Source of the DNA: a virus | DNA: 60,938 bases | Reading direction: 5' to 3' (one strand) | Virus record (IMG/VR): IMGVR_UViG_3300025577_000002 | Shown: piece by piece, positions 1 through 60,938 of the stretch | How the letters are laid out: each line of letters starts with the position of its first letter | Numbering within the stretch: position 1 is the first letter of the stretch | Translations under genes and position numbers: made by a program | Notes under the pieces: model-generated | Told to the model about the DNA's origin: nothing | Databases searched by the model: none | Seen by the model: the letters and a program-made list of their open reading frames with translations, nothing else

Positions 1-127
1 GCGAATTGGTTTCGCTGCAAGTACAAATTCGGGTTCCAACCTTTCATCAGACTTCATCGTGCAGACCGCATCATCAGGTACTCCAGCAGAACGTATGCGA
101 ATCGACAGCTCGGGCAATGTCGGGATT
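1..127. repeat. terminal overlap copy A (identical to 60812-60938)
   Basis: Direct comparison shows nt 1-127 (gcgaattggtttcgctgcaag...aatgtcgggatt) repeated verbatim at the window end. This implies a circular or circularly permuted unit of 60,811 bp. 127 nt is a common assembler k-mer length. Confidence 0.9.
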
Positions 128-1288
128 GGCACGAGTTCTCCGAGTTCTGCATTAGAAGTAGTGGGCGGAGGGTCACTAGGGTCTGGATTTACACAATCAA
201 GAAGCGGGCACCCCACATTTGGCATTACCAATGGCGGAACTGATAGTGTTTATTTTTCCATAGCACCCGACGGTGGGTCTCAGCAAACATTTATGCAGGT
301 GCGCGATGATAATACGGACGTAAACTCGATAGCATTCAGCACGTCTGGATCGGAGAGAGTAAGAATCAACAGCGCGGGAAATGTCGGGATTGGTACGACC
401 TCTGCCACTGAGAAATTGTATGTTAATTCAACAAGCGGCGATGCGCGAATAGGCATTAACGCACCTACTGGCAGTGATACCGAAATAAAGTTTTCAAATA
501 ATGGATCTGTTGAATACTCTATTGGGCATGATGACAATACTGATAATTTTGTCATTGGTACAACAAACGTAGACAATCCAATATTGAGCGTTACTAAAGC
601 TGGCAATGTCGGGATTGGTACGAGTTCACCGGGAAATAAGTTTGTAGTCGCTGAAGGAACAAACCAGCATGGGGTAGAGATTGTACCCGGTTTCCTCAGC
701 TACATCCAAGCCTACGACAGGGCTACCTCCGACTACGGTGATCTAAAAATAGATTCCAAATCAATTGCTTTTGGGACTAATAATGGCTCGGAGCGTATGC
801 GAATCCAAGCAAACGGCGTATTATTGGTTGGCACTACTACACAAGGAGGCGTTGATGGTTGGACCTTATATCCGGCTGGTTCTGGAGCAGCACCCCTGCA
901 AGTGTTTAATAAGTCAAATACAAACTCGACTATTGCATTTAATTTTGAAGTTAATTCGTCTACTGTTGGTCAGATTACTTACCTTAGCACCGGGACTAAC
1001 TATACATCAATATCTGATGAACGACTCAAAGAAAATATCACTAACGCTGATGACGCGGGAAGTTTGGTGGATTCTATTCAGGTCCGCAAATTTAATTGGA
1101 AAGTTGATGGGTCCAGCCAAGACTACGGCGTGATTGCACAAGAGCTTGTTAAAGTTGCACCAGTAGCTGTTTCAGTGCCTGAAAACCCAGAAGACATGTT
1201 GGGTGTGGATTACGCAAAGCTTGTCCCAATGCTTATCAAAGAAGTTCAATCATTACGAGCGCGGGTTGCTGCGCTTGAATCAATTTAA
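2..1288 (+). CDS. tail fibre protein, C-terminal part with S74-type intramolecular chaperone (auto-cleaving) domain
   Basis: This is ORF track 59-1288, but the frame is open from nt 2 and joins the 58752 ORF. C-terminus ..YTSISDERLKENITNADDAGSLVDSIQVRKFNWK..IAQELVKVAPVAV..VDYAKLVPMLIKEVQSLRARVAALE matches the S-D-x-R-x-K chaperone-of-endosialidase signature (Ser codon 1013-1015). Confidence 0.85.
   Translation, partial: RIGFAASTNSGSNLSSDFIVQTASSGTPAERMRIDSSGNVGIGTSSPSSALEVVGGGSLGSGFTQSRSGHPTFGITNGGTDSVYFSIAPDGGSQQTFMQVRDDNTDVNSIAFSTSGSERVRINSAGNVGIGTTSATEKLYVNSTSGDARIGINAPTGSDTEIKFSNNGSVEYSIGHDDNTDNFVIGTTNVDNPILSVTKAGNVGIGTSSPGNKFVVAEGTNQHGVEIVPGFLSYIQAYDRATSDYGDLKIDSKSIAFGTNNGSERMRIQANGVLLVGTTTQGGVDGWTLYPAGSGAAPLQVFNKSNTNSTIAFNFEVNSSTVGQITYLSTGTNYTSISDERLKENITNADDAGSLVDSIQVRKFNWKVDGSSQDYGVIAQELVKVAPVAVSVPENPEDMLGVDYAKLVPMLIKEVQSLRARVAALESI
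92..145 (+). repeat. 54-bp perfect intragenic repeat of tail fibre (copy 1; partner 60417-60470)
   Basis: cgtatgcgaatcgacagctcgggcaatgtcgggattggcacgagttctccgagt is identical at both positions. Diverged copies lie near 355-400, 595-640, 59990, 60217 and 60603. Confidence 0.9.
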
Positions 1289-1302
1289 TTAAGGGAAACA
1301 CT

Positions 1303-1638
1303 ATGACCACATTCAACTGGACAATCTCAACACTAGAATACGACGTGCAGCCCGCCGATATGGAAGGCTGCGTTGTAACAGCCCATTGGCGGTGTAGTGC
1401 AACAGACACAGTGGCCGAAGTGGCCTATAATGCCAGTAGCTACGGCACCTGCGGTTTCTCGTCTGACCCGTCGGCCCCGGGCTATATCGCCTACGCGGAC
1501 CTGACGGAAGCAGATGTTTTGAGCTGGTGCTGGGAAGACGGCATCGACAAAGACGCTACGGAAGCCTCGTTGCAAGCTAATATCGACCTACAAATCAGCC
1601 CCGTAACGGCCAGTGGCACACCGTGGGCTACCGCTTAA
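1303..1638 (+). CDS. hypothetical protein downstream of tail fibre
   Basis: 111-aa ORF with ATG 14 nt after the fibre stop. No recognisable motif. Its position suggests a fibre accessory or assembly role. Confidence 0.5.
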   Translation: MTTFNWTISTLEYDVQPADMEGCVVTAHWRCSATDTVAEVAYNASSYGTCGFSSDPSAPGYIAYADLTEADVLSWCWEDGIDKDATEASLQANIDLQISPVTASGTPWATA

Positions 1639-1666
1639 CTAACCCCTAAAACGAGAGGAGATCAAC

Positions 1667-1885
1667 ATGTCCGAGAAAAAAACAAAGACTATTGCGATCA
1701 ACGGCACTGAGTACACCGAAGACCAACTGACCGATCAGCAAAAGGTTATCATTAACCATGTTGGCGATCTTGATCGAAAGATCAATTCTACCCAGTTTAA
1801 TCTGGACCAGTTAATGGTAGGCAAGCAGGCGTTTGTCGATATGCTTACCAAGTCTTTAGAAGAACCAATCGACGATAACGAGTGA
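1667..1885 (+). CDS. hypothetical protein (72 aa)
   Basis: ORF preceded by gagaggag RBS. Acidic, helical-looking sequence. Confidence 0.5.
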   Translation: MSEKKTKTIAINGTEYTEDQLTDQQKVIINHVGDLDRKINSTQFNLDQLMVGKQAFVDMLTKSLEEPIDDNE

Positions 1886-1941
1886 TAAAGTTCTTGCCGC
1901 ACGAGTTGCGGCGCGACTTATACCGCAACTAGGAGAACACC

Positions 1942-2103
1942 ATGGAACCTTTTTCAACAATTTACATCTTGGCTACATCTGTAGTGACGATCTGTTCGAT
2001 CGTCGCCAACTACACTGACACACCCAAAGATGACGCCATCGTAGCCAAAGCCTATAAGGTAATGGAAACATTCGCATTCTTGCGAAATAAAGCAAAAGAC
2101 TAA
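1942..2103 (+). CDS. small membrane protein, holin candidate (53 aa)
   Basis: Not in the ORF track (under 60 aa). AGGAG lies at 1931-1935. Translation is MEPFSTIYILATSVVTICSIVANYTDTPKDDAIVAKAYKVMETFAFLRNKAKD, with one N-terminal TM segment and a charged tail. It sits next to the endolysin-like gene. Confidence 0.45.
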   Translation: MEPFSTIYILATSVVTICSIVANYTDTPKDDAIVAKAYKVMETFAFLRNKAKD

Positions 2104-2118
2104 AATGTAGGAGATACG

Positions 2119-2352
2119 ATGGACATGGGCTTATTGTGGAGTGGGGTGCTTACCGTCATTCTAGGAGTGATAAGCTGGGCACTGCGCAGTTTCCTAGCCG
2201 AGATGCAGCGAATCCAGATCCTACTCAACAGAACCCGAGAAGAGATGGCGCGCGAGTATGTCACTAAAGCTGAGGTTAACACCGACATAGACAGGGTGCT
2301 GGATCGTCTGGATCGATTAGACGAGAAGCTAGATCGCCTCATGGCCCGATAA
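2119..2352 (+). CDS. membrane-anchored coiled-coil protein (holin or i-spanin-like, 77 aa)
   Basis: AGGAGA RBS upstream. N-terminal TM segment (LLWSGVLTVILGVISWAL) followed by a charged heptad-like region (DRVLDRLDRLDEKLDRLMAR). Confidence 0.5.
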   Translation: MDMGLLWSGVLTVILGVISWALRSFLAEMQRIQILLNRTREEMAREYVTKAEVNTDIDRVLDRLDRLDEKLDRLMAR

Positions 2353-2513
2353 TGGGGGACGTTAGCATACTTGAAATAATTCCAGCAATTTGGCCCATCG
2401 CAGTGGGCTTTGTTGGTTTGATTTTCTGGCTGGCGAAGAGCTACGCGGACATCGAGACTCTTAAAGAGAAAGTAAAAGTCCTCTACGACCTGTACAATAA
2501 AGACAAGAAGTAA
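2352..2513 (+). CDS. small membrane protein (53 aa), lysis-cassette member
   Basis: Not in the ORF track. Its ATG overlaps the previous TAA (TAATG). Translation is MGDVSILEIIPAIWPIAVGFVGLIFWLAKSYADIETLKEKVKVLYDLYNKDKK, with one TM segment and no Cys, so it is not a lipoprotein. Confidence 0.45.
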   Translation: MGDVSILEIIPAIWPIAVGFVGLIFWLAKSYADIETLKEKVKVLYDLYNKDKK

Positions 2514-2529
2514 GCAATCTGGAGTTGAT

Positions 2530-2985
2530 ATGAGTTTAAAGCGCGACGAATGGCCAGCTAAAGCGATTGGATTTATGGCTGATGAAGTTATCGAGATGGC
2601 TCAAGAGATCCGTAAGATCTGCAATACCGCGATGGTGCCAAGCCCTGACCCGGAAGCCCATGTGCGTTTCACCGGTGGATCTAGTCTCCATTGTGTCGGC
2701 GCTGACGGCGGACTCAAATCGCAGGCCACAGATCTGTTCCTGCTCGACAATTCAGCATCCGCAAGGGTCTGGGCAGCAGTTCAATCTGTCGCAGGCGTTG
2801 GTGGCTTTGGTATGTATTTTGACACGCATCTTGGTGGCGAGAAACAGGTGCTAATCCACGTTGATACTCGTACCGAACGGTTACTGTGGCTGTGCCCAGA
2901 TGAGCCTAAGCGCAGATACGTTTATTACAATAACAACCCAGTTTATTTCCTGAATCTGTTATCTAAAGAGCTGGCCAAGCTATGA
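2530..2985 (+). CDS. peptidase M15-like zinc peptidoglycan peptidase (endolysin candidate)
   Basis: ..SSLHCVGADGGLKSQATDLF.. and ..GGFGMYFDT..VLIHVDTR.. resemble the H-x(n)-D ... GG-x-G-x-Y ... H-x-D metal-ligand pattern of M15A/VanY-fold phage endolysins. It directly follows three small TM proteins. Confidence 0.55.
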   Translation: MSLKRDEWPAKAIGFMADEVIEMAQEIRKICNTAMVPSPDPEAHVRFTGGSSLHCVGADGGLKSQATDLFLLDNSASARVWAAVQSVAGVGGFGMYFDTHLGGEKQVLIHVDTRTERLLWLCPDEPKRRYVYYNNNPVYFLNLLSKELAKL

Positions 2986-3037
2986 TACTGACCGGCCTTG
3001 AGGCGTTTGTCGACGGCCCCCACTTTGAATTGCGAGG

Positions 3038-3253
3038 ATGCTGATGAAAACCTTAGTAACTGCACGAGACGTTGACTCCGGTGTCGAACCGACCCACACG
3101 ATAGAAGTTATCTGTGCGAACTGCGAATACGACCTAGATGAATCTGAGATATCAGCCGATACTTGTGCTGATTGCGGGCAACCGCTTAATTTAAAGCAGA
3201 GTGTGACCCTCGCGATTACCTCTCTCCCGCCAATATTTGGCGACGCTACGTAG
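3038..3253 (+). CDS. zinc-ribbon protein (CxxC...CxxC)
   Basis: 71-aa ORF containing ..CANCEYDLDESEISADTCADCGQ... The alternative ATG at 3044 has better GAGGA spacing. Confidence 0.45.
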   Translation: MLMKTLVTARDVDSGVEPTHTIEVICANCEYDLDESEISADTCADCGQPLNLKQSVTLAITSLPPIFGDAT

Positions 3254-3261
3254 GTGCCCAC

Positions 3262-5118
3262 ATGCCTCTTCAAAAGATACTATTTAAACCCGGTGTAAAC
3301 CGGGAACGTACCAGCTACTCCAACGAAGGTGGTTGGTATGAATGTGACAAAGTTCGGTTTCGTCAAGGCTTACCAGAGAAAATTGGTGGTTGGGAGCGTA
3401 TATCGAGCACTACCTACCTAGGCGTATGTCGGTCTTTGTGGAATTGGGTTACGTTAGGTAGCATTAACTTACTCGGTGTGGGTACCAACCTAAAGTTTTA
3501 CTTAGAAGAGGGTGGCGGCTACAACGACATTACACCGCTACGCGCCACTACCGCTGCGGGGGATGTAACCTTTGCGGCTACAAATGGTAGCGCGGTACTG
3601 ACTATATCCGATGTTGGACATGGAGCTACCGCAGGAGATTTTGTTACTTTCAGTGGCGCAGTGTCTCTCGGGGGTAACATTACCGCAGATGTGCTCAACC
3701 AAGAATATCAAGTTGATGCGCTAATCGACTCCAGCAGCTACACAATAGTAGCGGTAGCTACTGCGAACGGGTCTGACGTAGGCAACGGTGGGAGTTCAAC
3801 AGTAGGCGCGTACCAAATCCATGTCGGTGCTGCATACGCAATCCCACTTTCTGGTTGGGGCGCGGGTACTTGGGGCGGCGGCGTTTGGGGTACGGGACTG
3901 GTATCAACAGAGAGTATCCGCCTGTGGAGCCAAGCTAACTTTGGTGAGGATCTAATCTTTGGCCCTCGTGGTGGTGCCATGTATTATTGGGACGCGACGG
4001 CAGGTACAGGATCTCGCGCGACGCTTCTAACAGGTTCAGGCATCCCGACAAGCCAGAACTTAATCGAGATCTCTGACATCAGTCGTTTTGTGTTTGCTTT
4101 CGGTGCGAATGAGCTTTCTTCTGCCACCCTAAACCCAATGCTTGTGCGCTGGTCGGACCAAGAAGATCCTACAAACTGGACCCCCGCAGCGACAAACCAA
4201 GCAGGTAGTATAGTTTTATCGCGGGGCACGATGATCGTGGCCGCCAAACAGTCGCGCCAAGAGATCCTTGTTTGGACTGATTCTGCCGTATACTCCTTAC
4301 AGTACGTAGGAGCACCTGTTGTTTGGGGCGCACAATTAGTAGGAGAGAACATATCCATAGCGAGCCAGAACGCTGTAGCCTATGCCAACGGTATCGCATA
4401 CTGGATGGGTAAAGATAAGTTCTACAAGTACGATGGGCGTACACAACCACTACCTTGTGACTTGCGTAGACACATATTCTCTGACTTTAACGTACAGCAA
4501 TACGACCAAGTATTTGCGGGTACCAACGAGTCTTTCCACGAGGTTTGGTGGTTCTACTGTGCCACAAACCAGACCGATATTGGTAAGTATGTAGTCTATA
4601 ACTACCTCGAAAATACATGGTATTATGGCACTATGTCTCGTACAGCGTGGCTAGATTCTGGGCTGCGTAACTTCCCGCTTGCTGCTACCTATAGTAATAA
4701 TCTGGTTAATCAGGAGTCAGGAACTGACGATAACGAAACGGCTACTACGCTACCGATTGCCGCGTCAATATCCTCATCGCAGTTTGACTTAGGCGATGGG
4801 CATCAGTTCTCGTTTGTATGGCGTATACTGCCCGACGTTACGTTCGTAGGTTCTACGGCGGCGGCTCCCGCAGCTACCATGACTTTGCTCCCGTTAGCGA
4901 ACTCAGGATCAGGGTATAACGACCCGCTATCGCAGGGGGGTAGTAGTTCTGGCACCGTAACACGTAGTACTGTGTTACCGATAGAACAGTACACAGGGCA
5001 GTTGAACACGCGTGTACGTGGTAGGCAGCTTGCAGTCAAGATCGAGTCTACTGGGCTGGGCGTTACATGGCAGTTCGGCACACCTCGCATAGATATGCGA
5101 CCGGATGGGAGACGGTAA
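3262..5118 (+). CDS. virion tail-associated structural protein (618 aa)
   Basis: Long ORF in the late arm. The N-terminus KPGVNRERTSYSNEGGWYECDKVRFRQGLPEKIGGWERI is a pattern I associate with podovirus tail proteins (from memory only). The body is Gly/Trp-rich and beta-looking. Confidence 0.5.
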   Translation: MPLQKILFKPGVNRERTSYSNEGGWYECDKVRFRQGLPEKIGGWERISSTTYLGVCRSLWNWVTLGSINLLGVGTNLKFYLEEGGGYNDITPLRATTAAGDVTFAATNGSAVLTISDVGHGATAGDFVTFSGAVSLGGNITADVLNQEYQVDALIDSSSYTIVAVATANGSDVGNGGSSTVGAYQIHVGAAYAIPLSGWGAGTWGGGVWGTGLVSTESIRLWSQANFGEDLIFGPRGGAMYYWDATAGTGSRATLLTGSGIPTSQNLIEISDISRFVFAFGANELSSATLNPMLVRWSDQEDPTNWTPAATNQAGSIVLSRGTMIVAAKQSRQEILVWTDSAVYSLQYVGAPVVWGAQLVGENISIASQNAVAYANGIAYWMGKDKFYKYDGRTQPLPCDLRRHIFSDFNVQQYDQVFAGTNESFHEVWWFYCATNQTDIGKYVVYNYLENTWYYGTMSRTAWLDSGLRNFPLAATYSNNLVNQESGTDDNETATTLPIAASISSSQFDLGDGHQFSFVWRILPDVTFVGSTAAAPAATMTLLPLANSGSGYNDPLSQGGSSSGTVTRSTVLPIEQYTGQLNTRVRGRQLAVKIESTGLGVTWQFGTPRIDMRPDGRR

Positions 5119-6251
5119 TGGCTTTAATTATTACTTCTGAAGAAGAGCTTAACCAGCTCGCACCGCCAGCATTACCGCTGGCTACAGAACAGTACAGTCG
5201 CCAATACCAAGACCAACTTAACAATGTTTTGCGTCTGTATTTTAACCGTATCACCGCCCTACAGCAGCAGTTAAGCTGGGGGCAGAGCGTTGACTATATA
5301 GATTTTTCGCTCACCACTGCGGCCCCCCATAAAACAGGGCGGGTAGACTGGGATCAAGATGATGCAACTCTTGAAATCGACATGGATTACGGGGTTGTAC
5401 AACAGGTAGGGCAGGAGACTTTCGTTCGGGTGCAAAACGAAACTGGGGTAACTATCCCTAACGGCACAGTTGTCGGTTCCGTTGATGCTTCCGATGACGC
5501 GCTAATAGTAACCCCATATATCGCCGACGGATCTCGGGATACCCTCTCTGTTTTGGGGGTTGTGACCCATGATTTACCCGACGCAGGTACAAAAGGGTAC
5601 TGTACTACTTTGGGGTTCGTGCGTGAGGTAGATACAAGCGCGTTCAGTCTGGGGGATGTCATTTATGCTTCACCTAGCACTGCCGGAGCTTTCACTAACG
5701 TCAAACCCACGGCACCCGCTAATGTCGTACCGATCGCGCAAGTGATTAAAGTAGGCTCTACTGACGGTATTATATTCGTTCGCCCCATCATCGAGCAACA
5801 AGAGTACTACGGCACATTCGTCCAAACCATAAGCTACACCCCTGCGGTAATAAACACTGCGTACGCAATTCCGTTTGACACCACTTCAATTGCCACCGGT
5901 TTCTCTATAGGTACCCCGACGTCTCGCATCGTCTCCGCTAATTCTGGGCTATATAGCGTGTCGGCCACATTGCAGTATATTAGCTCTAATGCGGCCAACA
6001 AGACTGTCTACTCATGGATCCGTAAGAATGGTACAGATATCGCCGACTCGTGCCGCATTATTGGCATCACGGGTAACGGCTCTTATCGCTCGGTGGTTGT
6101 CCACGAGTCAGTGTCTTTAGATCCCGGAGAATACGTAGAGATCATGTTTGCGGTAACAGACCTCAGCGTTACCCTCGTTGCCGTTGCACCAACTGCATTT
6201 GCCCCCGGCGCTCCCGGCACTAACTTGGTAATTGAGCAGGTACAGCAGTAG
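5118..6251 (+). CDS. tail fibre/receptor-binding-like protein with C1q/TNF-like jelly-roll C-terminus (377 aa)
   Basis: The true start is probably ATG 5118, overlapping the previous TAA (TAATG); the track ORF starts at 5067. The C-terminal about 130 aa (..FDTTSIATGFSIG..SGLYSVSATLQY..VYSWIRKNGTDI..LDPGEYVEIMF..) has the spacing of C1q-like receptor-binding heads. Confidence 0.5.
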   Translation: MALIITSEEELNQLAPPALPLATEQYSRQYQDQLNNVLRLYFNRITALQQQLSWGQSVDYIDFSLTTAAPHKTGRVDWDQDDATLEIDMDYGVVQQVGQETFVRVQNETGVTIPNGTVVGSVDASDDALIVTPYIADGSRDTLSVLGVVTHDLPDAGTKGYCTTLGFVREVDTSAFSLGDVIYASPSTAGAFTNVKPTAPANVVPIAQVIKVGSTDGIIFVRPIIEQQEYYGTFVQTISYTPAVINTAYAIPFDTTSIATGFSIGTPTSRIVSANSGLYSVSATLQYISSNAANKTVYSWIRKNGTDIADSCRIIGITGNGSYRSVVVHESVSLDPGEYVEIMFAVTDLSVTLVAVAPTAFAPGAPGTNLVIEQVQQ

Positions 6252-6266
6252 CCTACCATCTAACCG

Positions 6267-6278
6267 CTAACTAGTTAG
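6267..6278. repeat. 12-bp perfect palindrome CTAACTAGTTAG
   Basis: It uses the same CTAAC/GTTAG half-sites as the 17-bp early-arm motif, but everted. An extra CTAAC lies at 6260-6264. It is located just upstream of the putative promoter of the ACP-KS cassette. Confidence 0.6.
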
Positions 6279-6287
6279 GGTGCGAAG

Positions 6288-6315
6288 TTGCTCCTGCTAA
6301 CGTTTTGTTTATACT
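6288..6315 (+). promoter_or_regulatory. weak sigma70-like promoter candidate upstream of ACP gene
   Basis: TTGCTC (6288-6293), 16-nt spacer, TATACT (6310-6315), in the only sizeable intergenic gap (93 nt) of this part of the late arm. Confidence 0.25.
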
Positions 6316-6344
6316 AGAAAGTCCCTATTAGCAGGCGCGACAAC

Positions 6345-6662
6345 ATGACTAAATTGTTTGATTTCCTTGAAGTATTTAACGCCGTATCAGCGGCGCAGAA
6401 AGCAGTAACGGCAGATTATATTGTGGCCGAATCCCTTGATGTACCTATAACTGAAGACGCGACAAACCTCGACAGCCTAGATGTCACATTGATCTTCTTC
6501 GTACTAGGCGAAGCCTATGGTATTCCCGGAGGCGAGGAGATGGATGCGCTTTGGCCGATTAGCTCAATTGGTGCGCTGAATACCTTCTTGCAAGAGTACA
6601 AAACTAAAGACCCTGAGAGCGAATACGACAATGTTAAAGCCTTAGTTAAGGACTTATCATGA
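6345..6662 (+). CDS. acyl carrier protein-like (105 aa)
   Basis: ..EDATNLDSLDVTLIFFVLGEAYGIP.. matches the ACP D-S-L-D phosphopantetheine-attachment helix. The candidate is Ser44, codon 6474-6476. Size and acidity fit an ACP. Confidence 0.7.
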   Translation: MTKLFDFLEVFNAVSAAQKAVTADYIVAESLDVPITEDATNLDSLDVTLIFFVLGEAYGIPGGEEMDALWPISSIGALNTFLQEYKTKDPESEYDNVKALVKDLS

Positions 6663-7777
6663 TATACCTCACGAAATGCAATACCGTATGCACTACAGAA
6701 ACGAAGCTTATCGCGGACATCCCACACCCTCAACATGCGCATATAATCCCTGAGACATTTAGACGCGCTAAAAGCGGGATGAAGTACCCACCCCATACGC
6801 TTCTTGAAAGTCTGGTCGATGAAGACACCATTAGCTACGTACGAGACAACCCCGTGCAAGGTAAGACTGGGTTTATATTCGCTGCGGGTAACCAAGGCTG
6901 GATGGGTAACAACGGACGGTATGACAAGGATCCTGAAGCTGAACTGCATTACAAAGTAAAAGTACCCTTTATAGTCCTAACCAACATATATGCTGGCCGT
7001 ATCGCCAGTATGTTCGGGGTACATGACCATGTGTCAACAGACGCTAGCGCCTGCGCTTCCAGCTTAAAAGTCCTCATGGATGTACAGAACCTGATGAACA
7101 ATTTCGGGTTTGACCGCGTTATCGTGCTTACTGGGGAAGATGCCGTTAACAACCTGACGCTAGGGTTCTTTGGCGAAGCTGGAGCGAGTCTACAGTATAA
7201 AGACGAGACCGAACGACAGCCGTCGGCTTTTGACACTACAAATCAAGGGTTCTTTCTGGGGCAGGGTGCGGCGTTAGCTATATTTGAGAAGGAACATCCC
7301 GGAATGCCTACGCCGATGGCTAAATTTCTAGGGGCCTACACCTCCGCAGAGGACAACACAAACCCGTTAGGACAAAGAGCGGATGGATCGGGTTTTAGTA
7401 AAGCTATCGAAGGTGCATTATTTGTAGCCAAAGCACACCAAAATGAAGTAAGATTGGTGAAGACGCATGGAACTGGTACTCCAGTCAACAATGCTGCGGA
7501 AAAATCGGCACTATTGAATAGCTTAGACGAGTTTATTGCAACATCGTATAAACCTCGTATTGGGCATACTATGGGTGCGAGCGGCTTATTGGAGACTGGA
7601 TTGTTGTTAAAAGACCTGAAAAAAGGCTATGTGCCTAAAATCCTTAACAGAACGCAGGACGACCCTGTGTTCCTGTCTGCTGATGCCCCCGCTCCCGGAG
7701 GGCTAATGCTCAGTCTCGCCGCCGGTATGGGCAACATCTACTCCGCTGCCGTGTTTTCGCCGGAGGTAAGCTCATGA
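6659..7777 (+). CDS. beta-ketoacyl synthase (FabB/F or PKS KS-type, Cys-His-His), 372 aa
   Basis: DASAC132ASSL (Cys codon 7052-7054), KTH270GTGTPVNNAAE and SYK299PRIGH303TMGASG occur in canonical order and spacing. A C-terminal ..LSLAAGMGNIYSAAVF resembles the GFGG-N motif. The start overlaps the ACP stop (ATGA). Confidence 0.8.
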   Translation: MIYLTKCNTVCTTETKLIADIPHPQHAHIIPETFRRAKSGMKYPPHTLLESLVDEDTISYVRDNPVQGKTGFIFAAGNQGWMGNNGRYDKDPEAELHYKVKVPFIVLTNIYAGRIASMFGVHDHVSTDASACASSLKVLMDVQNLMNNFGFDRVIVLTGEDAVNNLTLGFFGEAGASLQYKDETERQPSAFDTTNQGFFLGQGAALAIFEKEHPGMPTPMAKFLGAYTSAEDNTNPLGQRADGSGFSKAIEGALFVAKAHQNEVRLVKTHGTGTPVNNAAEKSALLNSLDEFIATSYKPRIGHTMGASGLLETGLLLKDLKKGYVPKILNRTQDDPVFLSADAPAPGGLMLSLAAGMGNIYSAAVFSPEVSS

Positions 7778-8250
7778 ACCTCGTAGATAGTGCTGAAAAG
7801 CTACTAAAAGGCCCTGAAATTATTACTGGTGCTGTACACAATATGCCCGATATGGGGATACCCTTGCAAAGTGTATTAGCAGTTATAGCTGGAGAAACAA
7901 CACTCCCAAATACAGACATAGTTCAGGTAGGAAATACAGTATTCTTAGCACAAGTGGGTAAGGGGGAGAACCAACACAAGGCGGTGGGTAGAGCGTTCAA
8001 TATGGACACGGGACGAAACTTTGTCAAGAACGGGTTCAAGTACTTTAACTACCTACAGCAAAAAGGGTATACGCATTATTCGACTACCTTTGATAGCCTT
8101 GTGTTCTTAAACGCGTTTAAGATTTTCCAGCGCCGTGCAAAACAACAGGACACTGAGATTTATATAGGCGTAGTCGCTAAAGGCGCTGCGATGGACAAAT
8201 ACGTGGTCTATATGCGCTTAGGCACAGAACCGTTAACCCGAGGATTATAA
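7774..8250 (+). CDS. hypothetical protein (158 aa), third gene of ACP-KS cassette
   Basis: It has an ATGA overlap with the KS gene and stops 1 nt before the ATG of the 2143-aa gene. No recognisable motif. Confidence 0.55.
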   Translation: MNLVDSAEKLLKGPEIITGAVHNMPDMGIPLQSVLAVIAGETTLPNTDIVQVGNTVFLAQVGKGENQHKAVGRAFNMDTGRNFVKNGFKYFNYLQQKGYTHYSTTFDSLVFLNAFKIFQRRAKQQDTEIYIGVVAKGAAMDKYVVYMRLGTEPLTRGL

Positions 8251-11200
8251 ATGGCCGCCGTAGTAGAAGCCGCAGTCGATGTACTAGAATTCGCAATTGA
8301 AGAAGTCATTGTTCCCGTGGCCGAAGTCGCGGTTGACGCAGCAGTTACCGCAGTAGAAGCTGCTGCTGACGTAGTAGAATTCGTAGCTGAAGAAGTCCTT
8401 GTTCCCGTTGTCGAAACGATAGGTAACGTTGTGAAGCCTGTTGTAGAGGCCGTTGCGTGGGTAGGCGACACGCTTATCGGCAAACCGGTAGAGTGGGTAG
8501 TTGACGAGATCATCGAACCGGTCGCGGATTTTACGGTAGCAACAATCCAAGCAGCCCTAGACGATCCACTAGTTACGATTGCCAAAATAGCAGCTATGAC
8601 TACGGGCAACGCTTGGGCAATACCCCTAATCGACGGTGCAAAAGCTGCTGCTGACGGGGAAGAGTTTAGTGAAGTACTGAAGACTGTAGCTATATCATAC
8701 GCAGTCGGTAAGGTTGGCGCGACTGCGGCTAAAGTTGGCAGTAACGTTGCGGGTGCGGTTGGCGGTGACTATGTTGGTAAAGAACTAGTTACTAGTATCG
8801 TTTCAAAGGGCACCAGTAACGCCGCAGTGGCGGTTCTCTACGGTGAAGATCCGATGGAAGCCTTCGTAAAGGGCGGCCTAGATGTGGCAGTGTCCGCAAC
8901 TATGGGTTACATCGGGGAGAAGAACGGGTCTAGTGAATTTTTTGAGGATAATCCGGGACTAAAAGCGGTTCCGAACATCACCAGTAAAATTGTGCATGCT
9001 GGTATAGTAGCCGAGCTTACGGGGCAAGAAATAACTGGTGAGATGCTAGCGAATGCGGCGGCGAAAGGTCTCGTCACTACTAATCTAGTGACCGGCCTGA
9101 TGGCTGAAGATAGTACGCTTACTGACCGGGATATTGGGTACATCACCACTGCACTTCAGCGCACTGTAACGATGGCCTTCGATGGCACCAGCGGTGAGGA
9201 AGGGCTTGCAGCGTTTAACGGTATGATGAGCGCGTATGGTACCGAGGCTATGCACGAGGCTATTGACAACTCTAGCTTCGGTGATGCAGTCAACACCTCG
9301 ATGGACAAGCTGACGGGCGACTATGAGAAGGTAGAAAAAGCCGCTGACAACCTCGACGATGCAGTTTTAGCCCGTGATAACGCCGTTAAATCATACGAAT
9401 GGTTAGTTGATGACCTTAATGGGGATATGGACGACCTGAAAATTAAGCGTGCAGAATATGAAACTGCTTTCGCTGCGTATCAAGCGGCAGAGGGCGGCGG
9501 GAACACTACGGCAGAGTTTGAAGCTGCGGAGAAAGAGTACTTAAAAGCGGAAGCAGCGGTTGAGAAGAAGCATACCGATTACGCGCCACAGCTCGAAAGC
9601 TATAAGAAAAAAATAACTACTGCGCAAGATGACTTTGTAGGTTATGAGAAAGACTACGCCGACGCAGTGGCAAACTTGTCAGTTAGTTCTGAGCGGCTTA
9701 ACGAAGATCTATCGTCTGCGTACGCTGAGGCAGACCGTGCAGTTGTAGAAGTAATGGCTCCCGATTTCAACGAAGCCGAATATCGCAAAATCAATAACAT
9801 TCCTACGGACCAGAGCGCCACTGCGCACTACTTAACGACCGGGCAGCACGAATCCGCGTATGTTAGCGATGCACAGTACGATCAGGCAATGACAGAAAAA
9901 CGTCAGGTAGCGCTAACAAACGTTTTTGCAGCCGCAGGGGTGGATCCTAGCCTTCTAACTAAGGCGCAGCTAAAAGCTGTTTCAGACAATCTCGCTAGTA
10001 CTTATGACACCCCAGAAAAGCTTGATGCCTTTATAGCTAACCCACCCCCGGTGGCAGTGCCAACACCCTCGGCAGATGCTGTTGTTAACGAAGCTACACT
10101 TTCAGAAGGCACGACTTGGAAAGACGTATCCGATGGTAAGGCTGCCGTCGTAATTGATGAAGACGGTAACCGCGTGTGGAAAGATCTTTCTGCAACTACC
10201 ACTTCTTGGGATCCCACGAAGGGAAATGTTATAACCACGCGGTATTACGATAGCGAAGCTAACATATACAAAGAGTTTGTTAGCACTTCCGTATACTCTA
10301 CAGTAGATCAACTTAAGACAGGTCTCCCGACAGGTTCAACAGGTAAATATGATCCCGAAACAGGTAAAACGGTCTTTACCGGCCCCGACGGTAGTTGGGA
10401 AGGTGAGGCCAGTGCGTATAACTACACGGGGATAAACCAGTTAAACGCCGTAGAGACGTTAGAGATTGTTAAAGACCATGGTGCCGACATGGACAAAACT
10501 GGTTTTGTGATCGACTTTGTAACCAAGGCGCTGAACTTCTATAAAGAGACGGGTAGCGAAACCTCGATCAACACTGCGGCTAACATAGCTAAAGCGACGG
10601 GTGGGGCGCTTACTACATTTAACGGTGTCGTAGCACTTTTGGGTATCGCCCCACCGGATACCGCACTCGGTAAATTTGCAGAGACGTTGACTGGTCTTGG
10701 AGAGGACGCCAATACCCCTGCATATAAAGAAGCTCTAGCCGAAATGCAGACTATGATGGCGGTAGAGACAGATCCTGACGCCCCTTGGCAAGACCGCGCA
10801 TTCGCGAAAATGAAGGCTATTGGGGGCGCGATCGCGGAACATCCAGCGACGTTCTTCTCGGAATACATTCTGGTAGAGGCGGCGCAAGAACTCTTACCAC
10901 TAGCAGTAGGTGGCTTCGCTTCCCTTGGTGCTAAAGGCGTGGCACGTTTCGCAGGTTCGAGTGCTGCGGTCGCTAAGAAAATGGGTGCAAACGCCGGTTT
11001 GTCAGCGTCCCTTGTTACAGACATAACTGAGAGTTTTGGTGGTGCTGCCAGTGGTGCTTACGATACAGCCTTAGAAGTCGCCCTCGAAACCGGTATGTCT
11101 GACGTAGAGGCTAAAGCATATGCACTAGATCTAGCGGTTAAGGCGGGAACGGTACAGGCAGTTATAACATTGGGACTATCCGGTGTTGGTGGTCAGTCAC

Positions 11201-14200
11201 TTGAGAAAGCTGTACTTGGCGACCGCGCACCTAAAGTAGTGGGTGATAGCGTCCTATCCGATGTGATTGGCGCGATCGCTGATGGTGGTGAGATCTTCAT
11301 AAAAGAAGGTGTTTCAGAAGGTATTGAAGAGGGTCTTGCCACTACATATGTCGAATCCCAACTATATAAAATTGACCCGACACGTGACGTAGTTGGGGAG
11401 ATAGTCGCTTCATCTATGATGGGTACACTTATTGGTGGTCCCGTATCAGGGGGTGCCTATGGAGTAAGTAAGGCCGGAGACGTTGTATCCGTTACAAAGA
11501 ACGCGGCTGGAAAGTACGTATCGAGTACCGGCGAGGTGATAACTAAGCAAATCGTAAAAGTCGGCAACGCGGCGGCTCAAGGTGCAGGATATGTAAAGAA
11601 CTCAGCGGGGGAAATTGTAGCTGCAACGGGCGACATGCTATCTAACGCGCTCGTAACCCTTAACCCAAAAGTAAATGCGCTTGTAAAAGCTACCTTAGAC
11701 GCTGGTTCGACAGCGGCCTCTAAAGCAGCAGCTAAAACAAAACTGGCTGCGCTTGGTGTTAGTGACTACGTATTCAATAACATAATGAACATCGTTGACA
11801 ACAGCCAGTACACAAGCACTGCTGAGTCGTACGACGCGTTCACAACCGCAAATCCAGAATTTTCCCCCTCACAAACAGACATTGATGCCCTTGTAGGGTC
11901 CGTTAGTGATAGTGATCTTGCAACTCGTGCAGATGCATACATAGACCCGCTGTATACCGATTCGGCAGAAGCAGCTAGTTTGTTCATGGATACCTTCGGG
12001 TATAGTGCAACAGAAGCCGAAATCGAACAGTTCGTAGGTCAGACCCCTGAGACCGAGGTTGAAACGGCTATAGAAGCCTATGTTGACCCAATACAGACGA
12101 CTGAAGCAGAAGCTCGTGCGTTCTTTGCCGCGCTAGGATTCGAGCCTACCGACGCTGATGTCGCTAAGTTTGTAGGGCAGACCAGCGAAGCCGAATCGAA
12201 GGCTGCTATCGGTGTCTTTGTTGACCCTCGCCAGACGACTGAAGCTGAAGCACAAGCGCACTTTGACGCCCTAGGATATGATCCTACGGCTGACGAACTT
12301 GCTAAGTTTGTAGGTCAGGGAGATGCGGATTTTGCAACGTTACAAGAATCTGGGGTTGCTGCGTACGTTGACCCTCGCCAGACGACTACTGAAGAAGCGC
12401 AAGCGTTCTACGATGCCTTGGGGTACGAAGCAACAGAGACTGAGCTTGCTAATTTTGTAGGTCAGAAAGACGAAAAGGATCAGGAAGCGGCGATCGCTGA
12501 GTACGTTGACCCTCGCCAGATAACAGAAGCGGAAGCTACGCAGGCTCTGAAGGATCAGGGTCTAACCGACCCAACAGCCGAACAAATTGCGGAATTCATA
12601 GGGCAAGGAGAGGCAGACTTTGAAGCCTCCCAACGAGCTGACATGATCACGTTCGCTGATCCGCTGGTCACTGACTACGATGAAGCGAAAAAATACTTCA
12701 ACGACCTAGGCTTTACACCTACCAAGGCGCAGATTGACCAGTTCGTCGGGGCTACCTCAGAAGCTGAGCAGCAAAAAGCAATTGCAGCCTTCGCTGACCC
12801 ACTCTACACCGATGCAGGTGAGGCGAGAGAGTTCCTAGAAGCTCTGGGATACGATCCGACTGATGCTGAGGTTGCTCGTTTTGTAGGACAGGTTAAGGAG
12901 ACACAGCAACAAGAAGCCGTAGATACGTACGTCGATCCCCGCATGGTCACTGACGATGAAGTTACGGCGGCATATGCTGCGCTTGGCCTACCTCGACCCG
13001 CAGCTGAAGATATAGAAGCGCTTATCGGGCAGTATATGGAGACCGATCTGGCGGGACGGGCTGAAGGTAACCTACCCACTGCACGATATAACTCTATCAT
13101 TGCCATTATTGACGAGATGGGTGTGAGTATGGCAGGGGAAGATGGACTTTCTCCAGAAATGCAAGAATCGCTAGCTATTATCAAACAGACCATGATCGAT
13201 TCTCTCGGTGATTCTGGGCTTGCGGTTGCTGCGATTGACCAGTCTGTTGGAAGGCTCAATACCGCTATTGGTGCGGCGGCTACTGGGGGTACTGATACGG
13301 ATGCTCTGTACGAGTCTATCGATAGTGCAGTTCAGACTTTGCGTGACGCTGGTCTTACCGACGCACAGGTTGCAGAAACTATCAGTGAGACCTTTACAGA
13401 CTTTAGGGACTCTGGTAACGATGTATCTGGCTTAGCGGACATTTATGGTGACCCGGCAGATGGTGAAACCGCGTCTACGGGGCTGTATAACTTCCTCGAC
13501 GATACTATCGCTAAAGATCCAAACGAAGCTCCTGATGCCGATCTTGATGCCGATCCTGACGGTGATCCTACTGGTGATCCTACTGGGGATCCTACTTTTG
13601 ATAATGCTCTCCTAGGGAATCCGGCTGTAGCCGATGATCCGTCAACTCCCGACGTAGATGAGTCCCGCGACGCGACTGGCCTCTATGGGGCTATTGCTCG
13701 AAATGAGACTGCGGGGCAAGAACGCGACGAGGCTATTCGAAATGCAATTGCAGAGGTTGCTACTGACCTTGGAGACACAGAACAAAACATACTCGACCAG
13801 CTTGGTCTGACGCAAATCCAACTAGAGAACTCTATCGGGGATGCTGAGACCGCATTTAACGAGCGTATTGACAAGCTTTCCTCGGACGTCGCAGATGTGG
13901 AGACAAACCTCCGCGATGCTATAGATGAGAACGAGGCAGCGGGACTTAGTAGGGATGAGGCGCTTGCCAAGGCGATAGCAGATGTATCGACAGATCTTGG
14001 GCTTACTGAACAAGCGTTACTAGATCAGATAGGTTCCACAGAACAAGACTTACTAGCTGCACTAGCAGAAAGCGAAGCGACCATATCTGATGAGATCGAC
14101 GCGGTATCCGATCTAATTGGTAAAGCCGCTACCGAAGTGACGCAGGTAGACATTGACTTTGTTGCCGACCTTATTGCACAGACGGAAGTTGTAAATGAGC

Positions 14201-14682
14201 TGGACGAAGCTACGCGGGTTAAGTACGACGTAAATAACGACGGTCTTGTTGACGCCTTAGATCAAACCATGCTAGAGGCTCTTTTAATAGGTGAAGATGT
14301 TACGATTGCGGACACAAGCCCATTCGCGAACACCGATCCTACTGGTATATATGAGACTATTTCAGATACAGAGACCGCGTTACAAGAGCAGATAGACCAG
14401 ACACAAGAGCAGGTAATCGAATCTGAACAAAATATTCGGACTAACATCGAGAACGAGGCTGATAAAAACAAGTTTTTACAGTTGCTATTAGCGGCAGAAG
14501 ATGCCGGAGGACAACAAGTTTCCGTAAAGGGCGCTGATCCGTTACAATTAGGGTACTTATATGACTTTAACAGTATATTCGCTACCCCTAATCAGGAAAA
14601 CATGTTTCTTAGCCCCTACGCTGAGGGCGGAAAAGTAGAGAGTACTACTGACAAATTATTAAAATTGATTGGAGGTCGCTAA
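8251..14682 (+). CDS. giant acidic virion/internal (ejection-type) protein, 2143 aa
   Basis: Single 6.4-kb ORF in the late arm. It has a duplicated V/E/A-rich N-terminus and eight tandem modules of about 46 aa. It also has coiled-coil duplications, a dockerin/EF-hand-like DVNNDGLVDALD (14227-14262) and a DPTGDPTGDPT low-complexity stretch. Confidence 0.7.
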   Translation: MAAVVEAAVDVLEFAIEEVIVPVAEVAVDAAVTAVEAAADVVEFVAEEVLVPVVETIGNVVKPVVEAVAWVGDTLIGKPVEWVVDEIIEPVADFTVATIQAALDDPLVTIAKIAAMTTGNAWAIPLIDGAKAAADGEEFSEVLKTVAISYAVGKVGATAAKVGSNVAGAVGGDYVGKELVTSIVSKGTSNAAVAVLYGEDPMEAFVKGGLDVAVSATMGYIGEKNGSSEFFEDNPGLKAVPNITSKIVHAGIVAELTGQEITGEMLANAAAKGLVTTNLVTGLMAEDSTLTDRDIGYITTALQRTVTMAFDGTSGEEGLAAFNGMMSAYGTEAMHEAIDNSSFGDAVNTSMDKLTGDYEKVEKAADNLDDAVLARDNAVKSYEWLVDDLNGDMDDLKIKRAEYETAFAAYQAAEGGGNTTAEFEAAEKEYLKAEAAVEKKHTDYAPQLESYKKKITTAQDDFVGYEKDYADAVANLSVSSERLNEDLSSAYAEADRAVVEVMAPDFNEAEYRKINNIPTDQSATAHYLTTGQHESAYVSDAQYDQAMTEKRQVALTNVFAAAGVDPSLLTKAQLKAVSDNLASTYDTPEKLDAFIANPPPVAVPTPSADAVVNEATLSEGTTWKDVSDGKAAVVIDEDGNRVWKDLSATTTSWDPTKGNVITTRYYDSEANIYKEFVSTSVYSTVDQLKTGLPTGSTGKYDPETGKTVFTGPDGSWEGEASAYNYTGINQLNAVETLEIVKDHGADMDKTGFVIDFVTKALNFYKETGSETSINTAANIAKATGGALTTFNGVVALLGIAPPDTALGKFAETLTGLGEDANTPAYKEALAEMQTMMAVETDPDAPWQDRAFAKMKAIGGAIAEHPATFFSEYILVEAAQELLPLAVGGFASLGAKGVARFAGSSAAVAKKMGANAGLSASLVTDITESFGGAASGAYDTALEVALETGMSDVEAKAYALDLAVKAGTVQAVITLGLSGVGGQSLEKAVLGDRAPKVVGDSVLSDVIGAIADGGEIFIKEGVSEGIEEGLATTYVESQLYKIDPTRDVVGEIVASSMMGTLIGGPVSGGAYGVSKAGDVVSVTKNAAGKYVSSTGEVITKQIVKVGNAAAQGAGYVKNSAGEIVAATGDMLSNALVTLNPKVNALVKATLDAGSTAASKAAAKTKLAALGVSDYVFNNIMNIVDNSQYTSTAESYDAFTTANPEFSPSQTDIDALVGSVSDSDLATRADAYIDPLYTDSAEAASLFMDTFGYSATEAEIEQFVGQTPETEVETAIEAYVDPIQTTEAEARAFFAALGFEPTDADVAKFVGQTSEAESKAAIGVFVDPRQTTEAEAQAHFDALGYDPTADELAKFVGQGDADFATLQESGVAAYVDPRQTTTEEAQAFYDALGYEATETELANFVGQKDEKDQEAAIAEYVDPRQITEAEATQALKDQGLTDPTAEQIAEFIGQGEADFEASQRADMITFADPLVTDYDEAKKYFNDLGFTPTKAQIDQFVGATSEAEQQKAIAAFADPLYTDAGEAREFLEALGYDPTDAEVARFVGQVKETQQQEAVDTYVDPRMVTDDEVTAAYAALGLPRPAAEDIEALIGQYMETDLAGRAEGNLPTARYNSIIAIIDEMGVSMAGEDGLSPEMQESLAIIKQTMIDSLGDSGLAVAAIDQSVGRLNTAIGAAATGGTDTDALYESIDSAVQTLRDAGLTDAQVAETISETFTDFRDSGNDVSGLADIYGDPADGETASTGLYNFLDDTIAKDPNEAPDADLDADPDGDPTGDPTGDPTFDNALLGNPAVADDPSTPDVDESRDATGLYGAIARNETAGQERDEAIRNAIAEVATDLGDTEQNILDQLGLTQIQLENSIGDAETAFNERIDKLSSDVADVETNLRDAIDENEAAGLSRDEALAKAIADVSTDLGLTEQALLDQIGSTEQDLLAALAESEATISDEIDAVSDLIGKAATEVTQVDIDFVADLIAQTEVVNELDEATRVKYDVNNDGLVDALDQTMLEALLIGEDVTIADTSPFANTDPTGIYETISDTETALQEQIDQTQEQVIESEQNIRTNIENEADKNKFLQLLLAAEDAGGQQVSVKGADPLQLGYLYDFNSIFATPNQENMFLSPYAEGGKVESTTDKLLKLIGGR
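11938..13032 (+). repeat. eight tandem coding modules (~46 aa each) inside 2143-aa protein
   Basis: The consensus [YF][VA]DP-x3-T-x2-EA-x3-F-x2-LG[YF]-x-PT-x2-E[LI]-x2-FVGQ recurs 8 times (YIDPLYTD.., YVDPIQTT.., FVDPRQTT.., YVDPRQTT.., YVDPRQIT.., FADPLVTD.., FADPLYTD.., YVDPRMVT..). Confidence 0.85.
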
Positions 14683-15416
14683 TGGCTGACGAAAGTAATG
14701 ACTGGTTCGGGGACGCATGGGGCAGTATAAAAGAGTTAGGTAGTGGCGGAATGGATTGGGCAACTAGTCCTGAGGGGGTAAAGGCCCTCGGTATAATGGG
14801 GCTTAGCTACCTAGGTAATAAGTCCGGCATAGGGGATGATGTGGTACCGCCGACAGGGTATCAAGGTGGTATCCCCGACCTTACCGCTGTGCGTCAACGA
14901 GTGCCTCAGCAAGATAGCGTCGCTGGAGAAGAGCGCCGACCCGGAAGTGGTGGACGTCGTTACTTTACAGATACGCAGTATGCTATCCCAACAGCGCAAA
15001 ACCGTCCAACTCAAGCCGCTGCACAGGCACAAGCCGCCGCACAGGCAGAGGTTCTAGCACGTAAAAACGCTGGTGAACCAGAGCCAGAAGGCGTGCAGCA
15101 ACGAGCTAGCGGCGGGGTTGTCCGTATGGCCCAAGGTGGTTTAGCGGGTATCGCTATGAAGGAAGGTAAGTATTTAAACGGCAGCAGTGATGGCATGGCC
15201 GACGAAGTGCCCGCGAACATAGACGGTACGCAGCCCGCTGCACTGAGCGATGGAGAGTTTGTTATCCCCGCAGATGTAGTTAGCCACCTAGGTAACGGTA
15301 ACTCCGATGCCGGCGCGAAAGTATTATCTGAAATGATGTCCCGTATACGCAAACAGCGCACGGGTAACGATAAACAGGGGAAAGAGATCGATCCCCGTAA
15401 AATTATACCGGCGTGA
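14682..15416 (+). CDS. internal virion protein candidate (244 aa)
   Basis: TAATG overlap with the giant gene. Contains ..ASGGVVRMAQGGLAG.. and ..LSDGEFVIPADVVSHLGNGNSDAGAKVL... It is in the ejection-protein block. Confidence 0.5.
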   Translation: MADESNDWFGDAWGSIKELGSGGMDWATSPEGVKALGIMGLSYLGNKSGIGDDVVPPTGYQGGIPDLTAVRQRVPQQDSVAGEERRPGSGGRRYFTDTQYAIPTAQNRPTQAAAQAQAAAQAEVLARKNAGEPEPEGVQQRASGGVVRMAQGGLAGIAMKEGKYLNGSSDGMADEVPANIDGTQPAALSDGEFVIPADVVSHLGNGNSDAGAKVLSEMMSRIRKQRTGNDKQGKEIDPRKIIPA

Positions 15417-15424
15417 GGTGATTT

Positions 15425-16255
15425 ATGACGACGCAATCTACAGGTCAAACAGGTACTGAGTCCTCCCTATCCAATTGGGCAGGTCCATACGTAACGAACA
15501 TGCTTGGGCAAGGTGCCGCGCTAGGTAACGCGCCATACCAAGCATATCAAGGGCCGTTAACAGCCGGTGCCTCTGCGGGACAGCAGTCGGCGTTCCAAGG
15601 TCTCGCTAATTTAACGGTACCCACACAGCAGATGGGTGCAGTTACCCCACAATCGTTTACAAGTCAGGGTACGGCACAGCAGTACATGAACCCCTATGTA
15701 CAAAATGCTCTCGAACCACAACTTGCGGAACAGCAACGCCAAGCACAGATTGCTCGTTTAGGGGACGCTGGTCGTCTTACCCAAGCTGGAGCGTATGGTG
15801 GGTCACGCCAAGGTATTATGGAGTCTGAGAACGTACGTAACATGTTGCAGAACATGGCGGGTATTACAGGCCAAGGATACAACGAAGCGTACAACCAAGC
15901 CCAACAGCAGTTTAACGTCGAGCAAGGTGCTCAACAGCAAGCGCAGAACCTAACAAATCAGTACGGGTTGCAAGCTCTAGCTCGACAAGCCGAACTTGGT
16001 GGGGTACAGCGAGGTATCGCGCAAGAGGGTATGTCCGCAGATCGTGCGCAGTTCGAAGAAGAGCGAGACTTCCCGTATAAGCAGGTGCAGTACATGCAGT
16101 CGCTATTACAAGGTCTACCTATCGCGGCGCAGTCGTATAACTACTCCAAACCTAGTGAATTGTCAAACTTTTTGAGTGGGGCCGGAGGTATCACTGACTT
16201 CCTCGGCAACCTTTTTACCGGTAACGCCTCGGGTACCGATGCAGGAGACGTCTAA
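15425..16255 (+). CDS. Gln-rich internal virion protein candidate (276 aa)
   Basis: GAGGTG RBS upstream. Q/G/A-rich sequence within the ejection-protein block. Confidence 0.5.
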   Translation: MTTQSTGQTGTESSLSNWAGPYVTNMLGQGAALGNAPYQAYQGPLTAGASAGQQSAFQGLANLTVPTQQMGAVTPQSFTSQGTAQQYMNPYVQNALEPQLAEQQRQAQIARLGDAGRLTQAGAYGGSRQGIMESENVRNMLQNMAGITGQGYNEAYNQAQQQFNVEQGAQQQAQNLTNQYGLQALARQAELGGVQRGIAQEGMSADRAQFEEERDFPYKQVQYMQSLLQGLPIAAQSYNYSKPSELSNFLSGAGGITDFLGNLFTGNASGTDAGDV

Positions 16256-18012
16256 TGGCTGGCATTGATCAACAAATTCAAACAAAGGTAGACGCCTACC
16301 GGAGTAATCCGCAAGCTCTACAGCAACGGTACCAGCAGAATCAAGAACTGTTAGACCTGCTTGCCTTACAGAAACTGAAGTCTGAGAAAGACGCTGCCGC
16401 TCGCGATATACAGATGCAGATGGCACAGTCCCCACAGACTATTAAACAGCAGCGTGAGCGTGAGCTTGTAGACCGTACTAAGCAGCAGATGACCGAGCAA
16501 ACCGCAGGCATCATGCAGCAGCGTCAGGCACAGCAGCAAAAGAACGTGCAGAAGGTTGCTCAACAAGGAGCCGCGACGCCACAAGCTATGCAGGGTGTTC
16601 AACAGGGTCTAGGTTCTTTGGCCAGCCAAGTTAAACCACAGACTGCGAAGATGGCTGCCGGTGGTATCGTTGGGTATGCAGCGGGTGAAGGCGTCGAGGG
16701 CCGTACGGGCCGTGCGAAGAAGTTCGCTGATTTGGCTCGTGTTAGGAAGTACCGTGAGGCGCTGAGAGCGACAGACCCAGACAAAGAGGCAGGTCTGACC
16801 AATATAGAGATTCTTGAGCTTCTTGACGCACAAGAAATGCAGCCAAAAACAGCACCGACAGACTATAAAACTATGTTTATGGGCGACCCTAGCGCTGTAG
16901 CGGAAGATCCTAGCGCTGTAGTGGAAGAAGTTGTAGTGGAAGATCCTAGCGCTGTAGTGGAAGAAGTTGTAGCGGAAGATCCTAGCGCTGTAGTGGAGAC
17001 TCCACAAGCTCCAAAAGAAGATCCAACCCCTGCTCTTGGAGCCGGCTTACCTACGCTTAGCGCAACGGAAGTACCCGCGCCAGCTGTGGGCGCTGATGAA
17101 ATGATCGCGTCTGCTGGGCTTGGTAGCCTAGGAACTTCGGGCGATGCAGAAACAGCTGCCCGTGCAAGCTCTGACGAATACTTAGGACGTAAAGAGAAAG
17201 CCGATAAGTATGGTGAGCTTTCAGGCCGCCTAGCCGAATACGATGCTGCGGCGAACGACCCCGAAAAAGCACGAAGAGAGCGGACGTCTGCGTTCCTACG
17301 TAGTACCGCCGGAACTGGTGGGTTCGGGGCTATGATGGCTAGGGGTTCGCAAGGTATGTCGGACGAGCGCGTAGCGCAGGAAACCGCAAAGAGATCGCGT
17401 CTAATAGAGGCTATTGGTCTCGAAGAAGCGGCTATTGCCGCTGATGTTGGTATAGGGAAGACTGGGGCAGAGCTAGGTCAGGTTGCCGTACAGCAACTCG
17501 AAGCGAACAAACGACAAGTTTTACAGACTATGACTGAGCTGTCTCGGCAGGATAAGGAACGGATTGAGGGTAACGCAAATCGTGCGCTGGACGCGGAGCA
17601 AGGTAATCTAAGAGCCGCCGTGGATAGTATGGCAGCGCAAGCTAATAAGGACTTGCAGAACGCTATACAAGCTCAATCAAGTATACAAGCGTATGAGCAG
17701 TTAAAAGCTAAGGTAGCGACCCAAATGATGGAGTTTTCACAAGCTGCATTTGCAGAGGACGAACAACTAAGTATGTTGTTGCAAAAAGCTGCGAATTCTA
17801 AAGACCCGAAGGATATAGCCGCCGCTAATGCTCGCCAGAAAGAAGTTATGTTAATGACTAATTACCAGCTGAGGGATCTAATAGCGCATACGGGCCAGAT
17901 AGACGCGCAGCTCGCTAAACTCGGTGCCCCGACTAGTGCTGGTGGCGACAGTGTGGGTGGTGTTACACTGACAGCCGCGCAACAAGCGGCCCTAGATAAA
18001 TATTCACAATAA
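16255..18012 (+). CDS. Gln/Ala-rich internal virion protein candidate (585 aa)
   Basis: TAATG overlap with the previous gene. Long Q-rich helical N-terminus and an EDPSAVVEEVV tandem repeat. Confidence 0.5.
   Translation: MAGIDQQIQTKVDAYRSNPQALQQRYQQNQELLDLLALQKLKSEKDAAARDIQMQMAQSPQTIKQQRERELVDRTKQQMTEQTAGIMQQRQAQQQKNVQKVAQQGAATPQAMQGVQQGLGSLASQVKPQTAKMAAGGIVGYAAGEGVEGRTGRAKKFADLARVRKYREALRATDPDKEAGLTNIEILELLDAQEMQPKTAPTDYKTMFMGDPSAVAEDPSAVVEEVVVEDPSAVVEEVVAEDPSAVVETPQAPKEDPTPALGAGLPTLSATEVPAPAVGADEMIASAGLGSLGTSGDAETAARASSDEYLGRKEKADKYGELSGRLAEYDAAANDPEKARRERTSAFLRSTAGTGGFGAMMARGSQGMSDERVAQETAKRSRLIEAIGLEEAAIAADVGIGKTGAELGQVAVQQLEANKRQVLQTMTELSRQDKERIEGNANRALDAEQGNLRAAVDSMAAQANKDLQNAIQAQSSIQAYEQLKAKVATQMMEFSQAAFAEDEQLSMLLQKAANSKDPKDIAAANARQKEVMLMTNYQLRDLIAHTGQIDAQLAKLGAPTSAGGDSVGGVTLTAAQQAALDKYSQ
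16885..16997 (+). repeat. 36-bp coding tandem repeat (~3 copies; EDPSAVVEEVVx)
   Basis: gaagatcctagcgctgtagtggaagaagttgtagYg occurs at 16903-16938 and 16939-16974, with partial copies on both sides. Confidence 0.85.
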
Positions 18013-18027
18013 TAGAAGGTACCTTTA

Positions 18028-21000
18028 ATGGCTAGTATCGAGCAACTATTTACCGCACTTAATAACGCTGATGCAGCAGGTGACGTAGTCGCGGCTCGTG
18101 AGATAGCCGATGCAATACGAGCGATGCAAGGGGGCACTGCGCGGGACGTGGAGATGCCCCCTATGGCGTCAGTGAGAGAGCGAGACCCCTCGGAGTCTGG
18201 GTTCTTTGAAAACATAGCCACTGGTTTTGGTGCGGGTGCTGTAGGTATGGGTGAGGCAGCCTCACTCGGTGCAGCCGCCTTACTAGAAGAAGAAAGCGAA
18301 CTTGCAGTGCGTGAAAAAATCAAAGCCACTGCGGACTACCTACGTCCTGAAGGTGGTGATCCCGATTCTATTGCCTACAAGCTAGCGTCTGGTATTGGCT
18401 CTATAGCCGGTATTGCTGCGCCTGCCGCCGCCGCCGCGTTCGCTGCTCCCGCTAGCGCTGTTACAGCTGCCGGTCTTGGTGTTGCCGGTGCGCTGGGTGT
18501 TGGTGCTGGAGCTGGTGAAGCGAGTGAACGTGCCCGTGCAGCTGGAGCTACTGAAGAAGAACGTGGCTCTGCTACCCTTCGCGGTGCCGCCATTGGTTCC
18601 CTTGACGTACTTCCAATAGGTCGCATTATCAAAATTCCGGGGGTCACTGACCTCATGGAGAAACTTGGTGGTGACGCGGTTGGCCTGATAAACCGTTTCC
18701 GTAAGATGGCTGTAACAGGTACTGCCGAAGGTGTGCAGGAAGCCTCAACAGCTATATTGCAGAACCTTAACGAGCGCGGGTACAACGCAGAAGCAGAACT
18801 TGTTAACGCTGGTGTAGTCGAAGAAGGCGCAATTGGCGCGGGGTCTGGTGCAATATTGCAGGGTCTTGTTGACCTGTTTGTAAAAGGTAAGAGCGCAAAA
18901 GCTGTTGATCCCACGGCTGGTGAACCCCCCTTGCTGGAAGACGCTCCTGAATTCGATCAACCTACCCTAGAAGAAGGTCAGGTACAGGGAGAATTATTTG
19001 GGGCACGCGCTGCACCTAGCACTGTCGAAGAAGGAACTGATTACGGTAGCTCACTGACGGACTTCGCGGAAGATCAGATATCAGGGGCTGTAGCAAAGCT
19101 AGAAAGTGACGGTGTAGATCCTACGACTATTACCGAAGACATGGTGTTTGACACCATCGTAGAAACCCCAGAATTAAGAAGCGCAACCATACGGGATGAT
19201 CGTACTCCAGACATGTTTGGTATTGGGGGTATGGAGGCGACAGAGCAGCTGCAAAAAATGGAGCAGCAAGAGTTAACCGACGCGGAGATTGCCGCAGTTG
19301 CAGAGTCTCTGAGAGCAGACGAAGCTGCGGTAGCCGACCTTGCCGCGATGCGCGGGGAATCTGTAGAAGAAACCAAAGCCGCTGATGCGAAACGTGTAGA
19401 ACTTGCCGAACGTGCGGCTCCTCGTGCAGCTGCACTAGAAGCTGTTATTGCTGAACCGACTACCGGTAGCTATGTCAACCTCGAACGTAAGTTCGCTAAA
19501 GAACTAGATAGCCGTAACATCGCCAGTGGCGAGCGTGCTAAACCTACAAAGGCAGAGTCTGACCGTATCCGTAGAGCCGCAGATGCGTTTGCTGGTACGC
19601 GCCCTAAAGAAAAAGCCCCTAAAGCGCCGCAACAGACAATACAAGCTGCCCCAGAAGATACGCAACTAGACGAGCTGGAGTCACAGATACCCGAAGCGGT
19701 TAAGAAAGAACAAGTACCGTCACAGTTATCGTTCCCCGGTATGGGTAAGCGTAAGACCTCACCTGTAAAGAAGGGAGCACCGGAGCAGGCTGCTCAGGAA
19801 CAAGTCGCGCCTAAAGCAGTTACTAAAGAGTTCATGGACACGCTAGGTATTGCCCCGAGAGCGCCGATCCGGCAACGTGTCGAGGGTAAAGATCTTAATG
19901 ATGTCGGGGTTCGTGACCAGTTTGTCGCGTTCGCTAATAACCAGAAAGTACCTGAGCAGACCCGACTTAATATTGCACGGGAGCTAGAGGGTACGCCGGA
20001 GGCTCAGCTTGAACTATTTCAACCTACCCCACGTGGGAAAAAGCAACCCGAACAGCCTGAGTCGCAGCCAAGTAGAAGCGGCCTTTCGCCTATTGTACCA
20101 GCTATGGAATTCGAGCGATTGGAGCCTCTTACACGCGACGATACCGGACGAATTAGCGCCCCTACGCAAAAGGGATTGGCTACGGCTCGGCAGCGCCCTG
20201 CAAAAGCTGTTAGTGGAGCGGTCGAAACACAGCCTACACTAGCCTCGCCAACACCTGCTGTAGAACCAGTAGTTGCTAAGAAAGAGCCGGTCGCTAAGAA
20301 AGAACCAGTAGTCGCTAAGAAAGAACCTGAGAAAGCGCCAGTTGCTGAACCAGTAGTTGCTAAGAAAGAGCCGGTCGCTAAGAAAGAACCAGTAGTCGCT
20401 AAGAAAGAACCTGAGAAAGCGCCAGTTGCTGAACCAGTAGTTGCTAAGAAAGAGCCGGTCGCTAAGAAAGAACCCGCTGCACCACGTACGGTGTCTAAGC
20501 AACGCGATGAACGTTTCGCAGCCCAACCTGCTGAAGTTAGACGCACCGCTACCGAAGTTAGTAAAGAGTATTCCAATATCATCGGGGAGGATATTACGAC
20601 CCCCAATGATGGTACCAAGGTATTCAAGCTCCTTGATGACGGTGTAGCAGCACGCGATAAGGAAGGCAATGCAGCGGTAACGTATCTGAGTAAGGTAGAG
20701 CGCACGATCGATGGCCTGTACCTAGCCATATTCGACGTAGCTAACCAGACAAAACAGTTCCGACAGACTCCTGATATGCCGCAGGGTGAGATAGAGTTCT
20801 ACAACGGTATGGGTAATAAACCTGCACAGTTGACGCTAGCTTGGGCTAAGAAAAACTTGTCCAAAGAAACTAATGCGTGGATCGATACGACACTTGAAAA
20901 AGAACTTCGCAATGTGCAAAGGATCGAGAACACCGACTATATAGAATTGTTCCGTGCACGAGAGGCCAAGATAGCTGCACGAGAGGCCGCTGAACAGGCA

Positions 21001-24000
21001 CAGATCGATCTTGAAGATCAGGAAGACCTACGTGCCAACCTCGACGAACTCGCCCTTGACGAGCTAACTAGGATCTTTGAGAAGAAGATAACTCGTAATG
21101 CCGTAGTAGCTATGGATGCTCCAATGCACCCCCGTGCTCGGGTTATGCTAGGTACTGGCAATCTTAAAGGTGCCTTAGAGGCTATCGCGGGAACTACGCC
21201 GAACACTAAACTGTCTACAGCAGCTAGTAAATTGGCTGGTGTTGCTGGTGATACGAAGGTAGAGGTCGTCGAAGACTTGCAGGATGCGCAGGGTAACCCC
21301 GTCGCAGGCTTATTTGACCCCGAGACTAACACTGTCAAGCTAGATAGTGTTACAGGAACAAATACTCACGTAGTGCTTCATGAAGTAACGCACGCTGCGG
21401 TATCGGCCACACTAGCTAACCCAAGCCACCCGGTGACTAAACAGCTAACTAAGCTGTTTAACGACGTGAAAGATATGCTTGACAGTGCGTATGGTGCGCA
21501 AGACGTAGATGAGTTTGTATCTGAAGCGTTCAGTAACCCGGAGTTCCAAAAGAAGTTAGCTACGATGAACCCGAATGGCGAAGAGATCTCCGCGCTGCAA
21601 CGGTTCTTTAACTCTGTCGGTAACTTCCTACGTAAGATAGTCGGTATCCCACCTAAAGAGGTTGATACCGCTTTGACCGAAGCAGATCGGTTTATAGAAG
21701 CTATCCTTGCACCGGCACCGGACTCGCGTAACGCGGGGGAACTACTCATGAACTCCACACGTTCCGGTGTTAAGCAGAAGATGGAGGCTATTGGAGCCAT
21801 ACAGAAAGACCTAGCTCTACCACTAACTGATAAGTTTAGGGGTGAGTGGGCCGACGGTTCTGCACAGTGGTTGCGTAATGCAGCTGACGGTGTTCGTTCG
21901 TTACTACCAAAACTTACAGGTTCCCTAGCCCTTGCGGATATTGCAAAAGCTGTGGGCCTTAAAGATCTTGGTCTCCGCCTGCATGTATCGTTCGAAAACC
22001 AGCGCGGCGCTATGAGCCAGTCTGACGATCGAGTACACCAGAAAGTTAAGATAGTCGATAAGTGGGCTAGCAAGGCTGGTGTGGAAGGGCAGAAAACCCT
22101 GAACGACTTAATATATAGTGAAGAGTACGGCGCGACGATTTACCAAGTAGATCCTACGCTGACTACCGCACAGGCCCGTAAGAAATACGAAGGTGAGACC
22201 TCTGAGAGCGGTGAGAACCTCCTCACGATATGGAAAGCGCAGCGGAAAGACTGGAATGCCTTAGGTTCCGAAGGTCAGAACGCCTACACAACCATGCGCG
22301 ACATGTACCGATCACAGTACAACGAGTTGCGAGATGTTATCTACGGACGTATTGACGCCGCTATGAAGGAAAGCCCTGAAGCGGCAGCTACACTGAAGAA
22401 AGAAGTGTACGCTAAGTTGTTTGAGTCTGGCTCCCTAGATGTCTACTTCCCGTTAATGCGTGAGGGTAAATACTCCTTATCGTTTAGCTATAAAGCCGAC
22501 CGCGCTAAAAGCGAGAAAGACCAATTTGTCTTACAGATGTTCGATAACTACCGCGAACGTGACCGTGCAGCCGAGATGCTTCAAGAAGACGCAGATGTAG
22601 ATCAGAGCACTATCACTACCAAAGACGGTGCACTAGAGATACAAGACTACGCCAATGTACCGGCTACATCGTTTGTTGGGGAGACACTGAAGACGCTTAA
22701 AGCTAACAAAGTAGATCCTACGGTACAAGCAGAAATCATGCGCTTGTTCATCGAAGCACTGCCTGAATCGTCCTTCGCTAAGTCACTGCAAAAGCGTAAA
22801 GGAACTCCGGGGTATATGACCGATGCTATATACGCCATGAGAACCAAGGGGTACGACCTAGGCCGTCAGATTGAGCGTATGCGATATGGCGCAATAATCG
22901 GTGGTATCGAAGACGAGATTAAAGAAGCATTGCCACCGGCTGGCGGCGGTCAGGGTAAGGGGATTAAACCCGCATTCGACACCGTACGCAGCGAACTCTT
23001 GATACGGGGTAAGTTTGCACGCCAAGGGGCCGCGTCTAAAGGTATAGAAAAATACGTCCGTACCGTTAACCAGTTAGCGTTCGTAGCCACTATCGGGGCC
23101 AACGCTGCTTCTGCGGCAGTTAACTTATCGCAGATCCCCCTGTTTGTATATCCTTACTTGGGTGCTAAGTACGGTTACAAGGCGACTGCTGTTGCAATTA
23201 AAGAAGCCACCGCTATCGTTACGGGATCTAAGATCGGCACTGATGCAGGGTCTCGCGCAGGTAAAGCGCTTGACAAGGTGACCTTAGCTTTTGGTATCGA
23301 CGCATACTACGACACTAAAGACGGTGACTACTCAGTACGTACGGACTTGGGACTCGATGCCGGGCTAGTCAAACGCCTAGAAACCATCGCGCCTCTGGTC
23401 AAAGTAGCTTCTGAACGAGGGCAACTGTCCCGTTCATACATACTGGACGCCCTCGGCCTTGAAGAAGGTGGCCGAGAAGCGCGGGGTAATAAGCTGCAAC
23501 GAGCGTTAGACACGGGAACTGGTATCTCCGCAATGATGTTTAACCAAGCGGAGCGTTTTAACCGTCAGGTTACCTTGATCACAACCTATAACTTAGCGCT
23601 GGGTAAGATAGCCAAAGACAACCCTAACATGCCCCGTAACAAACAAAAGGACTTGGCAGCGCAACAAGCCATGATCGAGACCCAAGAAACAAACGGTGGT
23701 TCTGTACTCGAAACAGCCCCACGAGTTGCACAAGAAAACGTCTTACGTGTTGCTTCGATGTACAAAACGTACGGTATGCAGATGTACTACACCATGCTGA
23801 AAACCGCTCGGGTAGCGCTAGATACTGTTGCCAAAGAGAAAAAGTTTACTCCTGAAGAACGTTCTATAGCACTTCGGCAGCTCGCCGGATTACACGGAAC
23901 AGCACTATTCTTCTCAGGTATACACGGTATCCCCTTATATGGTGCAGTGCAGCTACTCGCGGATCTACTCTTGTTCGATGATGAAGACGATAAGTTCGAC

Positions 24001-24735
24001 GAGATAGTGCGTAAATCTGTCGGGCAGGGTTGGTACAAAGGCGCGTTCACGGAGCTAACGGGTATAAACATCGCCGATCGAGTACGTCTAACTGGACTAC
24101 TTATCCAACAAAATCGGTACAACAACGACCCGTCCGCTGAAGAGTCTATCGGGTACTACCTTGGTGGCCCTGCACTCAGTGTCGGCAAGCGGTTCGGTCG
24201 TGGCGTGAAAGACGTACTTGATGGGGAGATTCAGCGCGGTATAGAGAGTATGCTCCCTGCGGGTATCTCGAATATGTATAAGGCGTCACCAGTAATGGGG
24301 CGTTACCAGCAAGATGGTGGTATATACACTCGGCGCGGTGACCCTATATATGACGATATAACCGGGGGCGAATTGTTCACACAGTTCCTCGGATTCGCTC
24401 CTACAGAGTACTCGCGCAACCAAGAGATTAACCAGCGTGACAAGCGTGTAGAAGGCGCAGTGCTGAAACGCCGTAGTGGGATACTAAGAAAGTACTACGT
24501 CGCTATGCGTGCAGGTGATTTGGCGGGTGTGAACGAAGTTCGGGAGGAGATGGATGATTTTAACAGGGACCACCCATATGCGCGTATAGATAGGAAGACT
24601 GTTAAGAAGTCGCTCAAGTCACACAAAAATACGTCTGCGAAGATGTACAACGGTGTAACTATCAGCCCACTAATGAAGTACGCTATAGAGCAGAGCCGCT
24701 TAGAATACGACGAGGGGTTCAACTTATTTAACTAG
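18028..24735 (+). CDS. giant virion/internal protein with HExxH zincin motif, 2235 aa
   Basis: 6.7-kb ORF that is the last gene of the late arm. It has an Ala/Gly-rich hydrophobic N-terminal region and a Lys/Pro/Val-rich 28-aa tandem repeat. The HExxH motif is TNTHVVLHEVTHAAV (nt 21379-21393), with EFVSEAFSNPEF about 50 aa downstream. The C-terminal region contains ..GGPALSVGKRFGRG.., which is reminiscent of what I recall as PLxRFG-type large phage proteins. Confidence 0.7.
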   Translation: MASIEQLFTALNNADAAGDVVAAREIADAIRAMQGGTARDVEMPPMASVRERDPSESGFFENIATGFGAGAVGMGEAASLGAAALLEEESELAVREKIKATADYLRPEGGDPDSIAYKLASGIGSIAGIAAPAAAAAFAAPASAVTAAGLGVAGALGVGAGAGEASERARAAGATEEERGSATLRGAAIGSLDVLPIGRIIKIPGVTDLMEKLGGDAVGLINRFRKMAVTGTAEGVQEASTAILQNLNERGYNAEAELVNAGVVEEGAIGAGSGAILQGLVDLFVKGKSAKAVDPTAGEPPLLEDAPEFDQPTLEEGQVQGELFGARAAPSTVEEGTDYGSSLTDFAEDQISGAVAKLESDGVDPTTITEDMVFDTIVETPELRSATIRDDRTPDMFGIGGMEATEQLQKMEQQELTDAEIAAVAESLRADEAAVADLAAMRGESVEETKAADAKRVELAERAAPRAAALEAVIAEPTTGSYVNLERKFAKELDSRNIASGERAKPTKAESDRIRRAADAFAGTRPKEKAPKAPQQTIQAAPEDTQLDELESQIPEAVKKEQVPSQLSFPGMGKRKTSPVKKGAPEQAAQEQVAPKAVTKEFMDTLGIAPRAPIRQRVEGKDLNDVGVRDQFVAFANNQKVPEQTRLNIARELEGTPEAQLELFQPTPRGKKQPEQPESQPSRSGLSPIVPAMEFERLEPLTRDDTGRISAPTQKGLATARQRPAKAVSGAVETQPTLASPTPAVEPVVAKKEPVAKKEPVVAKKEPEKAPVAEPVVAKKEPVAKKEPVVAKKEPEKAPVAEPVVAKKEPVAKKEPAAPRTVSKQRDERFAAQPAEVRRTATEVSKEYSNIIGEDITTPNDGTKVFKLLDDGVAARDKEGNAAVTYLSKVERTIDGLYLAIFDVANQTKQFRQTPDMPQGEIEFYNGMGNKPAQLTLAWAKKNLSKETNAWIDTTLEKELRNVQRIENTDYIELFRAREAKIAAREAAEQAQIDLEDQEDLRANLDELALDELTRIFEKKITRNAVVAMDAPMHPRARVMLGTGNLKGALEAIAGTTPNTKLSTAASKLAGVAGDTKVEVVEDLQDAQGNPVAGLFDPETNTVKLDSVTGTNTHVVLHEVTHAAVSATLANPSHPVTKQLTKLFNDVKDMLDSAYGAQDVDEFVSEAFSNPEFQKKLATMNPNGEEISALQRFFNSVGNFLRKIVGIPPKEVDTALTEADRFIEAILAPAPDSRNAGELLMNSTRSGVKQKMEAIGAIQKDLALPLTDKFRGEWADGSAQWLRNAADGVRSLLPKLTGSLALADIAKAVGLKDLGLRLHVSFENQRGAMSQSDDRVHQKVKIVDKWASKAGVEGQKTLNDLIYSEEYGATIYQVDPTLTTAQARKKYEGETSESGENLLTIWKAQRKDWNALGSEGQNAYTTMRDMYRSQYNELRDVIYGRIDAAMKESPEAAATLKKEVYAKLFESGSLDVYFPLMREGKYSLSFSYKADRAKSEKDQFVLQMFDNYRERDRAAEMLQEDADVDQSTITTKDGALEIQDYANVPATSFVGETLKTLKANKVDPTVQAEIMRLFIEALPESSFAKSLQKRKGTPGYMTDAIYAMRTKGYDLGRQIERMRYGAIIGGIEDEIKEALPPAGGGQGKGIKPAFDTVRSELLIRGKFARQGAASKGIEKYVRTVNQLAFVATIGANAASAAVNLSQIPLFVYPYLGAKYGYKATAVAIKEATAIVTGSKIGTDAGSRAGKALDKVTLAFGIDAYYDTKDGDYSVRTDLGLDAGLVKRLETIAPLVKVASERGQLSRSYILDALGLEEGGREARGNKLQRALDTGTGISAMMFNQAERFNRQVTLITTYNLALGKIAKDNPNMPRNKQKDLAAQQAMIETQETNGGSVLETAPRVAQENVLRVASMYKTYGMQMYYTMLKTARVALDTVAKEKKFTPEERSIALRQLAGLHGTALFFSGIHGIPLYGAVQLLADLLLFDDEDDKFDEIVRKSVGQGWYKGAFTELTGINIADRVRLTGLLIQQNRYNNDPSAEESIGYYLGGPALSVGKRFGRGVKDVLDGEIQRGIESMLPAGISNMYKASPVMGRYQQDGGIYTRRGDPIYDDITGGELFTQFLGFAPTEYSRNQEINQRDKRVEGAVLKRRSGILRKYYVAMRAGDLAGVNEVREEMDDFNRDHPYARIDRKTVKKSLKSHKNTSAKMYNGVTISPLMKYAIEQSRLEYDEGFNLFN
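20263..20474 (+). repeat. perfect 84-bp tandem repeat, 2.5 copies (EPVVAKKEPVAKKEPVVAKKEPEKAPVA)
   Basis: Copy 1 is 20263-20346 and copy 2 is 20347-20430; the two are identical. A partial copy runs 20431-20474. Confidence 0.9.
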
Positions 24736-24746
24736 TAGGCCAACAA

Positions 24747-24770
24747 GGCCCTCGTGCAGAGGGCTTTTTA
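24747..24770 (+). terminator. rho-independent terminator at the convergence point of both arms
   Basis: Stem gccctc (24748-24753), loop gtgca, stem gagggc (24759-24764), then TTTTT (24765-24769). It lies 12 nt after the giant-gene stop and 11 nt beyond the minus-strand gene stop, so it could act on both. Confidence 0.75.
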
Positions 24771-24780
24771 GTCTGTGTAG

Positions 24781-26010
24781 CTACACGGTATACACTGTAC
24801 GCCTTGTTTGTGCAGTAGTCCCCGGCTCGTGCCCGCCTAGACAATCTTGTATCTCCTCACGCGTTACTGTACGCCGTCCTACCTCACCATAAGTTTTAGA
24901 CCGATCAACTACTGTTAGAAACGACCGACTCCTCCAACCATGCTCGTGAGCATACGCGTCAGCACCGGCCATCTGATTCCACGATTCTACGACGCAATTG
25001 CCGAGTTCTTTGGCAACACTTTTGTGGTGTATGTGACCAATGTCGATGTAGTGATAGATAGTCTCGCCATGATCCTGCGCGTAGTCAGTCGCCATAACGT
25101 CGGCTAATTTAGCGGGTTTGCACTTGTCGCTGTGATGCACCATGACGAAGGTGTTTCCCATACGGTAAGGTATGAACACGTTACTGTTCTCAAGTATCGT
25201 GATGCGTGGGTTATTCTCGTACAGCATAGACAGCCACATCTGGCTCATGTGATCTAGCACGCGGCTGTGGTTGCCTTGGTTAATGATCACGTCGACGTAT
25301 TTGAATTTCTGTGCACACCGCTCAATGATGTACCGGTATATTCTCCCGTAAACATGCGCCATACGGTATAGCCTACCATCTGTGTCGAGGACGTGGCCGC
25401 TGTGTGCCGTCGTACCGCTCATGTTGTCGTAGTGTGCAAAATCCCCGAGGTCATTAATAACACATCGTTCGCAAGCGGGGGTACGTGTTACCAAGCGGTC
25501 TATCGCTAGGCACAGTTCCTTTTCGGCTATCTCCAGATTGAAGTCTTGGCCTACTTCGGCGGCGTAAGCGATCATGCCAATGTGTGCGTCACCGATTTGG
25601 AACCACGGAACTATGTCCGTGTCTAAGCCGTCTTCGACGTATTCTTGTTGAACTAGCTCGGGAAGGGGTTCGAGAAAGGCCGTTATAGCAGCTTTGACAA
25701 CATCGATGTCGCGGTCCAGTTCGGTCTTGGCCCAGTATTGAAAGACCTGTCCATCCTTGACTTGTATGGTGGCCTTCGTTGCTGTCATGCCTTTAGGCAT
25801 GGGTACGTTCAGTCCGATGTCTGGGTGGTAGAACCGAGCGTGGGCTTTCTTTTTCAGGTTATGGAGGTGTTCGTTTATGGTTGTTTTGCTGAGCCCCAGT
25901 TCTGTCGCTATGGCCCGTTCAGATAGATGCTTGCGCTTCAATCGCAGAACTTCACCTTGCCTGCTGGTCAGTTCCATGTCGTCGAATATCTCGTTGCTCC
26001 AGTCCCACAT
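24781..26010 (-). CDS. HTH (LuxR/sigma70 region 4-like) fused to calcineurin-like metallophosphoesterase, 409 aa
   Basis: N-terminus is ..LTSRQGEVLRLKRKHLSERAIATELGLSKTTINEHLHNLKKK... The five metallophosphoesterase motifs occur in order: GDAHIG, LGDFAHYD, GNHSR, HHSD, GHIHH. Confidence 0.75.
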   Translation of the reverse strand: MWDWSNEIFDDMELTSRQGEVLRLKRKHLSERAIATELGLSKTTINEHLHNLKKKAHARFYHPDIGLNVPMPKGMTATKATIQVKDGQVFQYWAKTELDRDIDVVKAAITAFLEPLPELVQQEYVEDGLDTDIVPWFQIGDAHIGMIAYAAEVGQDFNLEIAEKELCLAIDRLVTRTPACERCVINDLGDFAHYDNMSGTTAHSGHVLDTDGRLYRMAHVYGRIYRYIIERCAQKFKYVDVIINQGNHSRVLDHMSQMWLSMLYENNPRITILENSNVFIPYRMGNTFVMVHHSDKCKPAKLADVMATDYAQDHGETIYHYIDIGHIHHKSVAKELGNCVVESWNQMAGADAYAHEHGWRSRSFLTVVDRSKTYGEVGRRTVTREEIQDCLGGHEPGTTAQTRRTVYTV

Positions 26011-26066
26011 TTTAATACCCTGAGTATGAATTTACGTCGTACCCTGATACTACACGATCTACAGGC

Positions 26067-26090
26067 AAAAAAAGCCCTCACGCGGAGGGC
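26067..26090 (-). terminator. rho-independent terminator (minus strand)
   Basis: On the minus strand: GCCCTC-cgcgt-GAGGGC followed by U7 (plus-strand A-run 26067-26073). It separates the replication operon from the HTH-phosphoesterase gene. Confidence 0.8.
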
Positions 26091-26149
26091 CTAACCAAGG
26101 AGAACGATAGTGGACCATGAGGGTGGTATAAACTATCTAGCTAAGTGTA

Positions 26150-26398
26150 TCATAGGATTCTCCAAATACGTAACCCTAGACGCATTACGTTAAGATGAGT
26201 ACCACCTTCTATACGCATTTCGGTATGTAACTGCCAACCTTTATCATCAAAAATCTTCTTAGCTTGTGCCGAAGCTGCCTCGGTATTGACACATGGCACA
26301 AATACAGAGGCTCCAATACTCATGGATTCCCAATCTACTATGAGCCGCACCCCATCAGGATGTAGGTCATAGGTTCGTATTACCCCCTGCTTACTCAT
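26150..26398 (-). CDS. hypothetical protein (~82 aa)
   Basis: The track ORF is 26150-26413. ATG 26398 (MSKQGVIRTYDL..) overlaps the primase stop by 8 nt. Confidence 0.45.
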   Translation of the reverse strand: MSKQGVIRTYDLHPDGVRLIVDWESMSIGASVFVPCVNTEAASAQAKKIFDDKGWQLHTEMRIEGGTHLNVMRLGLRIWRIL

Positions 26399-29231
26399 CA
26401 TCGCCGGAGTCAAACTTCATCATGATACAATCTGCTGGTGGTAGGTTCAGGTGTGTACCCTTAGTTAAGCGAGTCTTAGTCTTACGCCCATTGCAATGCT
26501 CTATAACTTCGGCGATCAGATGGGAGTAGTTTATCTGTAGCTCTGCACACCAATCTTTAAGTGGCTTAACCTTGACAAAAAACAACTTGGTATCCGTCTC
26601 GTACCGGGCTATTAACTTACCCCGTGCAACTGCTTCAGGGATGATTAGCGTGTCTAACCCGTTACCCTGCGTCTTACGGCTATCGTCGGTACTCTTAATC
26701 TGTAGGATGTGGCTTATATGCTCGGAAAAGAAATCGTTTAATATATCGTCAACCGTAGCGTTCATCTCTAAAGAACTAATCTTATTCTGTGGGAGTAGCA
26801 CTTTGGTAGCCCACTGATACACATTCTTAATATCGAAATCTATCAGCCCTGCTGCCTGCGCTATTGTAAGCCCTGCGATAGTCTTAGAGACCTGCTCAGA
26901 CCAGAACCGGTTTTCTGCACTGAGGTCTGCTGCTTTATCAACGCGCTTCTGCAAGTCGGTGCAGACCTGCTTAACCATATCTAGGTTATTCATGATGTAC
27001 TGTACGAACACTATACCCGCATGGCCATAATTCTCGTGCAGAGCCTTATCAAACGCATCGGTCTCAGACTTAGAAGAAAACGCTATACGTGGTACACGGC
27101 ACTCTAATATCCGCTGGGCCTCTGCTTTCGGCATAGCTTTCGCGGTACTAATACGTTCGATGATGCTCGTGTTCCCTGTAGTCAGTGCCATCAACCGCCA
27201 AGGCTTGCCACGGTGACGCTCGACGTTACTACTTGCCGACATACGTGCACGCTGTTGACCACCAGTAAATTGGTATAGCATGTCCGACGCTTGCTTAGGG
27301 GGCATGTTCGTTATCTCATCGATGGGCCAAACGATGTTGTGGTATACCTCACCCCGGTTCATCTTCGTGTTCAGGGTATCTCGCTCTTTCATAATGAGCG
27401 ATTCGGGCTGGCCCCATATACCGATAGCCGCCGACAAGGCAGTAGTCTTACCAACCCCTGACTCCTTACTAAACAGGTGTAGTGCCGCGCAGTGCACATT
27501 CGCAAACTGCATCAACGCCGTACCGAAGCCGACTCCGACGACATACTGCTGGAGTTCAAAGCCCGCACGGTCCCAAAAATGTATGTTGTCTCGCCATGCC
27601 TGCAAGGTACCCTTCGGTTCAAATGCGGAGAACAAACCCACAGTCTGGTTCGACGGCGGGTTAAAATCGATACCGGTAGCCGTGATCTTTTGGTTACCCA
27701 GAACAAAGGCTTCGCACTTGTCGTTCGTCCAGCCGAACTGTCGATGAGCTTCTTCTGCCACACTATTCGCCTGTAGCTCGTTTATCCACGTAGTTGTATA
27801 TGTCATAAGTTCATCCATCTTCATTAGAGCTACCCCCTGCATAGACATCGCTTTGCGAAACTCGTCTCGGGATGTAACTGCGCTAAGGGGCAACGTAAAC
27901 TCTCGCACCCCATCTTTCGGTAAGTGTAGCCGCATAACCACAGCTTCACCCACTTCAGGGTCGTTGATCCGTTTAACAACATATAAGTCGTTATGGTAGA
28001 GACATCTCTCGTCAGGGTCTCCCGCGTCGTCTGTGGTTCTTACGTATACTCCCCCATTAGCGCCCCGGAAGTATGGGTGTGGGTACTTGGGTATGGCATA
28101 CTTGCTTAACGGGGCAGCGGGTAAAGTCAGCGCCGGAGCTTCTACCTCTACCTCTATATCTTCTACGGCTTCTACAGGTACTTCATACAGCCCTGCGGTA
28201 CTTACCGGAGCCTCTACTACGCGCTTGCCAAGCACGATCGGGGATTTTACGGATCCCCAGTTGGGGCAACCTGCGCACACATCGGGGTTAAACTCGTCAA
28301 AACGCGTACATGTGTACGGGCCTTTAATTGCTTCAAGCTTCCTTACTGTATCGTCGGCACTGTATTCAGGGTGGTGCTTGGATATACGGTGTGCCGCTTT
28401 ATCCCCATCTACACAAAACTTCGCGATGGATAGGGCCGCTCGCCACATAGGCTCACTGACAGCCGCTTGGTTCTGTATAATCTGCCCAAGCTGTGCGCAC
28501 CCAGTACCGTTACTAGTCTTAACAAGTATATCTCGAAAGTAGTTCTCTCGGTTACCTGCTAGTGCATCCATAACGGCGTTCGTACCGTGGGGTGTATACT
28601 TAGTGGGAACTGGTATCGCATCTACCCCGAGTAGCTCTGAGAACTTATCAAAGTCTACCGAAGGCTGCATATCCCCAAACAACGAAACTTCCGCAGGAGG
28701 GTCAACCTTGTAGTTATGCGTGTGTGGCACACGTAGTACTCGTGCAGCGTCAGAAGTCACGGCAGGGTCTGCCCCAAAGCCGTGCTGCTTACACAAGTTT
28801 TTTAATCTGGTTGCTACCGGTACCCAGTCGTCCGCGCATACGGGTTCAGTTAAGGGCCAATAGACATGTACACCACGCCCAGAATTAAGCATGGTAGGTT
28901 TAGGTAACTTTAGCTTTTTGCAAAAAGTACGCAACGCCTGTATTGCTTGGTACTGAGATACGAAGTCTTTACTCGCACCACAATCTAAATCGAGGAAGAA
29001 CGCCCTAAGTTGTTTTACGTTATCTACTCGACGGTTGCCCGCTGCTTCTAACGTCGCTAATGCAAAATAAACATCGTACCCTTCATCATCAAGATTGCGG
29101 GCCGCATCAACCACTGCGTCGATGGAGTCGTAGAATTTCTGCACCCTACGTTCGTCGGTCTGACGAATCGCAAAGACACAGAAGGAACCCTCACTCCCCA
29201 ACGTCTTCTTTAAAAAAGTTGTCGTTTCCAT
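26391..29231 (-). CDS. bifunctional primase-polymerase (AEP) / D5-type SF3 helicase, 946 aa
   Basis: The N-terminal AEP motifs are ..DVYFALATL.., ..FFLDLDCG.. (DxD) and ..GRGVHVYW... The C-terminal Walker A is ..SKESGVGKTTAL.. with downstream SF3-like motifs. Confidence 0.85.
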   Translation of the reverse strand: METTTFLKKTLGSEGSFCVFAIRQTDERRVQKFYDSIDAVVDAARNLDDEGYDVYFALATLEAAGNRRVDNVKQLRAFFLDLDCGASKDFVSQYQAIQALRTFCKKLKLPKPTMLNSGRGVHVYWPLTEPVCADDWVPVATRLKNLCKQHGFGADPAVTSDAARVLRVPHTHNYKVDPPAEVSLFGDMQPSVDFDKFSELLGVDAIPVPTKYTPHGTNAVMDALAGNRENYFRDILVKTSNGTGCAQLGQIIQNQAAVSEPMWRAALSIAKFCVDGDKAAHRISKHHPEYSADDTVRKLEAIKGPYTCTRFDEFNPDVCAGCPNWGSVKSPIVLGKRVVEAPVSTAGLYEVPVEAVEDIEVEVEAPALTLPAAPLSKYAIPKYPHPYFRGANGGVYVRTTDDAGDPDERCLYHNDLYVVKRINDPEVGEAVVMRLHLPKDGVREFTLPLSAVTSRDEFRKAMSMQGVALMKMDELMTYTTTWINELQANSVAEEAHRQFGWTNDKCEAFVLGNQKITATGIDFNPPSNQTVGLFSAFEPKGTLQAWRDNIHFWDRAGFELQQYVVGVGFGTALMQFANVHCAALHLFSKESGVGKTTALSAAIGIWGQPESLIMKERDTLNTKMNRGEVYHNIVWPIDEITNMPPKQASDMLYQFTGGQQRARMSASSNVERHRGKPWRLMALTTGNTSIIERISTAKAMPKAEAQRILECRVPRIAFSSKSETDAFDKALHENYGHAGIVFVQYIMNNLDMVKQVCTDLQKRVDKAADLSAENRFWSEQVSKTIAGLTIAQAAGLIDFDIKNVYQWATKVLLPQNKISSLEMNATVDDILNDFFSEHISHILQIKSTDDSRKTQGNGLDTLIIPEAVARGKLIARYETDTKLFFVKVKPLKDWCAELQINYSHLIAEVIEHCNGRKTKTRLTKGTHLNLPPADCIMMKFDSGDDE

Positions 29232-29240
29232 ACTACCACC

Positions 29241-29271
29241 AGAAACCGAAAGACACCGCAGCAGGGGTGTC
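29241..29271 (-). terminator. hairpin plus U-rich tract (attenuator/terminator candidate) between SSB-like and primase genes
   Basis: On the minus strand: GACACC-cctgctgc-GGTGTC followed by tttcggtttct. Confidence 0.45.
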
Positions 29272-29325
29272 GGTACACCCTTTTCAGTTTATCCTAGCTG
29301 CGGTGAGATGTTATCGCGGGGGGAG

Positions 29326-30228
29326 TTACTCGTCGTCCCAATCGTCGATGATCGAACCTAGGTCGTTAGCCTCGTCAGGCACAGTGGCGGCCTTCTTAGT
29401 CACAACCTTCTTAGGCTCCTCGTCAACGGTGGTGCTCTCCTCGGCGAACAGGGGTTGCGCTTTCTTCGGTGCAGGTACTACAGGAGCGGCCTTACTAACA
29501 ACGCCATCCGTTTGTGAAACCGTCATGGTGATAGCCTTCAGAGTTTCTGGGGCATCTTTCAGAGCGACTACGGTATTTAGTTCGTCTTCATTAAGCGGAC
29601 GTACTGCCTTGAAGAACAACTTTGGCGTGCTACTATTTTCATCAAACCGCATGTTGGTAACGATGGCCACCGCAGGCGTATTGTGTGCCTGTAAGAACCG
29701 TGCGTATCCCTGCATCGGCATCTTACCCTCTTTTGTCTCCCCAAAGATAGAGGTAGCTGGTAACTGTAGTTGATATACCTTGTTAAGGTCACCTTCCAAT
29801 GCTACTGCTAATCGCTGCGCAAACCGACAAGCGCGGCTTTCACCTTGGCCAGAACCCTTGATGTTCTGTGGGCAATCCATACACCGTTTGGACTGGCGAT
29901 TCTCTGGTGCTACTTCAGGTGCAGGGGTCTGGGTATCTGCTGACCAGCACTTCGGGGGTGTTGGATTCTGGGGGTCATAATTCCCTTCATAGTAAGTACG
30001 TGAGATTGGTGCTGCATTGACAACCACGATATTCATGTTGTCTTCTTTGCTCACGGATACTTGCTCACCACCAGAAAACTCACGGAACTTACCACCGTTA
30101 AGGCTGATTCGGTGCCGCTTCTCCCCACCGCCTGACCCGCTTAACAGGTTATCGTTTACATCTTGCAGCGACTTAAACAGGTCGCCAGTCACAAGCGCGT
30201 TGTCTCCAAACAAGGTAACTTCAGACAT
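29326..30228 (-). CDS. single-stranded DNA-binding protein candidate (300 aa) with acidic C-terminal tail
   Basis: It sits in the replication module. It has a Cys cluster (..PPKCWS..RCMDCPQN..ACRF..) and the C-terminus ..DLGSIIDDWDDE resembles SSB/gp2.5 acidic tails. AAGGGGA RBS upstream. Confidence 0.5.
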   Translation of the reverse strand: MSEVTLFGDNALVTGDLFKSLQDVNDNLLSGSGGGEKRHRISLNGGKFREFSGGEQVSVSKEDNMNIVVVNAAPISRTYYEGNYDPQNPTPPKCWSADTQTPAPEVAPENRQSKRCMDCPQNIKGSGQGESRACRFAQRLAVALEGDLNKVYQLQLPATSIFGETKEGKMPMQGYARFLQAHNTPAVAIVTNMRFDENSSTPKLFFKAVRPLNEDELNTVVALKDAPETLKAITMTVSQTDGVVSKAAPVVPAPKKAQPLFAEESTTVDEEPKKVVTKKAATVPDEANDLGSIIDDWDDE

Positions 30229-30239
30229 AGTATTTCCCC

Positions 30240-30509
30240 TTAATAATCATCATCTAGGTTTACGTTAATAGGCTCAGCTTGCGTAGCACTGACAATCTCA
30301 ACCCCGATAGGCGTCACAGTAGCTTTCGCGGCCTCGGCCTGAGCAGTTAGTGCTTGCGTCACTTCACCAATACAGAATCGGTACGTGTTGCCTACTTTAA
30401 TATATGTATCTTTCGGGATGCTACCCTGACGAACCCACGCACGGATCGTGGATATAGATACTGAAAAGTGATTCGCTAACTCTTCGATTGGTACATATGG
30501 TCCGGTCAT
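30240..30509 (-). CDS. Xis/MerR-type winged-HTH DNA-binding protein (89 aa)
   Basis: ..IEELANHFSVSISTIRAWVRQGSIPKDTYIKVGNTYRF.. is the excisionase/AlpA-type HTH pattern. GAGGA RBS upstream. Confidence 0.65.
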   Translation of the reverse strand: MTGPYVPIEELANHFSVSISTIRAWVRQGSIPKDTYIKVGNTYRFCIGEVTQALTAQAEAAKATVTPIGVEIVSATQAEPINVNLDDDY

Positions 30510-30907
30510 TATTTTTTCCTCACTGAGATTATGTATTCGGAGTCAGTATTAAGACCTTTCGGTACTAACTCTGGGTTATCTTCGAGAAACTGCTTTACGT
30601 GGGTCTGGTTTAGGCGCTTCTCAAAAAACTCGGGTAGTTCATGTTCAAGGATAAACTTGTGCATGGATTCCCAATCGCTTGTCCAGTAGCGTGTCCTAAC
30701 AGACCGGTAAAACAAACCCTCTGAAGTCTTCACACTTTCAAGACCTTGCTCTTTGCAGTAGTCGAGTAGTGCTGCCTTGACCTTATCTAACTGTGTGCCA
30801 AGGGCGTCGTCTTGCTTTTTAAACTCGGCTGATAACTCAGCCTTCTTGTTCCGTATCTTCAGGTACACCTTGGTTAACTTCTCAGCTAACCCTTTATCCT
30901 CATCCAT
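30509..30907 (-). CDS. hypothetical replication/recombination-module protein (132 aa)
   Basis: The track ORF starts at a TTG (30976). ATG 30907 has an AGGAGAG RBS. The N-terminus is coiled-coil and the C-terminus globular. Confidence 0.45.
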   Translation of the reverse strand: MDEDKGLAEKLTKVYLKIRNKKAELSAEFKKQDDALGTQLDKVKAALLDYCKEQGLESVKTSEGLFYRSVRTRYWTSDWESMHKFILEHELPEFFEKRLNQTHVKQFLEDNPELVPKGLNTDSEYIISVRKK

Positions 30908-30968
30908 ATCTGCTCTCCTAGGTACCCCAGTTCGTGTTGGGAGATCCACTTTAATGCTGTTTAGTACC

Positions 30969-32516
30969 CTAGTCAAGTATTTCTTTGTAAAGATCGATCA
31001 TTTTTGTGTGAACGTCTAGTCTGTTATCTAACATTGCGTAAACGCGTTTCTCTACGGGGGAACCTTGGAGCTGTATGATAGTACACTTGGTATCTTGTCC
31101 TGCTCTGTGTACCCGAGCATTAGCCTGAGCATAAGTCTCTAGTGAGCTTGTCGGGCCCCACCAAACCACAGTACTCGCAGCGGTTAAGGTAACGCCGTGC
31201 GCTGCTGATTGTGGCTGGATGACTAGCACCCGAGGATTGTCGGTGGTCTGGAACGTCCTAAATATCTCAGTACGTTTCGCCACAGGCACATCGCCCCGGA
31301 TAACCTCAGTGGTTATCCCCTCACTCCGTAGCTTATCTGTAAGGATGTCGATCGTGTGTTTGAACGGGACGAATATCAAGATCTTCTTACTGCTCTCGTC
31401 GATCACTTCCCGCAAGACTTTATACCGATGACTAATATCAAACGCTATGGTGTCTCCATCGTCGGTGTACACTGCACCAGAAGATATTTGCAGGAGCTTG
31501 TTCATGTTCACAGCGGCATTAGCTGCCGTAATATCTTCCCCCGCTGCCTGTATCACCATGCGTTCTTTCAACATCTTGTAGTATTTAAGCTGCTGGCGCG
31601 TAAGCTCCACTTCCCGTGTGACGTACACTAGTGGTGGTAGGTCTAAGCACTCTTCCTTAGTGAAACGTATGGCAGGCTGTAAGGCTTTGTATACCGTATC
31701 GGTGGCGGTGACTTTCGGTACCCACTTAAACTGTGTGAGCTTGTCCATTACTTGGTCACGGAACGACCCGAAGAACCGAGGCACTGCTTGGGGGTTAACC
31801 AGTTTGGCAATGCCGTAGGCGTCTAGGGGGGACTGTGCCGCCGGAGTACCCGTCATCATCCACAACCATGTAGTCGGCCCTATCAACTTGTTCAGGGACT
31901 TCCAACGCTTTGTTTGGGGGTTCTTGTAGTGTGTTGCTTCATCCACAATGATCAGGTCGAAACCGCCATTGGCGATGTCTTCTGCAACAATCTCTACTCC
32001 GTCATAGTTTATTACGACGAACTCAGCCCCACCATTGATTATCTTCCGGCGTTTCTCTTTTGCTCCATAGGCCACATCAACCGTGCGGTGCATAGCAAAG
32101 CTAAACAGGTCCGCACGCCATGCCGAATCCATAATGGATAGGGGGCAGATTACTAGGACGCGACGGATCTTGCGCTGAGTCATCAGGAAATCAGCAGCCC
32201 ATATAGCGGAGGCTGTCTTGCCAGTGCCCTGCTCATTAAAGCAGAAGGACCGCCGATTCATCGTAAGGAAAGACGCTGTAACACGTTGGTGGTCGAACGG
32301 TTTGTACTGACCGGGCCAATCGTATCGCCCTTCGATAGGTGACGGCACGCGCATACCAAGATTCTTTAAGACGTGTGCTTCTTCCAATCCCCAGTTGACG
32401 AGGACTTCGTTATTTTGCAGTTCTTTGCTCTTTGGTATTACGGTGGTAACCTTTTGGGGGTTACGAAGCCGCAACAAGAGTGCCTTGTTGTTAAGAATTT
32501 CCACAGTGTTCTCCAT
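30969..32516 (-). CDS. SNF2-family helicase/ATPase (515 aa)
   Basis: Motif I is ..NEQGTGKTASAI.. and motif II is ..IIVDEATHYKN... C-terminal helicase motifs are ..VLVIQPQSAAHGVTLT.. and ..QANARVHRAGQ... Confidence 0.85.
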   Translation of the reverse strand: MENTVEILNNKALLLRLRNPQKVTTVIPKSKELQNNEVLVNWGLEEAHVLKNLGMRVPSPIEGRYDWPGQYKPFDHQRVTASFLTMNRRSFCFNEQGTGKTASAIWAADFLMTQRKIRRVLVICPLSIMDSAWRADLFSFAMHRTVDVAYGAKEKRRKIINGGAEFVVINYDGVEIVAEDIANGGFDLIIVDEATHYKNPQTKRWKSLNKLIGPTTWLWMMTGTPAAQSPLDAYGIAKLVNPQAVPRFFGSFRDQVMDKLTQFKWVPKVTATDTVYKALQPAIRFTKEECLDLPPLVYVTREVELTRQQLKYYKMLKERMVIQAAGEDITAANAAVNMNKLLQISSGAVYTDDGDTIAFDISHRYKVLREVIDESSKKILIFVPFKHTIDILTDKLRSEGITTEVIRGDVPVAKRTEIFRTFQTTDNPRVLVIQPQSAAHGVTLTAASTVVWWGPTSSLETYAQANARVHRAGQDTKCTIIQLQGSPVEKRVYAMLDNRLDVHTKMIDLYKEILD

Positions 32517-32520
32517 CGCA

Positions 32521-32538
32521 GCGCCCTAGGTAGGGCGC
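32521..32538. repeat. 18-bp perfect palindrome GCGCCCTAGGTAGGGCGC
   Basis: It lies 4 nt upstream of the SNF2 start codon, where an SD would be expected, and 6 nt from 17-bp motif copy 1. Confidence 0.7.
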
Positions 32539-32544
32539 GAGTTT

Positions 32545-32561
32545 GTTAGTGTGACACTAAC
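32545..32561 (-). repeat. 17-bp palindromic motif GTTAGTG-N3-CACTAAC, copy 1
   Basis: Plus strand reads GTTAGTGtgaCACTAAC. The TAG stop of the 89-aa gene lies inside the arm. It is 28 nt upstream of the SNF2 ATG. Confidence 0.9.
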
Positions 32562-32826
32562 TCTTTTTCTTATAGTTCCGTGCACGGTTCTTGCTTGCGC
32601 TTTCTATGATATACCCGTCTTTGTTCGAGCCGCCTTTCGACAGTGCCTTCTTATGGCTGACGTCTTTGCCCTCACGCTTGTCCGCTTTGCCATTCTTATC
32701 TTTATCCACACCTTCCTTGTCTACTGCTCTACGGGCACGCTGCCGTTCCATACGCGCCTTAAACTCCTTACTGTCTACCGGATTGTTCGTCTGTTTCTTT
32801 CGGTCTTTCGGATCTTTGTATGGCAT
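32557..32826 (-). CDS. small basic protein with degenerate HNH-like motif (89 aa)
   Basis: Very Lys/Arg-rich. ..GKDVSHKKALSKGGSNKDGYIIESASKNRAR.. resembles the D-x-x-H..GG..N..N core of HNH proteins. Confidence 0.35.
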   Translation of the reverse strand: MPYKDPKDRKKQTNNPVDSKEFKARMERQRARRAVDKEGVDKDKNGKADKREGKDVSHKKALSKGGSNKDGYIIESASKNRARNYKKKS

Positions 32827-33494
32827 TAGTTTCTCCCGTTATGTACGCACACTGTGACCGGGCAATACCTCTTACACAACCCACTAGGGTTAGGGTTCCA
32901 AGTATCTGCCTTCGCCGCAGCGTGCATGCGTGCATATTTGCCTAGCCATTTCTCCCAGAGTTTCGTCTTGTCGAAATCGGCATAGCTGTCTTTGATTAGA
33001 TCGTTACTAACAACGAACAGTAAGCCTGCCCGTATCTTCTTAACCTGTGGATAGTGGGCGAACACTGTAAGCGCCATCAGTTCTAGCTGGCCCTTATCCG
33101 CATACTTCGAGTTCTTACCTGTCTTATAGTCGATCACCCACGCGAGGTCACCATCCAATATGATCAGGTCGGCGATCCCCCGAAACCATACATCCTTGTC
33201 AAAGAACCCGCATGGCTCCAAGTTTTCCGTCATCCCCATCTTCAGTTCGCACAGCTTATCACCTTGTTTAGCGTTCAACGCGTCCAACATGTCCTGTGCA
33301 AAAGAAAACCTAATAGGTAGTGGAGTACCCTTACCGATGTAGTCTTCGGCAGAGGTATGAAACTCCGTACCGTATCGGGTAGCGTCAGTCTCCGTGAATG
33401 GATACTCTTTCAGTATCTTCTCATGGTAAAACTGCTTAGGACATTGTTCAAAAGATTTGATCTTACTGAACGACCACGGGGCTACATTTATCAT
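32826..33494 (-). CDS. Cas4/RecB-like PD-(D/E)XK exonuclease with Cys cluster (222 aa)
   Basis: An N-terminal Cys (..FEQCPKQFYHE..), ..GIADLIILDG..VIDYKTGK.. (D...D/E-x-K) and a C-terminal ..CKRYCPVTVC.. together form the 4-Cys Fe-S pattern of Cas4-like nucleases. Confidence 0.8.
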   Translation of the reverse strand: MINVAPWSFSKIKSFEQCPKQFYHEKILKEYPFTETDATRYGTEFHTSAEDYIGKGTPLPIRFSFAQDMLDALNAKQGDKLCELKMGMTENLEPCGFFDKDVWFRGIADLIILDGDLAWVIDYKTGKNSKYADKGQLELMALTVFAHYPQVKKIRAGLLFVVSNDLIKDSYADFDKTKLWEKWLGKYARMHAAAKADTWNPNPSGLCKRYCPVTVCVHNGRN

Positions 33495-35326
33495 TCACAA
33501 TCTCCATAGGATTGACCGGTTAAACTCTCACAGTCTAGGGGTAATCCGGCTGCCCATGAAGGTGTCTTTCGCATACACATATCGATATACGTCTGTGCTT
33601 CTGCCACCTCTGCATTGGGTACACAGCATACAACTGAGTCGTGCACGGTTAGCACAACGCGGTATCTCTTGGCTATTTGTAACATTTGTTCACCAATAAT
33701 ACAACGTGCTATCGCTTGGCAGACGTTCTCAACTACCTTCCCACCATAGATACGCGTTCGGCCTCGTCTAGTTTTGTACGTGTATTCCAGACCCTCCTCA
33801 GTGTACTCAGCCTTCAGATCCTCATACCGTAACAACAAACCAGATGGTATACGTATGGCCTTCTCTGCCCCAATCACTTCGAGGATACCTTCTAACCCGA
33901 TCTGTAACGTATACCCATCGGCAAGCTGCTTGACCATGCTCTGGGCATCACGCCAGACTTGGTTAATTTTACCATTAGCAGTACGGTATATACTAATAAC
34001 ACGTCGTGCCTCTTCCAGCTCCATATCGAAACCAAACGTCTTCAACTGTTCTTTGAACCGTACTGCACCCATGCCGTAACCTGCACCGAGAATGGTAACC
34101 TTACCAACGAACCGCTGGTCTTTGGTCACCTCGTCCACAGGCACACCATATATGCTCGACGCCATGTACTTATATACGTCTTCCTTGTTAGCAAACGCAG
34201 CTACCAAGTCATCCTGCCCAGCAAACCATGCCAAGACACGTGCTTCGATCTGTGCGGAGTCAGCGTCAATAATGGTGTACCCTTCAGGGGCCATGATACT
34301 ACTCTTTAACTTCTTACCGTTGACTCCCCGGCTAGGTAGGTTCTGCATGTTGATCTTATCATCACCTCCCCAGCGTCCGGTATGCGCGGCGTAGTAACGA
34401 ATCGGTACCGGCATCAGCCCCCGTTTGGATATATCTATAAACCTCTGAGTACGTGTTTCTTCTAAGGTGCTTTTCGTGCCCAGCCTTGCAGCAACCAACG
34501 CCTGTACTTGGTCGTTCTCATGGTCTAACAGTGCCTTGAAGGCTTCGTCGGACTTAGCAAACGCCCACGTCTCCTTACCTGTTGTCAGGCTTACCTTAGT
34601 CGGCGGAATTACGCCGAGTGCTTTAAGCACCTCAGCAAACTTCGGGTTACTCATCAGCTCTTTCTTATCAGTAACACCGGCGTCTGTTAACAGCTTATCC
34701 TTACGGTCTTTAACGTCTTCGAGGTGTGACTCCAGTAGGCCAGTATCGAGTTCAAGTATCGGATCGATAAACATACGCAGCGTCAGGTCGATAAGTCGGA
34801 GTTCCTGTTTAGGGAAACCTTTCTGCATCAGGATACCGAACAACTTGTACGTCAGGTCTACATCGTTGATACAGTAGTCACCGTACCGGTCTAGTTCTTC
34901 TGATGAAAAATCACCTCGTCGTTTTCCGAGGGCGTTGAGTACCTCCGTGCCCTTGACTCCGATATTATACCTTTCAGTAAGCGCTTTGAGACTTCCACCA
35001 ACTTCCACCCCATGAAGAGCACGGGACATGCAAAGAGTATCGGTATAAACGCGAGGATGCACACCAAAACGCCAGCTAAGAATGGCACCATCAAAAAGAG
35101 TATTGTGACAGAGGACCATAGACTCCGACCAATTGAAGGTGTGTAGGTATTCTCTGATCTGTTCATGCGTTCCACTTGCCCATTCAGTTTGTTCATTGTT
35201 AACCTTTATCCCTACACCGACCACCTCGAACTGTGGGTCACGGATGTATGATTCTGTTGTCATCTTAGATAGTGAAAATTCCTTACTGTAAAACGTCTCG
35301 AAATCTACGGTTATAAGGTCCATCAC
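33491..35326 (-). CDS. family A DNA polymerase with N-terminal 3'-5' exonuclease (611 aa)
   Basis: Exo I is ..ITVDFETFY... Motif A is ..IIDADSAQIEARVLAW.., motif B is ..RFVGKVTILGAGYGMG.. and motif C is ..VLTVHDSVV... Confidence 0.9.
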   Translation of the reverse strand: MMDLITVDFETFYSKEFSLSKMTTESYIRDPQFEVVGVGIKVNNEQTEWASGTHEQIREYLHTFNWSESMVLCHNTLFDGAILSWRFGVHPRVYTDTLCMSRALHGVEVGGSLKALTERYNIGVKGTEVLNALGKRRGDFSSEELDRYGDYCINDVDLTYKLFGILMQKGFPKQELRLIDLTLRMFIDPILELDTGLLESHLEDVKDRKDKLLTDAGVTDKKELMSNPKFAEVLKALGVIPPTKVSLTTGKETWAFAKSDEAFKALLDHENDQVQALVAARLGTKSTLEETRTQRFIDISKRGLMPVPIRYYAAHTGRWGGDDKINMQNLPSRGVNGKKLKSSIMAPEGYTIIDADSAQIEARVLAWFAGQDDLVAAFANKEDVYKYMASSIYGVPVDEVTKDQRFVGKVTILGAGYGMGAVRFKEQLKTFGFDMELEEARRVISIYRTANGKINQVWRDAQSMVKQLADGYTLQIGLEGILEVIGAEKAIRIPSGLLLRYEDLKAEYTEEGLEYTYKTRRGRTRIYGGKVVENVCQAIARCIIGEQMLQIAKRYRVVLTVHDSVVCCVPNAEVAEAQTYIDMCMRKTPSWAAGLPLDCESLTGQSYGDCE

Positions 35327-35577
35327 ATACCCACCTTTTCTATTAATTTATTCAGGTACCACTGCGCTTTCAGCAAATCTTCTTTCGGCTTGGCCTTGCT
35401 CTCATAACGCCAGAGGTATTTCAGTGCTGCGCCTTTGCAGTATCCCTTAAACGCCTCAGCTGTCATCGAGGCTTCTATACCATCAATGCACTCGACACTG
35501 CCGAAGCTGTAATGCGCTGGGTGGTTCACCATATCTTCTGTGTAGGGCATCTCCCTACGTGGGTTATCGTTCATCAC
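35323..35577 (-). CDS. DUF3310-family protein (84 aa)
   Basis: ..VNHPAHYSFGSVECIDGIE..FKGYCKGAALKYLWRYESKAKPKEDLLKAQWYL.. is the characteristic HPxHY ... KY..R..K...DL.KA pattern. Confidence 0.75.
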   Translation of the reverse strand: MMNDNPRREMPYTEDMVNHPAHYSFGSVECIDGIEASMTAEAFKGYCKGAALKYLWRYESKAKPKEDLLKAQWYLNKLIEKVGM

Positions 35578-35764
35578 CGTGCTCCTTCACACAGATCTCC
35601 GCATCGGTAGGCGCGCTTAGAGCATTCTTGCGAGCGACGCTGGCATACCACTTGAACACGTACTTCAGGGGTGACCACTTCGGGGCGATGGCCTCGGCTG
35701 TCTCACATATACACGCGAGGTCTTCCCAGTATTCTTTAGTCTTTGCTAACATACATTTCTCCAT
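35564..35764 (-). CDS. hypothetical protein (~62-66 aa)
   Basis: Inner part of track ORF 35564-35848. ATG 35764 or 35752 is the likely start; 35752 has a GGAGA RBS. The upstream part overlaps the VRR-NUC gene. Confidence 0.4.
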   Translation of the reverse strand: MEKCMLAKTKEYWEDLACICETAEAIAPKWSPLKYVFKWYASVARKNALSAPTDAEICVKEHGDER

Positions 35765-35777
35765 TGCAGTGCTGAGA

Positions 35778-36122
35778 TCACGTACCCGTAAACGCAAACG
35801 TAAGATCAAGTTCGAGCTGTTGTGGGTTCTTGTGCATACCACCAACATAGATCAGCACGTCGTCTATATTGTCTTCATTAATAACAATGGCTATACCACC
35901 GTTGGCTTTTATAGCTGATAAGTTCTTTTCTTGTAGGGGTGTTGGTTTGTTCTTACCCGCCTTACATTCTATACCAAAGAATGTACCTCCGTAACAACCA
36001 ATGATGTCTGGGACACCGCTATTACCAAATCCACCAGTGACTGGGTAGAAGTAGTAAGCCCCTAACGTCTTCAGGTGTGCTACTACTTTCTTCTTAACTT
36101 TCGCTTCTGGAGTCATCGCCAT
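35778..36122 (-). CDS. VRR-NUC domain nuclease (114 aa)
   Basis: ..GNSGVPDIIGCYGGTFFGIECKAGKNKPTPLQEKNL.. carries the PD...E-x-K VRR-NUC signature. Confidence 0.75.
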   Translation of the reverse strand: MAMTPEAKVKKKVVAHLKTLGAYYFYPVTGGFGNSGVPDIIGCYGGTFFGIECKAGKNKPTPLQEKNLSAIKANGGIAIVINEDNIDDVLIYVGGMHKNPQQLELDLTFAFTGT

Positions 36123-36123
36123 A

Positions 36124-36369
36124 TTACCATTTCCTCGTACTTAATTGTGTTGTTCTGGGTTCCCTGAGATTCTCTACAAGCAAAGAATTGTCGATGTGAT
36201 CTCGGGTATTCACACAACGTGCGCTTCTTGTGTGGCGCTTTGTTCCACCGCACAGTTCGCAGATTTTACCGTCGAAGAACTTTAGCTTCTGCTCTAACGC
36301 ATCTGCACGAGCGTACATTTTCTCGGCGTCGGACCGTAAACTTTCAGGTGTTACTTTTGCGTAGTTCAT
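36124..36369 (-). CDS. hypothetical Cys-containing protein (81 aa)
   Basis: ATG 36369 has a GGAGAG RBS and an ATGA overlap with the upstream gene. Contains ..CELCGGTKRHTRSARC... Confidence 0.45.
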   Translation of the reverse strand: MNYAKVTPESLRSDAEKMYARADALEQKLKFFDGKICELCGGTKRHTRSARCVNTRDHIDNSLLVENLREPRTTQLSTRKW

Positions 36370-36569
36370 GTTGTTACTCTCCATAATGCGTTTAGTTTAG
36401 TGTAGTCTATGCGATCTAGTTCGCTACGCGCAGTAACCTGCCTGTATTTTTCTTCGCACAGTATGCAGCTGCTGTGGCGTTTGCCGCTTTTGTGATTCAA
36501 GTAAAGCGGTGCGGCAACAATCCGCCCGCACGAGTAGCACGGCGCTTTCTGAGGTGTGTATCGGCTCAT
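36366..36569 (-). CDS. zinc-ribbon mini-protein (67 aa)
   Basis: CYSCGR...CILCEE pattern. Tightly packed in the operon. Confidence 0.45.
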   Translation of the reverse strand: MSRYTPQKAPCYSCGRIVAAPLYLNHKSGKRHSSCILCEEKYRQVTARSELDRIDYTKLNALWRVTT

Positions 36570-36784
36570 TTCGTTTCCTCGATATATTCATCTGAATTAT
36601 GATAGCAATCTTCACAAATAGGCCCTGTATCATCATTTAAATAGATTGAATCCTCTTCGCATCGGCCAGTTTCCGCGCTGCATTGGTAGCATAGCTGTAG
36701 CGTACCGGGGTAATTATGTTGATTCCACTCTTTATGATCACTTTGAGACATTGCGTGCTTGTGTCCATCTGGCCATGTATTCAT
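36566..36784 (-). CDS. Cys-rich mini-protein (72 aa)
   Basis: ..[13 protein letters not shown]...PICEDCYH.. pattern. It overlaps its neighbours by 4 nt. Confidence 0.45.
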
Positions 36785-37323
36785 TTCGTTTCCTCGAATC
36801 CGGTTGGCTCTGCCGGTGACAGTTCAATTACTGATTTAATAAAGTCCTTGTATTTACGCCAGAATTTAATCGCTACTTTGCCATCCCTTTCTAATATGAA
36901 GGTGTCACTAAAATCCCACCATTCTGCTATTTCGCGACGTTGGCAGCCAATTTGCAGGATATTACTGGTGTATGTGATCGGGTAGGTGCTTGATACAAAT
37001 AAAGATTTTATGTGTTTTCGGTTCCCTGCGCAGCCATTAAGACAGGCATCGCTCAAGTTGGCACCGCTCAAGTCGGCACCGCTCAAGTTGGCTTGGCTCA
37101 AGTTGGCATCGCTCAAGTTGGCATCGCTCAAGTTAGCACCGCTCAAGTTAGAACCGTGCAAGTTAGAACCGCTCAAGTTAGCACCGCGCAAGTCGGCACC
37201 GCTCAAGTCATAACCGCGCAAGTTAGAACCGCTCAAGTTGGCATGGACGCCGCTTTTACCTTTATGCAGCCACAAGTCATGCAGCTCTAATATGGTTTTT
37301 AGTTGCTCTGTTGTGTAGTTCAT
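36781..37323 (-). CDS. pentapeptide-repeat protein (180 aa)
   Basis: About 16 consecutive A(N/D)LSx pentapeptides: [79 protein letters not shown] upstream. The C-terminal 75 aa are unrelated. Confidence 0.85.
37046..37243. repeat. 15-bp tandem DNA repeat (~13 units) encoding the pentapeptide repeats
   Basis: Plus-strand units such as caccgctcaagttgg / caccgctcaagtcgg are repeated head to tail. Confidence 0.85.
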
Positions 37324-37365
37324 TTACTTAACTCCTGTTTGTGTCCATTAAATGTACGCCCCGTC

Positions 37366-37488
37366 TCAATCCTCGTCGGCTACCTCGTCTTCCCAAATGT
37401 CGTAGGCAGTTGCTTCGGTATCCGCTGCGACAGGCAGTGTTTGCTTTTCCATACGGTCATCTAACCAGCTAAGCATATAAATGTTCAT
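37366..37488 (-). CDS. possible acidic mini-protein (40 aa)
   Basis: Not in the track. It has an ATGA overlap with the HTH gene. Translation is MNIYMLSWLDDRMEKQTLPVAADTEATAYDIWEDEVADED. Confidence 0.25.
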   Translation of the reverse strand: MNIYMLSWLDDRMEKQTLPVAADTEATAYDIWEDEVADED

Positions 37489-37655
37489 TGTGATTGTGCC
37501 TCCAACCATTCCATTAATGTTGTAACGATGGGGAATGAGACCCGCTTACCCCCGTTTGCTAAGTTGTATATAGTCGAGTAACTGACACCTGTCTCCCGCG
37601 CAACGTACTTCAGGTTAAGAGGTTTCAGCCTGTGCTGTAGTTGTTCCAGTGTCAT
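37485..37655 (-). CDS. XRE/Cro-type HTH protein (56 aa)
   Basis: Not in the track (under 60 aa). It has a TAATG overlap with the dUTPase stop. Translation is MTLEQLQHRLKPLNLKYVARETGVSYSTIYNLANGGKRVSFPIVTTLMEWLEAQSQ, containing the classic ..A..TGVS..TI..L..G.. HTH. Confidence 0.6.
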   Translation of the reverse strand: MTLEQLQHRLKPLNLKYVARETGVSYSTIYNLANGGKRVSFPIVTTLMEWLEAQSQ

Positions 37656-38083
37656 TAGTTGACCCCCGTTGAGCCAAAACCTTTCGCGCCGCGCGTGGTG
37701 TCGTCCAGCTCATCCACCTCAGTCGAGACCAGCATTGCCGGCACTACAAGTAACTGTGCGATACGCTCACCGCGCTCAACTCTAAACGGCACGATGTCTG
37801 TACTGTGAACCGTCATCACGACGCGGATCTCGCCACGGTAGTCTGAATCAATTACACCTGCCATAGTGTCCACGCCTCGGCTAACGGCCAGCCCACTACG
37901 TGGTTTGATCAGACCAACGAACCCATCTGGTATGGCAACGGCGATCCCTGTACTGATAGTCACTACCTGTCCGAAGTGAACGCGAGCGACGTCTTGGTCT
38001 GAGTAGATGTCGAACCCGGCGGATCCCGCTGTGGCCCGTTTTGGTGTTGTACACGTCGTTGTCAAGCGTTTGAATTTTATCAT
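37655..38083 (-). CDS. dut: dUTP diphosphatase
   Basis: dUTPase motifs are present in order: ..AGSAGFDIYS.., ..GLIKPRSGLA.., ..GVIDSDYRGEI.., ..RIAQLLV.., ..RGAKGFGSTG. Confidence 0.9.
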   Translation of the reverse strand: MIKFKRLTTTCTTPKRATAGSAGFDIYSDQDVARVHFGQVVTISTGIAVAIPDGFVGLIKPRSGLAVSRGVDTMAGVIDSDYRGEIRVVMTVHSTDIVPFRVERGERIAQLLVVPAMLVSTEVDELDDTTRGAKGFGSTGVN

Positions 38084-38086
38084 GGT

Positions 38087-38284
38087 CTATACCTTGAGAA
38101 GAACTTGAGGAAATATGATGTCGATGTTCGCCAGCACTGCCAGCAGCACAACCACCAAGCTGTATATTACGACGGCACTATAAACTGCCCAGTACCAACG
38201 CATATGTTCAAAATAGATACAGTAAGCTATCTGTACACAGAACATAACTACTGCTAAAGCTATCATTACGTATAGTGTTATCAT
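38087..38284 (-). CDS. small two-TM membrane protein (65 aa)
   Basis: Inner start ATG 38284 with a GGAGA RBS. Translation begins MITLYVMIALAVVMFCVQIAYCIYFEHMRWYWAVYSAVVIYSLVVVLLAVLANI... Confidence 0.5.
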   Translation of the reverse strand: MITLYVMIALAVVMFCVQIAYCIYFEHMRWYWAVYSAVVIYSLVVVLLAVLANIDIIFPQVLLKV

Positions 38285-38430
38285 TTCATTCTCCGTTTCG
38301 CTGCTTCTGTTATTGCTTGTTGTTCTGCCTCTGTTGCGGTAGCCCACGATTTAAGATCTTCGAGAGTCCTACCACAGCCGACACAGACCTCGGCTACTAC
38401 CTTACAAACTTTTACGCATGGGCTGGGCAT
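38281..38430 (-). CDS. DUF1289-like Cys-rich protein (49 aa)
   Basis: Not in the track. GGAGA RBS upstream. Translation is MPSPCVKVCKVVAEVCVGCGRTLEDLKSWATATEAEQQAITEAAKRRMK, which shows the SPC-x3-C ... C-x-GC-x-RT..E...W pattern. It has an ATGA overlap with the next gene. Confidence 0.55.
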   Translation of the reverse strand: MPSPCVKVCKVVAEVCVGCGRTLEDLKSWATATEAEQQAITEAAKRRMK

Positions 38431-38433
38431 TGC

Positions 38434-38625
38434 TCAGTTCTCCAATATCATCGGTTGTACTTCGACGCCCACCATCATGTGGAATATCGCTTTGGCCTGT
38501 GCTTCGATGATCTTGGGCCGTGACCAGTCGTACCGTACCGCAGATGCCACGGCTTGGTGTCTGTGTGGTATCCCAGCACGGTATGTGAATGTATACCCGC
38601 TGATGTCGTCAATTAGTTTTTTCAT
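38434..38625 (-). CDS. hypothetical protein (63 aa)
   Basis: Track ORF, tightly packed in the operon. Confidence 0.4.
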   Translation of the reverse strand: MKKLIDDISGYTFTYRAGIPHRHQAVASAVRYDWSRPKIIEAQAKAIFHMMVGVEVQPMILEN

Positions 38626-38834
38626 TGGTCTTCCTCCCGATACGGGGATTCCCGTTTCGTAATCGTTTGATCTTCTTGGGGGTACTTGTCCAGCGTCCAG
38701 TGTGCGCTTGTAAGGAGTATCTCCACTGTTTGGGGGGACATGTTACTACTTGCTAGTATATCGACTGTCTCGATGAGCATCTTTATCTGCTCCCGATATT
38801 CCGCGATTTCCTGCTTTATGTTGTTAGTAGTCAT
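38622..38834 (-). CDS. hypothetical protein (70 aa)
   Basis: Track ORF with a GAGGAA RBS upstream of ATG 38834. Confidence 0.45.
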   Translation of the reverse strand: MTTNNIKQEIAEYREQIKMLIETVDILASSNMSPQTVEILLTSAHWTLDKYPQEDQTITKRESPYREEDQ

Positions 38835-38887
38835 AACTTAGTTCCTCTTTTTTGATACCAGTTCCCGAAGGGCTGGTGGCCCCCCGT

Positions 38888-38904
38888 GTTAGTGCGTCAC
38901 TAAC
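38888..38904 (-). repeat. 17-bp palindromic motif, copy 2
   Basis: Plus strand reads GTTAGTGcgtCACTAAC. It is 1 nt after the TAA of the 38906 gene and 53 nt upstream of ATG 38834. Confidence 0.9.
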
Positions 38905-38905
38905 A

Positions 38906-39331
38906 TTATCTATAAACCCAATAGACGTTGACGTCTATCCTACGTCCGATACCCACAATGTCTATTGTGGGGGGCACTGCACTGGTCAGCATTAGTACTG
39001 CTAACTTCTCCTGTACCCACAAAGGCAACGCATCTACCGAAGGATATGTAGCATCCAGCGGAGTGTCAAGCTTATCTATACCTAAACATATCACACCGAC
39101 AGGTTTCGTACCCTCCAGTACGATAACGCGGTATATGTTATCATCCTGTATAGATCCACCGTTATCACCTACCCAGTACCACTCAGTGTCGGTGCTAGTG
39201 GATGCAAAAGGATTCTTCACCGTGAGATACCTCGGGTTAAACTTAATCGATTCCTGCCACTTCTGCGCCCTAACCGTTTCCGAACCCACAGCTAGCGAAC
39301 GTAGCTTACCAACATACTTAATCCACCACAT
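38906..39331 (-). CDS. hypothetical protein (141 aa)
   Basis: The track ORF begins at a GTG (39346). The first in-frame ATG is 39331 (MWWIKYVGKL..). Confidence 0.45.
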   Translation of the reverse strand: MWWIKYVGKLRSLAVGSETVRAQKWQESIKFNPRYLTVKNPFASTSTDTEWYWVGDNGGSIQDDNIYRVIVLEGTKPVGVICLGIDKLDTPLDATYPSVDALPLWVQEKLAVLMLTSAVPPTIDIVGIGRRIDVNVYWVYR

Positions 39332-40214
39332 AGAACATGCCTTCACCGGCGCGGTACCCTACACCATCGACGTACTCGCCATCGGCTAACATGTTAAGAA
39401 CAGATAGTTTACCCATGATGTGATCCGGTAGGTTGTCTGCTTCGTAGCGATCTACTGTGTTAGATGTCGATGTATACGCGGATGTCGCATTGCCGATATA
39501 TACAGTCTCAAACTTCTGAGCACCCATGCACTCATAAACACGAACGAACCACATCGGTACCTCGCGACCAGACAGCGCACTACTATTATCCTTTAGCTCG
39601 AAGTACTTCGCTAAGTCTGCACTGAACGCTGGGCTTAGAAACGTATGTCCAGCTTTTACCAGATGTCGTAGCTCTGTAAGTAGTGGGCTGTCAGGTGTAT
39701 AGGATGATATGTTAAACATCGTCTCTACGGACGCTCGTAAGTCCTGCCGAGCTGTATGCGCCACGCTAGTAACCTTACTCACTACGTCTGAAAAGGTTAC
39801 CTTCAACATATCTTGTGGGCTGTAAGGTCGCATGTACCGCTTAATGTGGCGCAGTGCGGTGGCGCAGCTACCCGTCGTCTTCGTATAGTAAGCGGCGTTA
39901 TAGTCAGAGTACCGGTTGTTCGCTATATTCGGGCTACTGATGGTGTACTCAGTACTCCACCTGCCGGTGCCGTATTCCCTTGTCTCGGGTTTCTGCCCAG
40001 CGGATACCCAACCTACGCAGTACGGGTTACCCTCTATATACATATACAGTGAGGCACGATCCCGCATTATAAACTGCATACCCCGGACACTTGAGGCGAT
40101 GTTACTCTTTAGTATCTTAATAGACTCTGATTGATCGGCATCTGCCCAACCGGATGTAATTCGTTTCTCTTCTGTTAGTGCTTCACTAACAAGTTTATGT
40201 CTGAAAGTAATCAT
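39318..40214 (-). CDS. hypothetical protein (298 aa), downstream partner of the MoxR/VWA pair
   Basis: TAATG overlap with the VWA gene and an AGGAGA RBS. No recognisable motif. Confidence 0.55.
   Translation of the reverse strand: MITFRHKLVSEALTEEKRITSGWADADQSESIKILKSNIASSVRGMQFIMRDRASLYMYIEGNPYCVGWVSAGQKPETREYGTGRWSTEYTISSPNIANNRYSDYNAAYYTKTTGSCATALRHIKRYMRPYSPQDMLKVTFSDVVSKVTSVAHTARQDLRASVETMFNISSYTPDSPLLTELRHLVKAGHTFLSPAFSADLAKYFELKDNSSALSGREVPMWFVRVYECMGAQKFETVYIGNATSAYTSTSNTVDRYEADNLPDHIMGKLSVLNMLADGEYVDGVGYRAGEGMFYVVD
40174..40190 (-). repeat. 17-bp palindromic motif, copy 3 (intragenic, codons 9-14)
   Basis: Plus strand reads GTTAGTGcttCACTAAC. It encodes V-S-E-A-L-T and lies 24 nt after the VWA gene stop. 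Confidence 0.9.
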
Positions 40215-41392
40215 TACATATCTCCTGAATTAATGTTTACCGTTACGCCTACGTCTGGGTTGGCACGTTTATTGTCTAAGATGCACCATAGTACGGGGCA
40301 TGACCAGTTACCCCATGTACCCCCAAGGTATCCATCTGTCAATACTATGGCGGCTTGTGGCTTGACGCCGTGCTCGGTCAGGTACGCTGGGATACATTCC
40401 ACATTCGTGCCACCACCACCTGCTGGCTTAGTAGTGTTGATGAGATCATCGAGTTCGTGCATCAAATATTTCTCATCCTGACAAACCGCGCTGTCCCAGT
40501 ACAATAAACGTACAGCTTCAGGGTGTACGGTGTCACATATACTCTTCACTTCGGATAGGAAGTGGCTAAGCTCGGTATGTCCAATAGATCCTGATGTGTC
40601 GATGGCGATAACCAGCTCACCCACACTCTCACTAACACCTGATGGCATGTAGTAACCACCTGCAACATACCTTCTGTTAGGACGTTGCCATGTAGAGTAG
40701 TCATTACCTGCACACGTTGTCGATATAAAGTCGCGCAGTACCTCACGCCAATCTATCTGGGGCTGGAGTAGTTCGGCTAAGTCACGATCACCCCCAGTGC
40801 CCAGCTTACCGGCGATCAACGCACCCTGACGTATCGCCTCATCTATATCTCGTGCCAGCTCCCGCTGTTCTTCCTGAGTAAGCTCTTTCGCTCCATCCCA
40901 GTCGTGCTCATCCATACCCCCGGCACCTTCACCGTTGTCGCCATCTTCCTTGAGCATGCTGTATACCTTCGCGCTGTCCATGCCCCGGTACTTCGGATCG
41001 TAGCAGCCGCCTTCGGGTAACGTCGCCCAGCCATCTCGGTTGTCATCTAAAAGCTTACAGTTGATAACGAAGTCACACGCTACATTCGCTAGCTGTGGGT
41101 TCTCGTCGTACAGGTGCCGCCATGTAGTGAGGTGCCGGTAGAGTTTGTGGTAACACTCGTGCAGTACTAGGAACCGTAGCTCTGGGTCGTTAAGTGTGTC
41201 GATGAAGTCACGTCCGTACTTCTCATCACGCCCATTAGTACAGGCTGTCGGGACATCATCGTCTATGCTGCGATCCCCGATCATAAGTACACCCGCTAGG
41301 GCTACGTACTTCGGACTGCCCATAATATCCACTACTGCTTTGGATAACCGTTGTTCTTGTGTAAGTTGTTTTCCGATAGATAACATACTCAT
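40214..41392 (-). CDS. VWA-domain protein with N-terminal HExxH metallopeptidase-like domain (392 aa)
   Basis: The HExxH motif ..FLVLHECYHKLYRH.. is at nt 41147-41161. The MIDAS motif is ..VIAIDTSGSIG... This architecture is typical of partners of MoxR-type AAA+ ATPases (CobT-like). Confidence 0.75.
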   Translation of the reverse strand: MSMLSIGKQLTQEQRLSKAVVDIMGSPKYVALAGVLMIGDRSIDDDVPTACTNGRDEKYGRDFIDTLNDPELRFLVLHECYHKLYRHLTTWRHLYDENPQLANVACDFVINCKLLDDNRDGWATLPEGGCYDPKYRGMDSAKVYSMLKEDGDNGEGAGGMDEHDWDGAKELTQEEQRELARDIDEAIRQGALIAGKLGTGGDRDLAELLQPQIDWREVLRDFISTTCAGNDYSTWQRPNRRYVAGGYYMPSGVSESVGELVIAIDTSGSIGHTELSHFLSEVKSICDTVHPEAVRLLYWDSAVCQDEKYLMHELDDLINTTKPAGGGGTNVECIPAYLTEHGVKPQAAIVLTDGYLGGTWGNWSCPVLWCILDNKRANPDVGVTVNINSGDM

Positions 41393-41398
41393 TCTCCT

Positions 41399-41415
41399 GT
41401 TAGTGACGCACTAAC
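41399..41415 (-). repeat. 17-bp palindromic motif, copy 4
   Basis: Plus strand reads GTTAGTGacgCACTAAC. It is wedged exactly between the TAG of the AAA+ gene and the AGGAGA SD of the VWA gene. Confidence 0.9.
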
Positions 41416-42515
41416 TATTTCTTGTCTGCTGCGAACATGTAGTTGTTGTTCATGGCCCACTGTGTGAACTTTTTATTGGTCATGATCAGCTGCTGCTTGG
41501 CATACTTCGGGGTACGGACACCGTTAGCAAACATACCCTGCGCTTCCTTGTCCAGTCGTGGCATGTAGTCCATCCACGCATCTACCCAATCTTTGTCGAG
41601 ACTTGCTAGGCTGCGGTATACAACCATACATACCGCAGAGGCAGAGTCAGGCACCTTAGCGTTAAGCGGATCCTGCTTGATACTTTCGAGTGACGGTAAC
41701 TGATCGGCCAGCTTGACGAACGCCATCAGATCCATCGCGCCTCGGTCACCAATAGTACCCATGAGTAAACCTGTTAGTGTCTGGTCATCGAACTGTTCGC
41801 GAGTCTTGAGCCAGTCGGACGCCGCCTCTAGTGACCGAGGTGTAACAAACGCTGGACGCTGCTGCTTGGGATGATAGATGTACGGGTTATCATCTGGGTT
41901 CTTGATATCTTCGAAGCCATGAAACAGGTGTGGGTTATCCTTGCACCAGCCCAGTAGTGTGTGATCGATGCCGTTGTTGATACCCCACTCGATCCATTCC
42001 ATGTGGTCAGGCTTACGGGCCGTAATAACAGTCATCCGGTTACGGGCATGGGGTGGTAACAAGTCACCGACACCTTCGGCACCGAGGTTGGTCGTCGCAA
42101 ACACAACGCTGTCCTCGTGTAACTCATACGATCCTATCTTACGTTCGAGCATCAGTCGCAGCATGGCATTCTTGACGGCGGGGTTCGCCTTGCCGTACTC
42201 GTCAATCATCAGGATGATCGGCTTGTCGAGGTGTGCACCTAACTCCTCGTTGGTGGCGTACGATACATAGTCTGTACCCGCTTCTTCTGACATGGTGGCA
42301 AGTTTCGGTATTGATATGTCACCGAGATCCTTAGTCGTGCAGTCGAAGTAACACGGGGTGTGAGTCGGTAGCTCACCTGCTAACATCTTGAGTAGCGAGG
42401 ACTTGCCGGTACCCATGTGGCCTTGGATCAGTACGGTACGCTTGGTACCACCTGCTTTGATAGCTGACATGATCTGGTCAAGACCGAGGGCGTACATCTG
42501 GGCTGCATTGTTCAT
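41415..42515 (-). CDS. MoxR/CobS-like AAA+ ATPase (366 aa)
   Basis: Walker A is ..IQGHMGTGKSSL.., Walker B is ..IILMIDEYGKA.. and sensor-1 is ..VFATTNLG... The start is taken as ATG 42515 (MNNAAQMYAL..) because of its AGGAGA RBS and ATGA overlap with the upstream gene; the track ORF extends to 42566. Confidence 0.8.
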   Translation of the reverse strand: MNNAAQMYALGLDQIMSAIKAGGTKRTVLIQGHMGTGKSSLLKMLAGELPTHTPCYFDCTTKDLGDISIPKLATMSEEAGTDYVSYATNEELGAHLDKPIILMIDEYGKANPAVKNAMLRLMLERKIGSYELHEDSVVFATTNLGAEGVGDLLPPHARNRMTVITARKPDHMEWIEWGINNGIDHTLLGWCKDNPHLFHGFEDIKNPDDNPYIYHPKQQRPAFVTPRSLEAASDWLKTREQFDDQTLTGLLMGTIGDRGAMDLMAFVKLADQLPSLESIKQDPLNAKVPDSASAVCMVVYRSLASLDKDWVDAWMDYMPRLDKEAQGMFANGVRTPKYAKQQLIMTNKKFTQWAMNNNYMFAADKK

Positions 42516-42531
42516 AGTAGTTCTCCTAGTG
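42508..42531 (-). repeat. 24-nt duplicated translation-initiation region, copy 1
   Basis: The plus-strand sequence ttgttcatagtagttctcctagtg is identical to 42690-42713. On the minus strand it reads CACTAGGAGAACTACTATGAACAA. Confidence 0.9.
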
Positions 42532-42697
42532 AGTCGGTGTAAGTAAATCCGCTGTTGGTGTCGCATCCGATCTTGTATGCCTGTTGAATACTGATGTTGC
42601 GCTGGTGCAGATCTGCAATCTGCTCGTCAGTCAGTGGGCATCCAGCGAATCCGTACTTGGCAAACTCTTGCTGTAGTGCTTCGCGGTACTTGTTCAT
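42512..42697 (-). CDS. hypothetical protein (61 aa)
   Basis: Track ORF with an AGGAGA RBS. Its last six codons are the duplicated TIR of the AAA+ gene. Confidence 0.5.
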   Translation of the reverse strand: MNKYREALQQEFAKYGFAGCPLTDEQIADLHQRNISIQQAYKIGCDTNSGFTYTDSLGELL

Positions 42698-42713
42698 AGT
42701 AGTTCTCCTAGTG
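42690..42713 (-). repeat. 24-nt duplicated translation-initiation region, copy 2
   Basis: Identical to 42508-42531. It abuts 17-bp motif copy 5. Confidence 0.9.
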
Positions 42714-42729
42714 TTAGTGACTCACTAAC
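42713..42729 (-). repeat. 17-bp palindromic motif, copy 5
   Basis: Plus strand reads GTTAGTGactCACTAAC. It is 3 nt after a TAA stop and 15 nt upstream of ATG 42697. Confidence 0.9.
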
Positions 42730-42732
42730 TTA

Positions 42733-43008
42733 TTATTGGGTGGTTGTAAACTTCATCTTAGCTAAGGACTCGTCGAGTGGTACACCAGCGTGCATCGCTA
42801 TGTGGTTGTATACCTTCACACCTTCCAGCTCTGCCATACGCTCGACCTGTTTCTTGACTAGCCAATACGGTGACGCAGGTACTATCTCCACAATGTCAGG
42901 GTACAGGTACCCAGCTGGTTGGTAGGCGTCGTCGTCCATATAAACACCCGCTGCTCGTGCTAGACCGTTACCTGCGTCGTATATCTCGATTGATCGTAAT
43001 GTAATCAT
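42733..43008 (-). CDS. hypothetical protein (91 aa)
   Basis: Track ORF with a GAGGGGA RBS. Confidence 0.5.
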   Translation of the reverse strand: MITLRSIEIYDAGNGLARAAGVYMDDDAYQPAGYLYPDIVEIVPASPYWLVKKQVERMAELEGVKVYNHIAMHAGVPLDESLAKMKFTTTQ

Positions 43009-43029
43009 ATTATTCCCCTCAGAATAGTT

Positions 43030-43046
43030 GTTAGTGTGTCACTAAC
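43030..43046 (-). repeat. 17-bp palindromic motif, copy 6
   Basis: Plus strand reads GTTAGTGtgtCACTAAC. It sits immediately after the TAA of the 311-aa gene and 21 nt upstream of ATG 43008. Confidence 0.9.
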
Positions 43047-43982
43047 TTACATGTCAAGTGATGGTAGTGCTTTGATAACGTCATCTACCACACGTTTCGT
43101 TTCGGCGCGGAGATACCCATCCTCCCGTAATGCATCTGGTGTAATCCCCCGCAGTGTGTTTTCTAGCTTCAGACGCAATGCCGACATCTGTGAATCGTTG
43201 GTGATATTGCACACGTCTAGCAGATCTACTATGTCGAGCACATTAGACACCAGCGTGTCTCGAAAGATCTTCTTCTGTCCGCTGTCACCATAGTCGAGCC
43301 GTTCGGACATTGCTGTTAGTGCCTTGAATGCACGTTGCCACACATCCTGCATCGCACTGTGTAACTGGGCCTCGTAATACGCTTGGTAGTGGTCTTTGAC
43401 CTGCTGATTCCCCTCGTTACCAACATCGACGCGAAAGTCACCTGCTTCTGGCAGTGGGATGTATGAGAACCGGAACTTAAACTTCTGCGCAATGCTGGCC
43501 GCTTCGGGGTACTCCTCACGGGAGAACAGGTTACCTAAGTTGGCCTGCGCTTGACTGATCTCCCAGTCATAAGCATCAATAAACTGTGCTACAAGACGTT
43601 CGTACTCGTTCTGCACCTCTGTCATGGTCTGGTGATACTTGAAATACGCCGCAGTTGGCAGAAGACGCATTCCGGTATCAGACCATGGCATAGTCATAGA
43701 GTAGTGTAGGTTACGGACATTAGCAGTGAACTTCTGCACTGCATCTAGCTCTGCGCAGTTGCCCAGTAGCTTTTTGTTGACGTTGGCCACACCTGCTGCT
43801 GCATAGTTCTGTGAGGTGATGTCCTTTGACGCCCGCTTGTCTAACTTACGCGCTGTCCATGTAGAGATACTTAACTCTACCAACATCGATGAAGATGCGA
43901 TGGATGGTGCTGTTGGGGCTTGTGGTGCTTTGTTAGTTGTTAGTGGCTCACTAACATTGTGTTGCTGCGTTGTATGGTTCAT
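43047..43982 (-). CDS. DUF3150-like protein (311 aa), first gene of early operon
   Basis: GGAG RBS lies 9 nt upstream of ATG 43982. The sequence (..MLVELSISTWTARKLDKRASKD.., ..FRFSYIPLPEAGDFRVD..) resembles what I recall of DUF3150, a family that co-occurs with CobS/CobT-like pairs. This rests on memory, not a search. Confidence 0.45.
   Translation of the reverse strand: MNHTTQQHNVSEPLTTNKAPQAPTAPSIASSSMLVELSISTWTARKLDKRASKDITSQNYAAAGVANVNKKLLGNCAELDAVQKFTANVRNLHYSMTMPWSDTGMRLLPTAAYFKYHQTMTEVQNEYERLVAQFIDAYDWEISQAQANLGNLFSREEYPEAASIAQKFKFRFSYIPLPEAGDFRVDVGNEGNQQVKDHYQAYYEAQLHSAMQDVWQRAFKALTAMSERLDYGDSGQKKIFRDTLVSNVLDIVDLLDVCNITNDSQMSALRLKLENTLRGITPDALREDGYLRAETKRVVDDVIKALPSLDM
43939..43955 (-). 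repeat. 17-bp palindromic motif, copy 7 (intragenic, codons 10-15)
   Basis: Plus strand reads GTTAGTGgctCACTAAC. It encodes V-S-E-P-L-T. An extra GTTAGTT half-site is adjacent. Confidence 0.9.
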
Positions 43983-44071
43983 AACAGTGTACTCCAGTTG
44001 GTTTAAGGCTCAGTGGGGCGCGAGGGGCGGTGTCTGACTAACTAACTGTGAGAACCCCCACCGAGATACAT

Positions 44072-44100
44072 ATTATGACACAAGTAGCGAAGAATGTCAA
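44072..44100 (-). promoter_or_regulatory. near-consensus sigma70 promoter (early, leftward)
   Basis: On the minus strand: TTGACA (44100-44095), 17-nt spacer, CATAAT (44077-44072), with TG at the extended -10 position. It lies about 85 nt upstream of ATG 43982. Confidence 0.6.
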
Positions 44101-44256
44101 AGGATGCCAAAACGTGTCGAGTTGTGTAATGTTCTTGTGTTTAGTGTATTGTTCTTACAGTGAAGTGACCTAAGTCATTGATTTATAAGTACTGTTCGAA
44201 TGTTCGCTTTTGCGCAGATAGGAGAGACCTGCTGAGAGGGGGTCCGAAGACGCAAG

Positions 44257-44460
44257 AAAACGTACAGTCATTTCGAGCGGCAAAAAGGTTGGGAGCCAAT
44301 TTCGTGGAAAACGTACTTTATATATTAATATTAAGAATAAGTATATATAGATAAACCTCGATACTTTGACGCTGGTATGTTTCGTCGGTGCTTACTAGTG
44401 CCTACAACAAAATGTCACGAAACTACATTGTACGTTTAGGGCCTTTAAAAAACGTACAAT
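44257..44460. promoter_or_regulatory. iteron-like AAACGTAC repeats flanking an AT-rich block (candidate replication origin or operator region)
   Basis: aaaacgtaca is at 44257-44266 and aaaacgtact is at 44308-44317. An 11-bp inverted pair attgtacgttt (44427-44437) / aaacgtacaat (44450-44460) follows. An A/T-rich stretch occupies about 44317-44354 (ttatatattaatattaagaataagtatatatagataaa). Confidence 0.3.
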
Positions 44461-44547
44461 ACAAGAACATTACCCCCCTTTTTCGTACAGTACACGCGGC
44501 ACTAAGGCTAGAACGCGAACATTACAAATATGGCTGTTTTGCGTTGG

Positions 44548-44575
44548 CGCAACGCGACCCGAGGAACTGGTATCA
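44548..44575. repeat. 28-bp perfect direct repeat, copy 1
   Basis: cgcaacgcgacccgaggaactggtatca is identical to 44679-44706. Confidence 0.9.
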
Positions 44576-44603
44576 CGACGTAAGAATCCTCCGCCATAGC
44601 TTT

Positions 44604-44620
44604 GTTAGTGACGCACTAAC
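44604..44620 (-). repeat. 17-bp palindromic motif, copy 8 (non-coding)
   Basis: Plus strand reads GTTAGTGacgCACTAAC. It lies midway between the two 28-bp direct repeats. Confidence 0.9.
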
Positions 44621-44678
44621 AAGTCCTAGTGTGTTATATCGAGGTGGCATGTATAGACAACCAATTGTTATCGGCTCA

Positions 44679-44706
44679 CGCAACGCGACCCGAGGAACTG
44701 GTATCA
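44679..44706. repeat. 28-bp perfect direct repeat, copy 2
   Basis: Identical to 44548-44575, with 131-bp periodicity. Confidence 0.9.
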
Positions 44707-44727
44707 ATGCCCGATAAAATCGAGGCG

Positions 44728-44750
44728 AAAAAAAACCCGCCGAAGCGGGT
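44728..44750 (-). terminator. rho-independent terminator (minus strand) after lipoprotein gene
   Basis: On the minus strand: ACCCGC-UUCG-GCGGGU followed by U8 (plus-strand A-run 44728-44735). The stem abuts the TAA stop. Confidence 0.85.
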
Positions 44751-44908
44751 TACATGGCATCCCAGATCATAGCTGGGGTGATGCAGGAGCTGTACTCGGT
44801 CCAGTGCTCTTCGTCCCACGACTGGCAACCGGTTATTGCGTTGATCATGATGAAACCTAGTAAGAAGCCTAGTAAGAAGCCTAGTAATGCTGTGCTGATA
44901 TGTTTCAT
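44750..44908 (-). CDS. small lipoprotein (52 aa precursor)
   Basis: Not in the track. AAGGAA RBS upstream. Translation is MKHISTALLGFLLGFLLGFIMINAITGCQSWDEEHWTEYSSCITPAMIWDAM. It has a signal peptide and lipobox-like AITG|C, giving a mature peptide of about 25 aa. The h-region is encoded by a 12-bp tandem repeat (44856-44887). Confidence 0.6.
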   Translation of the reverse strand: MKHISTALLGFLLGFLLGFIMINAITGCQSWDEEHWTEYSSCITPAMIWDAM

Positions 44909-44925
44909 TGTGGTTCCTTAATAGC

Positions 44926-44945
44926 GGGGCGGCAATTGCCGCCCC
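44926..44945. terminator. GC-rich 8-bp hairpin (attenuator/3'-stabiliser candidate)
   Basis: ggggcggc-aatt-gccgcccc lies 8 nt after the stop of the 169-aa gene. There is no clear U-tract on the minus strand. Confidence 0.4.
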
Positions 44946-44952
44946 TTATTAG

Positions 44953-45462
44953 TTATAGTAGTTTGATCGCGGCCAGTACTTGCTGGCGCATCTTAATGAC
45001 GTCAAACTTTGGTTCTTCTAAACTGGCGCACACTTTCAAGATATCGTTCAATGAATCCCGGATGCGCTGGTCTGGTGTCCGTGTTCGACTGGTGCTGCCT
45101 TCAATTTCCTTCTTAGTGCGCTTCTCTAATGCGCTTTTGAAGTCATTGCGTTTGGCGCCAATTTGTTGCTGAGCGTATCGCTTGCTTGCCTTCTGGCTAT
45201 CGGACAAGCTCTTAGTGTTCTTTATCAGTAGCGCTTGTGTAGGAGCGGGAAACCCCTTTATGATCGCGGCATTGATACTATCGAACAACTCCTCACTCGC
45301 CGTGCTCTTAGTGTCCTTCGTCTTGGGTGATATAAAGTCAGTCGACTTAAACCCCTCTGCGATTAAGGTGTCGATCGCCGATACCATTGACTTGTCTGCC
45401 TTAGAAGATGCTGATACGGCGGCAGTGATACGGGTTGCGGTTGCAGTGTTTAGCTTATTCAT
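44953..45462 (-). CDS. hypothetical early protein (169 aa)
   Basis: It is the first ORF downstream of the 45520-45548 promoter, with a GAGAG RBS. It is S/T/K-rich with no recognisable motif. Confidence 0.55.
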   Translation of the reverse strand: MNKLNTATATRITAAVSASSKADKSMVSAIDTLIAEGFKSTDFISPKTKDTKSTASEELFDSINAAIIKGFPAPTQALLIKNTKSLSDSQKASKRYAQQQIGAKRNDFKSALEKRTKKEIEGSTSRTRTPDQRIRDSLNDILKVCASLEEPKFDVIKMRQQVLAAIKLL

Positions 45463-45519
45463 AATGTTCTCTCTTAGTTAGTTGGGTAACATATCCAGCC
45501 CCTCGCTAGATATGCAACC

Positions 45520-45548
45520 ACTATAGCGAACACCTGATAACTTATCAA
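45520..45548 (-). promoter_or_regulatory. sigma70-like promoter (early, leftward)
   Basis: On the minus strand: TTGATA (45548-45543), 17-nt spacer, TATAGT (45525-45520). The -35 element overlaps the palindrome TGATAAcTTATCA (45536-45548). Confidence 0.55.
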
Positions 45549-45591
45549 TAGATAAACTAACCGGCTGATAAGTTTAGCCATTCCTCGCTAT

Positions 45592-45608
45592 GTTAGTGGC
45601 GCACTAAC
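45592..45608 (-). repeat. 17-bp palindromic motif, copy 9 (divergent intergenic region)
   Basis: Plus strand reads GTTAGTGgcgCACTAAC. It is about 45 nt upstream of the -35 of the leftward promoter and is flanked by two ctaaccggc repeats. Confidence 0.9.
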
Positions 45609-45804
45609 AAAAGCTAACCGGCCAGCGACGCGGGGAAAAGCGGCCAAAGACAACCCCACATACCCCCCACCAACCACTTTGTGGCGTAGGAATCCTGCGG
45701 CTCCTATGAATTACTAATACGTGGGAACAATGGCCACTTTTTTGAGTTTGGTACCCCCACCCCCTCAATATGGCGATACCCCCCGGGTCAAAATATTAAT
45801 GGAC

Positions 45805-45832
45805 TTGCAAAAAATTATTTTTCGTGTATAAC
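45805..45832 (+). promoter_or_regulatory. sigma70-like promoter candidate for the late (rightward) arm
   Basis: TTGCAA (45805-45810), 16-nt A/T-rich spacer, TATAAC (45827-45832), about 35 nt upstream of ATG 45867. Confidence 0.35.
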
Positions 45833-45866
45833 CGTACCCATCGGTTAATAGCCTGCGGAAGTAAAA

Positions 45867-46499
45867 ATGACCTTAATGCTCGACCCTGAAATCGGTGTCC
45901 CCTTTTCGGACAAGGTTCCGTATATTGACCTGCGTGCTCGGGCAGAAGCGGCATGTAACTCCGCTATGCTCCTCTCAGAACACGGTTTAGACGTGGAACC
46001 CACTAAAGAAGATCAGGATACGGCGGCAAAATTGGCTTTGGCATACGCAGAAGATCCCGAAAAGACGTCTAAAAAAGTTAATAACAAACGAGCGGCCACA
46101 CTAACCCCGGCTTCCCTCATAATAACGGGTAATATCCTCAAGGAATTCGGCCACTCGGTGGTAGAGAGTTCGGTGCAGATACGACACCTCGTTACGAACA
46201 AGCTAATTGACGAAACGATGAACCCTGACCCTCGGGTGCGTATCCGTGCACTGGAGCTTCTCGGTAAAATATCCGATGTGGGGCTGTTTGCAGAGAAGAC
46301 AGAGGTCACGATCACGCACCAGACGACCGATGACATCAAAGAACGCCTCCGTAACAAGCTGATGAAGCTAGTCAACCCCGAAGAAGTAGAAGAAGCTACG
46401 TTTATAGACGTTGATGCTATGTTGGGTGCCGACGACGAAGACGACGTTGACGACGCCGACGACGACGCGGTAGGGGAGGCTGAAAATTTCGATGGATGA
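45867..46499 (+). CDS. terS: terminase small subunit candidate (210 aa)
   Basis: It is immediately upstream of, and overlapping, the terL gene. ..RVRIRALELLGKISDVGLFAEKTE.. resembles the ..ALELLGKhlGmF.. motif of Terminase_2-type small subunits. The C-terminal tail is acidic. Confidence 0.5.
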   Translation: MTLMLDPEIGVPFSDKVPYIDLRARAEAACNSAMLLSEHGLDVEPTKEDQDTAAKLALAYAEDPEKTSKKVNNKRAATLTPASLIITGNILKEFGHSVVESSVQIRHLVTNKLIDETMNPDPRVRIRALELLGKISDVGLFAEKTEVTITHQTTDDIKERLRNKLMKLVNPEEVEEATFIDVDAMLGADDEDDVDDADDDAVGEAENFDG

Positions 46500-48045
46500 T
46501 GATGTACTAGACTTCACAGAAGCCGATATTGAACAGATGCTGGCTAATCTGGACTCGTTTTCGGACGAGGAAGTGGTCGAGATTGACCGTATGGCGGATG
46601 AGCTTACAACACGTAAGGCGAGTAAAGCTGCGTACGATGATCTGATCGAGTTTTGCCAGATGATGATGCCTGAGTTTCTTGTGGGTAAGCACCACAGAAT
46701 ACTTGCAGATATGCTCATGGCTATCGAGAGCGGCGACAAAGACCGAGTATGCGTTAACATCCCACCACGTCACGGCAAATCACAGTTGGTGTCTATTTTC
46801 TACCCAGCGTGGTTCCTAGGACGTAATCCCAACAAGAAAGTCATGATGGTATCTCATACTACCGATTTGGCTGTGGATTTCGGACGTAAGGTTCGTAACC
46901 TAATTGCTACAGATGCGTACAGCGCGATATTTCCTACCGTTAGACTGGCACAGGATAGTAAGTCAGCAGGAAGGTGGAATACTAACGCTGGCGGAGAATA
47001 TTATGCGTGTGGTATCGGGTCAGCCCTAGCAGGTCGAGGTGCAGATCTCCTGTTGATTGACGACCCCCACTCTGAGCAGGATGTGATCAACGGAAACTTC
47101 ATCGTATTTGAGAAAGCCTACGAATGGTTTACTTTTGGTGCACGAACTCGACTAATGCCGGGTGGCCGTGTAGCGATCATACAGACTCGGTGGCATATGG
47201 ATGATTTGACTGGGCGTGTTGTTCGGGACATGTCCAAGAACGATAGGTCCGATCAATATGAAGTTGTTGAGTTCCCTGCTATACTAGAGGTTCTAAACCC
47301 CAAAACTAATAAGCACGTAGAAAAGCCGTTGTGGCCTGAGTTTTTTGACTTAGAGGCGTTGTTACGTACTAAAGCGTCTATGCCAGCGTTTCAGTGGAAT
47401 TCGCAGTACCAACAACAGCCGACGGCAGAAGAAGCGGCACTTATTAAGCGGGATTGGTGGCAGATATGGGATCAGGAGAATCCCCCCAAGTGCGAGTACG
47501 TCATCATGTCCTTGGACTCCGCAGCCGAGACACATAACCGCGCTGACTACACGGCACTGACAACTTGGGGTGTTTTTTTCTACGAAGAGACAAATGCGTA
47601 CAATATTATCTTGCTTAATAGTATAAAGAAGCGTATGGAGTTTCCAGAACTTAAAGAAATGGCTCTGGAAGAGTACTCTGAGTGGCAGCCTGACTCGTTT
47701 ATTGTAGAGAAAAAGAGTTCGGGTGTAGCCTTATACCAAGAAATGCGCCGAATGGGCGTACCAGTAACTGAATATACCCCACACAGGGGGTCAGGCGATA
47801 AGTTGGCACGTTTAAACTCTGTCGCTGATATTGTATCATCTGGCATTTGCTGGGTTCCCGCTACTAGGTGGGCTGAAGAAGTAGTAGAAGAGATTGCCGG
47901 GTTCCCTTTTATGAGTCATGATGACTTAGTTGACTCAACGGTGATGGCGCTTATGCGATTTAGGCAGGGCGGGTTTATTCGACTACCTACTGACGAGCCT
48001 GAAGAACAACAATACTTCCGCCACCGGCGCGGCGGGTTTTACTGA
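46492..48045 (+). CDS. terL: terminase large subunit
   Basis: Walker A-like ..NIPPRHGKSQL.. and Walker B ..ADLLLIDDPHSE.. are present. ..IIQTRWHMDDLTGR.. and C-terminal nuclease acidic residues (..VIMSLDSA.., ..HDDLVDS..) follow. Confidence 0.9.
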   Translation: MDDDVLDFTEADIEQMLANLDSFSDEEVVEIDRMADELTTRKASKAAYDDLIEFCQMMMPEFLVGKHHRILADMLMAIESGDKDRVCVNIPPRHGKSQLVSIFYPAWFLGRNPNKKVMMVSHTTDLAVDFGRKVRNLIATDAYSAIFPTVRLAQDSKSAGRWNTNAGGEYYACGIGSALAGRGADLLLIDDPHSEQDVINGNFIVFEKAYEWFTFGARTRLMPGGRVAIIQTRWHMDDLTGRVVRDMSKNDRSDQYEVVEFPAILEVLNPKTNKHVEKPLWPEFFDLEALLRTKASMPAFQWNSQYQQQPTAEEAALIKRDWWQIWDQENPPKCEYVIMSLDSAAETHNRADYTALTTWGVFFYEETNAYNIILLNSIKKRMEFPELKEMALEEYSEWQPDSFIVEKKSSGVALYQEMRRMGVPVTEYTPHRGSGDKLARLNSVADIVSSGICWVPATRWAEEVVEEIAGFPFMSHDDLVDSTVMALMRFRQGGFIRLPTDEPEEQQYFRHRRGGFY

Positions 48046-48056
48046 GAGACTAAACA

Positions 48057-50531
48057 ATGGCGATCGAAAAAGGTTTATATTCAGCCCCCATGGGTTTGAC
48101 CGAAGAATTTGAGCTGGACGACAGCGCAGCTGAAGAAGGCACGGAACTTGCGATCGAGATAATCGATCCTGAGGCTGTGATTTTAGACGACGGTTCAGTT
48201 GAGATAACGATAATCCCAGACGCCGATGAGTTTGATTTGTTAGGATTCGATGCTAACTTGGCAGAGGGGCTAGATGAGGGCGAACTGCGTGAGTTATCTG
48301 GAGACCTGATAGGTCTTGTAGAAGCTGACATCGAGAGCCGCAAAGAGTGGGCCGACACCTTTGTAAAAGGTTTGGACACGTTAGGGTTAAAGTACGAAGA
48401 ACGTACAGATCCTTGGGAAGGTGCCTGTGGAGTACACTCGGCAGTCTTAGCAGAAGCGGCGATCCGGTTCCAAGCAGAGACTATGAGCGAGACATTCCCC
48501 GCCGCTGGCCCAGTCCGCGTTAAGATCCTCGGTGAAGAGAATAAAGATAAGGTCGAAGCCGCTGAGCGTGTAAAAGCGGATATGAACTACGAACTTACAG
48601 AACGTATGGTTGAGTACCGTCCAGAGCACGAACGTATGCTATACAGCCTAGGTTTGGCGGGTTCAGCGTTCAAAAAGGTCTATTTTGACCCGAATTTGGG
48701 GCGTCAAGTAGCTATATACATCCCCGCAGAAGACGTCATTGTACCGTACGGCGCGTCACATATTGAGTCCGCAGAGCGTGTTTCGCACATAATGCGTAAG
48801 ACTAAGAACGAACTGAAGAAGCTTCAGAGCGTTGGTTTCTACCGAGACGTAGAGTTAGGAGAGCCACAGGCATACCACACAGACATTGAAGAGAAGAAAG
48901 CTGAAGAAGGTGGCTTCTCTACAACAGATGACGATCGCTTCACAGTATACGAGATCCACGCCGACCTGATCATTGACGGTGTTGATGAAGACGAAGAAGA
49001 GATCGCAAAACCTTACATCGTAACTATTGAACGTGGCACTGGGGAAGTCCTCGCAATTCGCCGTAACTGGTACGAAGAAGACGAACTGATGCTAAAACGT
49101 CAGCATTTCGTACACTACGTATATGTGCCCGGATTCGGCTTCTACGGCCTTGGACTCATCCACATTATAGGCGGGTACGCTAGAGCGGGAACGTCGCTCA
49201 TACGGCAGCTGGTGGACGCTGGTACGCTATCTAACCTCCCCGGCGGATTGAAGTCTCGTGGGTTACGTATTAAGGGTGATGATACACCGATTGAACCCGG
49301 TGAATGGAAAGATGTAGATGTACCGTCTGGATCTATCCGTGACAACATCATGCCGCTTCCTTATAAAGAGCCGAGCCAGACATTACTAGCCCTACTTAAC
49401 CAGATCACGACGGAAGGTCGGCGTCTTGGTGCTATTAGTGACATGAACATCTCGGACATGTCTGCTAACGCTCCTGTAGGCACCACACTGGCTCTCCTAG
49501 AGCGTACGCTGAAACCTATGGCGGCAGTACAGGCTCGGGTCCACTACGCCATGAAGCAGGAGTTTAAGCTCCTCAAAGCGATCATGGCAGAGCACGCTCC
49601 CGAAGAGTATGGCTACCAGCCAGAAAGGGGCGAGATAAGCGCACGTCAAGCAGACTATGCGATGGTGGATGTAATCCCCGTCAGTGATCCGAACAGCTCT
49701 ACAATGGCGCAACGTGTAGTTCAGTACCAAGCAGTGCTACAGATGTCGCAGCAAGCTCCTCAGATATACGACCTACCACAGCTCCACCGACAGATGATTG
49801 AAGTACTAGGCGTTAAGAACGCCGACAAACTCGTTCCTACACAGGACGATGCCAAACCGACCGATCCGGTCAGCGAAAACATGGACGCCCTAAACGGTAA
49901 ACCCGTACACGCGTTTATAAACCAAGACCACGACGCACATATGGCGGTACACCAGTCATTTATGCAAGACCCAATGATCGCGCAGACTATTGGTCAAAAC
50001 CCGCAAGGGCAGAAGATCATGATGGCGTTGCAGGCACACCTTGCTGAACACCTCGGGTTTAGCTATCGCAAGCAGATAGAAGAAAAACTAGGCGTTCAAC
50101 TACCACCACCGAACGAAGAGTTACCAGAAAGCATCGAAATGGAACTCGCACGTCTCATGGCGGACGCCGGTAAGCAGCTTACCCAGACGCACCAGCAAGA
50201 AGCCGCGCAGAAGCAGGCTGAGCAACAGCAGCAAGATCCTGTTATGCAGATGCAGCAAGCTGAGCTACAGATCAAACAACAAGAAGTACAGCGTAAGGCC
50301 CAGAAGGATCAGGCCGATATGCAGATGAAACAAGCTGAGCTACAACTCAAAGCCCAGCAAGTTCAGGCATCCGCACAGCTAGATGCGGAACGCGTGAAGA
50401 TAGAGCAACAAGAACTCCAGATGGAAGCCGAGAAATCGGGAGTACAACTGGCTGCGGATAGACGCCGAGACAGCAACAAGATAGACCTAGAACTAGCGAA
50501 GTTGACGTCCGGCAAAAATAACAGGAAATAA
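48057..50531 (+). CDS. portal protein (824 aa) with Gln-rich C-terminal coiled coil
   Basis: Its position directly after terL and its size fit a portal. The C-terminal about 100 aa (QQEAAQKQAEQQQQD..QQAELQIKQQEVQRKAQKDQ..) are reminiscent of the P22-type portal barrel. Confidence 0.7.
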   Translation: MAIEKGLYSAPMGLTEEFELDDSAAEEGTELAIEIIDPEAVILDDGSVEITIIPDADEFDLLGFDANLAEGLDEGELRELSGDLIGLVEADIESRKEWADTFVKGLDTLGLKYEERTDPWEGACGVHSAVLAEAAIRFQAETMSETFPAAGPVRVKILGEENKDKVEAAERVKADMNYELTERMVEYRPEHERMLYSLGLAGSAFKKVYFDPNLGRQVAIYIPAEDVIVPYGASHIESAERVSHIMRKTKNELKKLQSVGFYRDVELGEPQAYHTDIEEKKAEEGGFSTTDDDRFTVYEIHADLIIDGVDEDEEEIAKPYIVTIERGTGEVLAIRRNWYEEDELMLKRQHFVHYVYVPGFGFYGLGLIHIIGGYARAGTSLIRQLVDAGTLSNLPGGLKSRGLRIKGDDTPIEPGEWKDVDVPSGSIRDNIMPLPYKEPSQTLLALLNQITTEGRRLGAISDMNISDMSANAPVGTTLALLERTLKPMAAVQARVHYAMKQEFKLLKAIMAEHAPEEYGYQPERGEISARQADYAMVDVIPVSDPNSSTMAQRVVQYQAVLQMSQQAPQIYDLPQLHRQMIEVLGVKNADKLVPTQDDAKPTDPVSENMDALNGKPVHAFINQDHDAHMAVHQSFMQDPMIAQTIGQNPQGQKIMMALQAHLAEHLGFSYRKQIEEKLGVQLPPPNEELPESIEMELARLMADAGKQLTQTHQQEAAQKQAEQQQQDPVMQMQQAELQIKQQEVQRKAQKDQADMQMKQAELQLKAQQVQASAQLDAERVKIEQQELQMEAEKSGVQLAADRRRDSNKIDLELAKLTSGKNNRK

Positions 50532-50533
50532 CC

Positions 50534-50731
50534 ATGGCTAAGACCGTCTTTGACGTGCTCGCAGAGAATATCAACGCAGACATAGAGTCTGCGACTACTT
50601 TCCTTACTGGAGGGTCTGCTAAAGACTTTCCGGCGTATCGGGAAATTGTTGGCTTAATTCGGGGTCTCGAAGCCAGCAAGCAACATCTAGCGGACCTCTC
50701 GCGTAACTATATGGAACAAGACGATGACTGA
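50534..50731 (+). CDS. hypothetical head-module protein (65 aa)
   Basis: Track ORF that starts 3 nt after the portal stop. Confidence 0.45.
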   Translation: MAKTVFDVLAENINADIESATTFLTGGSAKDFPAYREIVGLIRGLEASKQHLADLSRNYMEQDDD

Positions 50732-51167
50732 TTCTATTATTGCAGTACCTGATGCCCTAAAACGGAAGATGGAAGCTGAAGCTTCAGCGGAACCGAAATT
50801 AAAAGACCGCGAGCTTACTGACGGAGAGTGGGAAGCACAACTCCCTAAGCCCTCAGGCTTCCGACTATTAATAGCGCTACCTGATGTAGAAGAGTACTAC
50901 AAAGGTACAGAGCTATTAAAAACTACAGATGTGATGCACAGAGAGTACATCATGTCGATAATGGGCATTGTAGTAGACATGGGTGCCGACGCCTATTCAG
51001 ATACAGACCGCTTTCCTGAAGGCCCTTGGTGTAAGCAAGGTGACTACGTTATGTTCCGTATGAACACAGGTACGCGTTTTAAGGTGAATGGTAAGGAGTT
51101 TCGACTGATGAACGATGATTCGGTAGAAGCAGTAATTCCAGACCCTAGCGGCATCATGGCTATATAG
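50724..51167 (+). CDS. head-module protein with GroES/Cpn10-like C-terminal pattern (147 aa)
   Basis: ..GFRLLIALPD..IMGIVVDMGADAY..KQGDYVMFRMNTG..VNGKEFRLMNDDSVEAVI.. follows the spacing of the GroES beta-barrel. This is an eye-level resemblance only. Confidence 0.3.
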   Translation: MTDSIIAVPDALKRKMEAEASAEPKLKDRELTDGEWEAQLPKPSGFRLLIALPDVEEYYKGTELLKTTDVMHREYIMSIMGIVVDMGADAYSDTDRFPEGPWCKQGDYVMFRMNTGTRFKVNGKEFRLMNDDSVEAVIPDPSGIMAI

Positions 51168-51177
51168 GAGATAACTC

Positions 51178-52194
51178 ATGGCATTTCAAAAAGTTGAGTA
51201 CGAACTTCCCAAAGCGGAAGAACGAGACATCGAGATAGAATCGTCTAGTGCTATCGAAGTGGACATCGGCGGTCGGAAAGCTAAGGCCAAAGCTAAAGAA
51301 GCTGAAGAAGAAGTCGAATTAGAGGACGATGACGCCGAATATGACGTAGAAGTCGTTGATGATACACCGAAAGCAGATCGTAACCGGAAACCGTCTGAGC
51401 CACCAGAAGAAATAACCGATGATGAGCTTGAAGACTACTCGGACAAAGTTCGCAAACGTATCCAGCACTTTAGTAAGGGATACCACGATGAGCGTAGAGC
51501 TAAGGAATCCGCACTACGAGAGCGTGAAGAACTAGAGCGTCTGACACAGAAACTCGTCGATGAGAACAAAGAGCTTAAAGGTAGTGTAAACAAGAACCAG
51601 ACAGCACTACTTGAACAAGCTAAGCGTTCCGCGACAGCAGACCATATCGCAGCTAAGAAAGCATACAAGGATGCGTATGAAGCTGGAGACGCCGACGGTG
51701 TACTGAATGCACAAGAAAGTCTATCGAATGCTAAGAATAAGGTCGATAGATTAAACAATTTTAAGTTACCACCTTTACAGACAGAAGAAACTCCTGTAAA
51801 AGTAGAACCTGAATCCACCCCTGCGCCAATCGAGGTTGATACTAAGGCGGCGTCTTGGCAACAAGACAACACTTGGTTTAACCAAGACATCGAGATGACA
51901 AGCTTCGCTTTGGGGTTGCATAACAAACTTGTCCACGAGGGAGTAAGCCCTCAGAGTGATGACTACTACGAGCGAATTGATACTCGTATGCGACAGTTAT
52001 TCCCCGAAAAATTCGAGGACTCAGAGGAAGTACAAAAACCTAAGAGACGTTCGAATGTGGTTGCACCCGCTACGCGGAGCACAGCGCCTAAGAAGATTAG
52101 GCTCACGCAAACACAATACCAGCTCTCAAAGCGTTTAGGACTTACCCCTGAACAATACGCCAAACAGGTTGCATTAGATATGAGGAAACAGTAA
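51178..52194 (+). CDS. scaffolding protein candidate (338 aa)
   Basis: Highly charged and helical (E/K/D-rich). Located between the portal and capsid genes. Confidence 0.4.
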   Translation: MAFQKVEYELPKAEERDIEIESSSAIEVDIGGRKAKAKAKEAEEEVELEDDDAEYDVEVVDDTPKADRNRKPSEPPEEITDDELEDYSDKVRKRIQHFSKGYHDERRAKESALREREELERLTQKLVDENKELKGSVNKNQTALLEQAKRSATADHIAAKKAYKDAYEAGDADGVLNAQESLSNAKNKVDRLNNFKLPPLQTEETPVKVEPESTPAPIEVDTKAASWQQDNTWFNQDIEMTSFALGLHNKLVHEGVSPQSDDYYERIDTRMRQLFPEKFEDSEEVQKPKRRSNVVAPATRSTAPKKIRLTQTQYQLSKRLGLTPEQYAKQVALDMRKQ

Positions 52195-52643
52195 TGGCTA
52201 AGAACAGAATTGATCGTGAGCTAGAAACCCAAGAAAGCACAACCCGCAAAAAGGCTTGGTCGCGCCCCGAGGTGTTACCGTCACCAAATCCCGAGCCGGG
52301 CTATGCGTTTCACTGGGTTCGAGTAAGCACGCAAGGACAGGTCGATGCCACTAACGTATCCTCGAAATTACGCGAAGGTTGGGTGCCCTGCAAGGCAGAT
52401 GATCATCCCGAGATTACTTTGGTTGCTATCGAACAAGATCGCTTCAAAGATAACATCGTGATTGGTGGTTTGATGCTATGTAAAGCACCGACAGAACTAG
52501 TCGAAGAGCGGTCTGAACATTACAACACCCAGACTCGTTCCCAGATGAACTCTGTTGATAACAACCTTATGAGAGAGAATGACCCTCGTATGCCTCTGTT
52601 CAATGAACGGAAAACGAAGGTTACTTTTGGAAATGGGACTTAA
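52194..52643 (+). CDS. hypothetical head-module protein (149 aa)
   Basis: TAATG overlap with the previous gene. No recognisable motif. Confidence 0.45.
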   Translation: MAKNRIDRELETQESTTRKKAWSRPEVLPSPNPEPGYAFHWVRVSTQGQVDATNVSSKLREGWVPCKADDHPEITLVAIEQDRFKDNIVIGGLMLCKAPTELVEERSEHYNTQTRSQMNSVDNNLMRENDPRMPLFNERKTKVTFGNGT

Positions 52644-52657
52644 TTTAGGAGCTTATA

Positions 52658-53263
52658 ATGGCTTACCCAACTGTAAGTGGCCCTTCTGGGCTAGTTCCGG
52701 TAAAACTAGTAAGTGGCGTACCTTTCGTGGGCGTAACTCGTCAATATAGCATTGCGAGCAACTATGCCACGAGCATCTTTAATGGTGATGCTGTTCAACT
52801 GGTTACCGGAGGCACCGTCGAACGCGATACTGCTGACGCTGCAATGACGCCTATCGGCGTATTCTTAGGCTGTACTTATACTGATCCCGTACTGGGCTAC
52901 CAGTTGTTCAGTCAGTACTACCCGGCGAATACCGTCGCATCTGACATCATGGCTTACGTCGCTGATGCTACCGATGTTCTGTTTAAAGTTGCTGTTTTGT
53001 CTTCAGCTGCGGGTGCAACCCCAGTTATCGGCGATCTCGCAATTACAGACCTTGGCGCAAACGTAGCAATGATCAACAATGTTGGCGATACCGCTACTGG
53101 AAATTCCCGATGTGGTATTTCTGACACTACGGCTACAACTAACACTCTGCCTTTACGGATTGTGTCGTTAGTAGAAGAAACCAAAAATGTATCCGGTGGT
53201 TACACTGAAGCTCTCGTTAAGTGGAACGCAGGTCATCAGATGAACAGCCTAACCGGCATTTAA
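52658..53263 (+). CDS. capsid-associated/decoration-like protein (201 aa)
   Basis: AGGAG RBS upstream. It is immediately upstream of the major capsid gene, the lambda D-before-E type order. The sequence is beta-rich. Confidence 0.35.
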   Translation: MAYPTVSGPSGLVPVKLVSGVPFVGVTRQYSIASNYATSIFNGDAVQLVTGGTVERDTADAAMTPIGVFLGCTYTDPVLGYQLFSQYYPANTVASDIMAYVADATDVLFKVAVLSSAAGATPVIGDLAITDLGANVAMINNVGDTATGNSRCGISDTTATTNTLPLRIVSLVEETKNVSGGYTEALVKWNAGHQMNSLTGI

Positions 53264-53276
53264 GAGGGAATAACAA

Positions 53277-54182
53277 ATGGCTATTTCACGCGCCCAGCTC
53301 CTTAAAGAGCTACTACCCGGACTAAATGCTTTATTTGGTTTGGAATACGCAAAGTATGGCGAAGAACATTCCCAGATCTTTGAAACCGAATCCTCAGATC
53401 GTTCTTTTGAGGAAGAGACTAAATTATCTGGCTTCTCAGCAGCACCTGTCAAAGGCGAAGGCTCAGCCATCGAATATGACAATGCTCAAGAAGCGTGGAG
53501 TGCTCGTTATGTGCACGAAACCATTGCGATGGGTTTCTCAATTACTGAGGAAGCTATCGAAGATAACCTGTATGACTCTTTGTCTGCTCGTTATACTAAA
53601 GCATTGGCTCGCGCCATGGCATACACTAAGCAAGTTAAGGCTGCTTCTGTACTCAACAACGCGTTTGCTAACACCACTTACGGTGACGGCCAAACTCTTT
53701 GTTCTACAGCTCACCCGCTTGTTTCTGGTGGCACCAACTCAAACCGCCCAACTGTCGCTGCTGACCTTAACGAGACTTCTCTTGAAGCCGCCGTTATTCA
53801 AATCAGTCAGTGGACCGATGAGCGTGGCTTGTTGATCGCTGCTCAACCTAAGAAACTCATCATTCCACCAGCCTTGCAGTTTGTTGCAACCCGCTTGTTG
53901 GATACTGAGGGTCGCGTAGGTACTGCGGATAACGACATCAACGCCATCCGCAATAACGGTTCTATCCCACAAGGCTACTCCGTTAACCATTATCTGACAG
54001 ACACCAATGCTTGGTTCTTGATGACTGATGTACCTAATGGCTTGAAGCACTTCGTCCGTACCCCGATGTCTACCTCTATGGATGCAGACTTCGATACAGG
54101 CAACAGCCGTTATAAAGCCCGAGAGCGTTACTCTTTCGGCGTCTCTGATCCATTGGGTATCTTCGGTTCACCCGGTGCGTAA
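53277..54182 (+). CDS. major capsid protein (301 aa)
   Basis: GAGGGA RBS upstream. Its size and position fit, and it is followed by the strongest terminator of the late arm. The sequence resembles HK97-fold capsid proteins of the Mu gpT / lambda E type (from memory). Confidence 0.8.
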   Translation: MAISRAQLLKELLPGLNALFGLEYAKYGEEHSQIFETESSDRSFEEETKLSGFSAAPVKGEGSAIEYDNAQEAWSARYVHETIAMGFSITEEAIEDNLYDSLSARYTKALARAMAYTKQVKAASVLNNAFANTTYGDGQTLCSTAHPLVSGGTNSNRPTVAADLNETSLEAAVIQISQWTDERGLLIAAQPKKLIIPPALQFVATRLLDTEGRVGTADNDINAIRNNGSIPQGYSVNHYLTDTNAWFLMTDVPNGLKHFVRTPMSTSMDADFDTGNSRYKARERYSFGVSDPLGIFGSPGA

Positions 54183-54189
54183 TTAGGGT

Positions 54190-54220
54190 GGGGGCATTAA
54201 CTTGCCCCCTTTCTTTTTTT
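54190..54220 (+). terminator. strong rho-independent terminator after major capsid gene
   Basis: Stem gggggca (54190-54196), loop ttaact, stem tgccccc (54203-54209), then tttcttttttt. Confidence 0.85.
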
Positions 54221-54288
54221 GTGTTATAAACTACCTATCCCTGACAGTTGCCTAACGCAGCTGACACTAGCCACGACAGGAGATTCTC

Positions 54289-54498
54289 ATGGCTTTATCT
54301 ACTTTTTCTGGACCAGTCCGTTCAAATAACGGCTTCCAAATCCCCGTTGTTACGACTGCCAACTTACCGGCATTTGCTGACACCGCAATCGGAACCGCTT
54401 ATATGGTTAGCGATAACGGCGCAGGCAACGACGAATATTGCATCGTAATTAATACTGGCGCTGCTTGGGTTACCGCCATTGGTGCCGCTCTTAGCTAA
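54289..54498 (+). CDS. hypothetical virion-module protein (69 aa)
   Basis: AGGAGA RBS upstream. Track ORF. Confidence 0.5.
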   Translation: MALSTFSGPVRSNNGFQIPVVTTANLPAFADTAIGTAYMVSDNGAGNDEYCIVINTGAAWVTAIGAALS

Positions 54499-54510
54499 TA
54501 GGAGGCTGGT

Positions 54511-54789
54511 ATGTCTAATTCTGATGTTCAATCTAAACGGGTTACCGCAGCAGCTTCTTTGGCTGTTGGGCCTGCACGTATTCGACAAGTTCAAGTATTG
54601 ACTACCGCTGATGGCGCAGGTCGGTTAACTATTACCGATGGTGCTGGCGGGCGTACAATACTAGACTTAGACTTCCTTGCTTCGGACTCTCACTCCGTGA
54701 ACATCCCTGATTGGGGTATTCGGTGTCAAGATGACGTACTCATTACCGCTATGACTAATATTAGCGCAATGACTGTCTTCTATAGCTAG
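54511..54789 (+). CDS. hypothetical virion-module protein (92 aa)
   Basis: AGGAGG RBS upstream. Track ORF. Confidence 0.5.
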   Translation: MSNSDVQSKRVTAAASLAVGPARIRQVQVLTTADGAGRLTITDGAGGRTILDLDFLASDSHSVNIPDWGIRCQDDVLITAMTNISAMTVFYS

Positions 54790-54798
54790 GGGTGCAGG

Positions 54799-55110
54799 AT
54801 GCGATGCTATTATAAAAAAGGTGGTTCTGTTGGGAAGTCACCTGCTTGGACGCGTAAAGCGGGCAAGAGCGAGTCTGGGGGCCTTAATAAAAAAGGCGTC
54901 GAGAGTTATCGTAAAGCAAATCCGGGCAGTAAGCTTAAAACTGCGGTTACCAAAGATCCTAGCAAGTTAAAGGCAGGCTCTAAAGATGCTAACCGCCGTA
55001 AATCATTTTGTGCCCGTATGGCGGGTATGAAGAAAAAGAACACAAGCTCTAAGACGGCTAACGATCCAGATAGCCGTATCAACAAGAGTTTGCGAAAGTG
55101 GAATTGTTAA
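54799..55110 (+). CDS. small very basic protein (103 aa)
   Basis: Lys/Arg/Ser-rich (..KKGGSVGKSPAWTRKAGKSESGGLNKKG..RRKSFCARMAGMKKKN..). Confidence 0.45.
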   Translation: MRCYYKKGGSVGKSPAWTRKAGKSESGGLNKKGVESYRKANPGSKLKTAVTKDPSKLKAGSKDANRRKSFCARMAGMKKKNTSSKTANDPDSRINKSLRKWNC

Positions 55111-55131
55111 ACACCCAAAGGGGAATATTTC

Positions 55132-55422
55132 ATGAAAGGCACTAAGAAGATGATGATGGGCGGTATGACTGCCCCCGCTAGCGCCCCGGCAGCTATGCGG
55201 GACGAAGAAGCTTCTATGGATCCACGAGATCCCCGGAAGAAGAAGAAAATGTTACCTCCACGAGTACCTAGCCAAGCACCTACAGCGATGGGCGCTCCCG
55301 CAGGTATGAAATCCGGCGGTATGGCCAAGAAAGGCTATAAGTCTGGCGGTAAAGTCCGTGGCGCAGGTTGTGCTAAGCAGGGCGTTCGCAGTGCTAAAAT
55401 GGTCACCATGAAAGGCTCCTAA
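55132..55422 (+). CDS. small basic protein with C-terminal KVRGxGxAxxG motif (96 aa)
   Basis: ..YKSGGKVRGAGCAKQGVRSAKMV... It appears paralogous to the C-terminus of the 56711 ORF. Confidence 0.45.
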   Translation: MKGTKKMMMGGMTAPASAPAAMRDEEASMDPRDPRKKKKMLPPRVPSQAPTAMGAPAGMKSGGMAKKGYKSGGKVRGAGCAKQGVRSAKMVTMKGS

Positions 55423-55437
55423 TAAAAGGCGGAACTA

Positions 55438-55644
55438 ATGGAAGTTTTCCAGAATGGTCGGTTCTCGACAGGGGAACCTGTATATCAGATAGGTACACAA
55501 AACGAAGACGGCACCTATAAGGTTGTTGTCTTCGCCTTGATGAGTAAAGCGGAAGCAGAAGCAAAGCTAGCAGAGATGCAGCCTGTGGAAGCTCCAGTAT
55601 CGTATAAGATTGCTAAGAAGCCTATTAAGAAAACTGGGAAGTAA
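55438..55644 (+). CDS. hypothetical protein (68 aa)
   Basis: Track ORF with a GGCGGA weak RBS. Confidence 0.4.
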   Translation: MEVFQNGRFSTGEPVYQIGTQNEDGTYKVVVFALMSKAEAEAKLAEMQPVEAPVSYKIAKKPIKKTGK

Positions 55645-55646
55645 CC

Positions 55647-56333
55647 ATGACCACATCGGGTACCACAGCGTTCAACATGGACTTTACGGAAATCGCTGAA
55701 GAAGCGTGGGAACGTGCTGGACGTGAAATGCGTTCGGGGTACGACCTCCGTACTGCCAGACGTTCTATGAACTTGATGACAATCGAGTGGCAGAACCGTG
55801 GTATAAACATGTGGACGATTGATGAGGGTACTATAAACCTCGTCGATGGAACTTCTGAGTATACTCTCCCTGCGGATACCATTGATCTGATGGAACACCA
55901 AATCCGTACAGGGGCAGGCAATCAAGCAACACAATCCGACCTTACCATAAGTCGTATTAGTGTTAGTACCTACGCGGCTATCCCTAATAAGTTATCACGG
56001 GGTAGACCAATACAGCTCTACATTGAACGGCTACGAGATGCGCCTAAAGTTAATCTGTGGCCAGTACCGGACAATGACAACTACGTCTTGTACTACTGGC
56101 GTATGCGCCGGATTGAAGACGCGGGTAGTGGCGTGCAGACTTCGGATATGAACTTTCGATTCTTACCAGTACTAGTGGCGGGTCTAGCGTTCTACATCGC
56201 TATGAAAATACCTGAGCTTGCAGACCGAATCTCGATGCTTAAACAAGCTTATGAAGAGCAGTTCGCGTTAGCCGCAGGCGAAGACCGGGAGAAGACATCC
56301 GCACGGTTTGTCCCTAGAATAGGTAGGATATAG
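55647..56333 (+). CDS. head-tail connector/adaptor-like structural protein (228 aa)
   Basis: Its position lies between the capsid and tail genes. The N-terminal ..FTEIAEEAWERAGREMRSGYDLRTARRSMNLMTIEWQNRGINMWT.. pattern is one I associate with podovirus adaptor proteins (from memory only). Confidence 0.35.
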   Translation: MTTSGTTAFNMDFTEIAEEAWERAGREMRSGYDLRTARRSMNLMTIEWQNRGINMWTIDEGTINLVDGTSEYTLPADTIDLMEHQIRTGAGNQATQSDLTISRISVSTYAAIPNKLSRGRPIQLYIERLRDAPKVNLWPVPDNDNYVLYYWRMRRIEDAGSGVQTSDMNFRFLPVLVAGLAFYIAMKIPELADRISMLKQAYEEQFALAAGEDREKTSARFVPRIGRI

Positions 56334-56334
56334 C

Positions 56335-56700
56335 GTGGGCAATAGGTTTGCATCCTCTAAGAAAGCTCTAGCGCTTTGTGATGTGTGCGGGTTTGAGTAC
56401 AAGCTACGCGAACTACGCAGCCTTATTGTTAAGGGCAGAGACACGAATATTAAGGCGTGTCCAGAATGTTGGAACCCTGACCAGCCACAGAACAAGCTGG
56501 GGGAGTTCCCCGTTGATGATCCGCAGGCCATACGCAACCCGAGAATAGATACAAGTATCGGTATAGCTGGGAGTCGGAGCAGTCGAGATATTCAGTGGGG
56601 CTGGAATCCCGTGGGTGGTGGAAGCGACCCGTACGGACTAACCCCTAACACGTTACTTGGTACTGGATATATAGGCCAAGTTATCATAGACATTACGTAG
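56335..56700 (+). CDS. virion-module zinc-ribbon protein (121 aa)
   Basis: It starts with GTG directly after the previous stop. Contains ..CDVCGFEY...CPECWNPD... Confidence 0.45.
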   Translation: MGNRFASSKKALALCDVCGFEYKLRELRSLIVKGRDTNIKACPECWNPDQPQNKLGEFPVDDPQAIRNPRIDTSIGIAGSRSSRDIQWGWNPVGGGSDPYGLTPNTLLGTGYIGQVIIDIT

Positions 56701-56710
56701 GAGTGCTAAA

Positions 56711-56878
56711 ATGAATGTTTTTGGGATGGAAGAAGTGAAGGTTATCAAGGATAAAGGCGTGCGCCCATGCGGTCACGGCCCTAAGCCGGATATGAAAGGC
56801 GTCAAAACCACGGGGATTAAAGTCCGTGGTGTTGGTGCAGCAACCAAGGGAACTATGGCCCGTGGGCCGATGGCGTAA
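56711..56878 (+). CDS. small basic protein with KVRGxGxAxKG motif (55 aa)
   Basis: Not in the track. TAGGAG RBS upstream. Translation is MNVFGMEEVKVIKDKGVRPCGHGPKPDMKGVKTTGIKVRGVGAATKGTMARGPMA. Confidence 0.4.
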   Translation: MNVFGMEEVKVIKDKGVRPCGHGPKPDMKGVKTTGIKVRGVGAATKGTMARGPMA

Positions 56879-56881
56879 AAC

Positions 56882-57511
56882 ATGAACTATACTGAGCTGA
56901 AAGTTAACATCCAAGACATCTGTGAGACCACTTTCACAGACGAGCAGCTCGCTATGTTTACGCAGCAGGCTGAACAAACCATATACAACACAGTCCAGAT
57001 ACCTGCACTGCGAAAGAACGTGACAGGTACACTGACCCAAAACGTTGGTTACCTGTCTATCCCGACAGATTTCTTATGGGCTTACTCGTTGGCGGTTGTG
57101 GATGCCGCTGGGGATTACCATTTCCTCCTCAATAAAGACGTAAACTTTATTCGTGAGGCGTACCCTACTACCACATCTGTTGGGCTACCACAGCATTACG
57201 CTTATTTTGACGACAATTCGTTTCTCCTCGGGCCTACCCCTAATAGTGGGTACGCCATGGAACTGCACTACGGGTATTACCCAGAATCTGTTGTTACCGC
57301 TGGAACTACGTGGTTAAGCGACGAATTTGATTCTGCACTATTGAACGGGGCGCTACTACAAGCAATCCGGTTTATGAAGGGCGAACCAGACGTTGTGCAG
57401 ATGTACGAAAAACTGTATGTCCAAGCAATTAAACTACTCAAAAATCTTGGGGACGGTAAACTTAGAGAAGACGCGTATCGTTCGGGTCAATTCCGTACCC
57501 CAGTACAGTAA
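56882..57511 (+). CDS. hypothetical virion structural protein (209 aa)
   Basis: Track ORF in the connector/tail module. Confidence 0.5.
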   Translation: MNYTELKVNIQDICETTFTDEQLAMFTQQAEQTIYNTVQIPALRKNVTGTLTQNVGYLSIPTDFLWAYSLAVVDAAGDYHFLLNKDVNFIREAYPTTTSVGLPQHYAYFDDNSFLLGPTPNSGYAMELHYGYYPESVVTAGTTWLSDEFDSALLNGALLQAIRFMKGEPDVVQMYEKLYVQAIKLLKNLGDGKLREDAYRSGQFRTPVQ

Positions 57512-57526
57512 GTTAGGAGATAAAAA

Positions 57527-57955
57527 ATGGCAATTTCGCAGGCAATGTGTACATCGTTTAAACTAGCCCTTCTCGATGGTGAGATGGACTTTAGTAGCGA
57601 TACGGCACAAACATTTAAGATCGCACTGTACACATCTAGTGCGACCCTAGGCGCTGCCACCACGGCGTACTCTGTGACCAACGAAATCTCAGGAACCGGT
57701 TATGTTGCTGGGGGTAATACGTTGACCGTAGTAGCTCCGACTACTTCTGGTACCACAGCACTGTTGGATTTCGCAGACACTACGTGGTCAACCGCAACTA
57801 TCACAGCCCGAGGCGCACTCATATACCAGTCTGGGGGTACTAACCCCGCAGTAGCGGTTATTGATTTTGGCGCAGATAAGATATCCACAGCCGGTGACTT
57901 TACTATCCAGTTCCCAGTTGCCGACGCATCTAACGCCATTATTCGAATCGCCTAG
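57527..57955 (+). CDS. hypothetical virion structural protein (142 aa)
   Basis: AGGAGA RBS upstream. Beta-rich sequence in the tail module. Confidence 0.5.
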   Translation: MAISQAMCTSFKLALLDGEMDFSSDTAQTFKIALYTSSATLGAATTAYSVTNEISGTGYVAGGNTLTVVAPTTSGTTALLDFADTTWSTATITARGALIYQSGGTNPAVAVIDFGADKISTAGDFTIQFPVADASNAIIRIA

Positions 57956-57964
57956 GGAGGCTAG

Positions 57965-58741
57965 ATGCCATCTTCTGCTACATATACAGGCTGGGGTAGA
58001 GCTGCTTGGGGCCAAGGCTCTTGGGGCACTGACCTTGTAGTAGTATTAGTCGATGGCGTTGCGGCTACAAGTGCTCTTGGTACTGTCGCTATTAGTGGCG
58101 CAGCAACTGCGCAACCTTCCGGGCTAGAAGCTACTAGCAGTGTGGGTACGGTAGTTGTATCGGCAAACGCGGATGTTTCTGTAACAGGACTCGAAGCTAC
58201 TAGCGCCCTAGGAACTGTCGCGGTTACCGCGAATGCGAACGTAGATGTAACTGGAGTGGCTGCGGCGAGTGCTCTTGGTACCGTAGTTGTAGCGGCAAAC
58301 GCAGATGTTCCCGTAGTGGGCGTAAATGCCACTGGCAGCCTCGGAGCTGTAGCCGTTGTAGGTACCGCTAATGTCTACCCCATAGGGGTAAGCACGACTG
58401 GAATTATTGGTACGGTCGCTACTAACGCCGCTGCGAACGTACCTGTTTCTGGAGAAGTAGCGACAGGCGCTGTTGGTAATGTATCGATAGCGCTCGGTAT
58501 CGTAGAGAAGGTAACAGGGGTCTACGGGCAAACGCGTGTCGGCACTGTAATCGTATCCGCAAATGCTAGTGTAGTAGTAACTGGGATCCAAATAACAGGG
58601 TTTGTTGGTGGAGTCAACGTTTGGGGGGAAATTGATGACAATCAGGATCCGAACTGGCAGAATATCAGCAGTACCCAAACCCCTACTTGGGATAACGTGT
58701 CACGACAACAGACCCCGAATTGGGGAAACATTGCCGCATGA
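57965..58741 (+). CDS. repeat-rich tail/fibre-associated protein (258 aa)
   Basis: GGGAGG RBS upstream. The N-terminus is GWGRAAWGQGSWG. About 10 degenerate units of ..TGxxATSALGTVAVxANAxV.. follow, and the tail is a W-x-N-I/V-S..QTP-x-W repeat. Confidence 0.55.
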   Translation: MPSSATYTGWGRAAWGQGSWGTDLVVVLVDGVAATSALGTVAISGAATAQPSGLEATSSVGTVVVSANADVSVTGLEATSALGTVAVTANANVDVTGVAAASALGTVVVAANADVPVVGVNATGSLGAVAVVGTANVYPIGVSTTGIIGTVATNAAANVPVSGEVATGAVGNVSIALGIVEKVTGVYGQTRVGTVIVSANASVVVTGIQITGFVGGVNVWGEIDDNQDPNWQNISSTQTPTWDNVSRQQTPNWGNIAA

Positions 58742-58751
58742 GGTTAGCTAA

Positions 58752-60938
58752 ATGACAACAGAATACACACCAATTCTTAAACTCGCCCTTCCCGTTGAAG
58801 GAGAGTTAAGTGGTACATGGGGTGATGTAGTCAACGACAATATCACTTCGATGGTCGAACAAGCAGTAGCAGGCCGTGCGGTTATTGACTCGTGGGTGGC
58901 TAACTCTCATGTGCTCACGACTGCGGACGGCATAACGGCTGAATCCCGCTGCGCGATGTTAGAGTTCACTGACAGTGGAACCTCGCTAAGCGCCGACGGT
59001 ACCGTAGTCTGCCCTACACTGTCCAAGATGTATATCGCCAAGAACAGCACCGGTAATGCTCGCAACATAACCCTAACAACAGCTGCTGGTACTGGTGTGT
59101 CTATTCCGCAAGGCAGAGCTATGCTTTTGTTTTGTGATGGCACAAACGTCGTAGAAGCGGTCACAAACATCAACTCTTTGACTGTTGGGGGCTACACAGT
59201 CGCGCTCACAGGCGCAGTGACTACTGCTGGTGCCTTGACTACTGTTGGTGCGAACGCGCTGACACTGACTACCACTGGCGCTACTAACGTAACATTCCCA
59301 ACCACAGGTACACTTGCTACCTTGGCGGGTACAGAGACGTTATCGAATAAAACACTGGTGTCTCCTAGCATTACAGACCCAACCCTTTCTGGGGACATTT
59401 CAGCCGCTAACGTTACTGTATCTGGCAACACTGTAATCGGTGACGCCGCTGCTGACACCCTTACAATCAATGCTACTACAACTTCGGACTTACTGTTTAC
59501 CGACGATACTTACGATATTGGCAAAACAGGGGCTACTCGCCCTCGTGATGTTTTCGCGTCTCGCAACGCAGAATTAGGTGGCACCCTAGGTGTTACTGGC
59601 AACACTACCTTGAGCGGTACCGCTGAGGTAACCGGTGATTTTGCGGTAAATACCAATAAAGTAAATGTTACCGCAGCCAGTGGTAATACGACAATCGCAG
59701 GTACACTCGGCGTAACCGGTGCGACTACCGCTACTGGTGGCCTGAACGTAGATACAATTAGTGAGATTACCGCAGGCTCCGGCGTAACTATTGACAGCGT
59801 TTTGCTTAAAGACGACGTCGTTAACGCCACGGACATTGAAACATCCACTATCTCAGCTAATGACGGCACGCTTGCAATCAACATCGCAAACACTACGGGC
59901 GCTGTGGACATTGACACCTCGCTGAACGTGGACGGCACCGTTACGGCGGATGGCTTGACGGTTGACGGTAACGCTACTGTTTCTGGCGATATCGGGATTG
60001 GCACGAGTTCTCCAAACGGCAGACTCGGAGTAACAGGTGGAACAACTAACGCATCTACGTTACTTACTGCTTATGATAACGCCGCTGTTACAATCGTCCC
60101 AAAAAGTACTTCGGGGTATTCTCTTGCTATTGGTAGCGGCCCAAGCGACTTCCCATATTTGCAAATGTCGTCTTCCGGCACAGCTCCGAACGCTTTAAAT
60201 TTAAACCCTTATGGCGGCAATGTCGGGATTGGCACGACTTCACCGATTGATAACTTAAATATTTACGACTCCGATAATAACGTTGGCTTACAGCTTCAAA
60301 CAGCCACAACAGGAACCACTAGTGGTGACGGGTTCAGGGTAGGTATAAATAATGCTGAAGCATTTCTATGGCAGTATGAATCACTACCTTTAACATTTGC
60401 GACATCTGGATCGGAGCGTATGCGAATCGACAGCTCGGGCAATGTCGGGATTGGCACGAGTTCTCCGAGTGACAAACTAACCTTGTCTGGTGGCCAAATG
60501 CGCATGTCTGACAATTACGGTATCCGCTGGGGAGATGCAAGTGCAGGTATTTATGGAAGCGGCGCAGATGAGAATTTGAGGTTGGTTACTTCCGGGCTAG
60601 AACGCATGCGAATCGACAGCGCGGGCAATGTCGGGATCGGCACGAGTTCGCCAACCAGCCAGCTTTCTTTGTCGGAAGAGACTGCAAATACTACAACACA
60701 GTCGGACCAAATAAGGGTGCAAGCAGGCAGCTCTGGCACTACTGGCGTAGGATTCGGCAGCAACATTTACTTTGTAGGCGAGCGGAACGACGGAAACGCG
60801 CAGGCAATGGGGCGAATTGGTTTCGCTGCAAGTACAAATTCGGGTTCCAACCTTTCATCAGACTTCATCGTGCAGACCGCATCATCAGGTACTCCAGCAG
60901 AACGTATGCGAATCGACAGCTCGGGCAATGTCGGGATT
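58752..60938 (+). CDS. tail fibre protein, N-terminal part (729 codons in window; continues in frame at nt 2; full protein about 1115 aa)
   Basis: It is absent from the ORF track because there is no stop before the window end. Hand translation from ATG 58752 gives MTTEYTPILKLALPVEGELSGTWGDVVNDNITSMVEQAVAG... and stays open to 60938. It contains repeated GNVGIGT(S/T)SP / ERMRIDS(S/A)GNVGIG motifs typical of phage fibre shafts. Confidence 0.85.
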   Translation, partial: MTTEYTPILKLALPVEGELSGTWGDVVNDNITSMVEQAVAGRAVIDSWVANSHVLTTADGITAESRCAMLEFTDSGTSLSADGTVVCPTLSKMYIAKNSTGNARNITLTTAAGTGVSIPQGRAMLLFCDGTNVVEAVTNINSLTVGGYTVALTGAVTTAGALTTVGANALTLTTTGATNVTFPTTGTLATLAGTETLSNKTLVSPSITDPTLSGDISAANVTVSGNTVIGDAAADTLTINATTTSDLLFTDDTYDIGKTGATRPRDVFASRNAELGGTLGVTGNTTLSGTAEVTGDFAVNTNKVNVTAASGNTTIAGTLGVTGATTATGGLNVDTISEITAGSGVTIDSVLLKDDVVNATDIETSTISANDGTLAINIANTTGAVDIDTSLNVDGTVTADGLTVDGNATVSGDIGIGTSSPNGRLGVTGGTTNASTLLTAYDNAAVTIVPKSTSGYSLAIGSGPSDFPYLQMSSSGTAPNALNLNPYGGNVGIGTTSPIDNLNIYDSDNNVGLQLQTATTGTTSGDGFRVGINNAEAFLWQYESLPLTFATSGSERMRIDSSGNVGIGTSSPSDKLTLSGGQMRMSDNYGIRWGDASAGIYGSGADENLRLVTSGLERMRIDSAGNVGIGTSSPTSQLSLSEETANTTTQSDQIRVQAGSSGTTGVGFGSNIYFVGERNDGNAQAMGRIGFAASTNSGSNLSSDFIVQTASSGTPAERMRIDSSGNVGI
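60417..60470 (+). repeat. 54-bp perfect intragenic repeat of tail fibre (copy 2)
   Basis: Identical to 92-145. It encodes RMRIDSSGNVGIGTSSPS. Confidence 0.9.
60812..60938. repeat. terminal overlap copy B (identical to 1-127)
   Basis: Same 127 nt as the window start. The tail-fibre reading frame is continuous across the junction (60813 and nt 2 are both codon starts). Confidence 0.9.

Follow-up and report, generated by a model that had tools for sequence, protein, structure and literature searches.

A predicted acyl carrier protein–ketosynthase pair, almost confined to phages, upstream of a GNAT-fold gene in an aquatic podovirus

Layout of the locus and the gap upstream of it

In this work, we analysed a locus in the genome of an aquatic podovirus at which the genes for an acyl-carrier-like protein (ACP), a ketosynthase (KS) and a GNAT-fold protein precede a giant gene; the window is the whole stretch of DNA that was analysed, 60,938 nt in length. 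All four open reading frames are present at the coordinates given in the first-pass annotation, and the two ATGA overlaps and the abutment of the GNAT and giant genes (TAA directly followed by ATG, 8250/8251) can be read in the sequence as it had described them. The codons that it had assigned to S44 (AGC) and C132 (TGC) are also correct, whereas the conserved lysine of the KS, given there as K299, is K298. The features of the locus are the following.

6267–6278, no strand: perfect 12-nt palindrome CTAACTAGTTAG, found once only in the window
6287–6300/6328–6341, + strand: imperfect inverted repeat, 14-nt arms, 86% complementary, 27-nt loop
6288–6315, + strand: sigma-70-like promoter candidate, -35 TTGCTC (6288–6293), 16-nt spacer, -10 TATACT (6310–6315)
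6345–6662, + strand: ACP gene, 105 aa, pI 4.05, predicted divergent acyl carrier protein
6474–6476, + strand: codon of S44, predicted phosphopantetheine serine in the motif D43-S44-L45-D46
6659–6662, + strand: ATGA overlap of the ACP stop and KS start, predicted translational coupling
6659–7777, + strand: KS gene, 372 aa, predicted FabF/FabB-class Cys-His-His decarboxylating beta-ketoacyl synthase
7052–7054, 7466–7468, 7550–7552 and 7565–7567, + strand: key KS codons C132, H270, K298 and H303, respectively, from the FabF alignment
7727–7729, + strand: codon of M357, which replaces the FabF gatekeeper Phe400
7774–7777, + strand: ATGA overlap of the KS and GNAT genes
7774–8250, + strand: GNAT-fold gene, 158 aa, pI 9.3, IVP-A-type
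8251–14682, + strand: giant gene, 2143 aa, internal-virion/ejection-type by position and size

The gap in front of the ACP gene (6252–6344, 93 nt) had been called the only sizeable one in the late arm, which needs correction since a stretch of 276 nt at 2986–3261 is also without an ORF on the + strand. The palindrome that was said to lie in the gap is there and may be an operator; in the aligned upstream regions of related marine loci, the sequence TTAGCAACTyATAGTG occupies the same place. The weak promoter-like element that had been claimed for the gap fared less simply. It was not found by a consensus promoter scan of the gap, the -35 of the candidate matching at 3 of 6 positions only, and promoter-like sites in positions 1–9000 are not above chance, with 9 found and 11.2 expected. 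Comparison with relatives, however, speaks for the element: of 170 distinct upstream regions from related loci, 23 have TTGnnn-16-TATAnT ending 26–29 nt ahead of the ACP ATG, as against 8 of 3400 control windows, the spacer sequence being variable among relatives, and the candidate in the window ends 29 nt before the ATG. Among 14 KS-less loci that were examined, in which the genes overlap by TAATG, 13 are without this element (L195 is the exception). The inverted repeat, which overlaps the promoter candidate, stops 3 nt short of the ATG; its significance is doubtful, because no general excess of RNA folding is conserved in the upstream regions of relatives (median z -0.15).

The ketosynthase and its carrier protein

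Based on profile matches and residue alignments, the product of ORF 6659–7777 is predicted to be a genuine Cys-His-His ketosynthase that is catalytically intact and N-terminally trimmed. It scores above the Pfam gathering cut-off of 20.8 bits with both PF02801 (1.9e-16, 60.6 bits) and PF00109 (4.5e-11, 43.3 bits), matches the NCBIfam fabF model at 1.6e-30, and finds FabF and KasA in the PDB with a best E of 3.5e-23. Superposition of Cys132, His270 and His303 on known catalytic residues had been set beforehand as the test that could refute the assignment; C132, H270, K298 and H303 were found to align with C163, H303, K335 and H340 of Escherichia coli FabF and with C171, H311, K340 and H345 of KasA, and T272 and T274 align with T305 and T307 of FabF. 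Among 149 KS relatives C132, H270, T274, K298, H303 and M357 are invariant (149/149). The description of the enzyme as short, with a divergent N-terminus, is likewise borne out: it is about 40 aa shorter than FabF at this end (372 vs 413 aa, with alignment gaps in its first third), and PF00109 is matched at profile positions 114–248 of 252 only, the N-terminal domain thus not being full-length.

The relationship to FabF is a distant one. The identity to the E. coli enzyme is 24%, the loop that reads SFGFGG in FabF is AAGMGN here, and KS identity within the family is 52–99%, over contigs of 41–65% GC. A FabF (KAS II) orthologue was considered and rejected, with 106.1 bits against the TIGR03150 cut-off of 493.75 and a Met at the Phe400 position; a type II PKS minimal system was rejected as well, there being a single KS gene and no chain-length factor. 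The NCBIfam AmcF model also matches the KS (2e-24, positions 108–367 of 369), as does PigJ, although the FabF models outscore both of them.

This resemblance in length and profile coverage to the stand-alone ketosynthases of specialized metabolism raises the question of a small-molecule synthase. In that case, acetoacetyl- or 3-oxoacyl-ACP, or some other short product of beta-keto or polyketide-like type, would be formed by the pair. It would be released, or the GNAT protein would N-link it to an amino acid or to an amine, and in infection it would serve as a signal, an inhibitor or the precursor of a cofactor. The altered gatekeeper residue and the dedicated carrier would suit such a role, and the GNAT neighbour could resemble N-acyl amino acid or AHL synthases. 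We regard this reading as improbable, as a thioesterase, a chain-length factor, a cyclase and tailoring enzymes are all missing, no cluster-like context was seen in the approximately 280 loci examined, and the better scores of the FabF models point elsewhere.

To judge from its homologues, the product of ORF 6345–6662 is predicted to be an acyl carrier protein, though a highly divergent one. The earlier ACP assignment holds through these homologues and through profile comparisons, but not through the window protein itself, for which, as for 21 close relatives, Pfam PP-binding (PF00550) gave no match even at E<=10. Among eight divergent homologues, PP-binding is the top Pfam match in six (E 3.4e-4 to 0.15), and one divergent homologue lies above the cut-off (21.2 vs 20.8 bits). 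When the family profile was compared with the PDB, 20 of 21 matches were ACPs or the ACP-type NodF, at E of about 0.03 and with DSLD in register, and hhalign against seven canonical ACPs gave a probability of 78% and an E of 1.8e-5. D43 and S44 are invariant in 155/155 homologues and L45 is found in 150 of the 155. In the AF2 model, which is of low confidence (mean pLDDT 57), a helix spanning residues 44–58 begins at S44, and the order of helices in this pLDDT-57 model fits that of an ACP plus an extra C-terminal helix. A fold search with this model gave nothing meaningful. The poor quality of the model (pLDDT 57) was counted as a point against the functional proposal made below.

The conservation of these residues bears on the idea that the pair is non-catalytic, the ACP-like protein and the KS sequestering host partners without forming a product or serving as an anti-defence factor. 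ACP serves as a binding hub for numerous host enzymes, the phage ACP is too divergent for Pfam and no PPTase is encoded; in addition, accessory genes of phages that bring a promoter of their own often serve takeover or counter-defence. Nevertheless, we give this idea very little credence, since the invariance of the KS catalytic residues in 149 sequences and of the ACP DS motif in 155 argues for retained chemistry, and the PADLOC models gave no match.

Distribution of the pair and its GNAT-fold neighbour

ACP–KS is an obligate pair found almost only in phages. The KS family is present in at least 538 IMG/VR contigs, compared with no more than about 8 MAG contigs in a set of 185,579 species genomes, and its carriers comprise hundreds of marine and freshwater podovirus contigs, distant kin of the cultured pelagiphages and roseophages. 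Immediately before the KS gene there is an ACP-like gene in all 152 viral loci with room for one and in 4/4 MAG loci, and the 4-nt ATGA overlap of the two genes is seen in 185 of 192 distinct related loci. No second KS-like ORF was found in the window or the related loci. As had been claimed, the accessory enzymes of fatty acid or polyketide synthesis are missing: in the other 62 ORFs scanned, Pfam recognized no PPTase, malonyl transferase (MCAT), KR, DH, ER or TE.

The pair is also an accessory one, which has been gained or lost repeatedly. It stands directly upstream of a GNAT gene in 124 of 130 loci, and the KS–GNAT junction does not exceed 10 nt in 172 of 176. Yet 24 of the 72 loci collected with the GNAT protein as seed have the GNAT-like gene without ACP–KS; on the GNAT tree, these loci are scattered over at least 7 separate positions, interleaved with KS-containing lineages. 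Conversely, in at least 7 loci the pair is found between an SNF2 helicase gene and early/replication genes, with no virion or GNAT genes near it. In one locus (L213) an ACP-like gene is followed directly by a GNAT-like gene and there is no KS, and in HTVC027P a glycosyltransferase gene occupies the corresponding site between the tail and ejection modules.

These observations alter three statements of the first-pass annotation. Expression of the pair with late rather than early genes is weakened as a claim, both by its sigma-70-like promoter candidate and by the loci with an early context. The term moron-like is apt for ACP–KS, which is patchy and has a conserved promoter-like element of its own that KS-less relatives lack, but not for the third gene. 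The three genes do not form one cassette, as the GNAT gene precedes the giant gene even where ACP–KS is absent. Correspondingly, a survey of the proposed order ACP–KS–158-aa gene–giant gene upholds the placement of the pair before GNAT (124/130), while the combination of GNAT and giant gene is found without the pair too.

The third gene had been described as an orphan, which it is not. Its AF2 model is confident (pLDDT 91.8), with the element order alpha1-alpha2-beta2-4-alpha3-beta5-alpha4-beta6-7 of a GNAT fold, and the top 50 PDB matches in Foldseek are all GNAT enzymes (probability 0.99–1.00, TM 0.41–0.54); the best of these are ordinary acetyl-CoA enzymes and not acyl-ACP-dependent ones. 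BFVD fold matches include an entry named internal virion protein A, and DUF2824. The family comprises about 293 representative clusters, and S6, G53, N54, D78 and N82 are invariant. Neither Pfam nor PHROG was found to have a family that covers the 158-aa protein, 37 family members gave no Pfam acetyltransferase match, and motif A (Q/RxxGxG/A) is not recognizable in the beta4-alpha3 loop, which by inspection reads N76-x-D78-T-G/A-x-N82. With or without ACP–KS, it is the GNAT-like gene that immediately precedes the giant gene, whose homologues follow it within 10 nt in 161/161 loci. The product of the giant gene probably has a role in ejection, judged from its position and size; its gene is the first large one of the operon, which continues with genes for proteins of 244, 276, 585 and 2235 aa, of which the 276-aa protein matches the PHROG family 'DNA ejection protein'. 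A small gene of the acetyltransferase family, IVP-A, heads the internal-virion-protein operon of podoviruses, downstream of the tail genes (PMC4819975). By modelled fold and by position, the third gene is predicted to be an IVP-A-type operon head that is separate from the ACP–KS module. The GNAT proteins of loci that lack ACP–KS keep the same invariant residues, and the core function of the GNAT protein is therefore likely to be independent of the phage ACP–KS.

The separate occurrence of the two modules brings in a further explanation, in which ACP–KS is a stand-alone module that acts, without involving the GNAT protein, on host type II fatty-acid synthesis, its position in front of the ejection operon being incidental. 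It might boost elongation or else choke it as over-produced FabF does in E. coli, tying up malonyl groups and FabD. This would agree with a pair that is self-contained in two unrelated contexts, including early/replication regions, that has a candidate sigma-70-like promoter of its own and needs host enzymes in any case, and with a GNAT gene that functions without it; moreover, it is routine to interpret the fabF and ACP genes of viruses as AMGs of fatty-acid metabolism (PMC10653327; PMC7029224; PMC11705849). On the other hand, a private and highly divergent ACP is not needed for boosting host synthesis, the KS is far from host FabF (106.1 vs 493.75 bits, 24% identity, the gatekeeper Met), the family is nearly confined to phages, unlike typical recently acquired AMGs, and the placement before GNAT in 124 of 130 loci is left unexplained. 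We consider this explanation possible, though on the unlikely side.

Proposed function and comparison with known systems

Our preferred explanation, which we put forward tentatively, is that two things are combined at this locus: a phage-specific ACP–KS module with its own promoter has been inserted before an IVP-A-type GNAT gene, and the GNAT protein may use its product. Most likely, host enzymes would help ACP–KS to build up a chain, acyl or 3-oxoacyl, on a carrier private to the phage. Host AcpS would modify S44 and thereby turn the phage ACP into holo-ACP, and malonylation would follow through host FabD or self-loading. C132 of the KS would receive an acyl primer from host acyl-ACP or acyl-CoA and condense it decarboxylatively with malonyl-phage-ACP, which would leave on the private carrier a 3-oxoacyl chain or, after reduction by the host, an elongated one. 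In most lineages the adjacent basic GNAT-fold protein would be the first enzyme placed to consume this thioester, moving the acyl group to an amine of a phage protein, for example the neighbouring giant ejection protein, or of a small molecule. The dependence on host enzymes is suggested by the genome being without PPTase, MCAT, KR, DH, ER and TE genes. That the function is a dedicated one, and the KS not a recently borrowed host gene, is suggested by the 24% FabF identity, the invariant gatekeeper Met, the trimmed N-terminus and an ACP beyond the reach of Pfam.

The link between carrier and GNAT protein is the less certain part. GNAT-fold enzymes that use acyl-ACP are established in LuxI, FeeM and the HlyC/ApxC family. 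The acidic ACP (pI 4.05) next to a basic GNAT protein (pI 9.3) was counted towards such a link, as were the adjacency in 124 of 130 loci, the junctions of 10 nt or less and the ACP–GNAT pair of L213. Against it were counted the 24 of 72 loci in which the GNAT-like gene has no ACP–KS beside it, the occurrence of ACP–KS in an early context without GNAT, the GNAT protein having neither motif A nor a Pfam acetyltransferase match, and its top fold matches being acetyl-CoA enzymes; furthermore, the adjacency could result from common descent or from a permissive insertion site between tail and ejection modules.

The first-pass annotation had listed acylation of a virion or ejection protein among the possible roles. 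This is made less probable by GNAT and ACP–KS each occurring without the other; the GNAT neighbour keeps the idea in play. In its most explicit form, the IVP-A-type GNAT protein would be an acyl-ACP-dependent acyltransferase that lipidates the giant ejection proteins and so aids their insertion into the host envelope, ACP–KS would supply the (3-oxo)acyl donor, and phages without a KS would draw on the acyl-ACP or acyl-CoA of the host. Lipidation of ejection proteins is speculative, and we rate this form of the idea as something of a long shot. If it were true, it would give the long-enigmatic IVP-A (T7 gp13) class its first biochemical function and would be the first case of a virus making its own lipid donor for the modification of virion proteins.

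Whichever function applies, phage genes of this type, usually filed as generic lipid AMGs under 'fabF' or 'ACP', here form a distinct and nearly phage-confined family, and the ACP–KS pair is both widespread and uncharacterised. The coupled genes, the frozen catalytic residues and the altered substrate-gating loop point to phage-specific chemistry, and not to a borrowed housekeeping gene. The minimal KS of 372 aa, accompanied by a private ACP but by no further genes of a pathway, is also attractive to enzymologists as a minimal condensing system.

Several known systems share features with this locus. One is bacterial AcpP with FabF/FabB (KAS II/KAS I), likewise a small acidic carrier with a DSL serine and a Cys-His-His condensing enzyme. 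The phage KS differs in its 24% identity, the roughly 40 missing N-terminal residues and the Met at Phe400, and the phage pair in being ATGA-overlapped, without other FAS genes, with an ACP below Pfam detection and nearly phage-only. Free ketosynthases of about 370 aa with a carrier of their own are also known from cispentacin (AmcF) and prodigiosin (PigJ/PigH) biosynthesis, but compared with AmcF, PigJ and type II PKS systems the phage pair lacks AmcG or a chain-length factor, a cyclase and tailoring genes. LuxI, FeeM and HlyC/ApxC offer a mechanistic analogy, namely a GNAT-type fold, a possible acyl-ACP donor encoded by the neighbouring gene, and a basic protein opposite a carrier that is acidic; these enzymes are absent, however, from the 50 fold matches listed, and no sequence similarity was found to the phage protein, which also occurs without a phage ACP. 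With morons the pair shares its patchiness among close relatives, its own promoter-like element and its alternative insertion sites, whereas there is no terminator-like site after the KS on the + strand, the KS gene overlaps or abuts the next gene, the GC content is near that of the genome (ACP 44.7%, KS 48.8%, genome 49.4%), and the pair, far from being sporadic, is ancient and widely distributed.

Among viruses, fabF or ACP genes have been listed as lipid AMGs (PMC10653327; PMC7029224; PMC11705849), and automatic annotation similarly labels the present genes as 3-oxoacyl-ACP synthase and, in some cases, as acyl carrier protein. Those reports are single-gene listings without analysis, and in the literature on viral fabF and ACP genes we found no account of an obligate overlapping pair, a restriction to phages, an altered loop or a site in front of the IVP operon. 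A parallel to the third gene is IVP-A of podoviruses (T7 gp13, PF11090, and the syntenic genes of P22, epsilon15 and phiRIO-1-like phages), where an acetyltransferase-fold gene also heads the ejection operon (PMC4819975), and in T7 a promoter likewise lies just upstream of gene 13. T7 gp13, which itself matches PF11090 while the 158-aa family does not, has no detectable sequence similarity to this family (hhalign probability 0.4%), and the 158-aa gene is usually preceded by ACP–KS, a pairing that is unreported for IVP-A genes. It is this placement of a condensing module before an IVP-A-type gene that provides a testable handle on the function of IVP-A, a question that has stood since the days of T7 genetics.

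The carrier protein and the ketosynthase

An ORF scan delimited four genes at exactly the coordinates that the first-pass annotation had assigned to them:

6345-6662, + strand: ACP-like gene, 105 aa
6659-7777, + strand: ketosynthase (KS) gene, 372 aa
7774-8250, + strand: GNAT-like gene, 158 aa
8251-14682, + strand: giant gene, 2143 aa

The two ATGA overlaps and the TAA/ATG abutment between them are present in the window sequence, and the codons for S44 of the ACP (AGC, 6474-6476) and C132 of the KS (TGC, 7052-7054) had likewise been placed correctly.

The assignment of the second gene as a KS was borne out by both Pfam domains, by structural matches and by the aligned catalytic residues. PF02801 (1.9e-16) and PF00109 (4.5e-11) both scored above their curated cut-offs, the match to the latter, N-terminal model being confined to profile positions 114-248. 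FabF-type NCBIfam models matched at about 1e-30, yet far below their equivalog thresholds, and the closest solved structures are those of FabF and KasA (best E 3.5e-23). In the alignment with E. coli FabF, residues C132, H270, T272/T274, K298 and H303 correspond to C163, H303, T305/T307, K335 and H340; the conserved lysine, first read as K299, is K298. The N-terminal domain is about 40 residues shorter than that of FabF, and its C-terminal loop has AAGMGN in place of the SFGFGG of FabF, which puts M357 at the position of the gatekeeper Phe400. C132, H270, T274, K298, H303 and M357 are constant in the family (149 homologues, 126 distinct sequences). We conclude from these alignments that the KS is an active-looking Cys-His-His decarboxylating condensing enzyme and not a FabF orthologue.

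The ACP-like protein is, judging from profile comparisons, a real but very divergent carrier protein. The Pfam PP-binding model matched neither the window protein nor any of 21 close relatives, even at E<=10, and the missing signal could be settled only via divergent homologues. PP-binding was the top Pfam match for six of eight such members, which are tied to the family by its HMM (1e-13 to 1e-16), and one of them exceeded the gathering score. Searched against PDB sequences, the family profile gave 21 matches, of which 20 were acyl carrier proteins or the ACP-type NodF, at E values of about 0.03 and with DSLD in register. A profile-profile comparison with seven canonical ACPs gave 78% probability (E 1.8e-5) and serves as a lead only. 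D43 and S44 are constant in all 155 homologues, and the protein is acidic (pI 4.05). An AlphaFold (AF2) model built with 21 homologues was poor (pLDDT 57) and a Foldseek search with it returned noise, so that the ACP call is based on the profile evidence; the helices of this low-confidence model would nevertheless fit an ACP, one of them beginning at S44.

Distribution of the pair and of the GNAT-like gene

Relatives of the KS are plentiful in IMG/VR (on at least 538 contigs) and nearly absent from cellular genomes, with about eight MAG contigs among 185,579 species. In a KS-seeded set of 153 viral loci, which includes a divergent freshwater clade, the KS is immediately preceded by an ACP-like gene at all 152 viral loci with room for it, as it is at 4/4 MAG loci, and the two genes share the 4-nt ATGA overlap at 185 of 192 distinct loci. 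The KS is followed by the GNAT-like gene at 124 of 130 loci, and the latter lies within 10 nt of the giant gene at every one of 161 loci. The MAG bins carrying the KS family are taxonomically scattered; one long, high-GC contig with the ACP-KS pair is binned as a bacterial genome (Rhodocyclaceae MAG contig DASVZI010000184.1, 89.8 kb, 65% GC) and may be a prophage, a mis-binned phage or a true cellular copy.

The pair also occurs elsewhere. Six viral loci and one MAG locus have it flanked by an SNF2-type helicase gene on one side and by small genes of early or replication type on the other:

L108:6368-9397, early-context ACP-KS
L141:18-3011, early-context ACP-KS
L157:3021-6093, early-context ACP-KS
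also L104, L109, L115 and L142

The small genes code for a sigma-like protein (about 100 aa), a DUF3310-like protein and a PD-(D/E)XK nuclease. These contigs contain neither GNAT nor virion genes, and the phages, which belong to a different lineage, have little else in common with the window.

In the reverse test, a degenerate DNA pattern for two invariant GNAT motifs recovered 119 viral stretches. Among the 72 testable loci the KS lies directly upstream in 48, and the other 24 carry a strong GNAT-like gene without ACP or KS; the proposed three-gene cassette that would include the 158-aa gene is therefore rejected. The KS-less loci examined belong to the same broad phage group: the homologue of the 618-aa tail protein is 24-69% identical, and the 244-, 276- and 585-aa ejection genes are recognisable in several of them. 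They run from the tail protein through a small unrelated ORF and the GNAT-like gene to the giant protein, with TAATG overlaps between the genes. The small ORFs that replace the pair are not ACP-like, with the exception of L213, where a 96-aa ACP-like gene (GIDSLD, above the Pfam PP-binding cut-off) precedes a 198-aa GNAT-like gene (L213:1925-2822); this locus has no ketosynthase, ejection-type genes come next, and it is the only KS-free ACP-plus-GNAT arrangement among the loci examined. When 179 distinct GNAT-like proteins were arranged by neighbour joining, KS-less loci appeared at seven separate points of the tree, interspersed with those that have the pair, and the invariant GNAT residues are identical in both.

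The third gene had been described as an orphan. However, its product has a predicted GNAT fold and belongs to a family of 293 representative clusters, nearly all of about 150 aa, in an exhaustive profile search. The model (27 homologues, pLDDT 91.8) shows the GNAT order of secondary-structure elements, and all 50 PDB matches listed were GNAT acyltransferases (probability about 1, TM about 0.5). Its matches among viral structures included phage proteins that are close but uncharacterised (TM 0.84-0.90), together with a DUF2824 protein and an entry under the name 'Internal virion protein A'. S6, G53, N54, D78 and N82 are constant in the family, the Q/RxxGxG/A motif is unrecognisable, and no Pfam or PHROG model covers it; two distant GNAT-family members, P0329 and P0308, were not found in viral contigs. 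It has been reported that the internal-virion-protein (IVP) operon of podoviruses comprises genes A to D directly downstream of the tail-tube genes, and that IVP-A (T7 gp13) and syntenic small podovirus genes match acetyltransferases (Hardies et al., PMC4819975). By modelled fold and by position the 158-aa gene is IVP-A-type, which makes the locus an IVP operon with an accessory ACP-KS pair inserted ahead of it. Sequence homology was detectable neither to T7 gp13 nor to the 110-aa ORF that phage DSL-LC04 has at this site.

At the equivalent site, all three genes are missing from the cultured relatives DSL-LC04 and Pelagibacter phage HTVC027P. The latter carries a glycosyltransferase (gp80, L083:12465-13412) and several small ORFs in the tail-to-ejection interval, a boundary at which accessory enzymes, possibly modifying ones, may generally accumulate. 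The 394-aa gene upstream (window 5067-6251, compared with L167, L182, L184 and L238) is the most variable of the block (28-67% identity), its conservation often being limited to the first 60 or so residues; in KS-less relatives it is replaced by a short ORF resembling its N-terminus and a beta-rich one 107-111 aa long.

Within the 2143-aa protein, residues 1230-1595 (window 11938-13035) comprise eight tandem repeats, each 46-50 aa long (rough consensus YVDPRQTTEAEAxxxFxALGYxPTxAExxxFVGQ) and too diverged in DNA for Tandem Repeats Finder. Its first 50 or so residues hold an internal duplication (AVDVLEFAIEEVIVPV / AADVVEFVAEEVLVPV), and short 12-nt tandem repeats at 13530-13596 encode a DPDGDPTGDPTGDP stretch. 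Pfam gave nothing informative on the giant proteins except in the second one (2235 aa, window 18028-24735), where residues 1321-1459 match the LPD39 'large polyvalent protein' domain. Domains of this kind typically belong to proteins that phages and plasmids deliver together with their DNA.

Upstream region and host

A consensus promoter scan found nothing in the gap upstream of the ACP. A candidate promoter, TTGCTC-16 nt-TATACT, lies at 6288-6315; it belongs to a promoter-like element with a spacer of variable sequence that occupies a conserved position in 23 of the 170 distinct upstream regions of related loci, against 8 of 3400 control windows. KS-less loci lack the gap, and the element is absent from 13 of 14 examined, L195 being the exception. 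The moron-like character suggested earlier thus holds for the pair. No terminator was found after the pair, and in composition it is close to the mean of the genome. The conserved promoter-like element and the early-gene context in other lineages weaken the idea of an expression of the pair solely together with the late virion genes. Nor is the 93-nt gap the sole one in the late arm, since 2986-3261 is likewise without a + strand ORF. The gap showed no folding excess over shuffles, and Rfam gave no match on 5800-8600. A motif common to marine loci L006-L033 and L060, TTAGCAACTyATAGTG, lies about 10-25 nt upstream of the -35 hexamer, and at that position the window has the palindrome CTAACTAGTTAG (within 6263-6282); this site may be an operator or activator site of the ACP-KS promoter.

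Pfam matches in the early arm (24781-45462, minus strand) include a LuxR/GerE and sigma-70 region 4 HTH protein (24781-26010), a pentapeptide-repeat protein, DUF2201 metallopeptidase/VWA, an AAA ATPase, dUTPase, DNA polymerase A, a DUF927 primase-helicase and a Prim-Pol domain. Since no RNA polymerase family is among those listed (25 of the 28 matched), transcription is probably by the host RNA polymerase. No tRNA genes were found in the window, and PADLOC defence-system models gave no matches. SAR11 genomes are low in GC, and the 49.4% GC of the window makes a SAR11 host unlikely.

Possible function and relation to described genes

As first noted, the phage appears to encode no accessory fatty-acid (FAS) or polyketide synthase enzymes: a Pfam scan of 62 further ORFs found no PPTase, malonyl transferase, reductase, dehydratase or thioesterase, and therefore host enzymes must be used. 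In the proposed mechanism, host AcpS would activate the phage ACP at S44, malonyl would be loaded by host FabD or by self-loading, and the KS would join an acyl primer to malonyl-phage-ACP, so that a carrier private to the phage would end up with either a 3-oxoacyl or an elongated acyl chain. We tentatively favour, at somewhat less than even odds, a hand-off of this chain to the neighbouring GNAT-fold protein, which would N-acylate an acceptor, on account of the placement of pair and GNAT-like gene next to each other at 124 of 130 loci, the tight junctions, the complementary charges and locus L213, where a GNAT-like gene follows an ACP-like one with no KS. The main evidence against it is that ACP-KS and GNAT units each occur independently. 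This independence leaves room for a stand-alone takeover of host FAS by the pair, which we regard as a rather less likely but serious alternative, and also for a small-molecule role, which seems improbable.

In the literature searched we found no description of an obligate overlapping ACP-KS pair or its phage restriction, nor of the altered gating loop or the association with an IVP-A-type gene, and a paper on AMGs of HTVC023P-type pelagiphages makes no mention of these genes. In automatic annotation these proteins already carry the label KS or, for some, ACP, and viral fabF and ACP genes have been listed as lipid AMGs in virome papers.

Follow-up and report, generated by a model that had tools for sequence, protein, structure and literature searches.

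The Cro and CI operators of lambdoid phages are 17-bp near-palindromes with conserved outer bases and a free centre, and are read by dimers of proteins with HTH folds. There are only three plus three of them and they overlap promoters; the early operon opens with the regulator gene, and the specificity of the regulator diverges between close relatives (heteroimmunity). The KorB OB sites of RK2 and the parS sites of ParB are sets of several identical 13-16-bp palindromes with variable spacing to promoters and action at a distance, and parS starts with TGTT (TGTTTCAC-GTGAAACA). In Cluster A mycobacteriophages a phage repressor binds stoperators and blocks elongation (PMC6550527, PMC9283540), and stoperator motifs and repressors co-vary between subclusters (PMC6550527). 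Cluster O mycobacteriophages carry 17-bp repeats, 5'-TGTTCGGNNNCCGAACA (PMC4351075). The virion RNA polymerase (vRNAP) of phage N4 reads a loop purine at -11 together with -10G and -8G (PMC4496689).

The stretch of DNA analysed here (60,938 nucleotides, hereafter the window) is a ~61-kb, lytic-looking phage without a cultured close relative. It holds exactly nine perfect matches to the palindrome GTTAGTG-N3-CACTAAC, at 32545, 38888, 40174, 41399, 42713, 43030, 43939, 44604 and 45592, all as given in the original prediction. The claim that this frequency is not due to chance also stood, since none of 100 dinucleotide-preserving shuffles gave a match and the chance expectation is about zero. A search of the window allowing up to two mismatches returned the nine perfect copies and zero imperfect ones, and the set is thus all-or-none. 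On the minus strand, A lies 3' of all nine copies and the 5' base is only A or T (five T, four A), as had been described. The orientation with transcription that had been read from these flanks is real yet modest: among 704 sites of relatives, the A after the site (91%) is better conserved than the T before it (63%), a hint of strand specificity, and part of the 5'-T deficit arises because stop codons abut the sites there. A 19-bp palindrome, T-GTTAGTG-N3-CACTAAC-A, describes the element best. Both strands of the motif contain TAG and TAA stops that close two of the three frames; with a single frame left for coding, this alone accounts for the V-S-x-x-L-T peptides and for much of the placement between genes. 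The original prediction gave three options for the function of the palindrome and chose none.

More than 400 IMG/VR contigs, from uncultured marine phages, are related to the window. Among 120 IMG/VR loci retrieved with the motif, 88 are relatives, at 65-77% nucleotide identity. When loci were anchored on the ATPase gene and selected without regard to the motif, 70 of 76 included a GTTAG-type site; the remaining six have no GTTAG...CTAAC but mostly a variant palindrome instead. Sampling of about 20 kb around the ATPase gave 704 sites in 105 non-redundant relative loci (3-13 per locus), which speaks for selection on the sites. Copies per genome number about 6-13. In the relatives, the 3 kb upstream of the ATPase carry 1.2-2.0 sites per kb and the next 4 kb carry 0.6; two sites were found 5-6 kb upstream, and none 6-10 kb upstream in 142 kb sampled, mostly late arm. 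Sites continue across 8-10 kb, at nearly every early gene junction.

The general form of the sites among relatives is T-GTTA-xyz-N2-4-z'y'x'-TAAC-A. The outer bases never vary, while the inner triplet is constant within a genome and different between genomes. The arms fall into eight types (GTG, GGG, GGC, TAC, TCC, TGCC, GTCC and TAG), with essentially a single type in each genome, and in 660 of the 704 sites both halves match the type of their own genome. At the orthologous DUF3150|ATPase junction the site is kept and is always of its own genome's type. Two relatives of the TAC type (L201) and the GGG type (L180) have ATPases that are 97% identical, and their junction-site regions align at 85%. 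A type switch between close relatives is genome-wide, with all copies changing together. Arms that are uniform within a genome yet different in close relatives require a phage-encoded sequence-specific reader, and since all copies are rewritten at once, the reading protein must have changed too. From these sequence comparisons, the palindromes are very probably binding sites for such a reader. The earlier proposal of a site for a dimeric DNA- or RNA-binding protein is supported, extended by a phage-encoded reader and sharpened towards double-stranded DNA, with the dimer itself a likely form of that protein.

Stoperators and the Cluster O repeats are the nearest analogues of these sites. The Cluster O repeats have the identical architecture, 7-bp inverted arms and a free 3-bp centre, and their authors likewise proposed a dimeric binding protein (PMC4351075). 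Their arms are invariant per genome, they are over-represented in short gaps between genes and at gene 5' ends, and both they and the window sites start with TGTT. However, they occur in more than 30 copies throughout the genome of a siphovirus that infects an actinobacterium, as compared with 6-13 copies in the early arm only, and their centre is biased to AAA/TTT. Lineage-specific arm types or type switching, as seen here, were not reported for Cluster O (PMC4351075), and the comparison offers no mechanism. The Cluster A stoperators (L5 gp71, Bxb1) are similar in their many copies, mostly off promoters and near gene boundaries (PMC6550527, PMC9283540), and in a site consensus that co-varies with the repressor between sublineages, resulting in distinct specificities. 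Unlike the symmetric sites described here, stoperators are 13-bp, asymmetric, oriented with transcription and read by a two-domain monomer. They number 20-30 per genome, are spread genome-wide and serve lysogenic immunity, whereas the present sites are found in the early arm only; no lysogeny genes or prophage copies were found, and the analogy therefore cannot extend to lysogen immunity.

Lambdoid operators share with these sites the 17-bp length, the conserved outer bases, the free centre, a regulator (here a candidate) that is first in the early operon and specificities that diverged between relatives, but the roughly ten sites here are for the most part remote from promoters, and the fold of the candidate reader is not a known one. 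KorB OB and parS sites are alike in being several identical palindromes at variable promoter distance, with the TGTT start in parS, but differ from the window sites in having no 3-nt free centre; no ParB-domain protein was present among the ORFs scanned. The N4 vRNAP promoters (PMC4496689) resemble the sites in their 5-7 bp stem, 3-nt loop and early location, but they differ in number (three), in the conservation of their loop and upper stem and in their need for vRNAP, gyrase and SSB, and none of these features is found here.

Two sites lie in non-coding DNA, as had been claimed, 45592 upstream of a sigma-70-like promoter and 44604 after a strong terminator. Site 1 (45592..45608) is about 43-44 nt from the -35 of this early promoter, P1 (45520..45548, minus strand; TTGATA-17-TATAGT, with TTGACA-17-TAcAGT equivalents in relatives), and ~130 nt before the ATG of gene 44953-45462. 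An equivalent site 100-155 nt upstream of the homologue of this gene is found in 36 of 44 relatives, in every site type. There is no overlap between this site and the promoter, and the gap to the -35 ranges from 25 to 48 nt among relatives, hence the site is not a classical occluding operator. Site 2 (44604..44620) follows the intrinsic terminator that ends the first short operon (44734..44751, minus strand; a hairpin, then T8) and is flanked on both sides by a direct repeat of 27-41 bp; at its position relatives have 2-3 tandem box-plus-palindrome units. The non-coding control region at 44000..44733 looks like a replication origin, with direct repeats (44535-44575 and 44666-44706), AATGTTC repeats, AAACGTAC repeats and an AT-rich core, and had no Rfam match. 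Site density in relatives reaches its maximum in and around this region.

Site 3 (43939..43955) occupies codons 10-15 of the DUF3150 gene, ~110 nt downstream of the expected start of P2, a strong sigma-70-like promoter (44072..44100, minus strand; TTGACA-17-TG-CATAAT) ahead of the DUF3150 operon. P2 equivalents are present in three relatives (L072, L013 and L087), both sigma-70 promoters are conserved among relatives, and the DUF3150 N-terminal tail of relatives includes one or two palindrome copies at the equivalent place. Site 7 (40174..40190) occupies codons 9-14 of gene 39318-40214. The V-S-E-x-L-T peptide predicted for these two in-gene copies is V-S-E-P-L-T in site 3 and V-S-E-A-L-T in site 7, both within codons 9-15. 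The five copies assigned to gene junctions indeed start -5 to +3 nt from the end of the upstream stop codon, with the next start 12-53 nt on. Site 4 (43030..43046) abuts the TAA stop of the DUF3150 gene and site 5 (42713..42729) lies 3 nt past the stop of 42733-43008 and 15 nt ahead of the next start; the two form the upstream and downstream edges of a 91-aa gene cassette (42733..43008, minus strand) that is found in the window phage only, and the junction in relatives has one site versus two in the window. Site 6 (41399..41415) is wedged between the AAA-ATPase stop and the AGGAGA of the VWA/DUF2201 gene exactly as reported, the G of the TAG stop being motif base 1 and AGGAGA directly next to the motif. 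Site 8 (38888..38904) is 1 nt past the stop of 38906-39346 and is followed by a G+C-rich hairpin. Site 9 (32545..32561), an outlier in the replication module, contains the TAG stop of 32557-32826 and is followed by a hairpin (32521-32538) and a SNF2 helicase gene.

The best candidate for the site-reading protein is encoded by the first early gene (44953..45462, minus strand; 169 aa), which tracks site type best among the sampled genes; on this basis in sequence we tentatively propose it as the reader. Its nearest neighbour shares the site type in 84%, as compared with 20-58% for nine other genes. Among phage pairs with ATPases at least 90% identical, it is at most 38% identical or unalignable where site types differ and has a median identity of 74% where they agree, while other genes are 75-95% identical in either case; few of the switches behind this association are independent, with GGG versus TAC making up 18 of the 23 controlled pairs, and linkage could contribute to it as the gene adjoins the densest sites. 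After the invariant KRYWQQQxG core of the protein, residues differ according to site type. The product had no Pfam or PHROG family match. An AlphaFold2 model (pLDDT 86) is a novel all-alpha fold in which residues 88-121 form a long basic helix; it gave no Foldseek or PDB match and has no recognisable DNA-binding fold. The gene was not among the HTH proteins listed in the original prediction. Two of those proposed binders are disfavoured: 37485-37655 is an accessory gene present in few near-identical relatives only, and the HTH of 30240-30509 barely varies across diverged relatives, leaving the lineage-specific triplet unexplained. Rhizobium phage RHph_TM3_14A has a GTTA...TAAC-type palindrome, yet no detectable 44953-45462 homologue, and the reader may be encoded outside the sampled ~20 kb (primase-helicase, late gene).

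We give about an even chance to the explanation as a whole, in which the palindromes would be operators on double-stranded DNA for early control by a twofold-symmetric, probably dimeric, phage-encoded sequence-specific protein, most likely the 44953-45462 product. Each half-site would consist of T-GTTA and a lineage-specific triplet, the triplet acting as a specificity code that diverged between competing relatives. Sites are densest at the origin-like early control region and otherwise mark junctions or first codons of an early operon that is presumably transcribed by the host sigma-70 RNA polymerase. The bound protein would most likely control early transcription globally, by shut-off or metering, blocking the elongating polymerase at many points as do Cro and the mycobacteriophage stoperators. 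With the first early gene as the reader, the circuit would be one of negative feedback. That the sites control early transcription, probably through repression or a roadblock, falls just short of an even chance; the site density along the early arm and the conserved promoters P1 and P2 speak for it.

Double-stranded DNA read by a symmetric dimer is favoured over an RNA or DNA hairpin. It is unlikely that the sites act as stem-loops, in early mRNA or on the single-stranded coding strand, that are read by a phage protein to control translation, cleavage or stability of cistrons. Such stem-loops are predicted to be stable (RNA -6.9 to -7.6, DNA -4.8 to -6.6 kcal/mol; z-scores -2.5 to -5), their inner pairs co-vary between lineages, the centre is 3 or 4 nt inside one genome, copies lie just ahead of a Shine-Dalgarno or 20-45 nt into coding regions, and the flanks (3' A in 88-91% and 5' T in 52-63% of copies) are oriented as transcription. 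The centre is one base longer in 10-25% of sites per genome, which is easy for a hairpin and counts against a rigid dimer. However, variant sites are hybrids that combine half-sites of two types, the halves varying independently; folded as a hairpin, these hybrids give non-pairing T.C, G.A, G.G or C.A oppositions, with a wobble pair in one of 22 single-variant sites, and the hybrid sites of L211, L199 and L239 have a C.A opposition on the coding strand. The conserved copy upstream of P1 and the copy past the strong terminator are probably absent from early mRNA. The base composition of the centre is symmetric under reverse complement, and the flanks prolong the palindrome to T...A. In addition, placement at gene boundaries is largely due to the motif's stops in two of three frames, and pure structure needs no arm identity across copies. 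The intercistronic RNA processing or stabilising element that had been suggested is disfavoured.

The sites might instead belong to the replication apparatus, as binding or loading sites for a phage initiator, for instance the PrimPol-DUF927 primase-helicase (26391-29231) through its C-terminal part; they would then form a cluster at the origin with others dispersed around it, and the specificity would have diverged between lineages. We regard this as improbable. In satellite phage P4, the primase-helicase, alpha, binds octamers of the sequence TGTTCACC in ori and in crr. Here, density peaks in non-coding DNA that also has an AT-rich core, AATGTTC repeats resembling iterons and tandem units of box plus palindrome. 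RHph_TM3_14A, a phage with GTTA...TAAC palindromes, shares the primase-helicase, and KPP25, in which it is undetected, has no palindromes. However, the sites run on for 8-10 kb at almost all early gene junctions, and within the sampled region site type tracks the first early gene. Primase-anchored loci were mostly without a site and hence had no type to assign.

It is very unlikely that the repeats serve mainly for recombination or as cassette boundaries, enabling gain, loss and shuffling of early genes, although the 91-aa cassette 42733-43008 is unique to the window phage with two edge copies versus one in relatives, sites come and go as small intergenic insertions (e.g. at the ATPase|VWA junction of L180 versus L201), and 42 homology breakpoints were observed near sites versus 15.5 expected. 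Parallels are the T4-type promoter-stem-loop cassettes and recombination between Cluster O repeats, where the same kind of insertion and deletion was described (PMC4351075). No recombinase was identified, breakpoints fall at gene boundaries anyway, and 17 bp is short for homologous exchange, while a type that is uniform genome-wide, and that switches although the flanks are conserved, calls for a reader; any shuffling is more probably a side effect of the sites.

The option of N4-type hairpin promoters, extruded from supercoiled DNA for an injected virion RNA polymerase, is close to refuted despite the 7-bp stems, the 3-nt loops, the location of eight of the nine sites on the arm likely entering the cell first and two giant virion protein genes, since no such polymerase was found (the two giant proteins lack matches to vRNAP families, to PDB chains and to polymerase motifs), the loop and inner (upper) stem, which are the parts read by N4 vRNAP, vary while the stem base is fixed, the early arm is already served by good, conserved sigma-70 promoters, and some copies lie inside coding sequence shortly past start codons. 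The 2143-aa giant protein is an Ala-rich repeat protein.

A search of the window recovered exactly the nine perfect copies of GTTAGTG-N3-CACTAAC of the original prediction (starts at 32545, 38888, 40174, 41399, 42713, 43030, 43939, 44604 and 45592). Dinucleotide-preserving shuffles yielded none, and no extra site appeared when up to two mismatches were allowed. All nine copies lie in the early arm, leaving the late arm of the window without any. Each consists of 7-bp inverted repeats around a 3-bp spacer, with arms identical across the nine copies. Their described placement was also found: on the minus (coding) strand A follows every copy (9/9) and A or T precedes it, five sites touch or overlap the stop codon of the upstream gene with the next start 12–53 nt further on, two lie inside codons 9–15 of genes, where they encode the peptide V-S-E-x-L-T, and two are in non-coding DNA. 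A point overlooked in that description is that, on either strand, two of the three reading frames of the motif are closed by the stop triplets TAG and TAA. Coding sequence can therefore accommodate it in one frame only, the alternative being a place between genes, and much of the placement at gene boundaries is due to these stop codons alone.

The window is a ~61-kb phage genome. Genes for terminase, portal, capsid, SU10-type adaptors and two giant virion proteins are found on its plus arm. The minus arm, running from 45.6 down to 24.8 kb, opens with small early genes and a trio encoding DUF3150, AAA-ATPase and VWA-metallopeptidase proteins, followed by a replication module: a DNA polymerase of family A, a RecB-type exonuclease, an SNF2 helicase and a PrimPol-DUF927 primase-helicase. 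The arm has two sigma-70-like promoters, P1 (45548–45520, minus) and P2 (44100–44072, minus), and a strong terminator (44751–44734, minus). The terminator and P2 are separated by ~0.7 kb of non-coding DNA (44000–44733) that looks like a replication origin. A direct repeat (44535–44575 and 44666–44706) flanks site 44604, and the region includes AATGTTC/GAACATT iteron-like and AAACGTAC repeats and an AT-rich core (44319–44349). In relatives, a unit made up of a conserved box (ACCAGTTCYTNGRGYCGCGTTGMG) and then the palindrome is present in two to three tandem copies, e.g. at 10219–10530 of the related contig L088. The scanned ORFs yielded no integrase, partition, CI-like or other lysogeny gene, and no prophage copy was found among representative genomes of 185,579 species; the sole match of the prophage and host search, a Flavobacteriales MAG contig of 2 kb with 57% identity, was uninformative. 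Megablast of 38–46 kb against 50,697 phage records revealed no close cultured relative. The best DNA-polymerase relatives, 35% identical, are the Rhizobium RHph_TM phages and Pseudomonas KPP25.

Scanning IMG/VR with the exact motif returned 120 loci, 88 of which are relatives at 65–77% nucleotide identity, many with 4–9 copies. In 686 kb of relatives, GTTAG-N7-CTAAC occurs 245 times, the N8 form 37 times and the N9 form four times, while GTTAG/CTAAC at any other spacing occurs 0–4 times each, against 0.65 expected. Mismatches in the relatives retrieved by motif pile up in the two inner stem pairs, and lone half-sites are at about chance frequency. In order to remove the bias of selection by motif, loci were anchored on the ATPase gene, which is encoded by more than 400 contigs. 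Seventy of the 76 new loci within the best 80 carried 3–13 GTTAG-type sites; the six ATPase-anchored loci without GTTAG...CTAAC mostly have other palindromes. In total, 105 non-redundant typed loci contain 704 sites. Their density is 1.2–2.0 sites per kb over the first 3 kb upstream of the ATPase gene (control region and DUF3150 gene), ~0.6 per kb over the following 4 kb and low beyond. Two sites were found 5–6 kb upstream of the ATPase gene and none in 142 kb sampled at 6–10 kb upstream, which is mostly late arm. Loci anchored on the primase gene (80 returned by an alignment scan and six by a single-protein scan) are mostly without a site and so cannot be typed. The feature is real, strongly selected and widespread in an abundant group of uncultured marine phages.

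The cultured and distant Rhizobium phage RHph_TM3_14A (MN988472.1; loci L121 and L123) has 26 copies of GTTAC[CT]-N5-6-[GA]GTAAC in both arms, and no analogous palindromes were found in Pseudomonas phage KPP25. About half of the RHph_TM3_14A copies are within genes, their right arm is often Shine-Dalgarno-like (GAGGT), and the repeat is unmentioned in the annotation of the record. The 'putative integrase' of this phage (42239–45322) aligns with the primase-helicase of the window. The two arm sequences, searched as text, had no relevant match in the full-text literature.

The wider survey revealed at least eight versions of the family form T-GTTA-xyz-N2-4-z'y'x'-TAAC-A, which differ in the inner triplet xyz that we use to name the type. 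Besides GTTAGTG-N3-CACTAAC of this window, these are GTTAGGG-AMT-CCCTAAC, GTTAGGC-N3-GCCTAAC, GTTATAC-N3-GTATAAC, GTTATCC-AST-GGATAAC, GTTATGCC-AC-GGCATAAC, GTTAGTCC-AC-GGACTAAC and GTTATAG-N4-CTATAAC. The outer T-GTTA...TAAC-A is invariant across types. Each genome has essentially one type, both halves being of the genome's own type in 660 of the 704 sites, and the type changes between phages whose ATPases are 97% identical. The related contigs L201 (TAC type) and L180 (GGG type) differ in type although their alignment holds 85% identity straight across the junction sites. Further close pairs that differ in type include IMGVR_UViG_3300042465_000293 and 3300027734_000066 (both TAC type) compared with 3300046010_000754 (GGG type), and 3300032324_000012 (GGC type) compared with 3300035670_000189. 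At the orthologous DUF3150–ATPase junction, a site separates the stop codon from the Shine-Dalgarno sequence in seven genomes, in each case one of that genome's type. Such re-typing of the whole site set between close relatives is unusual and well documented here. One contig, L193 (IMGVR_UViG_3300028925_002853, 2413–9543), carries two types, GTTAGTCC-type sites upstream and GTTATGCC-type sites downstream of the ATPase gene, which reflects either natural recombination or an assembly chimera.

An element that works purely as a structure is unlikely, because it would not call for the same arms in every copy. Nor is a host factor likely, since near-identical phages differ in type, and host transcription-factor sites were rejected on the same ground. 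Arm types that are uniform within genomes and switched between them instead require a phage-encoded, sequence-specific reader that co-evolves with its sites.

In order to find such a reader, all ORFs of the 105 loci were clustered into families and each family was compared with site type. Among widely present genes, the lowest between-type identity was that of the family of 44953–45462 (minus), the first early gene, which encodes 169 amino acids. In controlled pairs (ATPases ≥90% identical), which mostly reflect the single switch between GGG and TAC, independent switches being few, its products were unalignable or ≤38% identical when the types differed and had a median identity of 74% when they agreed. 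DUF3150, the ATPase, VWA, a 298-aa gene and a 210-aa late-arm gene stayed at 75–95% in both classes of pairs. The nearest neighbour had the same type in 84% of cases for 44953–45462, versus 20–58% for nine other genes. Comparison of L201 with L180 and with a further contig, L205, placed the gene within one of the few segments without nucleotide homology, and it is always bracketed by sites. The comparison sampled ~20 kb per genome, with the primase-helicase and late genes outside it, and the linkage to type carries the caveat that 44953–45462 physically adjoins the densest sites.

The 44953–45462 protein has no Pfam or PHROG family. Its AlphaFold2 model is confident (pLDDT 86) and all-alpha, with a long basic helix that carries an invariant family core, K-R-Y/W-x-Q-Q-x-G; the residues past this core differ between site types. 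No significant match came from Foldseek searches of PDB and BFVD or from a profile search of PDB sequences, and the family HMM found no homologue in RHph_TM3_14A or KPP25. The co-variation makes this product a candidate reader that may bind the sites. Two helix-turn-helix (HTH) proteins were also considered. The Cro-like HTH protein 37485–37655, proposed earlier as a binder, proved to be an accessory gene present in only a few near-identical relatives. The HTH of 30240–30509 is nearly invariant in diverged relatives (no phage of another type was covered) and so cannot explain type specificity.

Several features favour, with fair though not overwhelming confidence, duplex DNA read by a symmetric dimer as the functional form. 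In 36 of 44 loci, which cover all types, the first early gene is preceded by a site at a distance of 100–155 nt, and where a strong promoter is recognisable this site is 25–48 nt upstream of the -35 element, in DNA that the early promoter leaves untranscribed. The second site of the window follows the strong terminator. Variant sites are hybrids of half-sites of two types (GTG+GGG, GTG+GTC, GTC+GCC), which as hairpins would give T.C, G.A, G.G or C.A oppositions, and a wobble pair occurs in only one of 22 single-variant sites. Most sites of three contigs (L211, L199 and L239) are hybrid, in both orientations. The composition of the centre is reverse-complement symmetric, with G avoided at position 1 and C at position 3, and the flanks carry the symmetry out to T...A. 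A hairpin, the distinctly less probable form, would be stable (-6.9 kcal/mol as RNA). It fits a centre of 3 or 4 nt even within one genome, and also the better conservation of the 3' A (91%) than of the 5' T (63%); in the 704 sites of relatives the asymmetry is limited to these flanks.

The anatomy of the sites and their co-variation with 44953–45462 are observations, from which we infer the binding of a protein to duplex DNA and its effect. Host RNA polymerase would start at P1 and P2. The first early product, or another phage protein, would then bind, as a symmetric dimer, the ~10 sites that are found upstream of P1, within the control region, ~110 nt downstream of P2 and at almost all junctions of early genes. 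The bound protein would limit or shut off early transcription through an elongation block, and each phage type would have a circuit of its own owing to the lineage-specific triplets. At the level of DNA, the main alternative is a role of the sites in replication origin function, because sites are densest in the origin-like region. Recombination among the copies is apparently a by-product. Its case is the cassette 42733–43008, a 91-aa gene found in this phage only and bounded by sites 43030 and 42713, where relatives have one site.

The N4-type hairpin promoter suggested in the original prediction did not hold. Promoters of the N4 virion RNA polymerase (vRNAP) depend on that polymerase, on a purine in the centre of the loop (-11) and on conserved -10G and -8G, and their non-conserved stem bases are free provided they pair (PMC4496689). 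The 7-bp stem and 3-nt loop of the sites are of a compatible size (5–7 bp stem, 3-nt loop), but neither a vRNAP nor a conserved loop was found. The loop centre is C in 39%, G in 36%, A in 12% and T in 13% of sites, the inner stem is variable while the outer stem is invariant, and conserved sigma-70 promoters serve the early arm. The giant ORFs 8251–14682 and 18028–24735 matched no vRNAP PHROG or Pfam family and nothing in PDB at E≤1, and showed no polymerase motif B or T/DxxGR pattern. The former encodes an alanine-rich 2143-aa protein of the virion module with ~ten tandem ~37-aa repeats (…FVGQ…YVDP…), for which PHROGs, Pfam and PDB held no homologue.

Intrinsic terminators are likewise a poor match, as only three of the seven pairs are G-C and an A-rich sequence follows on the coding strand. 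ParB-parS and KorB-OB systems need a cognate ParB/KorB-family protein, and Pfam and PHROG scans of ~50 ORFs, not all of the smallest among them, gave no such match or ParB domain. A search of 43800–45950 with the covariance models of Rfam 15 gave no match at E≤1. The sites thus belong to none of the N4 promoters, intrinsic terminators, ParB/KorB systems or Rfam families. Chi-like sites (lone half-sites are only about at chance level), restriction-type or recombinase core sites (the centres are of 2–4 nt, odd lengths included, and no such enzyme gene is present) and CRISPR-repeat mimics (flanks not conserved) were rejected.

The sites belong to the known theme of many copies of one operator. 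Multi-copy short palindromes are known in phages, and the nearest published look-alike is the repeat TGTTCGG-N3-CCGAACA of Cluster O mycobacteriophages, present in more than 30 copies genome-wide (PMC4351075), whose role was never explained. In both, invariant arms are arranged as 7-3-7, the copies lie between genes or near gene 5' ends, and insertions or deletions have occurred between copies, here the cassette 42733–43008. The Cluster O copies are spread over the genome, whereas the nine copies here are confined to the early arm, and the late arm of relatives is also without sites. The nearest understood system is the stoperator–repressor pair of Cluster A mycobacteriophages, in which motif and repressor co-vary between subclusters (PMC6550527). 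Here eight site types are tracked by 44953–45462, a putative reader, over few independent switches. In both systems the copies are many, promoter-distal and near gene boundaries. Stoperators, however, are 13-bp asymmetric sequences oriented with transcription and read by a monomer in lysogenic immunity, whereas the sites here are palindromes of 17–19 bp; Cluster A phages are temperate and their repressor gives immunity, whereas no lysogeny gene turned up among the scanned ORFs of the window, nor a prophage copy among the representative genomes searched.

The more than 400 related metagenomic contigs amount to a natural experiment on one element in at least eight sequence versions, in which all copies of a genome switch together, even between phages otherwise near-identical in the region. 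The reader–site pair is therefore directly testable, with one candidate gene, 19-bp duplexes and natural specificity variants in hand. The data suggest a route by which abundant, uncultured and apparently lytic marine phages diversify their regulatory specificity. If the candidate binds, its fold would be a new one for DNA binding, its specificity code would be readable, and a set of orthogonal operator–repressor pairs would be available. A broader and rather doubtful proposal is that these phages carry an undescribed, quickly re-programmable protein–DNA module, in which the new all-alpha fold of the 44953–45462 family would read T-GTTA-xyz half-sites. Its triplet specificity would have been re-set at least seven times in close relatives, each time with all ~10 early-region operators rewritten, and it would serve as an exclusion or incompatibility determinant in co-infection, an 'immunity group' without lysogeny.

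Several minor features were observed beside the sites and along the early arm. G+C-rich hairpins without a U-tract directly follow sites 38888 (38850–38887, CCAGCCCTTCGGGAACTGG) and 32545 (32521–32538, GCGCCCTACCTAGGGCGC). Short half-site-like repeats, CTAAC and CTTAAC, follow site 43939 (43925–43938), and also the full DUF3150–ATPase junction site in L180 (~3812–3830), L201 (~9960–9990) and another contig, L217 (~9972–9990). A very basic 89-aa ORF (32557–32826, minus), kept in relatives between the RecB-type exonuclease and the helicase, has its TAG stop inside site 32545 and an HNH-like string by eye (D-x2-H…GG…N…N) without a Pfam match. The exonuclease 24781–26010 (minus, phrog_704) has an N-terminal GerE/LuxR-type HTH, an unusual fusion. 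The 52-aa ORF 44750–44908 (minus) has a lipobox-like ...ITGC motif and three 12-nt tandem repeats (44852–44887) that encode LLGF repeats, and the strong intrinsic terminator comes after it. The relatives L201 (8456–8695) and L013 (~4520–4740) have one more early gene, missing from the window, whose product is a small zinc-ribbon protein (CxxC…CxxC, TraR/DksA-like by eye); in L013 a palindrome lies in its first codons. The region 36100–39300 is hypervariable among relatives, with alignments that repeatedly end at 36122 and restart near 39328, and it holds accessory genes for a dUTPase, a pentapeptide-repeat protein, the Cro-like HTH protein and several small ORFs.

Follow-up and report, generated by a model that had tools for sequence, protein, structure and literature searches.

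A conserved DUF3150, MoxR-type ATPase and peptidase-VWA gene triad shared by phages and conjugative plasmids

Our analysis of the window, i.e., the entire 60,938-nt stretch of viral DNA, reveals that genes for a DUF3150 protein, an AAA+ ATPase and a peptidase-VWA protein are the promoter-proximal genes of a leftward early/replication unit. As judged from sequence comparisons, the three form a conserved triad, newly described here, whose synteny extends from this phage clade to MinM2-type cyanophages and to conjugative plasmids of Burkholderiales. Since plasmids of this kind share the set with phages, the module probably serves mobile DNA as a tool that remodels and cuts proteins.

All seven ORFs noted earlier between positions 38906 and 44100 were confirmed on the (-) strand. 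They encode the DUF3150-like protein of 311 aa (43982-43047), proteins of 91 aa (43008-42733) and 61 aa (42697-42512), the AAA+ ATPase of 366 aa (42515-41415, start revised), the peptidase-VWA protein of 392 aa (41392-40214), a 298-aa protein (40214-39318) and a 141-aa protein (39331-38906 from ATG 39331; 146 aa from GTG 39346). The sequence-only reading had described the genes as coupled by ATGA/TAATG overlaps, which holds for the stop of the 61-aa ORF with the ATPase start (ATGA) and for the VWA and 298-aa genes (TAATG), whereas a longer overlap, of 14 nt, joins the 298-aa gene to the 141-aa gene. The triad heads a transcription unit that also holds dUTPase, DNA polymerase A, a PD-(D/E)XK nuclease, an SNF2 helicase and primase, and that runs in the direction opposite to the structural genes of this phage.

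The sigma70-type promoter proposed earlier at 44100-44072 on the (-) strand, TTGACA-17-(TG)CATAAT, is present and is the best such site in the window. It matches the consensus at 11/12 with an extended -10 and is the sole site with at least 10/12 plus TG in the whole 60.9 kb; the one other 11/12 sigma70 site falls within structural genes. The promoter stands far above chance, since most of the 75 related contigs keep an equivalent TTGACA-17-TG-n-(T/G/C)ATAAT box ~55-130 nt 5' of their DUF3150 gene. The promoter-proximal position of the triad and this conserved near-consensus promoter thus support early transcription by the host RNAP. The operon had been called the earliest; its place directly behind a conserved sigma70 promoter is borne out, but upstream of it the same strand carries a separate unit, made up of a 169-aa and a 52-aa gene with a predicted promoter of their own (45548-45520, 10/12) and a terminator (44751-44734), and the rank of earliest is one that we infer from sequence.

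The 311-aa protein matches Pfam DUF3150 with an E-value of 3.6e-5 and 23.6 bits, slightly below the Pfam cut-off of 24.9 bits. The match recurs in 22 of 42 diverse homologues, from a family of 7000 cluster representatives, and homologues in cyanophage MinM2 and on a Cupriavidus plasmid carry the DUF3150 annotation. A Shine-Dalgarno GGAG lies 9 nt 5' of its ATG at 43982. Its AF2 model, moderately confident with a pLDDT of 69, shows a mixed alpha/beta fold with long helices, has no match in the PDB and offers no hint of function. Judging from the profile matches, the protein belongs to the DUF3150 family, though as a divergent member, and it is the conserved third partner in the triad.

For the ATPase, the longest ORF (383 aa, 42566-41415) was set aside in favour of the 366-aa protein starting at ATG 42515 (MNNAAQ...), as favoured by the Shine-Dalgarno context ACTAGGAGAACTACTATG, which it has in common with the 61-aa ORF, and by gene callers on related contigs, which likewise give 366 aa. 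The sequence contains the motifs GHMGTGKS and ILMIDEYG and is matched by Pfam AAA (2.5e-6), AAA_5 (6e-4) and phrog_1297 (1.5e-48), while the family profile finds midasin AAA domains as its top PDB match (1e-37). Homologues from phages and plasmids invariably keep Walker A residues G32-G35-G37-K38, Walker B D105, N143, R160 and P226-R227. By these profiles the ATPase is of the MoxR/midasin (AAA_5) type and belongs to the N4 gp24 family; its previous description as CobS-like is correct if taken broadly, to mean membership of the AAA_5/MoxR/midasin clade, and in no narrower sense.

The 392-aa protein is matched by DUF2201_N (2.8e-27) and DUF2201 (5e-15) in Pfam and by phrog_1314 (5.6e-84). It contains the motifs LHECYH (HECYH at nt 41161-41147) and AIDTSGSIG, and H78-E79-x-x-H82, H87, D265-x-S267-G-S269, T329 and D353 are invariant in its phage and plasmid homologues. 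The family profile has weak PDB matches to an integrin I-domain and to M48 peptidases. By sequence, the protein combines an N-terminal zincin (M48/minigluzincin-like) metallopeptidase with a C-terminal VWA domain carrying a complete MIDAS, as in the N4 gp25 family. The residues predicted to form the catalytic and metal sites of the module are all kept, and the zincin peptidase of the fusion is apparently active. The profile searches that the sequence-only reading had proposed thus recovered DUF2201_N and DUF2201, a MoxR/midasin-type AAA+ and a divergent DUF3150, and its calls of a DUF3150-like protein, a MoxR-type AAA+ and an HExxH peptidase with a MIDAS VWA were confirmed by Pfam and PHROG profiles.

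The remaining four genes differ in their conservation. The 91-aa and 61-aa ORFs, counted before as members of the module, occur in 3 of 74 and 3 of 72 related loci, respectively, all in near-identical genomes, and have no family match in Pfam, PHROG and other profiles; they are strain-specific inserts outside the conserved core. The 298-aa protein is present in 35/35 sufficiently long related loci at a median identity of 33%, with only 81 homologues. Its AF2 model is confident (pLDDT 88, pTM 0.80) and has no PDB match, its structural matches being limited to uncultured-phage proteins. By this distribution it is a clade-specific, fast-evolving protein that constantly accompanies the triad in this phage clade. 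The 141-aa protein (33/33 sufficiently long related loci, median identity 49%) is likewise clade-specific and has no family match in Pfam, PHROG, PADLOC and other profiles.

Nine perfect copies of a 17-bp hairpin motif, GTTAGTGNNNCACTAAC, occur in the window, where 0.31 would be expected. Six copies had been described as separating the genes of the operon; of these, five fall within 38906-44100 and the sixth directly adjoins this interval, but two of them are in the 5' coding ends of genes rather than between genes. The palindromic copy at 43939-43955 spans codons 10-15 of the DUF3150 gene, a position syntenic in most relatives, and that at 40174-40190 spans codons 9-14 of the 298-aa gene, where the encoded peptide, LVSxALT, is kept in the family consensus. 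The others lie immediately 3' of the DUF3150 stop codon (43030-43046), between the 91-aa and 61-aa ORFs (42713-42729), across the ATPase stop and 6 nt 5' of the VWA Shine-Dalgarno and start (41399-41415), and immediately 3' of the 141-aa gene (38888-38904). The upstream 169-aa protein, which is K/R-rich (44953-45462, (-) strand), is a candidate reader of the motif and belongs to the context rather than to the triad; a further copy (45592-45608) lies closely 5' of its promoter. Between genomes the stem sequence differs, the copies shifting in concert, and the 169-aa protein co-varies with the stem type.

Synteny of the triad was retained in every related viral contig long enough to cover the gene in question (ATPase, 68 of 68 loci; VWA, 59 of 59). 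Surveying gene neighbourhoods across phages and conjugative elements, as had been suggested, located the module in both. Cyanophage MinM2 encodes homologues of all three core proteins (DUF3150, 2e-34; VWA, 2e-34; ATPase, 4e-12). Conjugative plasmids of Burkholderiales carry the three genes contiguously, next to PRTRC, methyltransferase, addiction-toxin or T4SS genes; the per-genus counts of DUF3150 and VWA matches are identical there, and each of the 10 plasmid records common to both match tables has the two genes side by side. Taken alone, the ATPase and VWA families are already known as core function-unknown genes of N4-like phages, where the pair is among only 14 core genes and its transcript is of the middle class (PMC4193335), and tblastn matched them in 576 and 667 phage records, respectively. 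The triad is absent from pelagiphage HTVC023P, and inspection of the early region of DSL-LC04 did not reveal it. Since HTVC023P is the nearest cultured relative by terminase (43% identity), we consider the triad accessory.

Our favoured reading, held tentatively, is that the conserved core is an accessory module of mobile elements that processes or disables a host protein early, probably one involved in defence or takeover. From the analogy to NorQ/NorD, RavA/ViaA and midasin, we infer that an ATPase hexamer would dock the VWA domain, whose MIDAS site could hold an acidic residue of a client protein; the client would then be remodelled by ATP hydrolysis and cut by the tethered peptidase. A mechanism of MoxR and VWA partners is documented in two sources on NorQD (PMC13036017, PMC9976466). 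DUF3150 might serve as a client-selecting adaptor or regulator, or be itself the processed client, and the fast-evolving 298-aa and 141-aa proteins may be lineage-specific accessories at the host interface. Such a machine would most likely act on its host protein shortly after DNA entry.

The earlier proposal of host takeover or counter-defence gains indirectly from a preprint on a homologous ATPase: Bas54, a Vequintavirus, reportedly does without its MoxR ATPase on E. coli K-12 but needs it against the predicted defence system DS-28 (10.1101/2025.11.20.689424), in a screen that reports the ATPase alone and not the peptidase-VWA gene. The equivalent gene of Bas58 matches the window ATPase at 1e-18 (26% identity), and the Bas58 'metallopeptidase' matches the VWA protein at 7e-19. 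A counter-defence role is plausible on this basis, i.e., one preprint on the counterpart of a 26%-identical ATPase. The proposal is weakened, however, by the core status of the pair in all N4-like phages, which is atypical for anti-defence genes; because the pair is core and a middle-class transcript there, housekeeping fits better than anti-defence. One rival is a helper of replication or establishment, which would remodel or mature a replication or nucleotide-metabolism protein of the element, or clear DNA-bound host proteins, leaving defence untargeted. This is rather unlikely but draws on several neighbourhoods in addition to the N4-like core status: the triad shares its unit with the replication genes listed above, the pair lies directly 5' of an AAA ATPase, helicase and DNA polymerase in N4-like nACB1 and immediately ahead of DNA polymerase I in Rhizobium phage RHph_TM27A, and a beta-clamp-like gene sits between ATPase and DUF3150 on a B. 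gladioli plasmid. Against it, HTVC023P has DNA polymerase, helicase and primase yet lacks the triad, the Bas54 ATPase is reported dispensable on K-12, and profile searches detected no DNA-binding domain in the three triad proteins.

A plasmid-borne triad might just as well defend the element that carries it. As a general explanation, a mobile 'ternary' conflict system directed against competing elements, with DUF3150 as sensor and the peptidase as effector, seems unlikely. The architecture parallels the ternary systems of Kaur et al., which join a MoxR ATPase, a vWA-peptidase fusion whose peptidase is the effector, and a sensor as third component (PMC7159879, PMC12839542), toxin-antitoxin and methyltransferase genes adjoin the plasmid triad, and the accessory triad is patchily distributed; however, PADLOC models match none of the module proteins, lytic N4-like phages have the pair among their core genes, and a leading position in an early operon is, for a phage of virulent type, more in keeping with takeover than with exclusion. 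Iyer et al. (2021) proposed a chaperone and protease of virion assembly for the same domain pair in jumbo phages, citing the MoxR-vWA pair (p618/p892) needed for tail assembly in Acidianus two-tailed virus (ATV) (PMC7824862). We judge this role very unlikely here, as the triad occurs on conjugative plasmids, which make no virions, lies in an early/replication unit opposite in direction to the structural genes, and is missing from HTVC023P despite its comparable podovirus-type layout. Least probable of all is a CobS/CobT-like metal chelatase, encoded as an auxiliary metabolic gene and serving cobalamin or some other metallocofactor. The AAA+ plus VWA architecture is generally like CobS/CobT, and cobS and cobT are reported as marine-phage auxiliary genes (PMC9599517), yet Pfam CobS_N, CobT and CobT_C have no match at E ≤0.01 in the module proteins, the VWA protein bears an invariant HExxH peptidase domain, a nearby CobN-like partner and cobalamin genes are absent, and the plasmid copies adjoin conjugation and PRTRC genes. 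Cobalamin synthesis, an unlikely role that the sequence-only reading had already rejected, is largely refuted by these domain tests, and the plasmid and replication-gene settings agree.

Among known systems, the gp24/gp25 pair of N4 (Schitoviridae) belongs to the same families as the window ATPase and VWA protein (phrog_1297, phrog_1314), and pairs of this type also occur in Vequintavirinae (Bas58 gp0063 and gp0055) and jumbo phages. N4-type pairs share the peptidase-VWA fusion and the conserved residues with the window, usually lie near replication genes and are expressed ahead of late genes. Identity of the N4-type and Vequintavirinae pairs to the window is only ~22-33%, the examined regions of N4-like and V5-like phages hold no DUF3150 gene, the two Bas58 genes lie ~4 kb apart on opposite strands, and the window adds two clade-specific genes (298 and 141 aa). 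The triads of Cupriavidus basilensis pRK1-1 and B. gladioli bgla_4p have all three families at about the same sizes and in a similar arrangement, and window-derived profiles score their proteins at 1e-62 to 1e-102 or better. They differ in carrier, in identity (~21-31%), in the order ATPase-DUF3150-VWA instead of DUF3150-ATPase-VWA, and in lacking both the hairpin motif and homologues of the 298-aa and 141-aa proteins. Cyanophages MinM2, Pag-Yong1 and Pra-JY27 are of the same genome size class, with a terminase 40% identical to that of the window; unlike in the window, the MinM2-type early region is ordered MoxR-small-DUF3150-three small-VWA, and its two downstream genes are unrelated to those for the 298-aa and 141-aa proteins. 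Cellular NorQ/NorD, CbbQ/CbbO, RavA/ViaA, CobS/CobT and midasin likewise combine an AAA_5/MoxR-clade ATPase with a MIDAS VWA, whereas the window module has its VWA fused to an apparently active zincin peptidase, has DUF3150 as third partner, and resides on mobile elements with no link to a respiratory or cofactor pathway. The vWA-MoxR ternary conflict systems (Kaur, Burroughs, Iyer and Aravind 2020) share its three-part logic: a MoxR ATPase, a vWA fused to an effector that is in some cases a metallopeptidase, and one more conserved partner. They are chromosomal, in multicellular-type bacteria, and their third component, set apart by name, is VMAP or iSTAND, whereas the module described here is carried by phages and plasmids and employs DUF3150.

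The operon at 38906-44100 (-) proved to be a real module that the sequence-only reading had described correctly, with every ORF found where it had been placed. It encodes a 311-aa DUF3150 protein, an AAA+ ATPase and a 392-aa protein combining a peptidase with a VWA domain (together, the triad), as well as ORFs of 91, 61, 298 and 141 aa. The start of the ATPase had to be corrected to ATG 42515, as read from its Shine-Dalgarno context, giving a protein of 366 aa (MNNAAQ...); the gene callers of related contigs likewise give 366 aa. Among the gene overlaps proposed, ATGA between the 61-aa ORF and the ATPase and TAATG between the VWA and 298-aa genes are real, whereas the 298-aa and 141-aa genes instead overlap by 14 nt. 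A start of the DUF3150 protein at M33, which would leave a hairpin in the leader, was rejected because a Shine-Dalgarno sequence is lacking there, while GGAG precedes ATG 43982 by 9 nt.

The promoter upstream of the DUF3150 gene, TTGACA-17-(TG)CATAAT at 44100-44072 (-), is indeed the best sigma70-like site of the genome. In most of 75 related contigs, the DUF3150 gene is preceded at 55-130 nt by an equivalent box, despite the DUF3150 proteins of these contigs being just 61-84% identical. Its retention across diverged contigs is good evidence for a real promoter of the host RNA polymerase and gives the main support for early transcription. The operon sits first behind this conserved host-type promoter; its designation as the earliest operon nevertheless needs qualification, as a separate small unit precedes it on the same strand. 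This upstream unit comprises a promoter at 45548-45520 (-), a 169-aa protein, a 52-aa ORF (44750-44908, -) and a strong intrinsic terminator at 44751-44734. With its signal-peptide-like N-terminus and lipobox-like 'ITGC', the 52-aa ORF looks like a small lipoprotein expressed from the upstream unit. Between this terminator and the operon promoter lies a non-coding stretch of 650 nt (44100-44750). It holds two directly repeated 41-nt segments, at 44535-44575 and 44666-44706 (85% identity, spaced by 131 nt), a single copy of the hairpin and, near 44311-44342, a palindrome rich in AT. This stretch may serve as an origin or a regulatory region, or encode a small RNA.

Conservation was examined in 80 related IMG/VR loci, with counts restricted to loci having enough downstream sequence. 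The ATPase follows DUF3150 in 68/68 loci (median identity 79%) and the VWA protein is present in 59/59 (66%), as are homologues of the 298-aa protein in 35/35 (33%) and of the 141-aa protein in 33/33 (49%). The 91-aa and 61-aa ORFs occur in 3/74 and 3/72 loci, respectively, confined to near-identical genomes, and are thus recent inserts outside the module. The gene set first proposed therefore holds for the triad and the 298-aa and 141-aa proteins but not for these two ORFs. In the related loci, the gap between the VWA and 298-aa genes is a frequent insertion point of variable genes. AlphaFold2 modelled the 298-aa protein (39318-40214, -) confidently (pLDDT 88, pTM 0.80); Foldseek against the PDB returned nothing at E <0.001, with a best TM below 0.2, and a viral structure library yielded matches to uncharacterised proteins of uncultured phages only. 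Its predicted fold may thus be one not described before. Both fast-evolving proteins, of 298 and 141 aa, may be host-interface partners particular to this lineage.

The 311-aa protein scored 23.6 bits against DUF3150 (PF11348), for which the gathering cut-off is 24.9. However, 22/42 diverse homologues match DUF3150 at E <1e-3 (best 2.4e-8), and homologues scoring 1e-62 to 1e-85 on a profile of the 311-aa family carry the NCBI annotation DUF3150, which was also the sole family named in Pfam, NCBIfam and PADLOC scans of the protein. On the strength of these matches, we regard it as a divergent branch of DUF3150. The family is very large: 7000 cluster representatives reach E 1e-3 or better. An AlphaFold2 model of moderate confidence (pLDDT 69) shows disordered residues 1-30, a small sheet and long helices. 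Foldseek of this model against the PDB gave nothing at E <0.001, the hits being generic helical bundles only, and the DUF3150 profile returned helical-bundle noise only from the same database. On the Candidatus Manganitrophus plasmid CP114559.1 (3854-6876), a DUF3150 gene follows genes for a different AAA ATPase, of 480 aa, and for DUF1257 and DUF2997, and a DUF2201 VWA gene is lacking in the vicinity. DUF3150 may thus work with ATPase modules of more than one kind.

For the ATPase, a search of the PDB with the single sequence gave generic Hsp104 P-loop matches only. The top match of the family profile was to the AAA domains of midasin (1e-37), and no canonical MoxR, RavA or CbbQ chain was among its best 60 PDB matches. 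The midasin match points, in a broad sense only, to the MoxR/AAA_5/midasin clade. In Pfam it reached 20.2 bits for AAA_5, under the cut-off of 22, and 28.4 bits for generic AAA; 7/10 family members match AAA_5. Within the family alignment, G32/G35/G37/K38, D105, N143, R160 and R227 are invariant, corresponding to Walker A, Walker B, sensor 1, arginine finger and sensor 2, and the protein is apparently an active AAA+ motor. Its gene adjoins the VWA gene in the window and in 59/59 related loci, and the pairing recurs in N4-like phages, cyanophages and plasmids.

The 392-aa protein, in which an HExxH motif and a VWA MIDAS had been noticed, belongs by profile to the family pair DUF2201_N (2.8e-27, 96.5 bits against a cut-off of 23.2) and DUF2201 (5e-15, 56.1 bits against 26.4), the two Pfam domains being PF13203 and PF09967, as had been foreseen. 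We aligned it with homologues from three phages (a cyanophage, an N4-like and a V5-like phage) and from two plasmids. The zinc site H78, E79 and H82, a further histidine (H87) and the full MIDAS (D265, S267, S269, T329, D353) are invariant across these phage and plasmid proteins. A profile of this alignment gave weak PDB matches to M48 and minigluzincin peptidases and to the integrin I-domain, while single-sequence PDB searches with the VWA and DUF3150 proteins found no match. Taken together, the conserved residues suggest that a zincin peptidase, apparently active, is joined here to a VWA domain with a competent MIDAS.

The window looks like the complete genome of an uncultured marine phage, and the same proteins were found on contigs of ~58-61 kb from JGI, ENA and Tara marine metagenomes. 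As megablast of the 5.2-kb operon region against 50,697 phage records gave zero matches, comparisons were made at the protein level. By terminase large subunit, the closest cultured phages are the pelagiphages HTVC027P and HTVC023P (43-46% identity), with DSL-LC04 and the MinM2/Pag-Yong1 cyanophages (40%) also near. The plus strand carries the structural genes, and an Rfam Mu-gpT-DE RNA motif (54239-54291, +; 69.7 bits against a gathering score of 49) lies just 3' of the major capsid gene. A leftward unit on the minus strand runs from ~44.1 kb to 24.8 kb through the operon genes, small ORFs, dUTPase, a pentapeptide-repeat protein, DNA polymerase A, a PD-(D/E)XK nuclease, a SNF2 helicase, primase and a GerE/LuxR-HTH protein. 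The pentapeptide-repeat protein of this early/replication unit (180 aa, 36781-37323, -) matches Pfam Pentapeptide at 1e-25; for such proteins of the Qnr/MfpA-like kind, DNA mimicry is possible. The end gene (409 aa, 24781-26010, -) has an N-terminal GerE/LuxR-type HTH (5e-7) that is also sigma70 region 4-like, and may encode a late-gene regulator or an alternative palindrome reader. Two giant proteins, of 2235 and 2143 aa, are encoded at 18028-24735 and 8251-14682 (+). The larger carries an LPD39 'large polyvalent protein-associated domain'; its C-terminal portion is similar to the corresponding portion of phage proteins of 2900-4650 aa, including a PHROG annotated as DarB-like antirestriction; the 2143-aa protein matched zero Pfam or PHROG families.

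A gene-neighbourhood search across phages and conjugative elements, as suggested by the sequence-only reading, found the triad in both. Cyanophage MinM2 encodes the complete triad (DUF3150 2e-34, VWA 2e-34, ATPase 4e-12), and homologues of the 298-aa and 141-aa proteins were not found there. In PLSDB, the DUF3150-like protein matches 62 plasmid records, mainly from Burkholderiales and about half of them conjugative. Four of the five plasmids inspected carry an 'ATP-binding protein', DUF3150 and a 'VWA-like domain-containing protein' together, contiguous or nearly so in three, adjoining PRTRC, methyltransferase and addiction-toxin genes or T4SS genes; profiles of the window families confirmed the homology. 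On Burkholderiales plasmids, genus counts are equal for VWA and DUF3150 matches, and the coordinates of the two are adjacent in all 10 records common to both match listings. Bacterial gene context was taken from PLSDB plasmids only, and a genome-contig scan with the VWA protein found no relative. The divergent family alignments were nowhere conserved enough to yield a usable degenerate pattern. The three genes are thus passed on as a unit by phages and conjugative plasmids. The ATPase/VWA pair without detectable DUF3150 occurs in hundreds of phages, often beside replication genes, including Schitoviridae, Vequintavirinae, some jumbo phages and Rhizobium phage RHph_TM27A. None of the three triad proteins was found in pelagiphage HTVC023P, though its terminase is related and its replication genes are of the same kinds as those of the window, nor was any seen in the early region of DSL-LC04. 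This makes the module accessory in this head/terminase lineage.

The operon is punctuated by a palindromic motif, GTTAGTGNNNCACTAAC, which occurs in 9 copies in the window against 0.31 expected (32545-32561, 38888-38904, 40174-40190, 41399-41415, 42713-42729, 43030-43046, 43939-43955, 44604-44620 and 45592-45608). Six are in or abut the operon, in line with the six originally counted. The 17-bp motif has a 7-bp stem and a 3-nt loop. Read in either orientation, it has stop codons in two of the three frames, which restricts it to gene junctions or, in one frame only, to just within 5' coding ends, where it reads V-S-x-A/P-L-T. A dominant perfect palindrome with at least 3 copies at syntenic junctions was present in 78/80 related loci; its stem is 7 bp and its loop 3-5 nt long, nearly all loci having 3 or 4 nt. 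Eight stem sequences exist overall: GTTAGTG, in 60 loci, and GTTAGGG, GGTAGTC, TGTAGTG, TTTACGG, TTTACGC, GTTATAA and GTTATAC. Within one genome every copy has the identical stem, so that copies switch together, and this concerted change implies a genome-encoded, sequence-specific reader. The K/R-rich 169-aa protein (44953-45462, -), which matches no family, heads its own unit with a hairpin copy just 5' of its promoter at 45520-45548. At matched DUF3150 divergence, 23/23 loci with the GTTAGTG stem keep a 169-aa homologue (mean identity 47%), whereas 6/13 loci with other stems keep a recognisable one (24-42%); a positional analogue of 160-216 aa is present in all eight other-stem loci inspected. 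This comparison makes the 169-aa protein the leading candidate for a hairpin-reading regulator, but is suggestive only, because shared ancestry confounds it. The motif itself is a candidate DNA operator or RNA hairpin. A reading of the hairpins as promoters of an N4-type virion RNA polymerase was set aside as less likely, since neither giant protein has an RNA polymerase domain and a conserved sigma70 promoter heads the operon.

How the triad might work can be modelled on the characterised MoxR/VWA machines RavA-ViaA, midasin and NorQD, the last as described in two reports (PMC13036017, PMC9976466). By this analogy, an ATPase hexamer would hold the VWA domain, whose MIDAS site would grip a client protein, and ATP-driven remodelling would then deliver it to the tethered peptidase. 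The part of DUF3150 would be that of adaptor, regulator or processed client.

The plasmid-borne triad and its accessory status point to work on proteins in a newly entered cell rather than to capsid building or cobalamin synthesis. Early action on a host protein after entry, in counter-defence or takeover, is the purpose that we tentatively favour. Our hypothesis of a counter-defence function has modest support, of an indirect kind, and has to contend with the core status of the pair in N4-like phages, which speaks against a purely anti-defence role. That the triad helps replication or establishment is rather unlikely, and an obligatory replication role is at odds both with HTVC023P, which lacks the triad, and with Vequintavirus Bas54, whose MoxR ATPase bas54_0063 was reported in a 2025 preprint to be dispensable on K-12 and required against the predicted defence system DS-28 (10.1101/2025.11.20.689424). 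In Bas58, a sister phage of Bas54, gene 0063 is homologous to the window ATPase (1e-18), and a 'putative metallopeptidase' 4 kb away is homologous to the VWA protein (7e-19).

A defence or exclusion system of the element itself appears improbable; PADLOC models gave no significant match to the operon proteins, with P-loop-level matches only (mad8 1.4e-4, BrxC 3.8e-3; each ~25-35 residues). An NCBIfam scan of these proteins was uninformative. Virion assembly was proposed by Iyer et al. for the jumbo-phage pair of MoxR and metallopeptidase-vWA proteins, by analogy with the Acidianus two-tailed virus (PMC7824862). For the triad such a role is very unlikely, given its presence on plasmids and its absence from HTVC023P. 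A cobalt chelatase is scarcely credible: CobS_N in the ATPase and CobT and CobT_C in the VWA protein were absent at Pfam E 0.01 or better, and no CobN-sized gene lies in the operon neighbourhood. Membership in CobS/CobT was therefore rejected on domain content, which bears out the doubt about cobalamin synthesis voiced at the outset. If the target of the favoured early action is a defence protein, the triad would represent a widespread enzymatic anti-defence strategy through ATP-dependent proteolysis. N4, Bas54 with DS-28 and Burkholderia plasmids offer tractable homologue systems.

Within the literature searched, one paper mentions DUF3150 and four mention DUF2201, each in passing, and we found neither a description of the triad nor a function for it. 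The ternary conflict systems of Kaur et al. (PMC7159879, PMC12839542) are chromosomal and consist of a MoxR ATPase, a vWA-effector fusion and a third sensor component, VMAP or iSTAND. It is possible, if doubtful, that the triad is a 'counter-ternary system' of mobile elements, that is, an ATP-driven, MIDAS-targeted protease expressed first on entry that destroys a host protein relevant to immunity or takeover. DUF3150 would then be its specificity subunit and, within the clade, the 169-aa regulator would read the co-evolving hairpin at most early-region junctions. The component families are already known, if uncharacterised. The ATPase matches phrog_1297 (1.5e-48) and the VWA protein phrog_1314 (5.6e-84, across its whole length), the families of N4 gp24 (ATPase) and gp25 (vWFA), respectively (PMC2784036). 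In N4, gp24 and gp25 belong to the 14 core genes of N4-like phages and are middle transcripts (PMC4193335). The pair is thus among the few universally conserved N4-like genes and recurs in V5-like, jumbo and marine phages. Hypotheses on its role are sharpened by the wider three-gene module common to plasmids and by its accessory status within its own phage lineage. The new elements are the conserved DUF3150/ATPase/peptidase-VWA triad common to phages and conjugative plasmids, and the early promoter conserved across the window clade.
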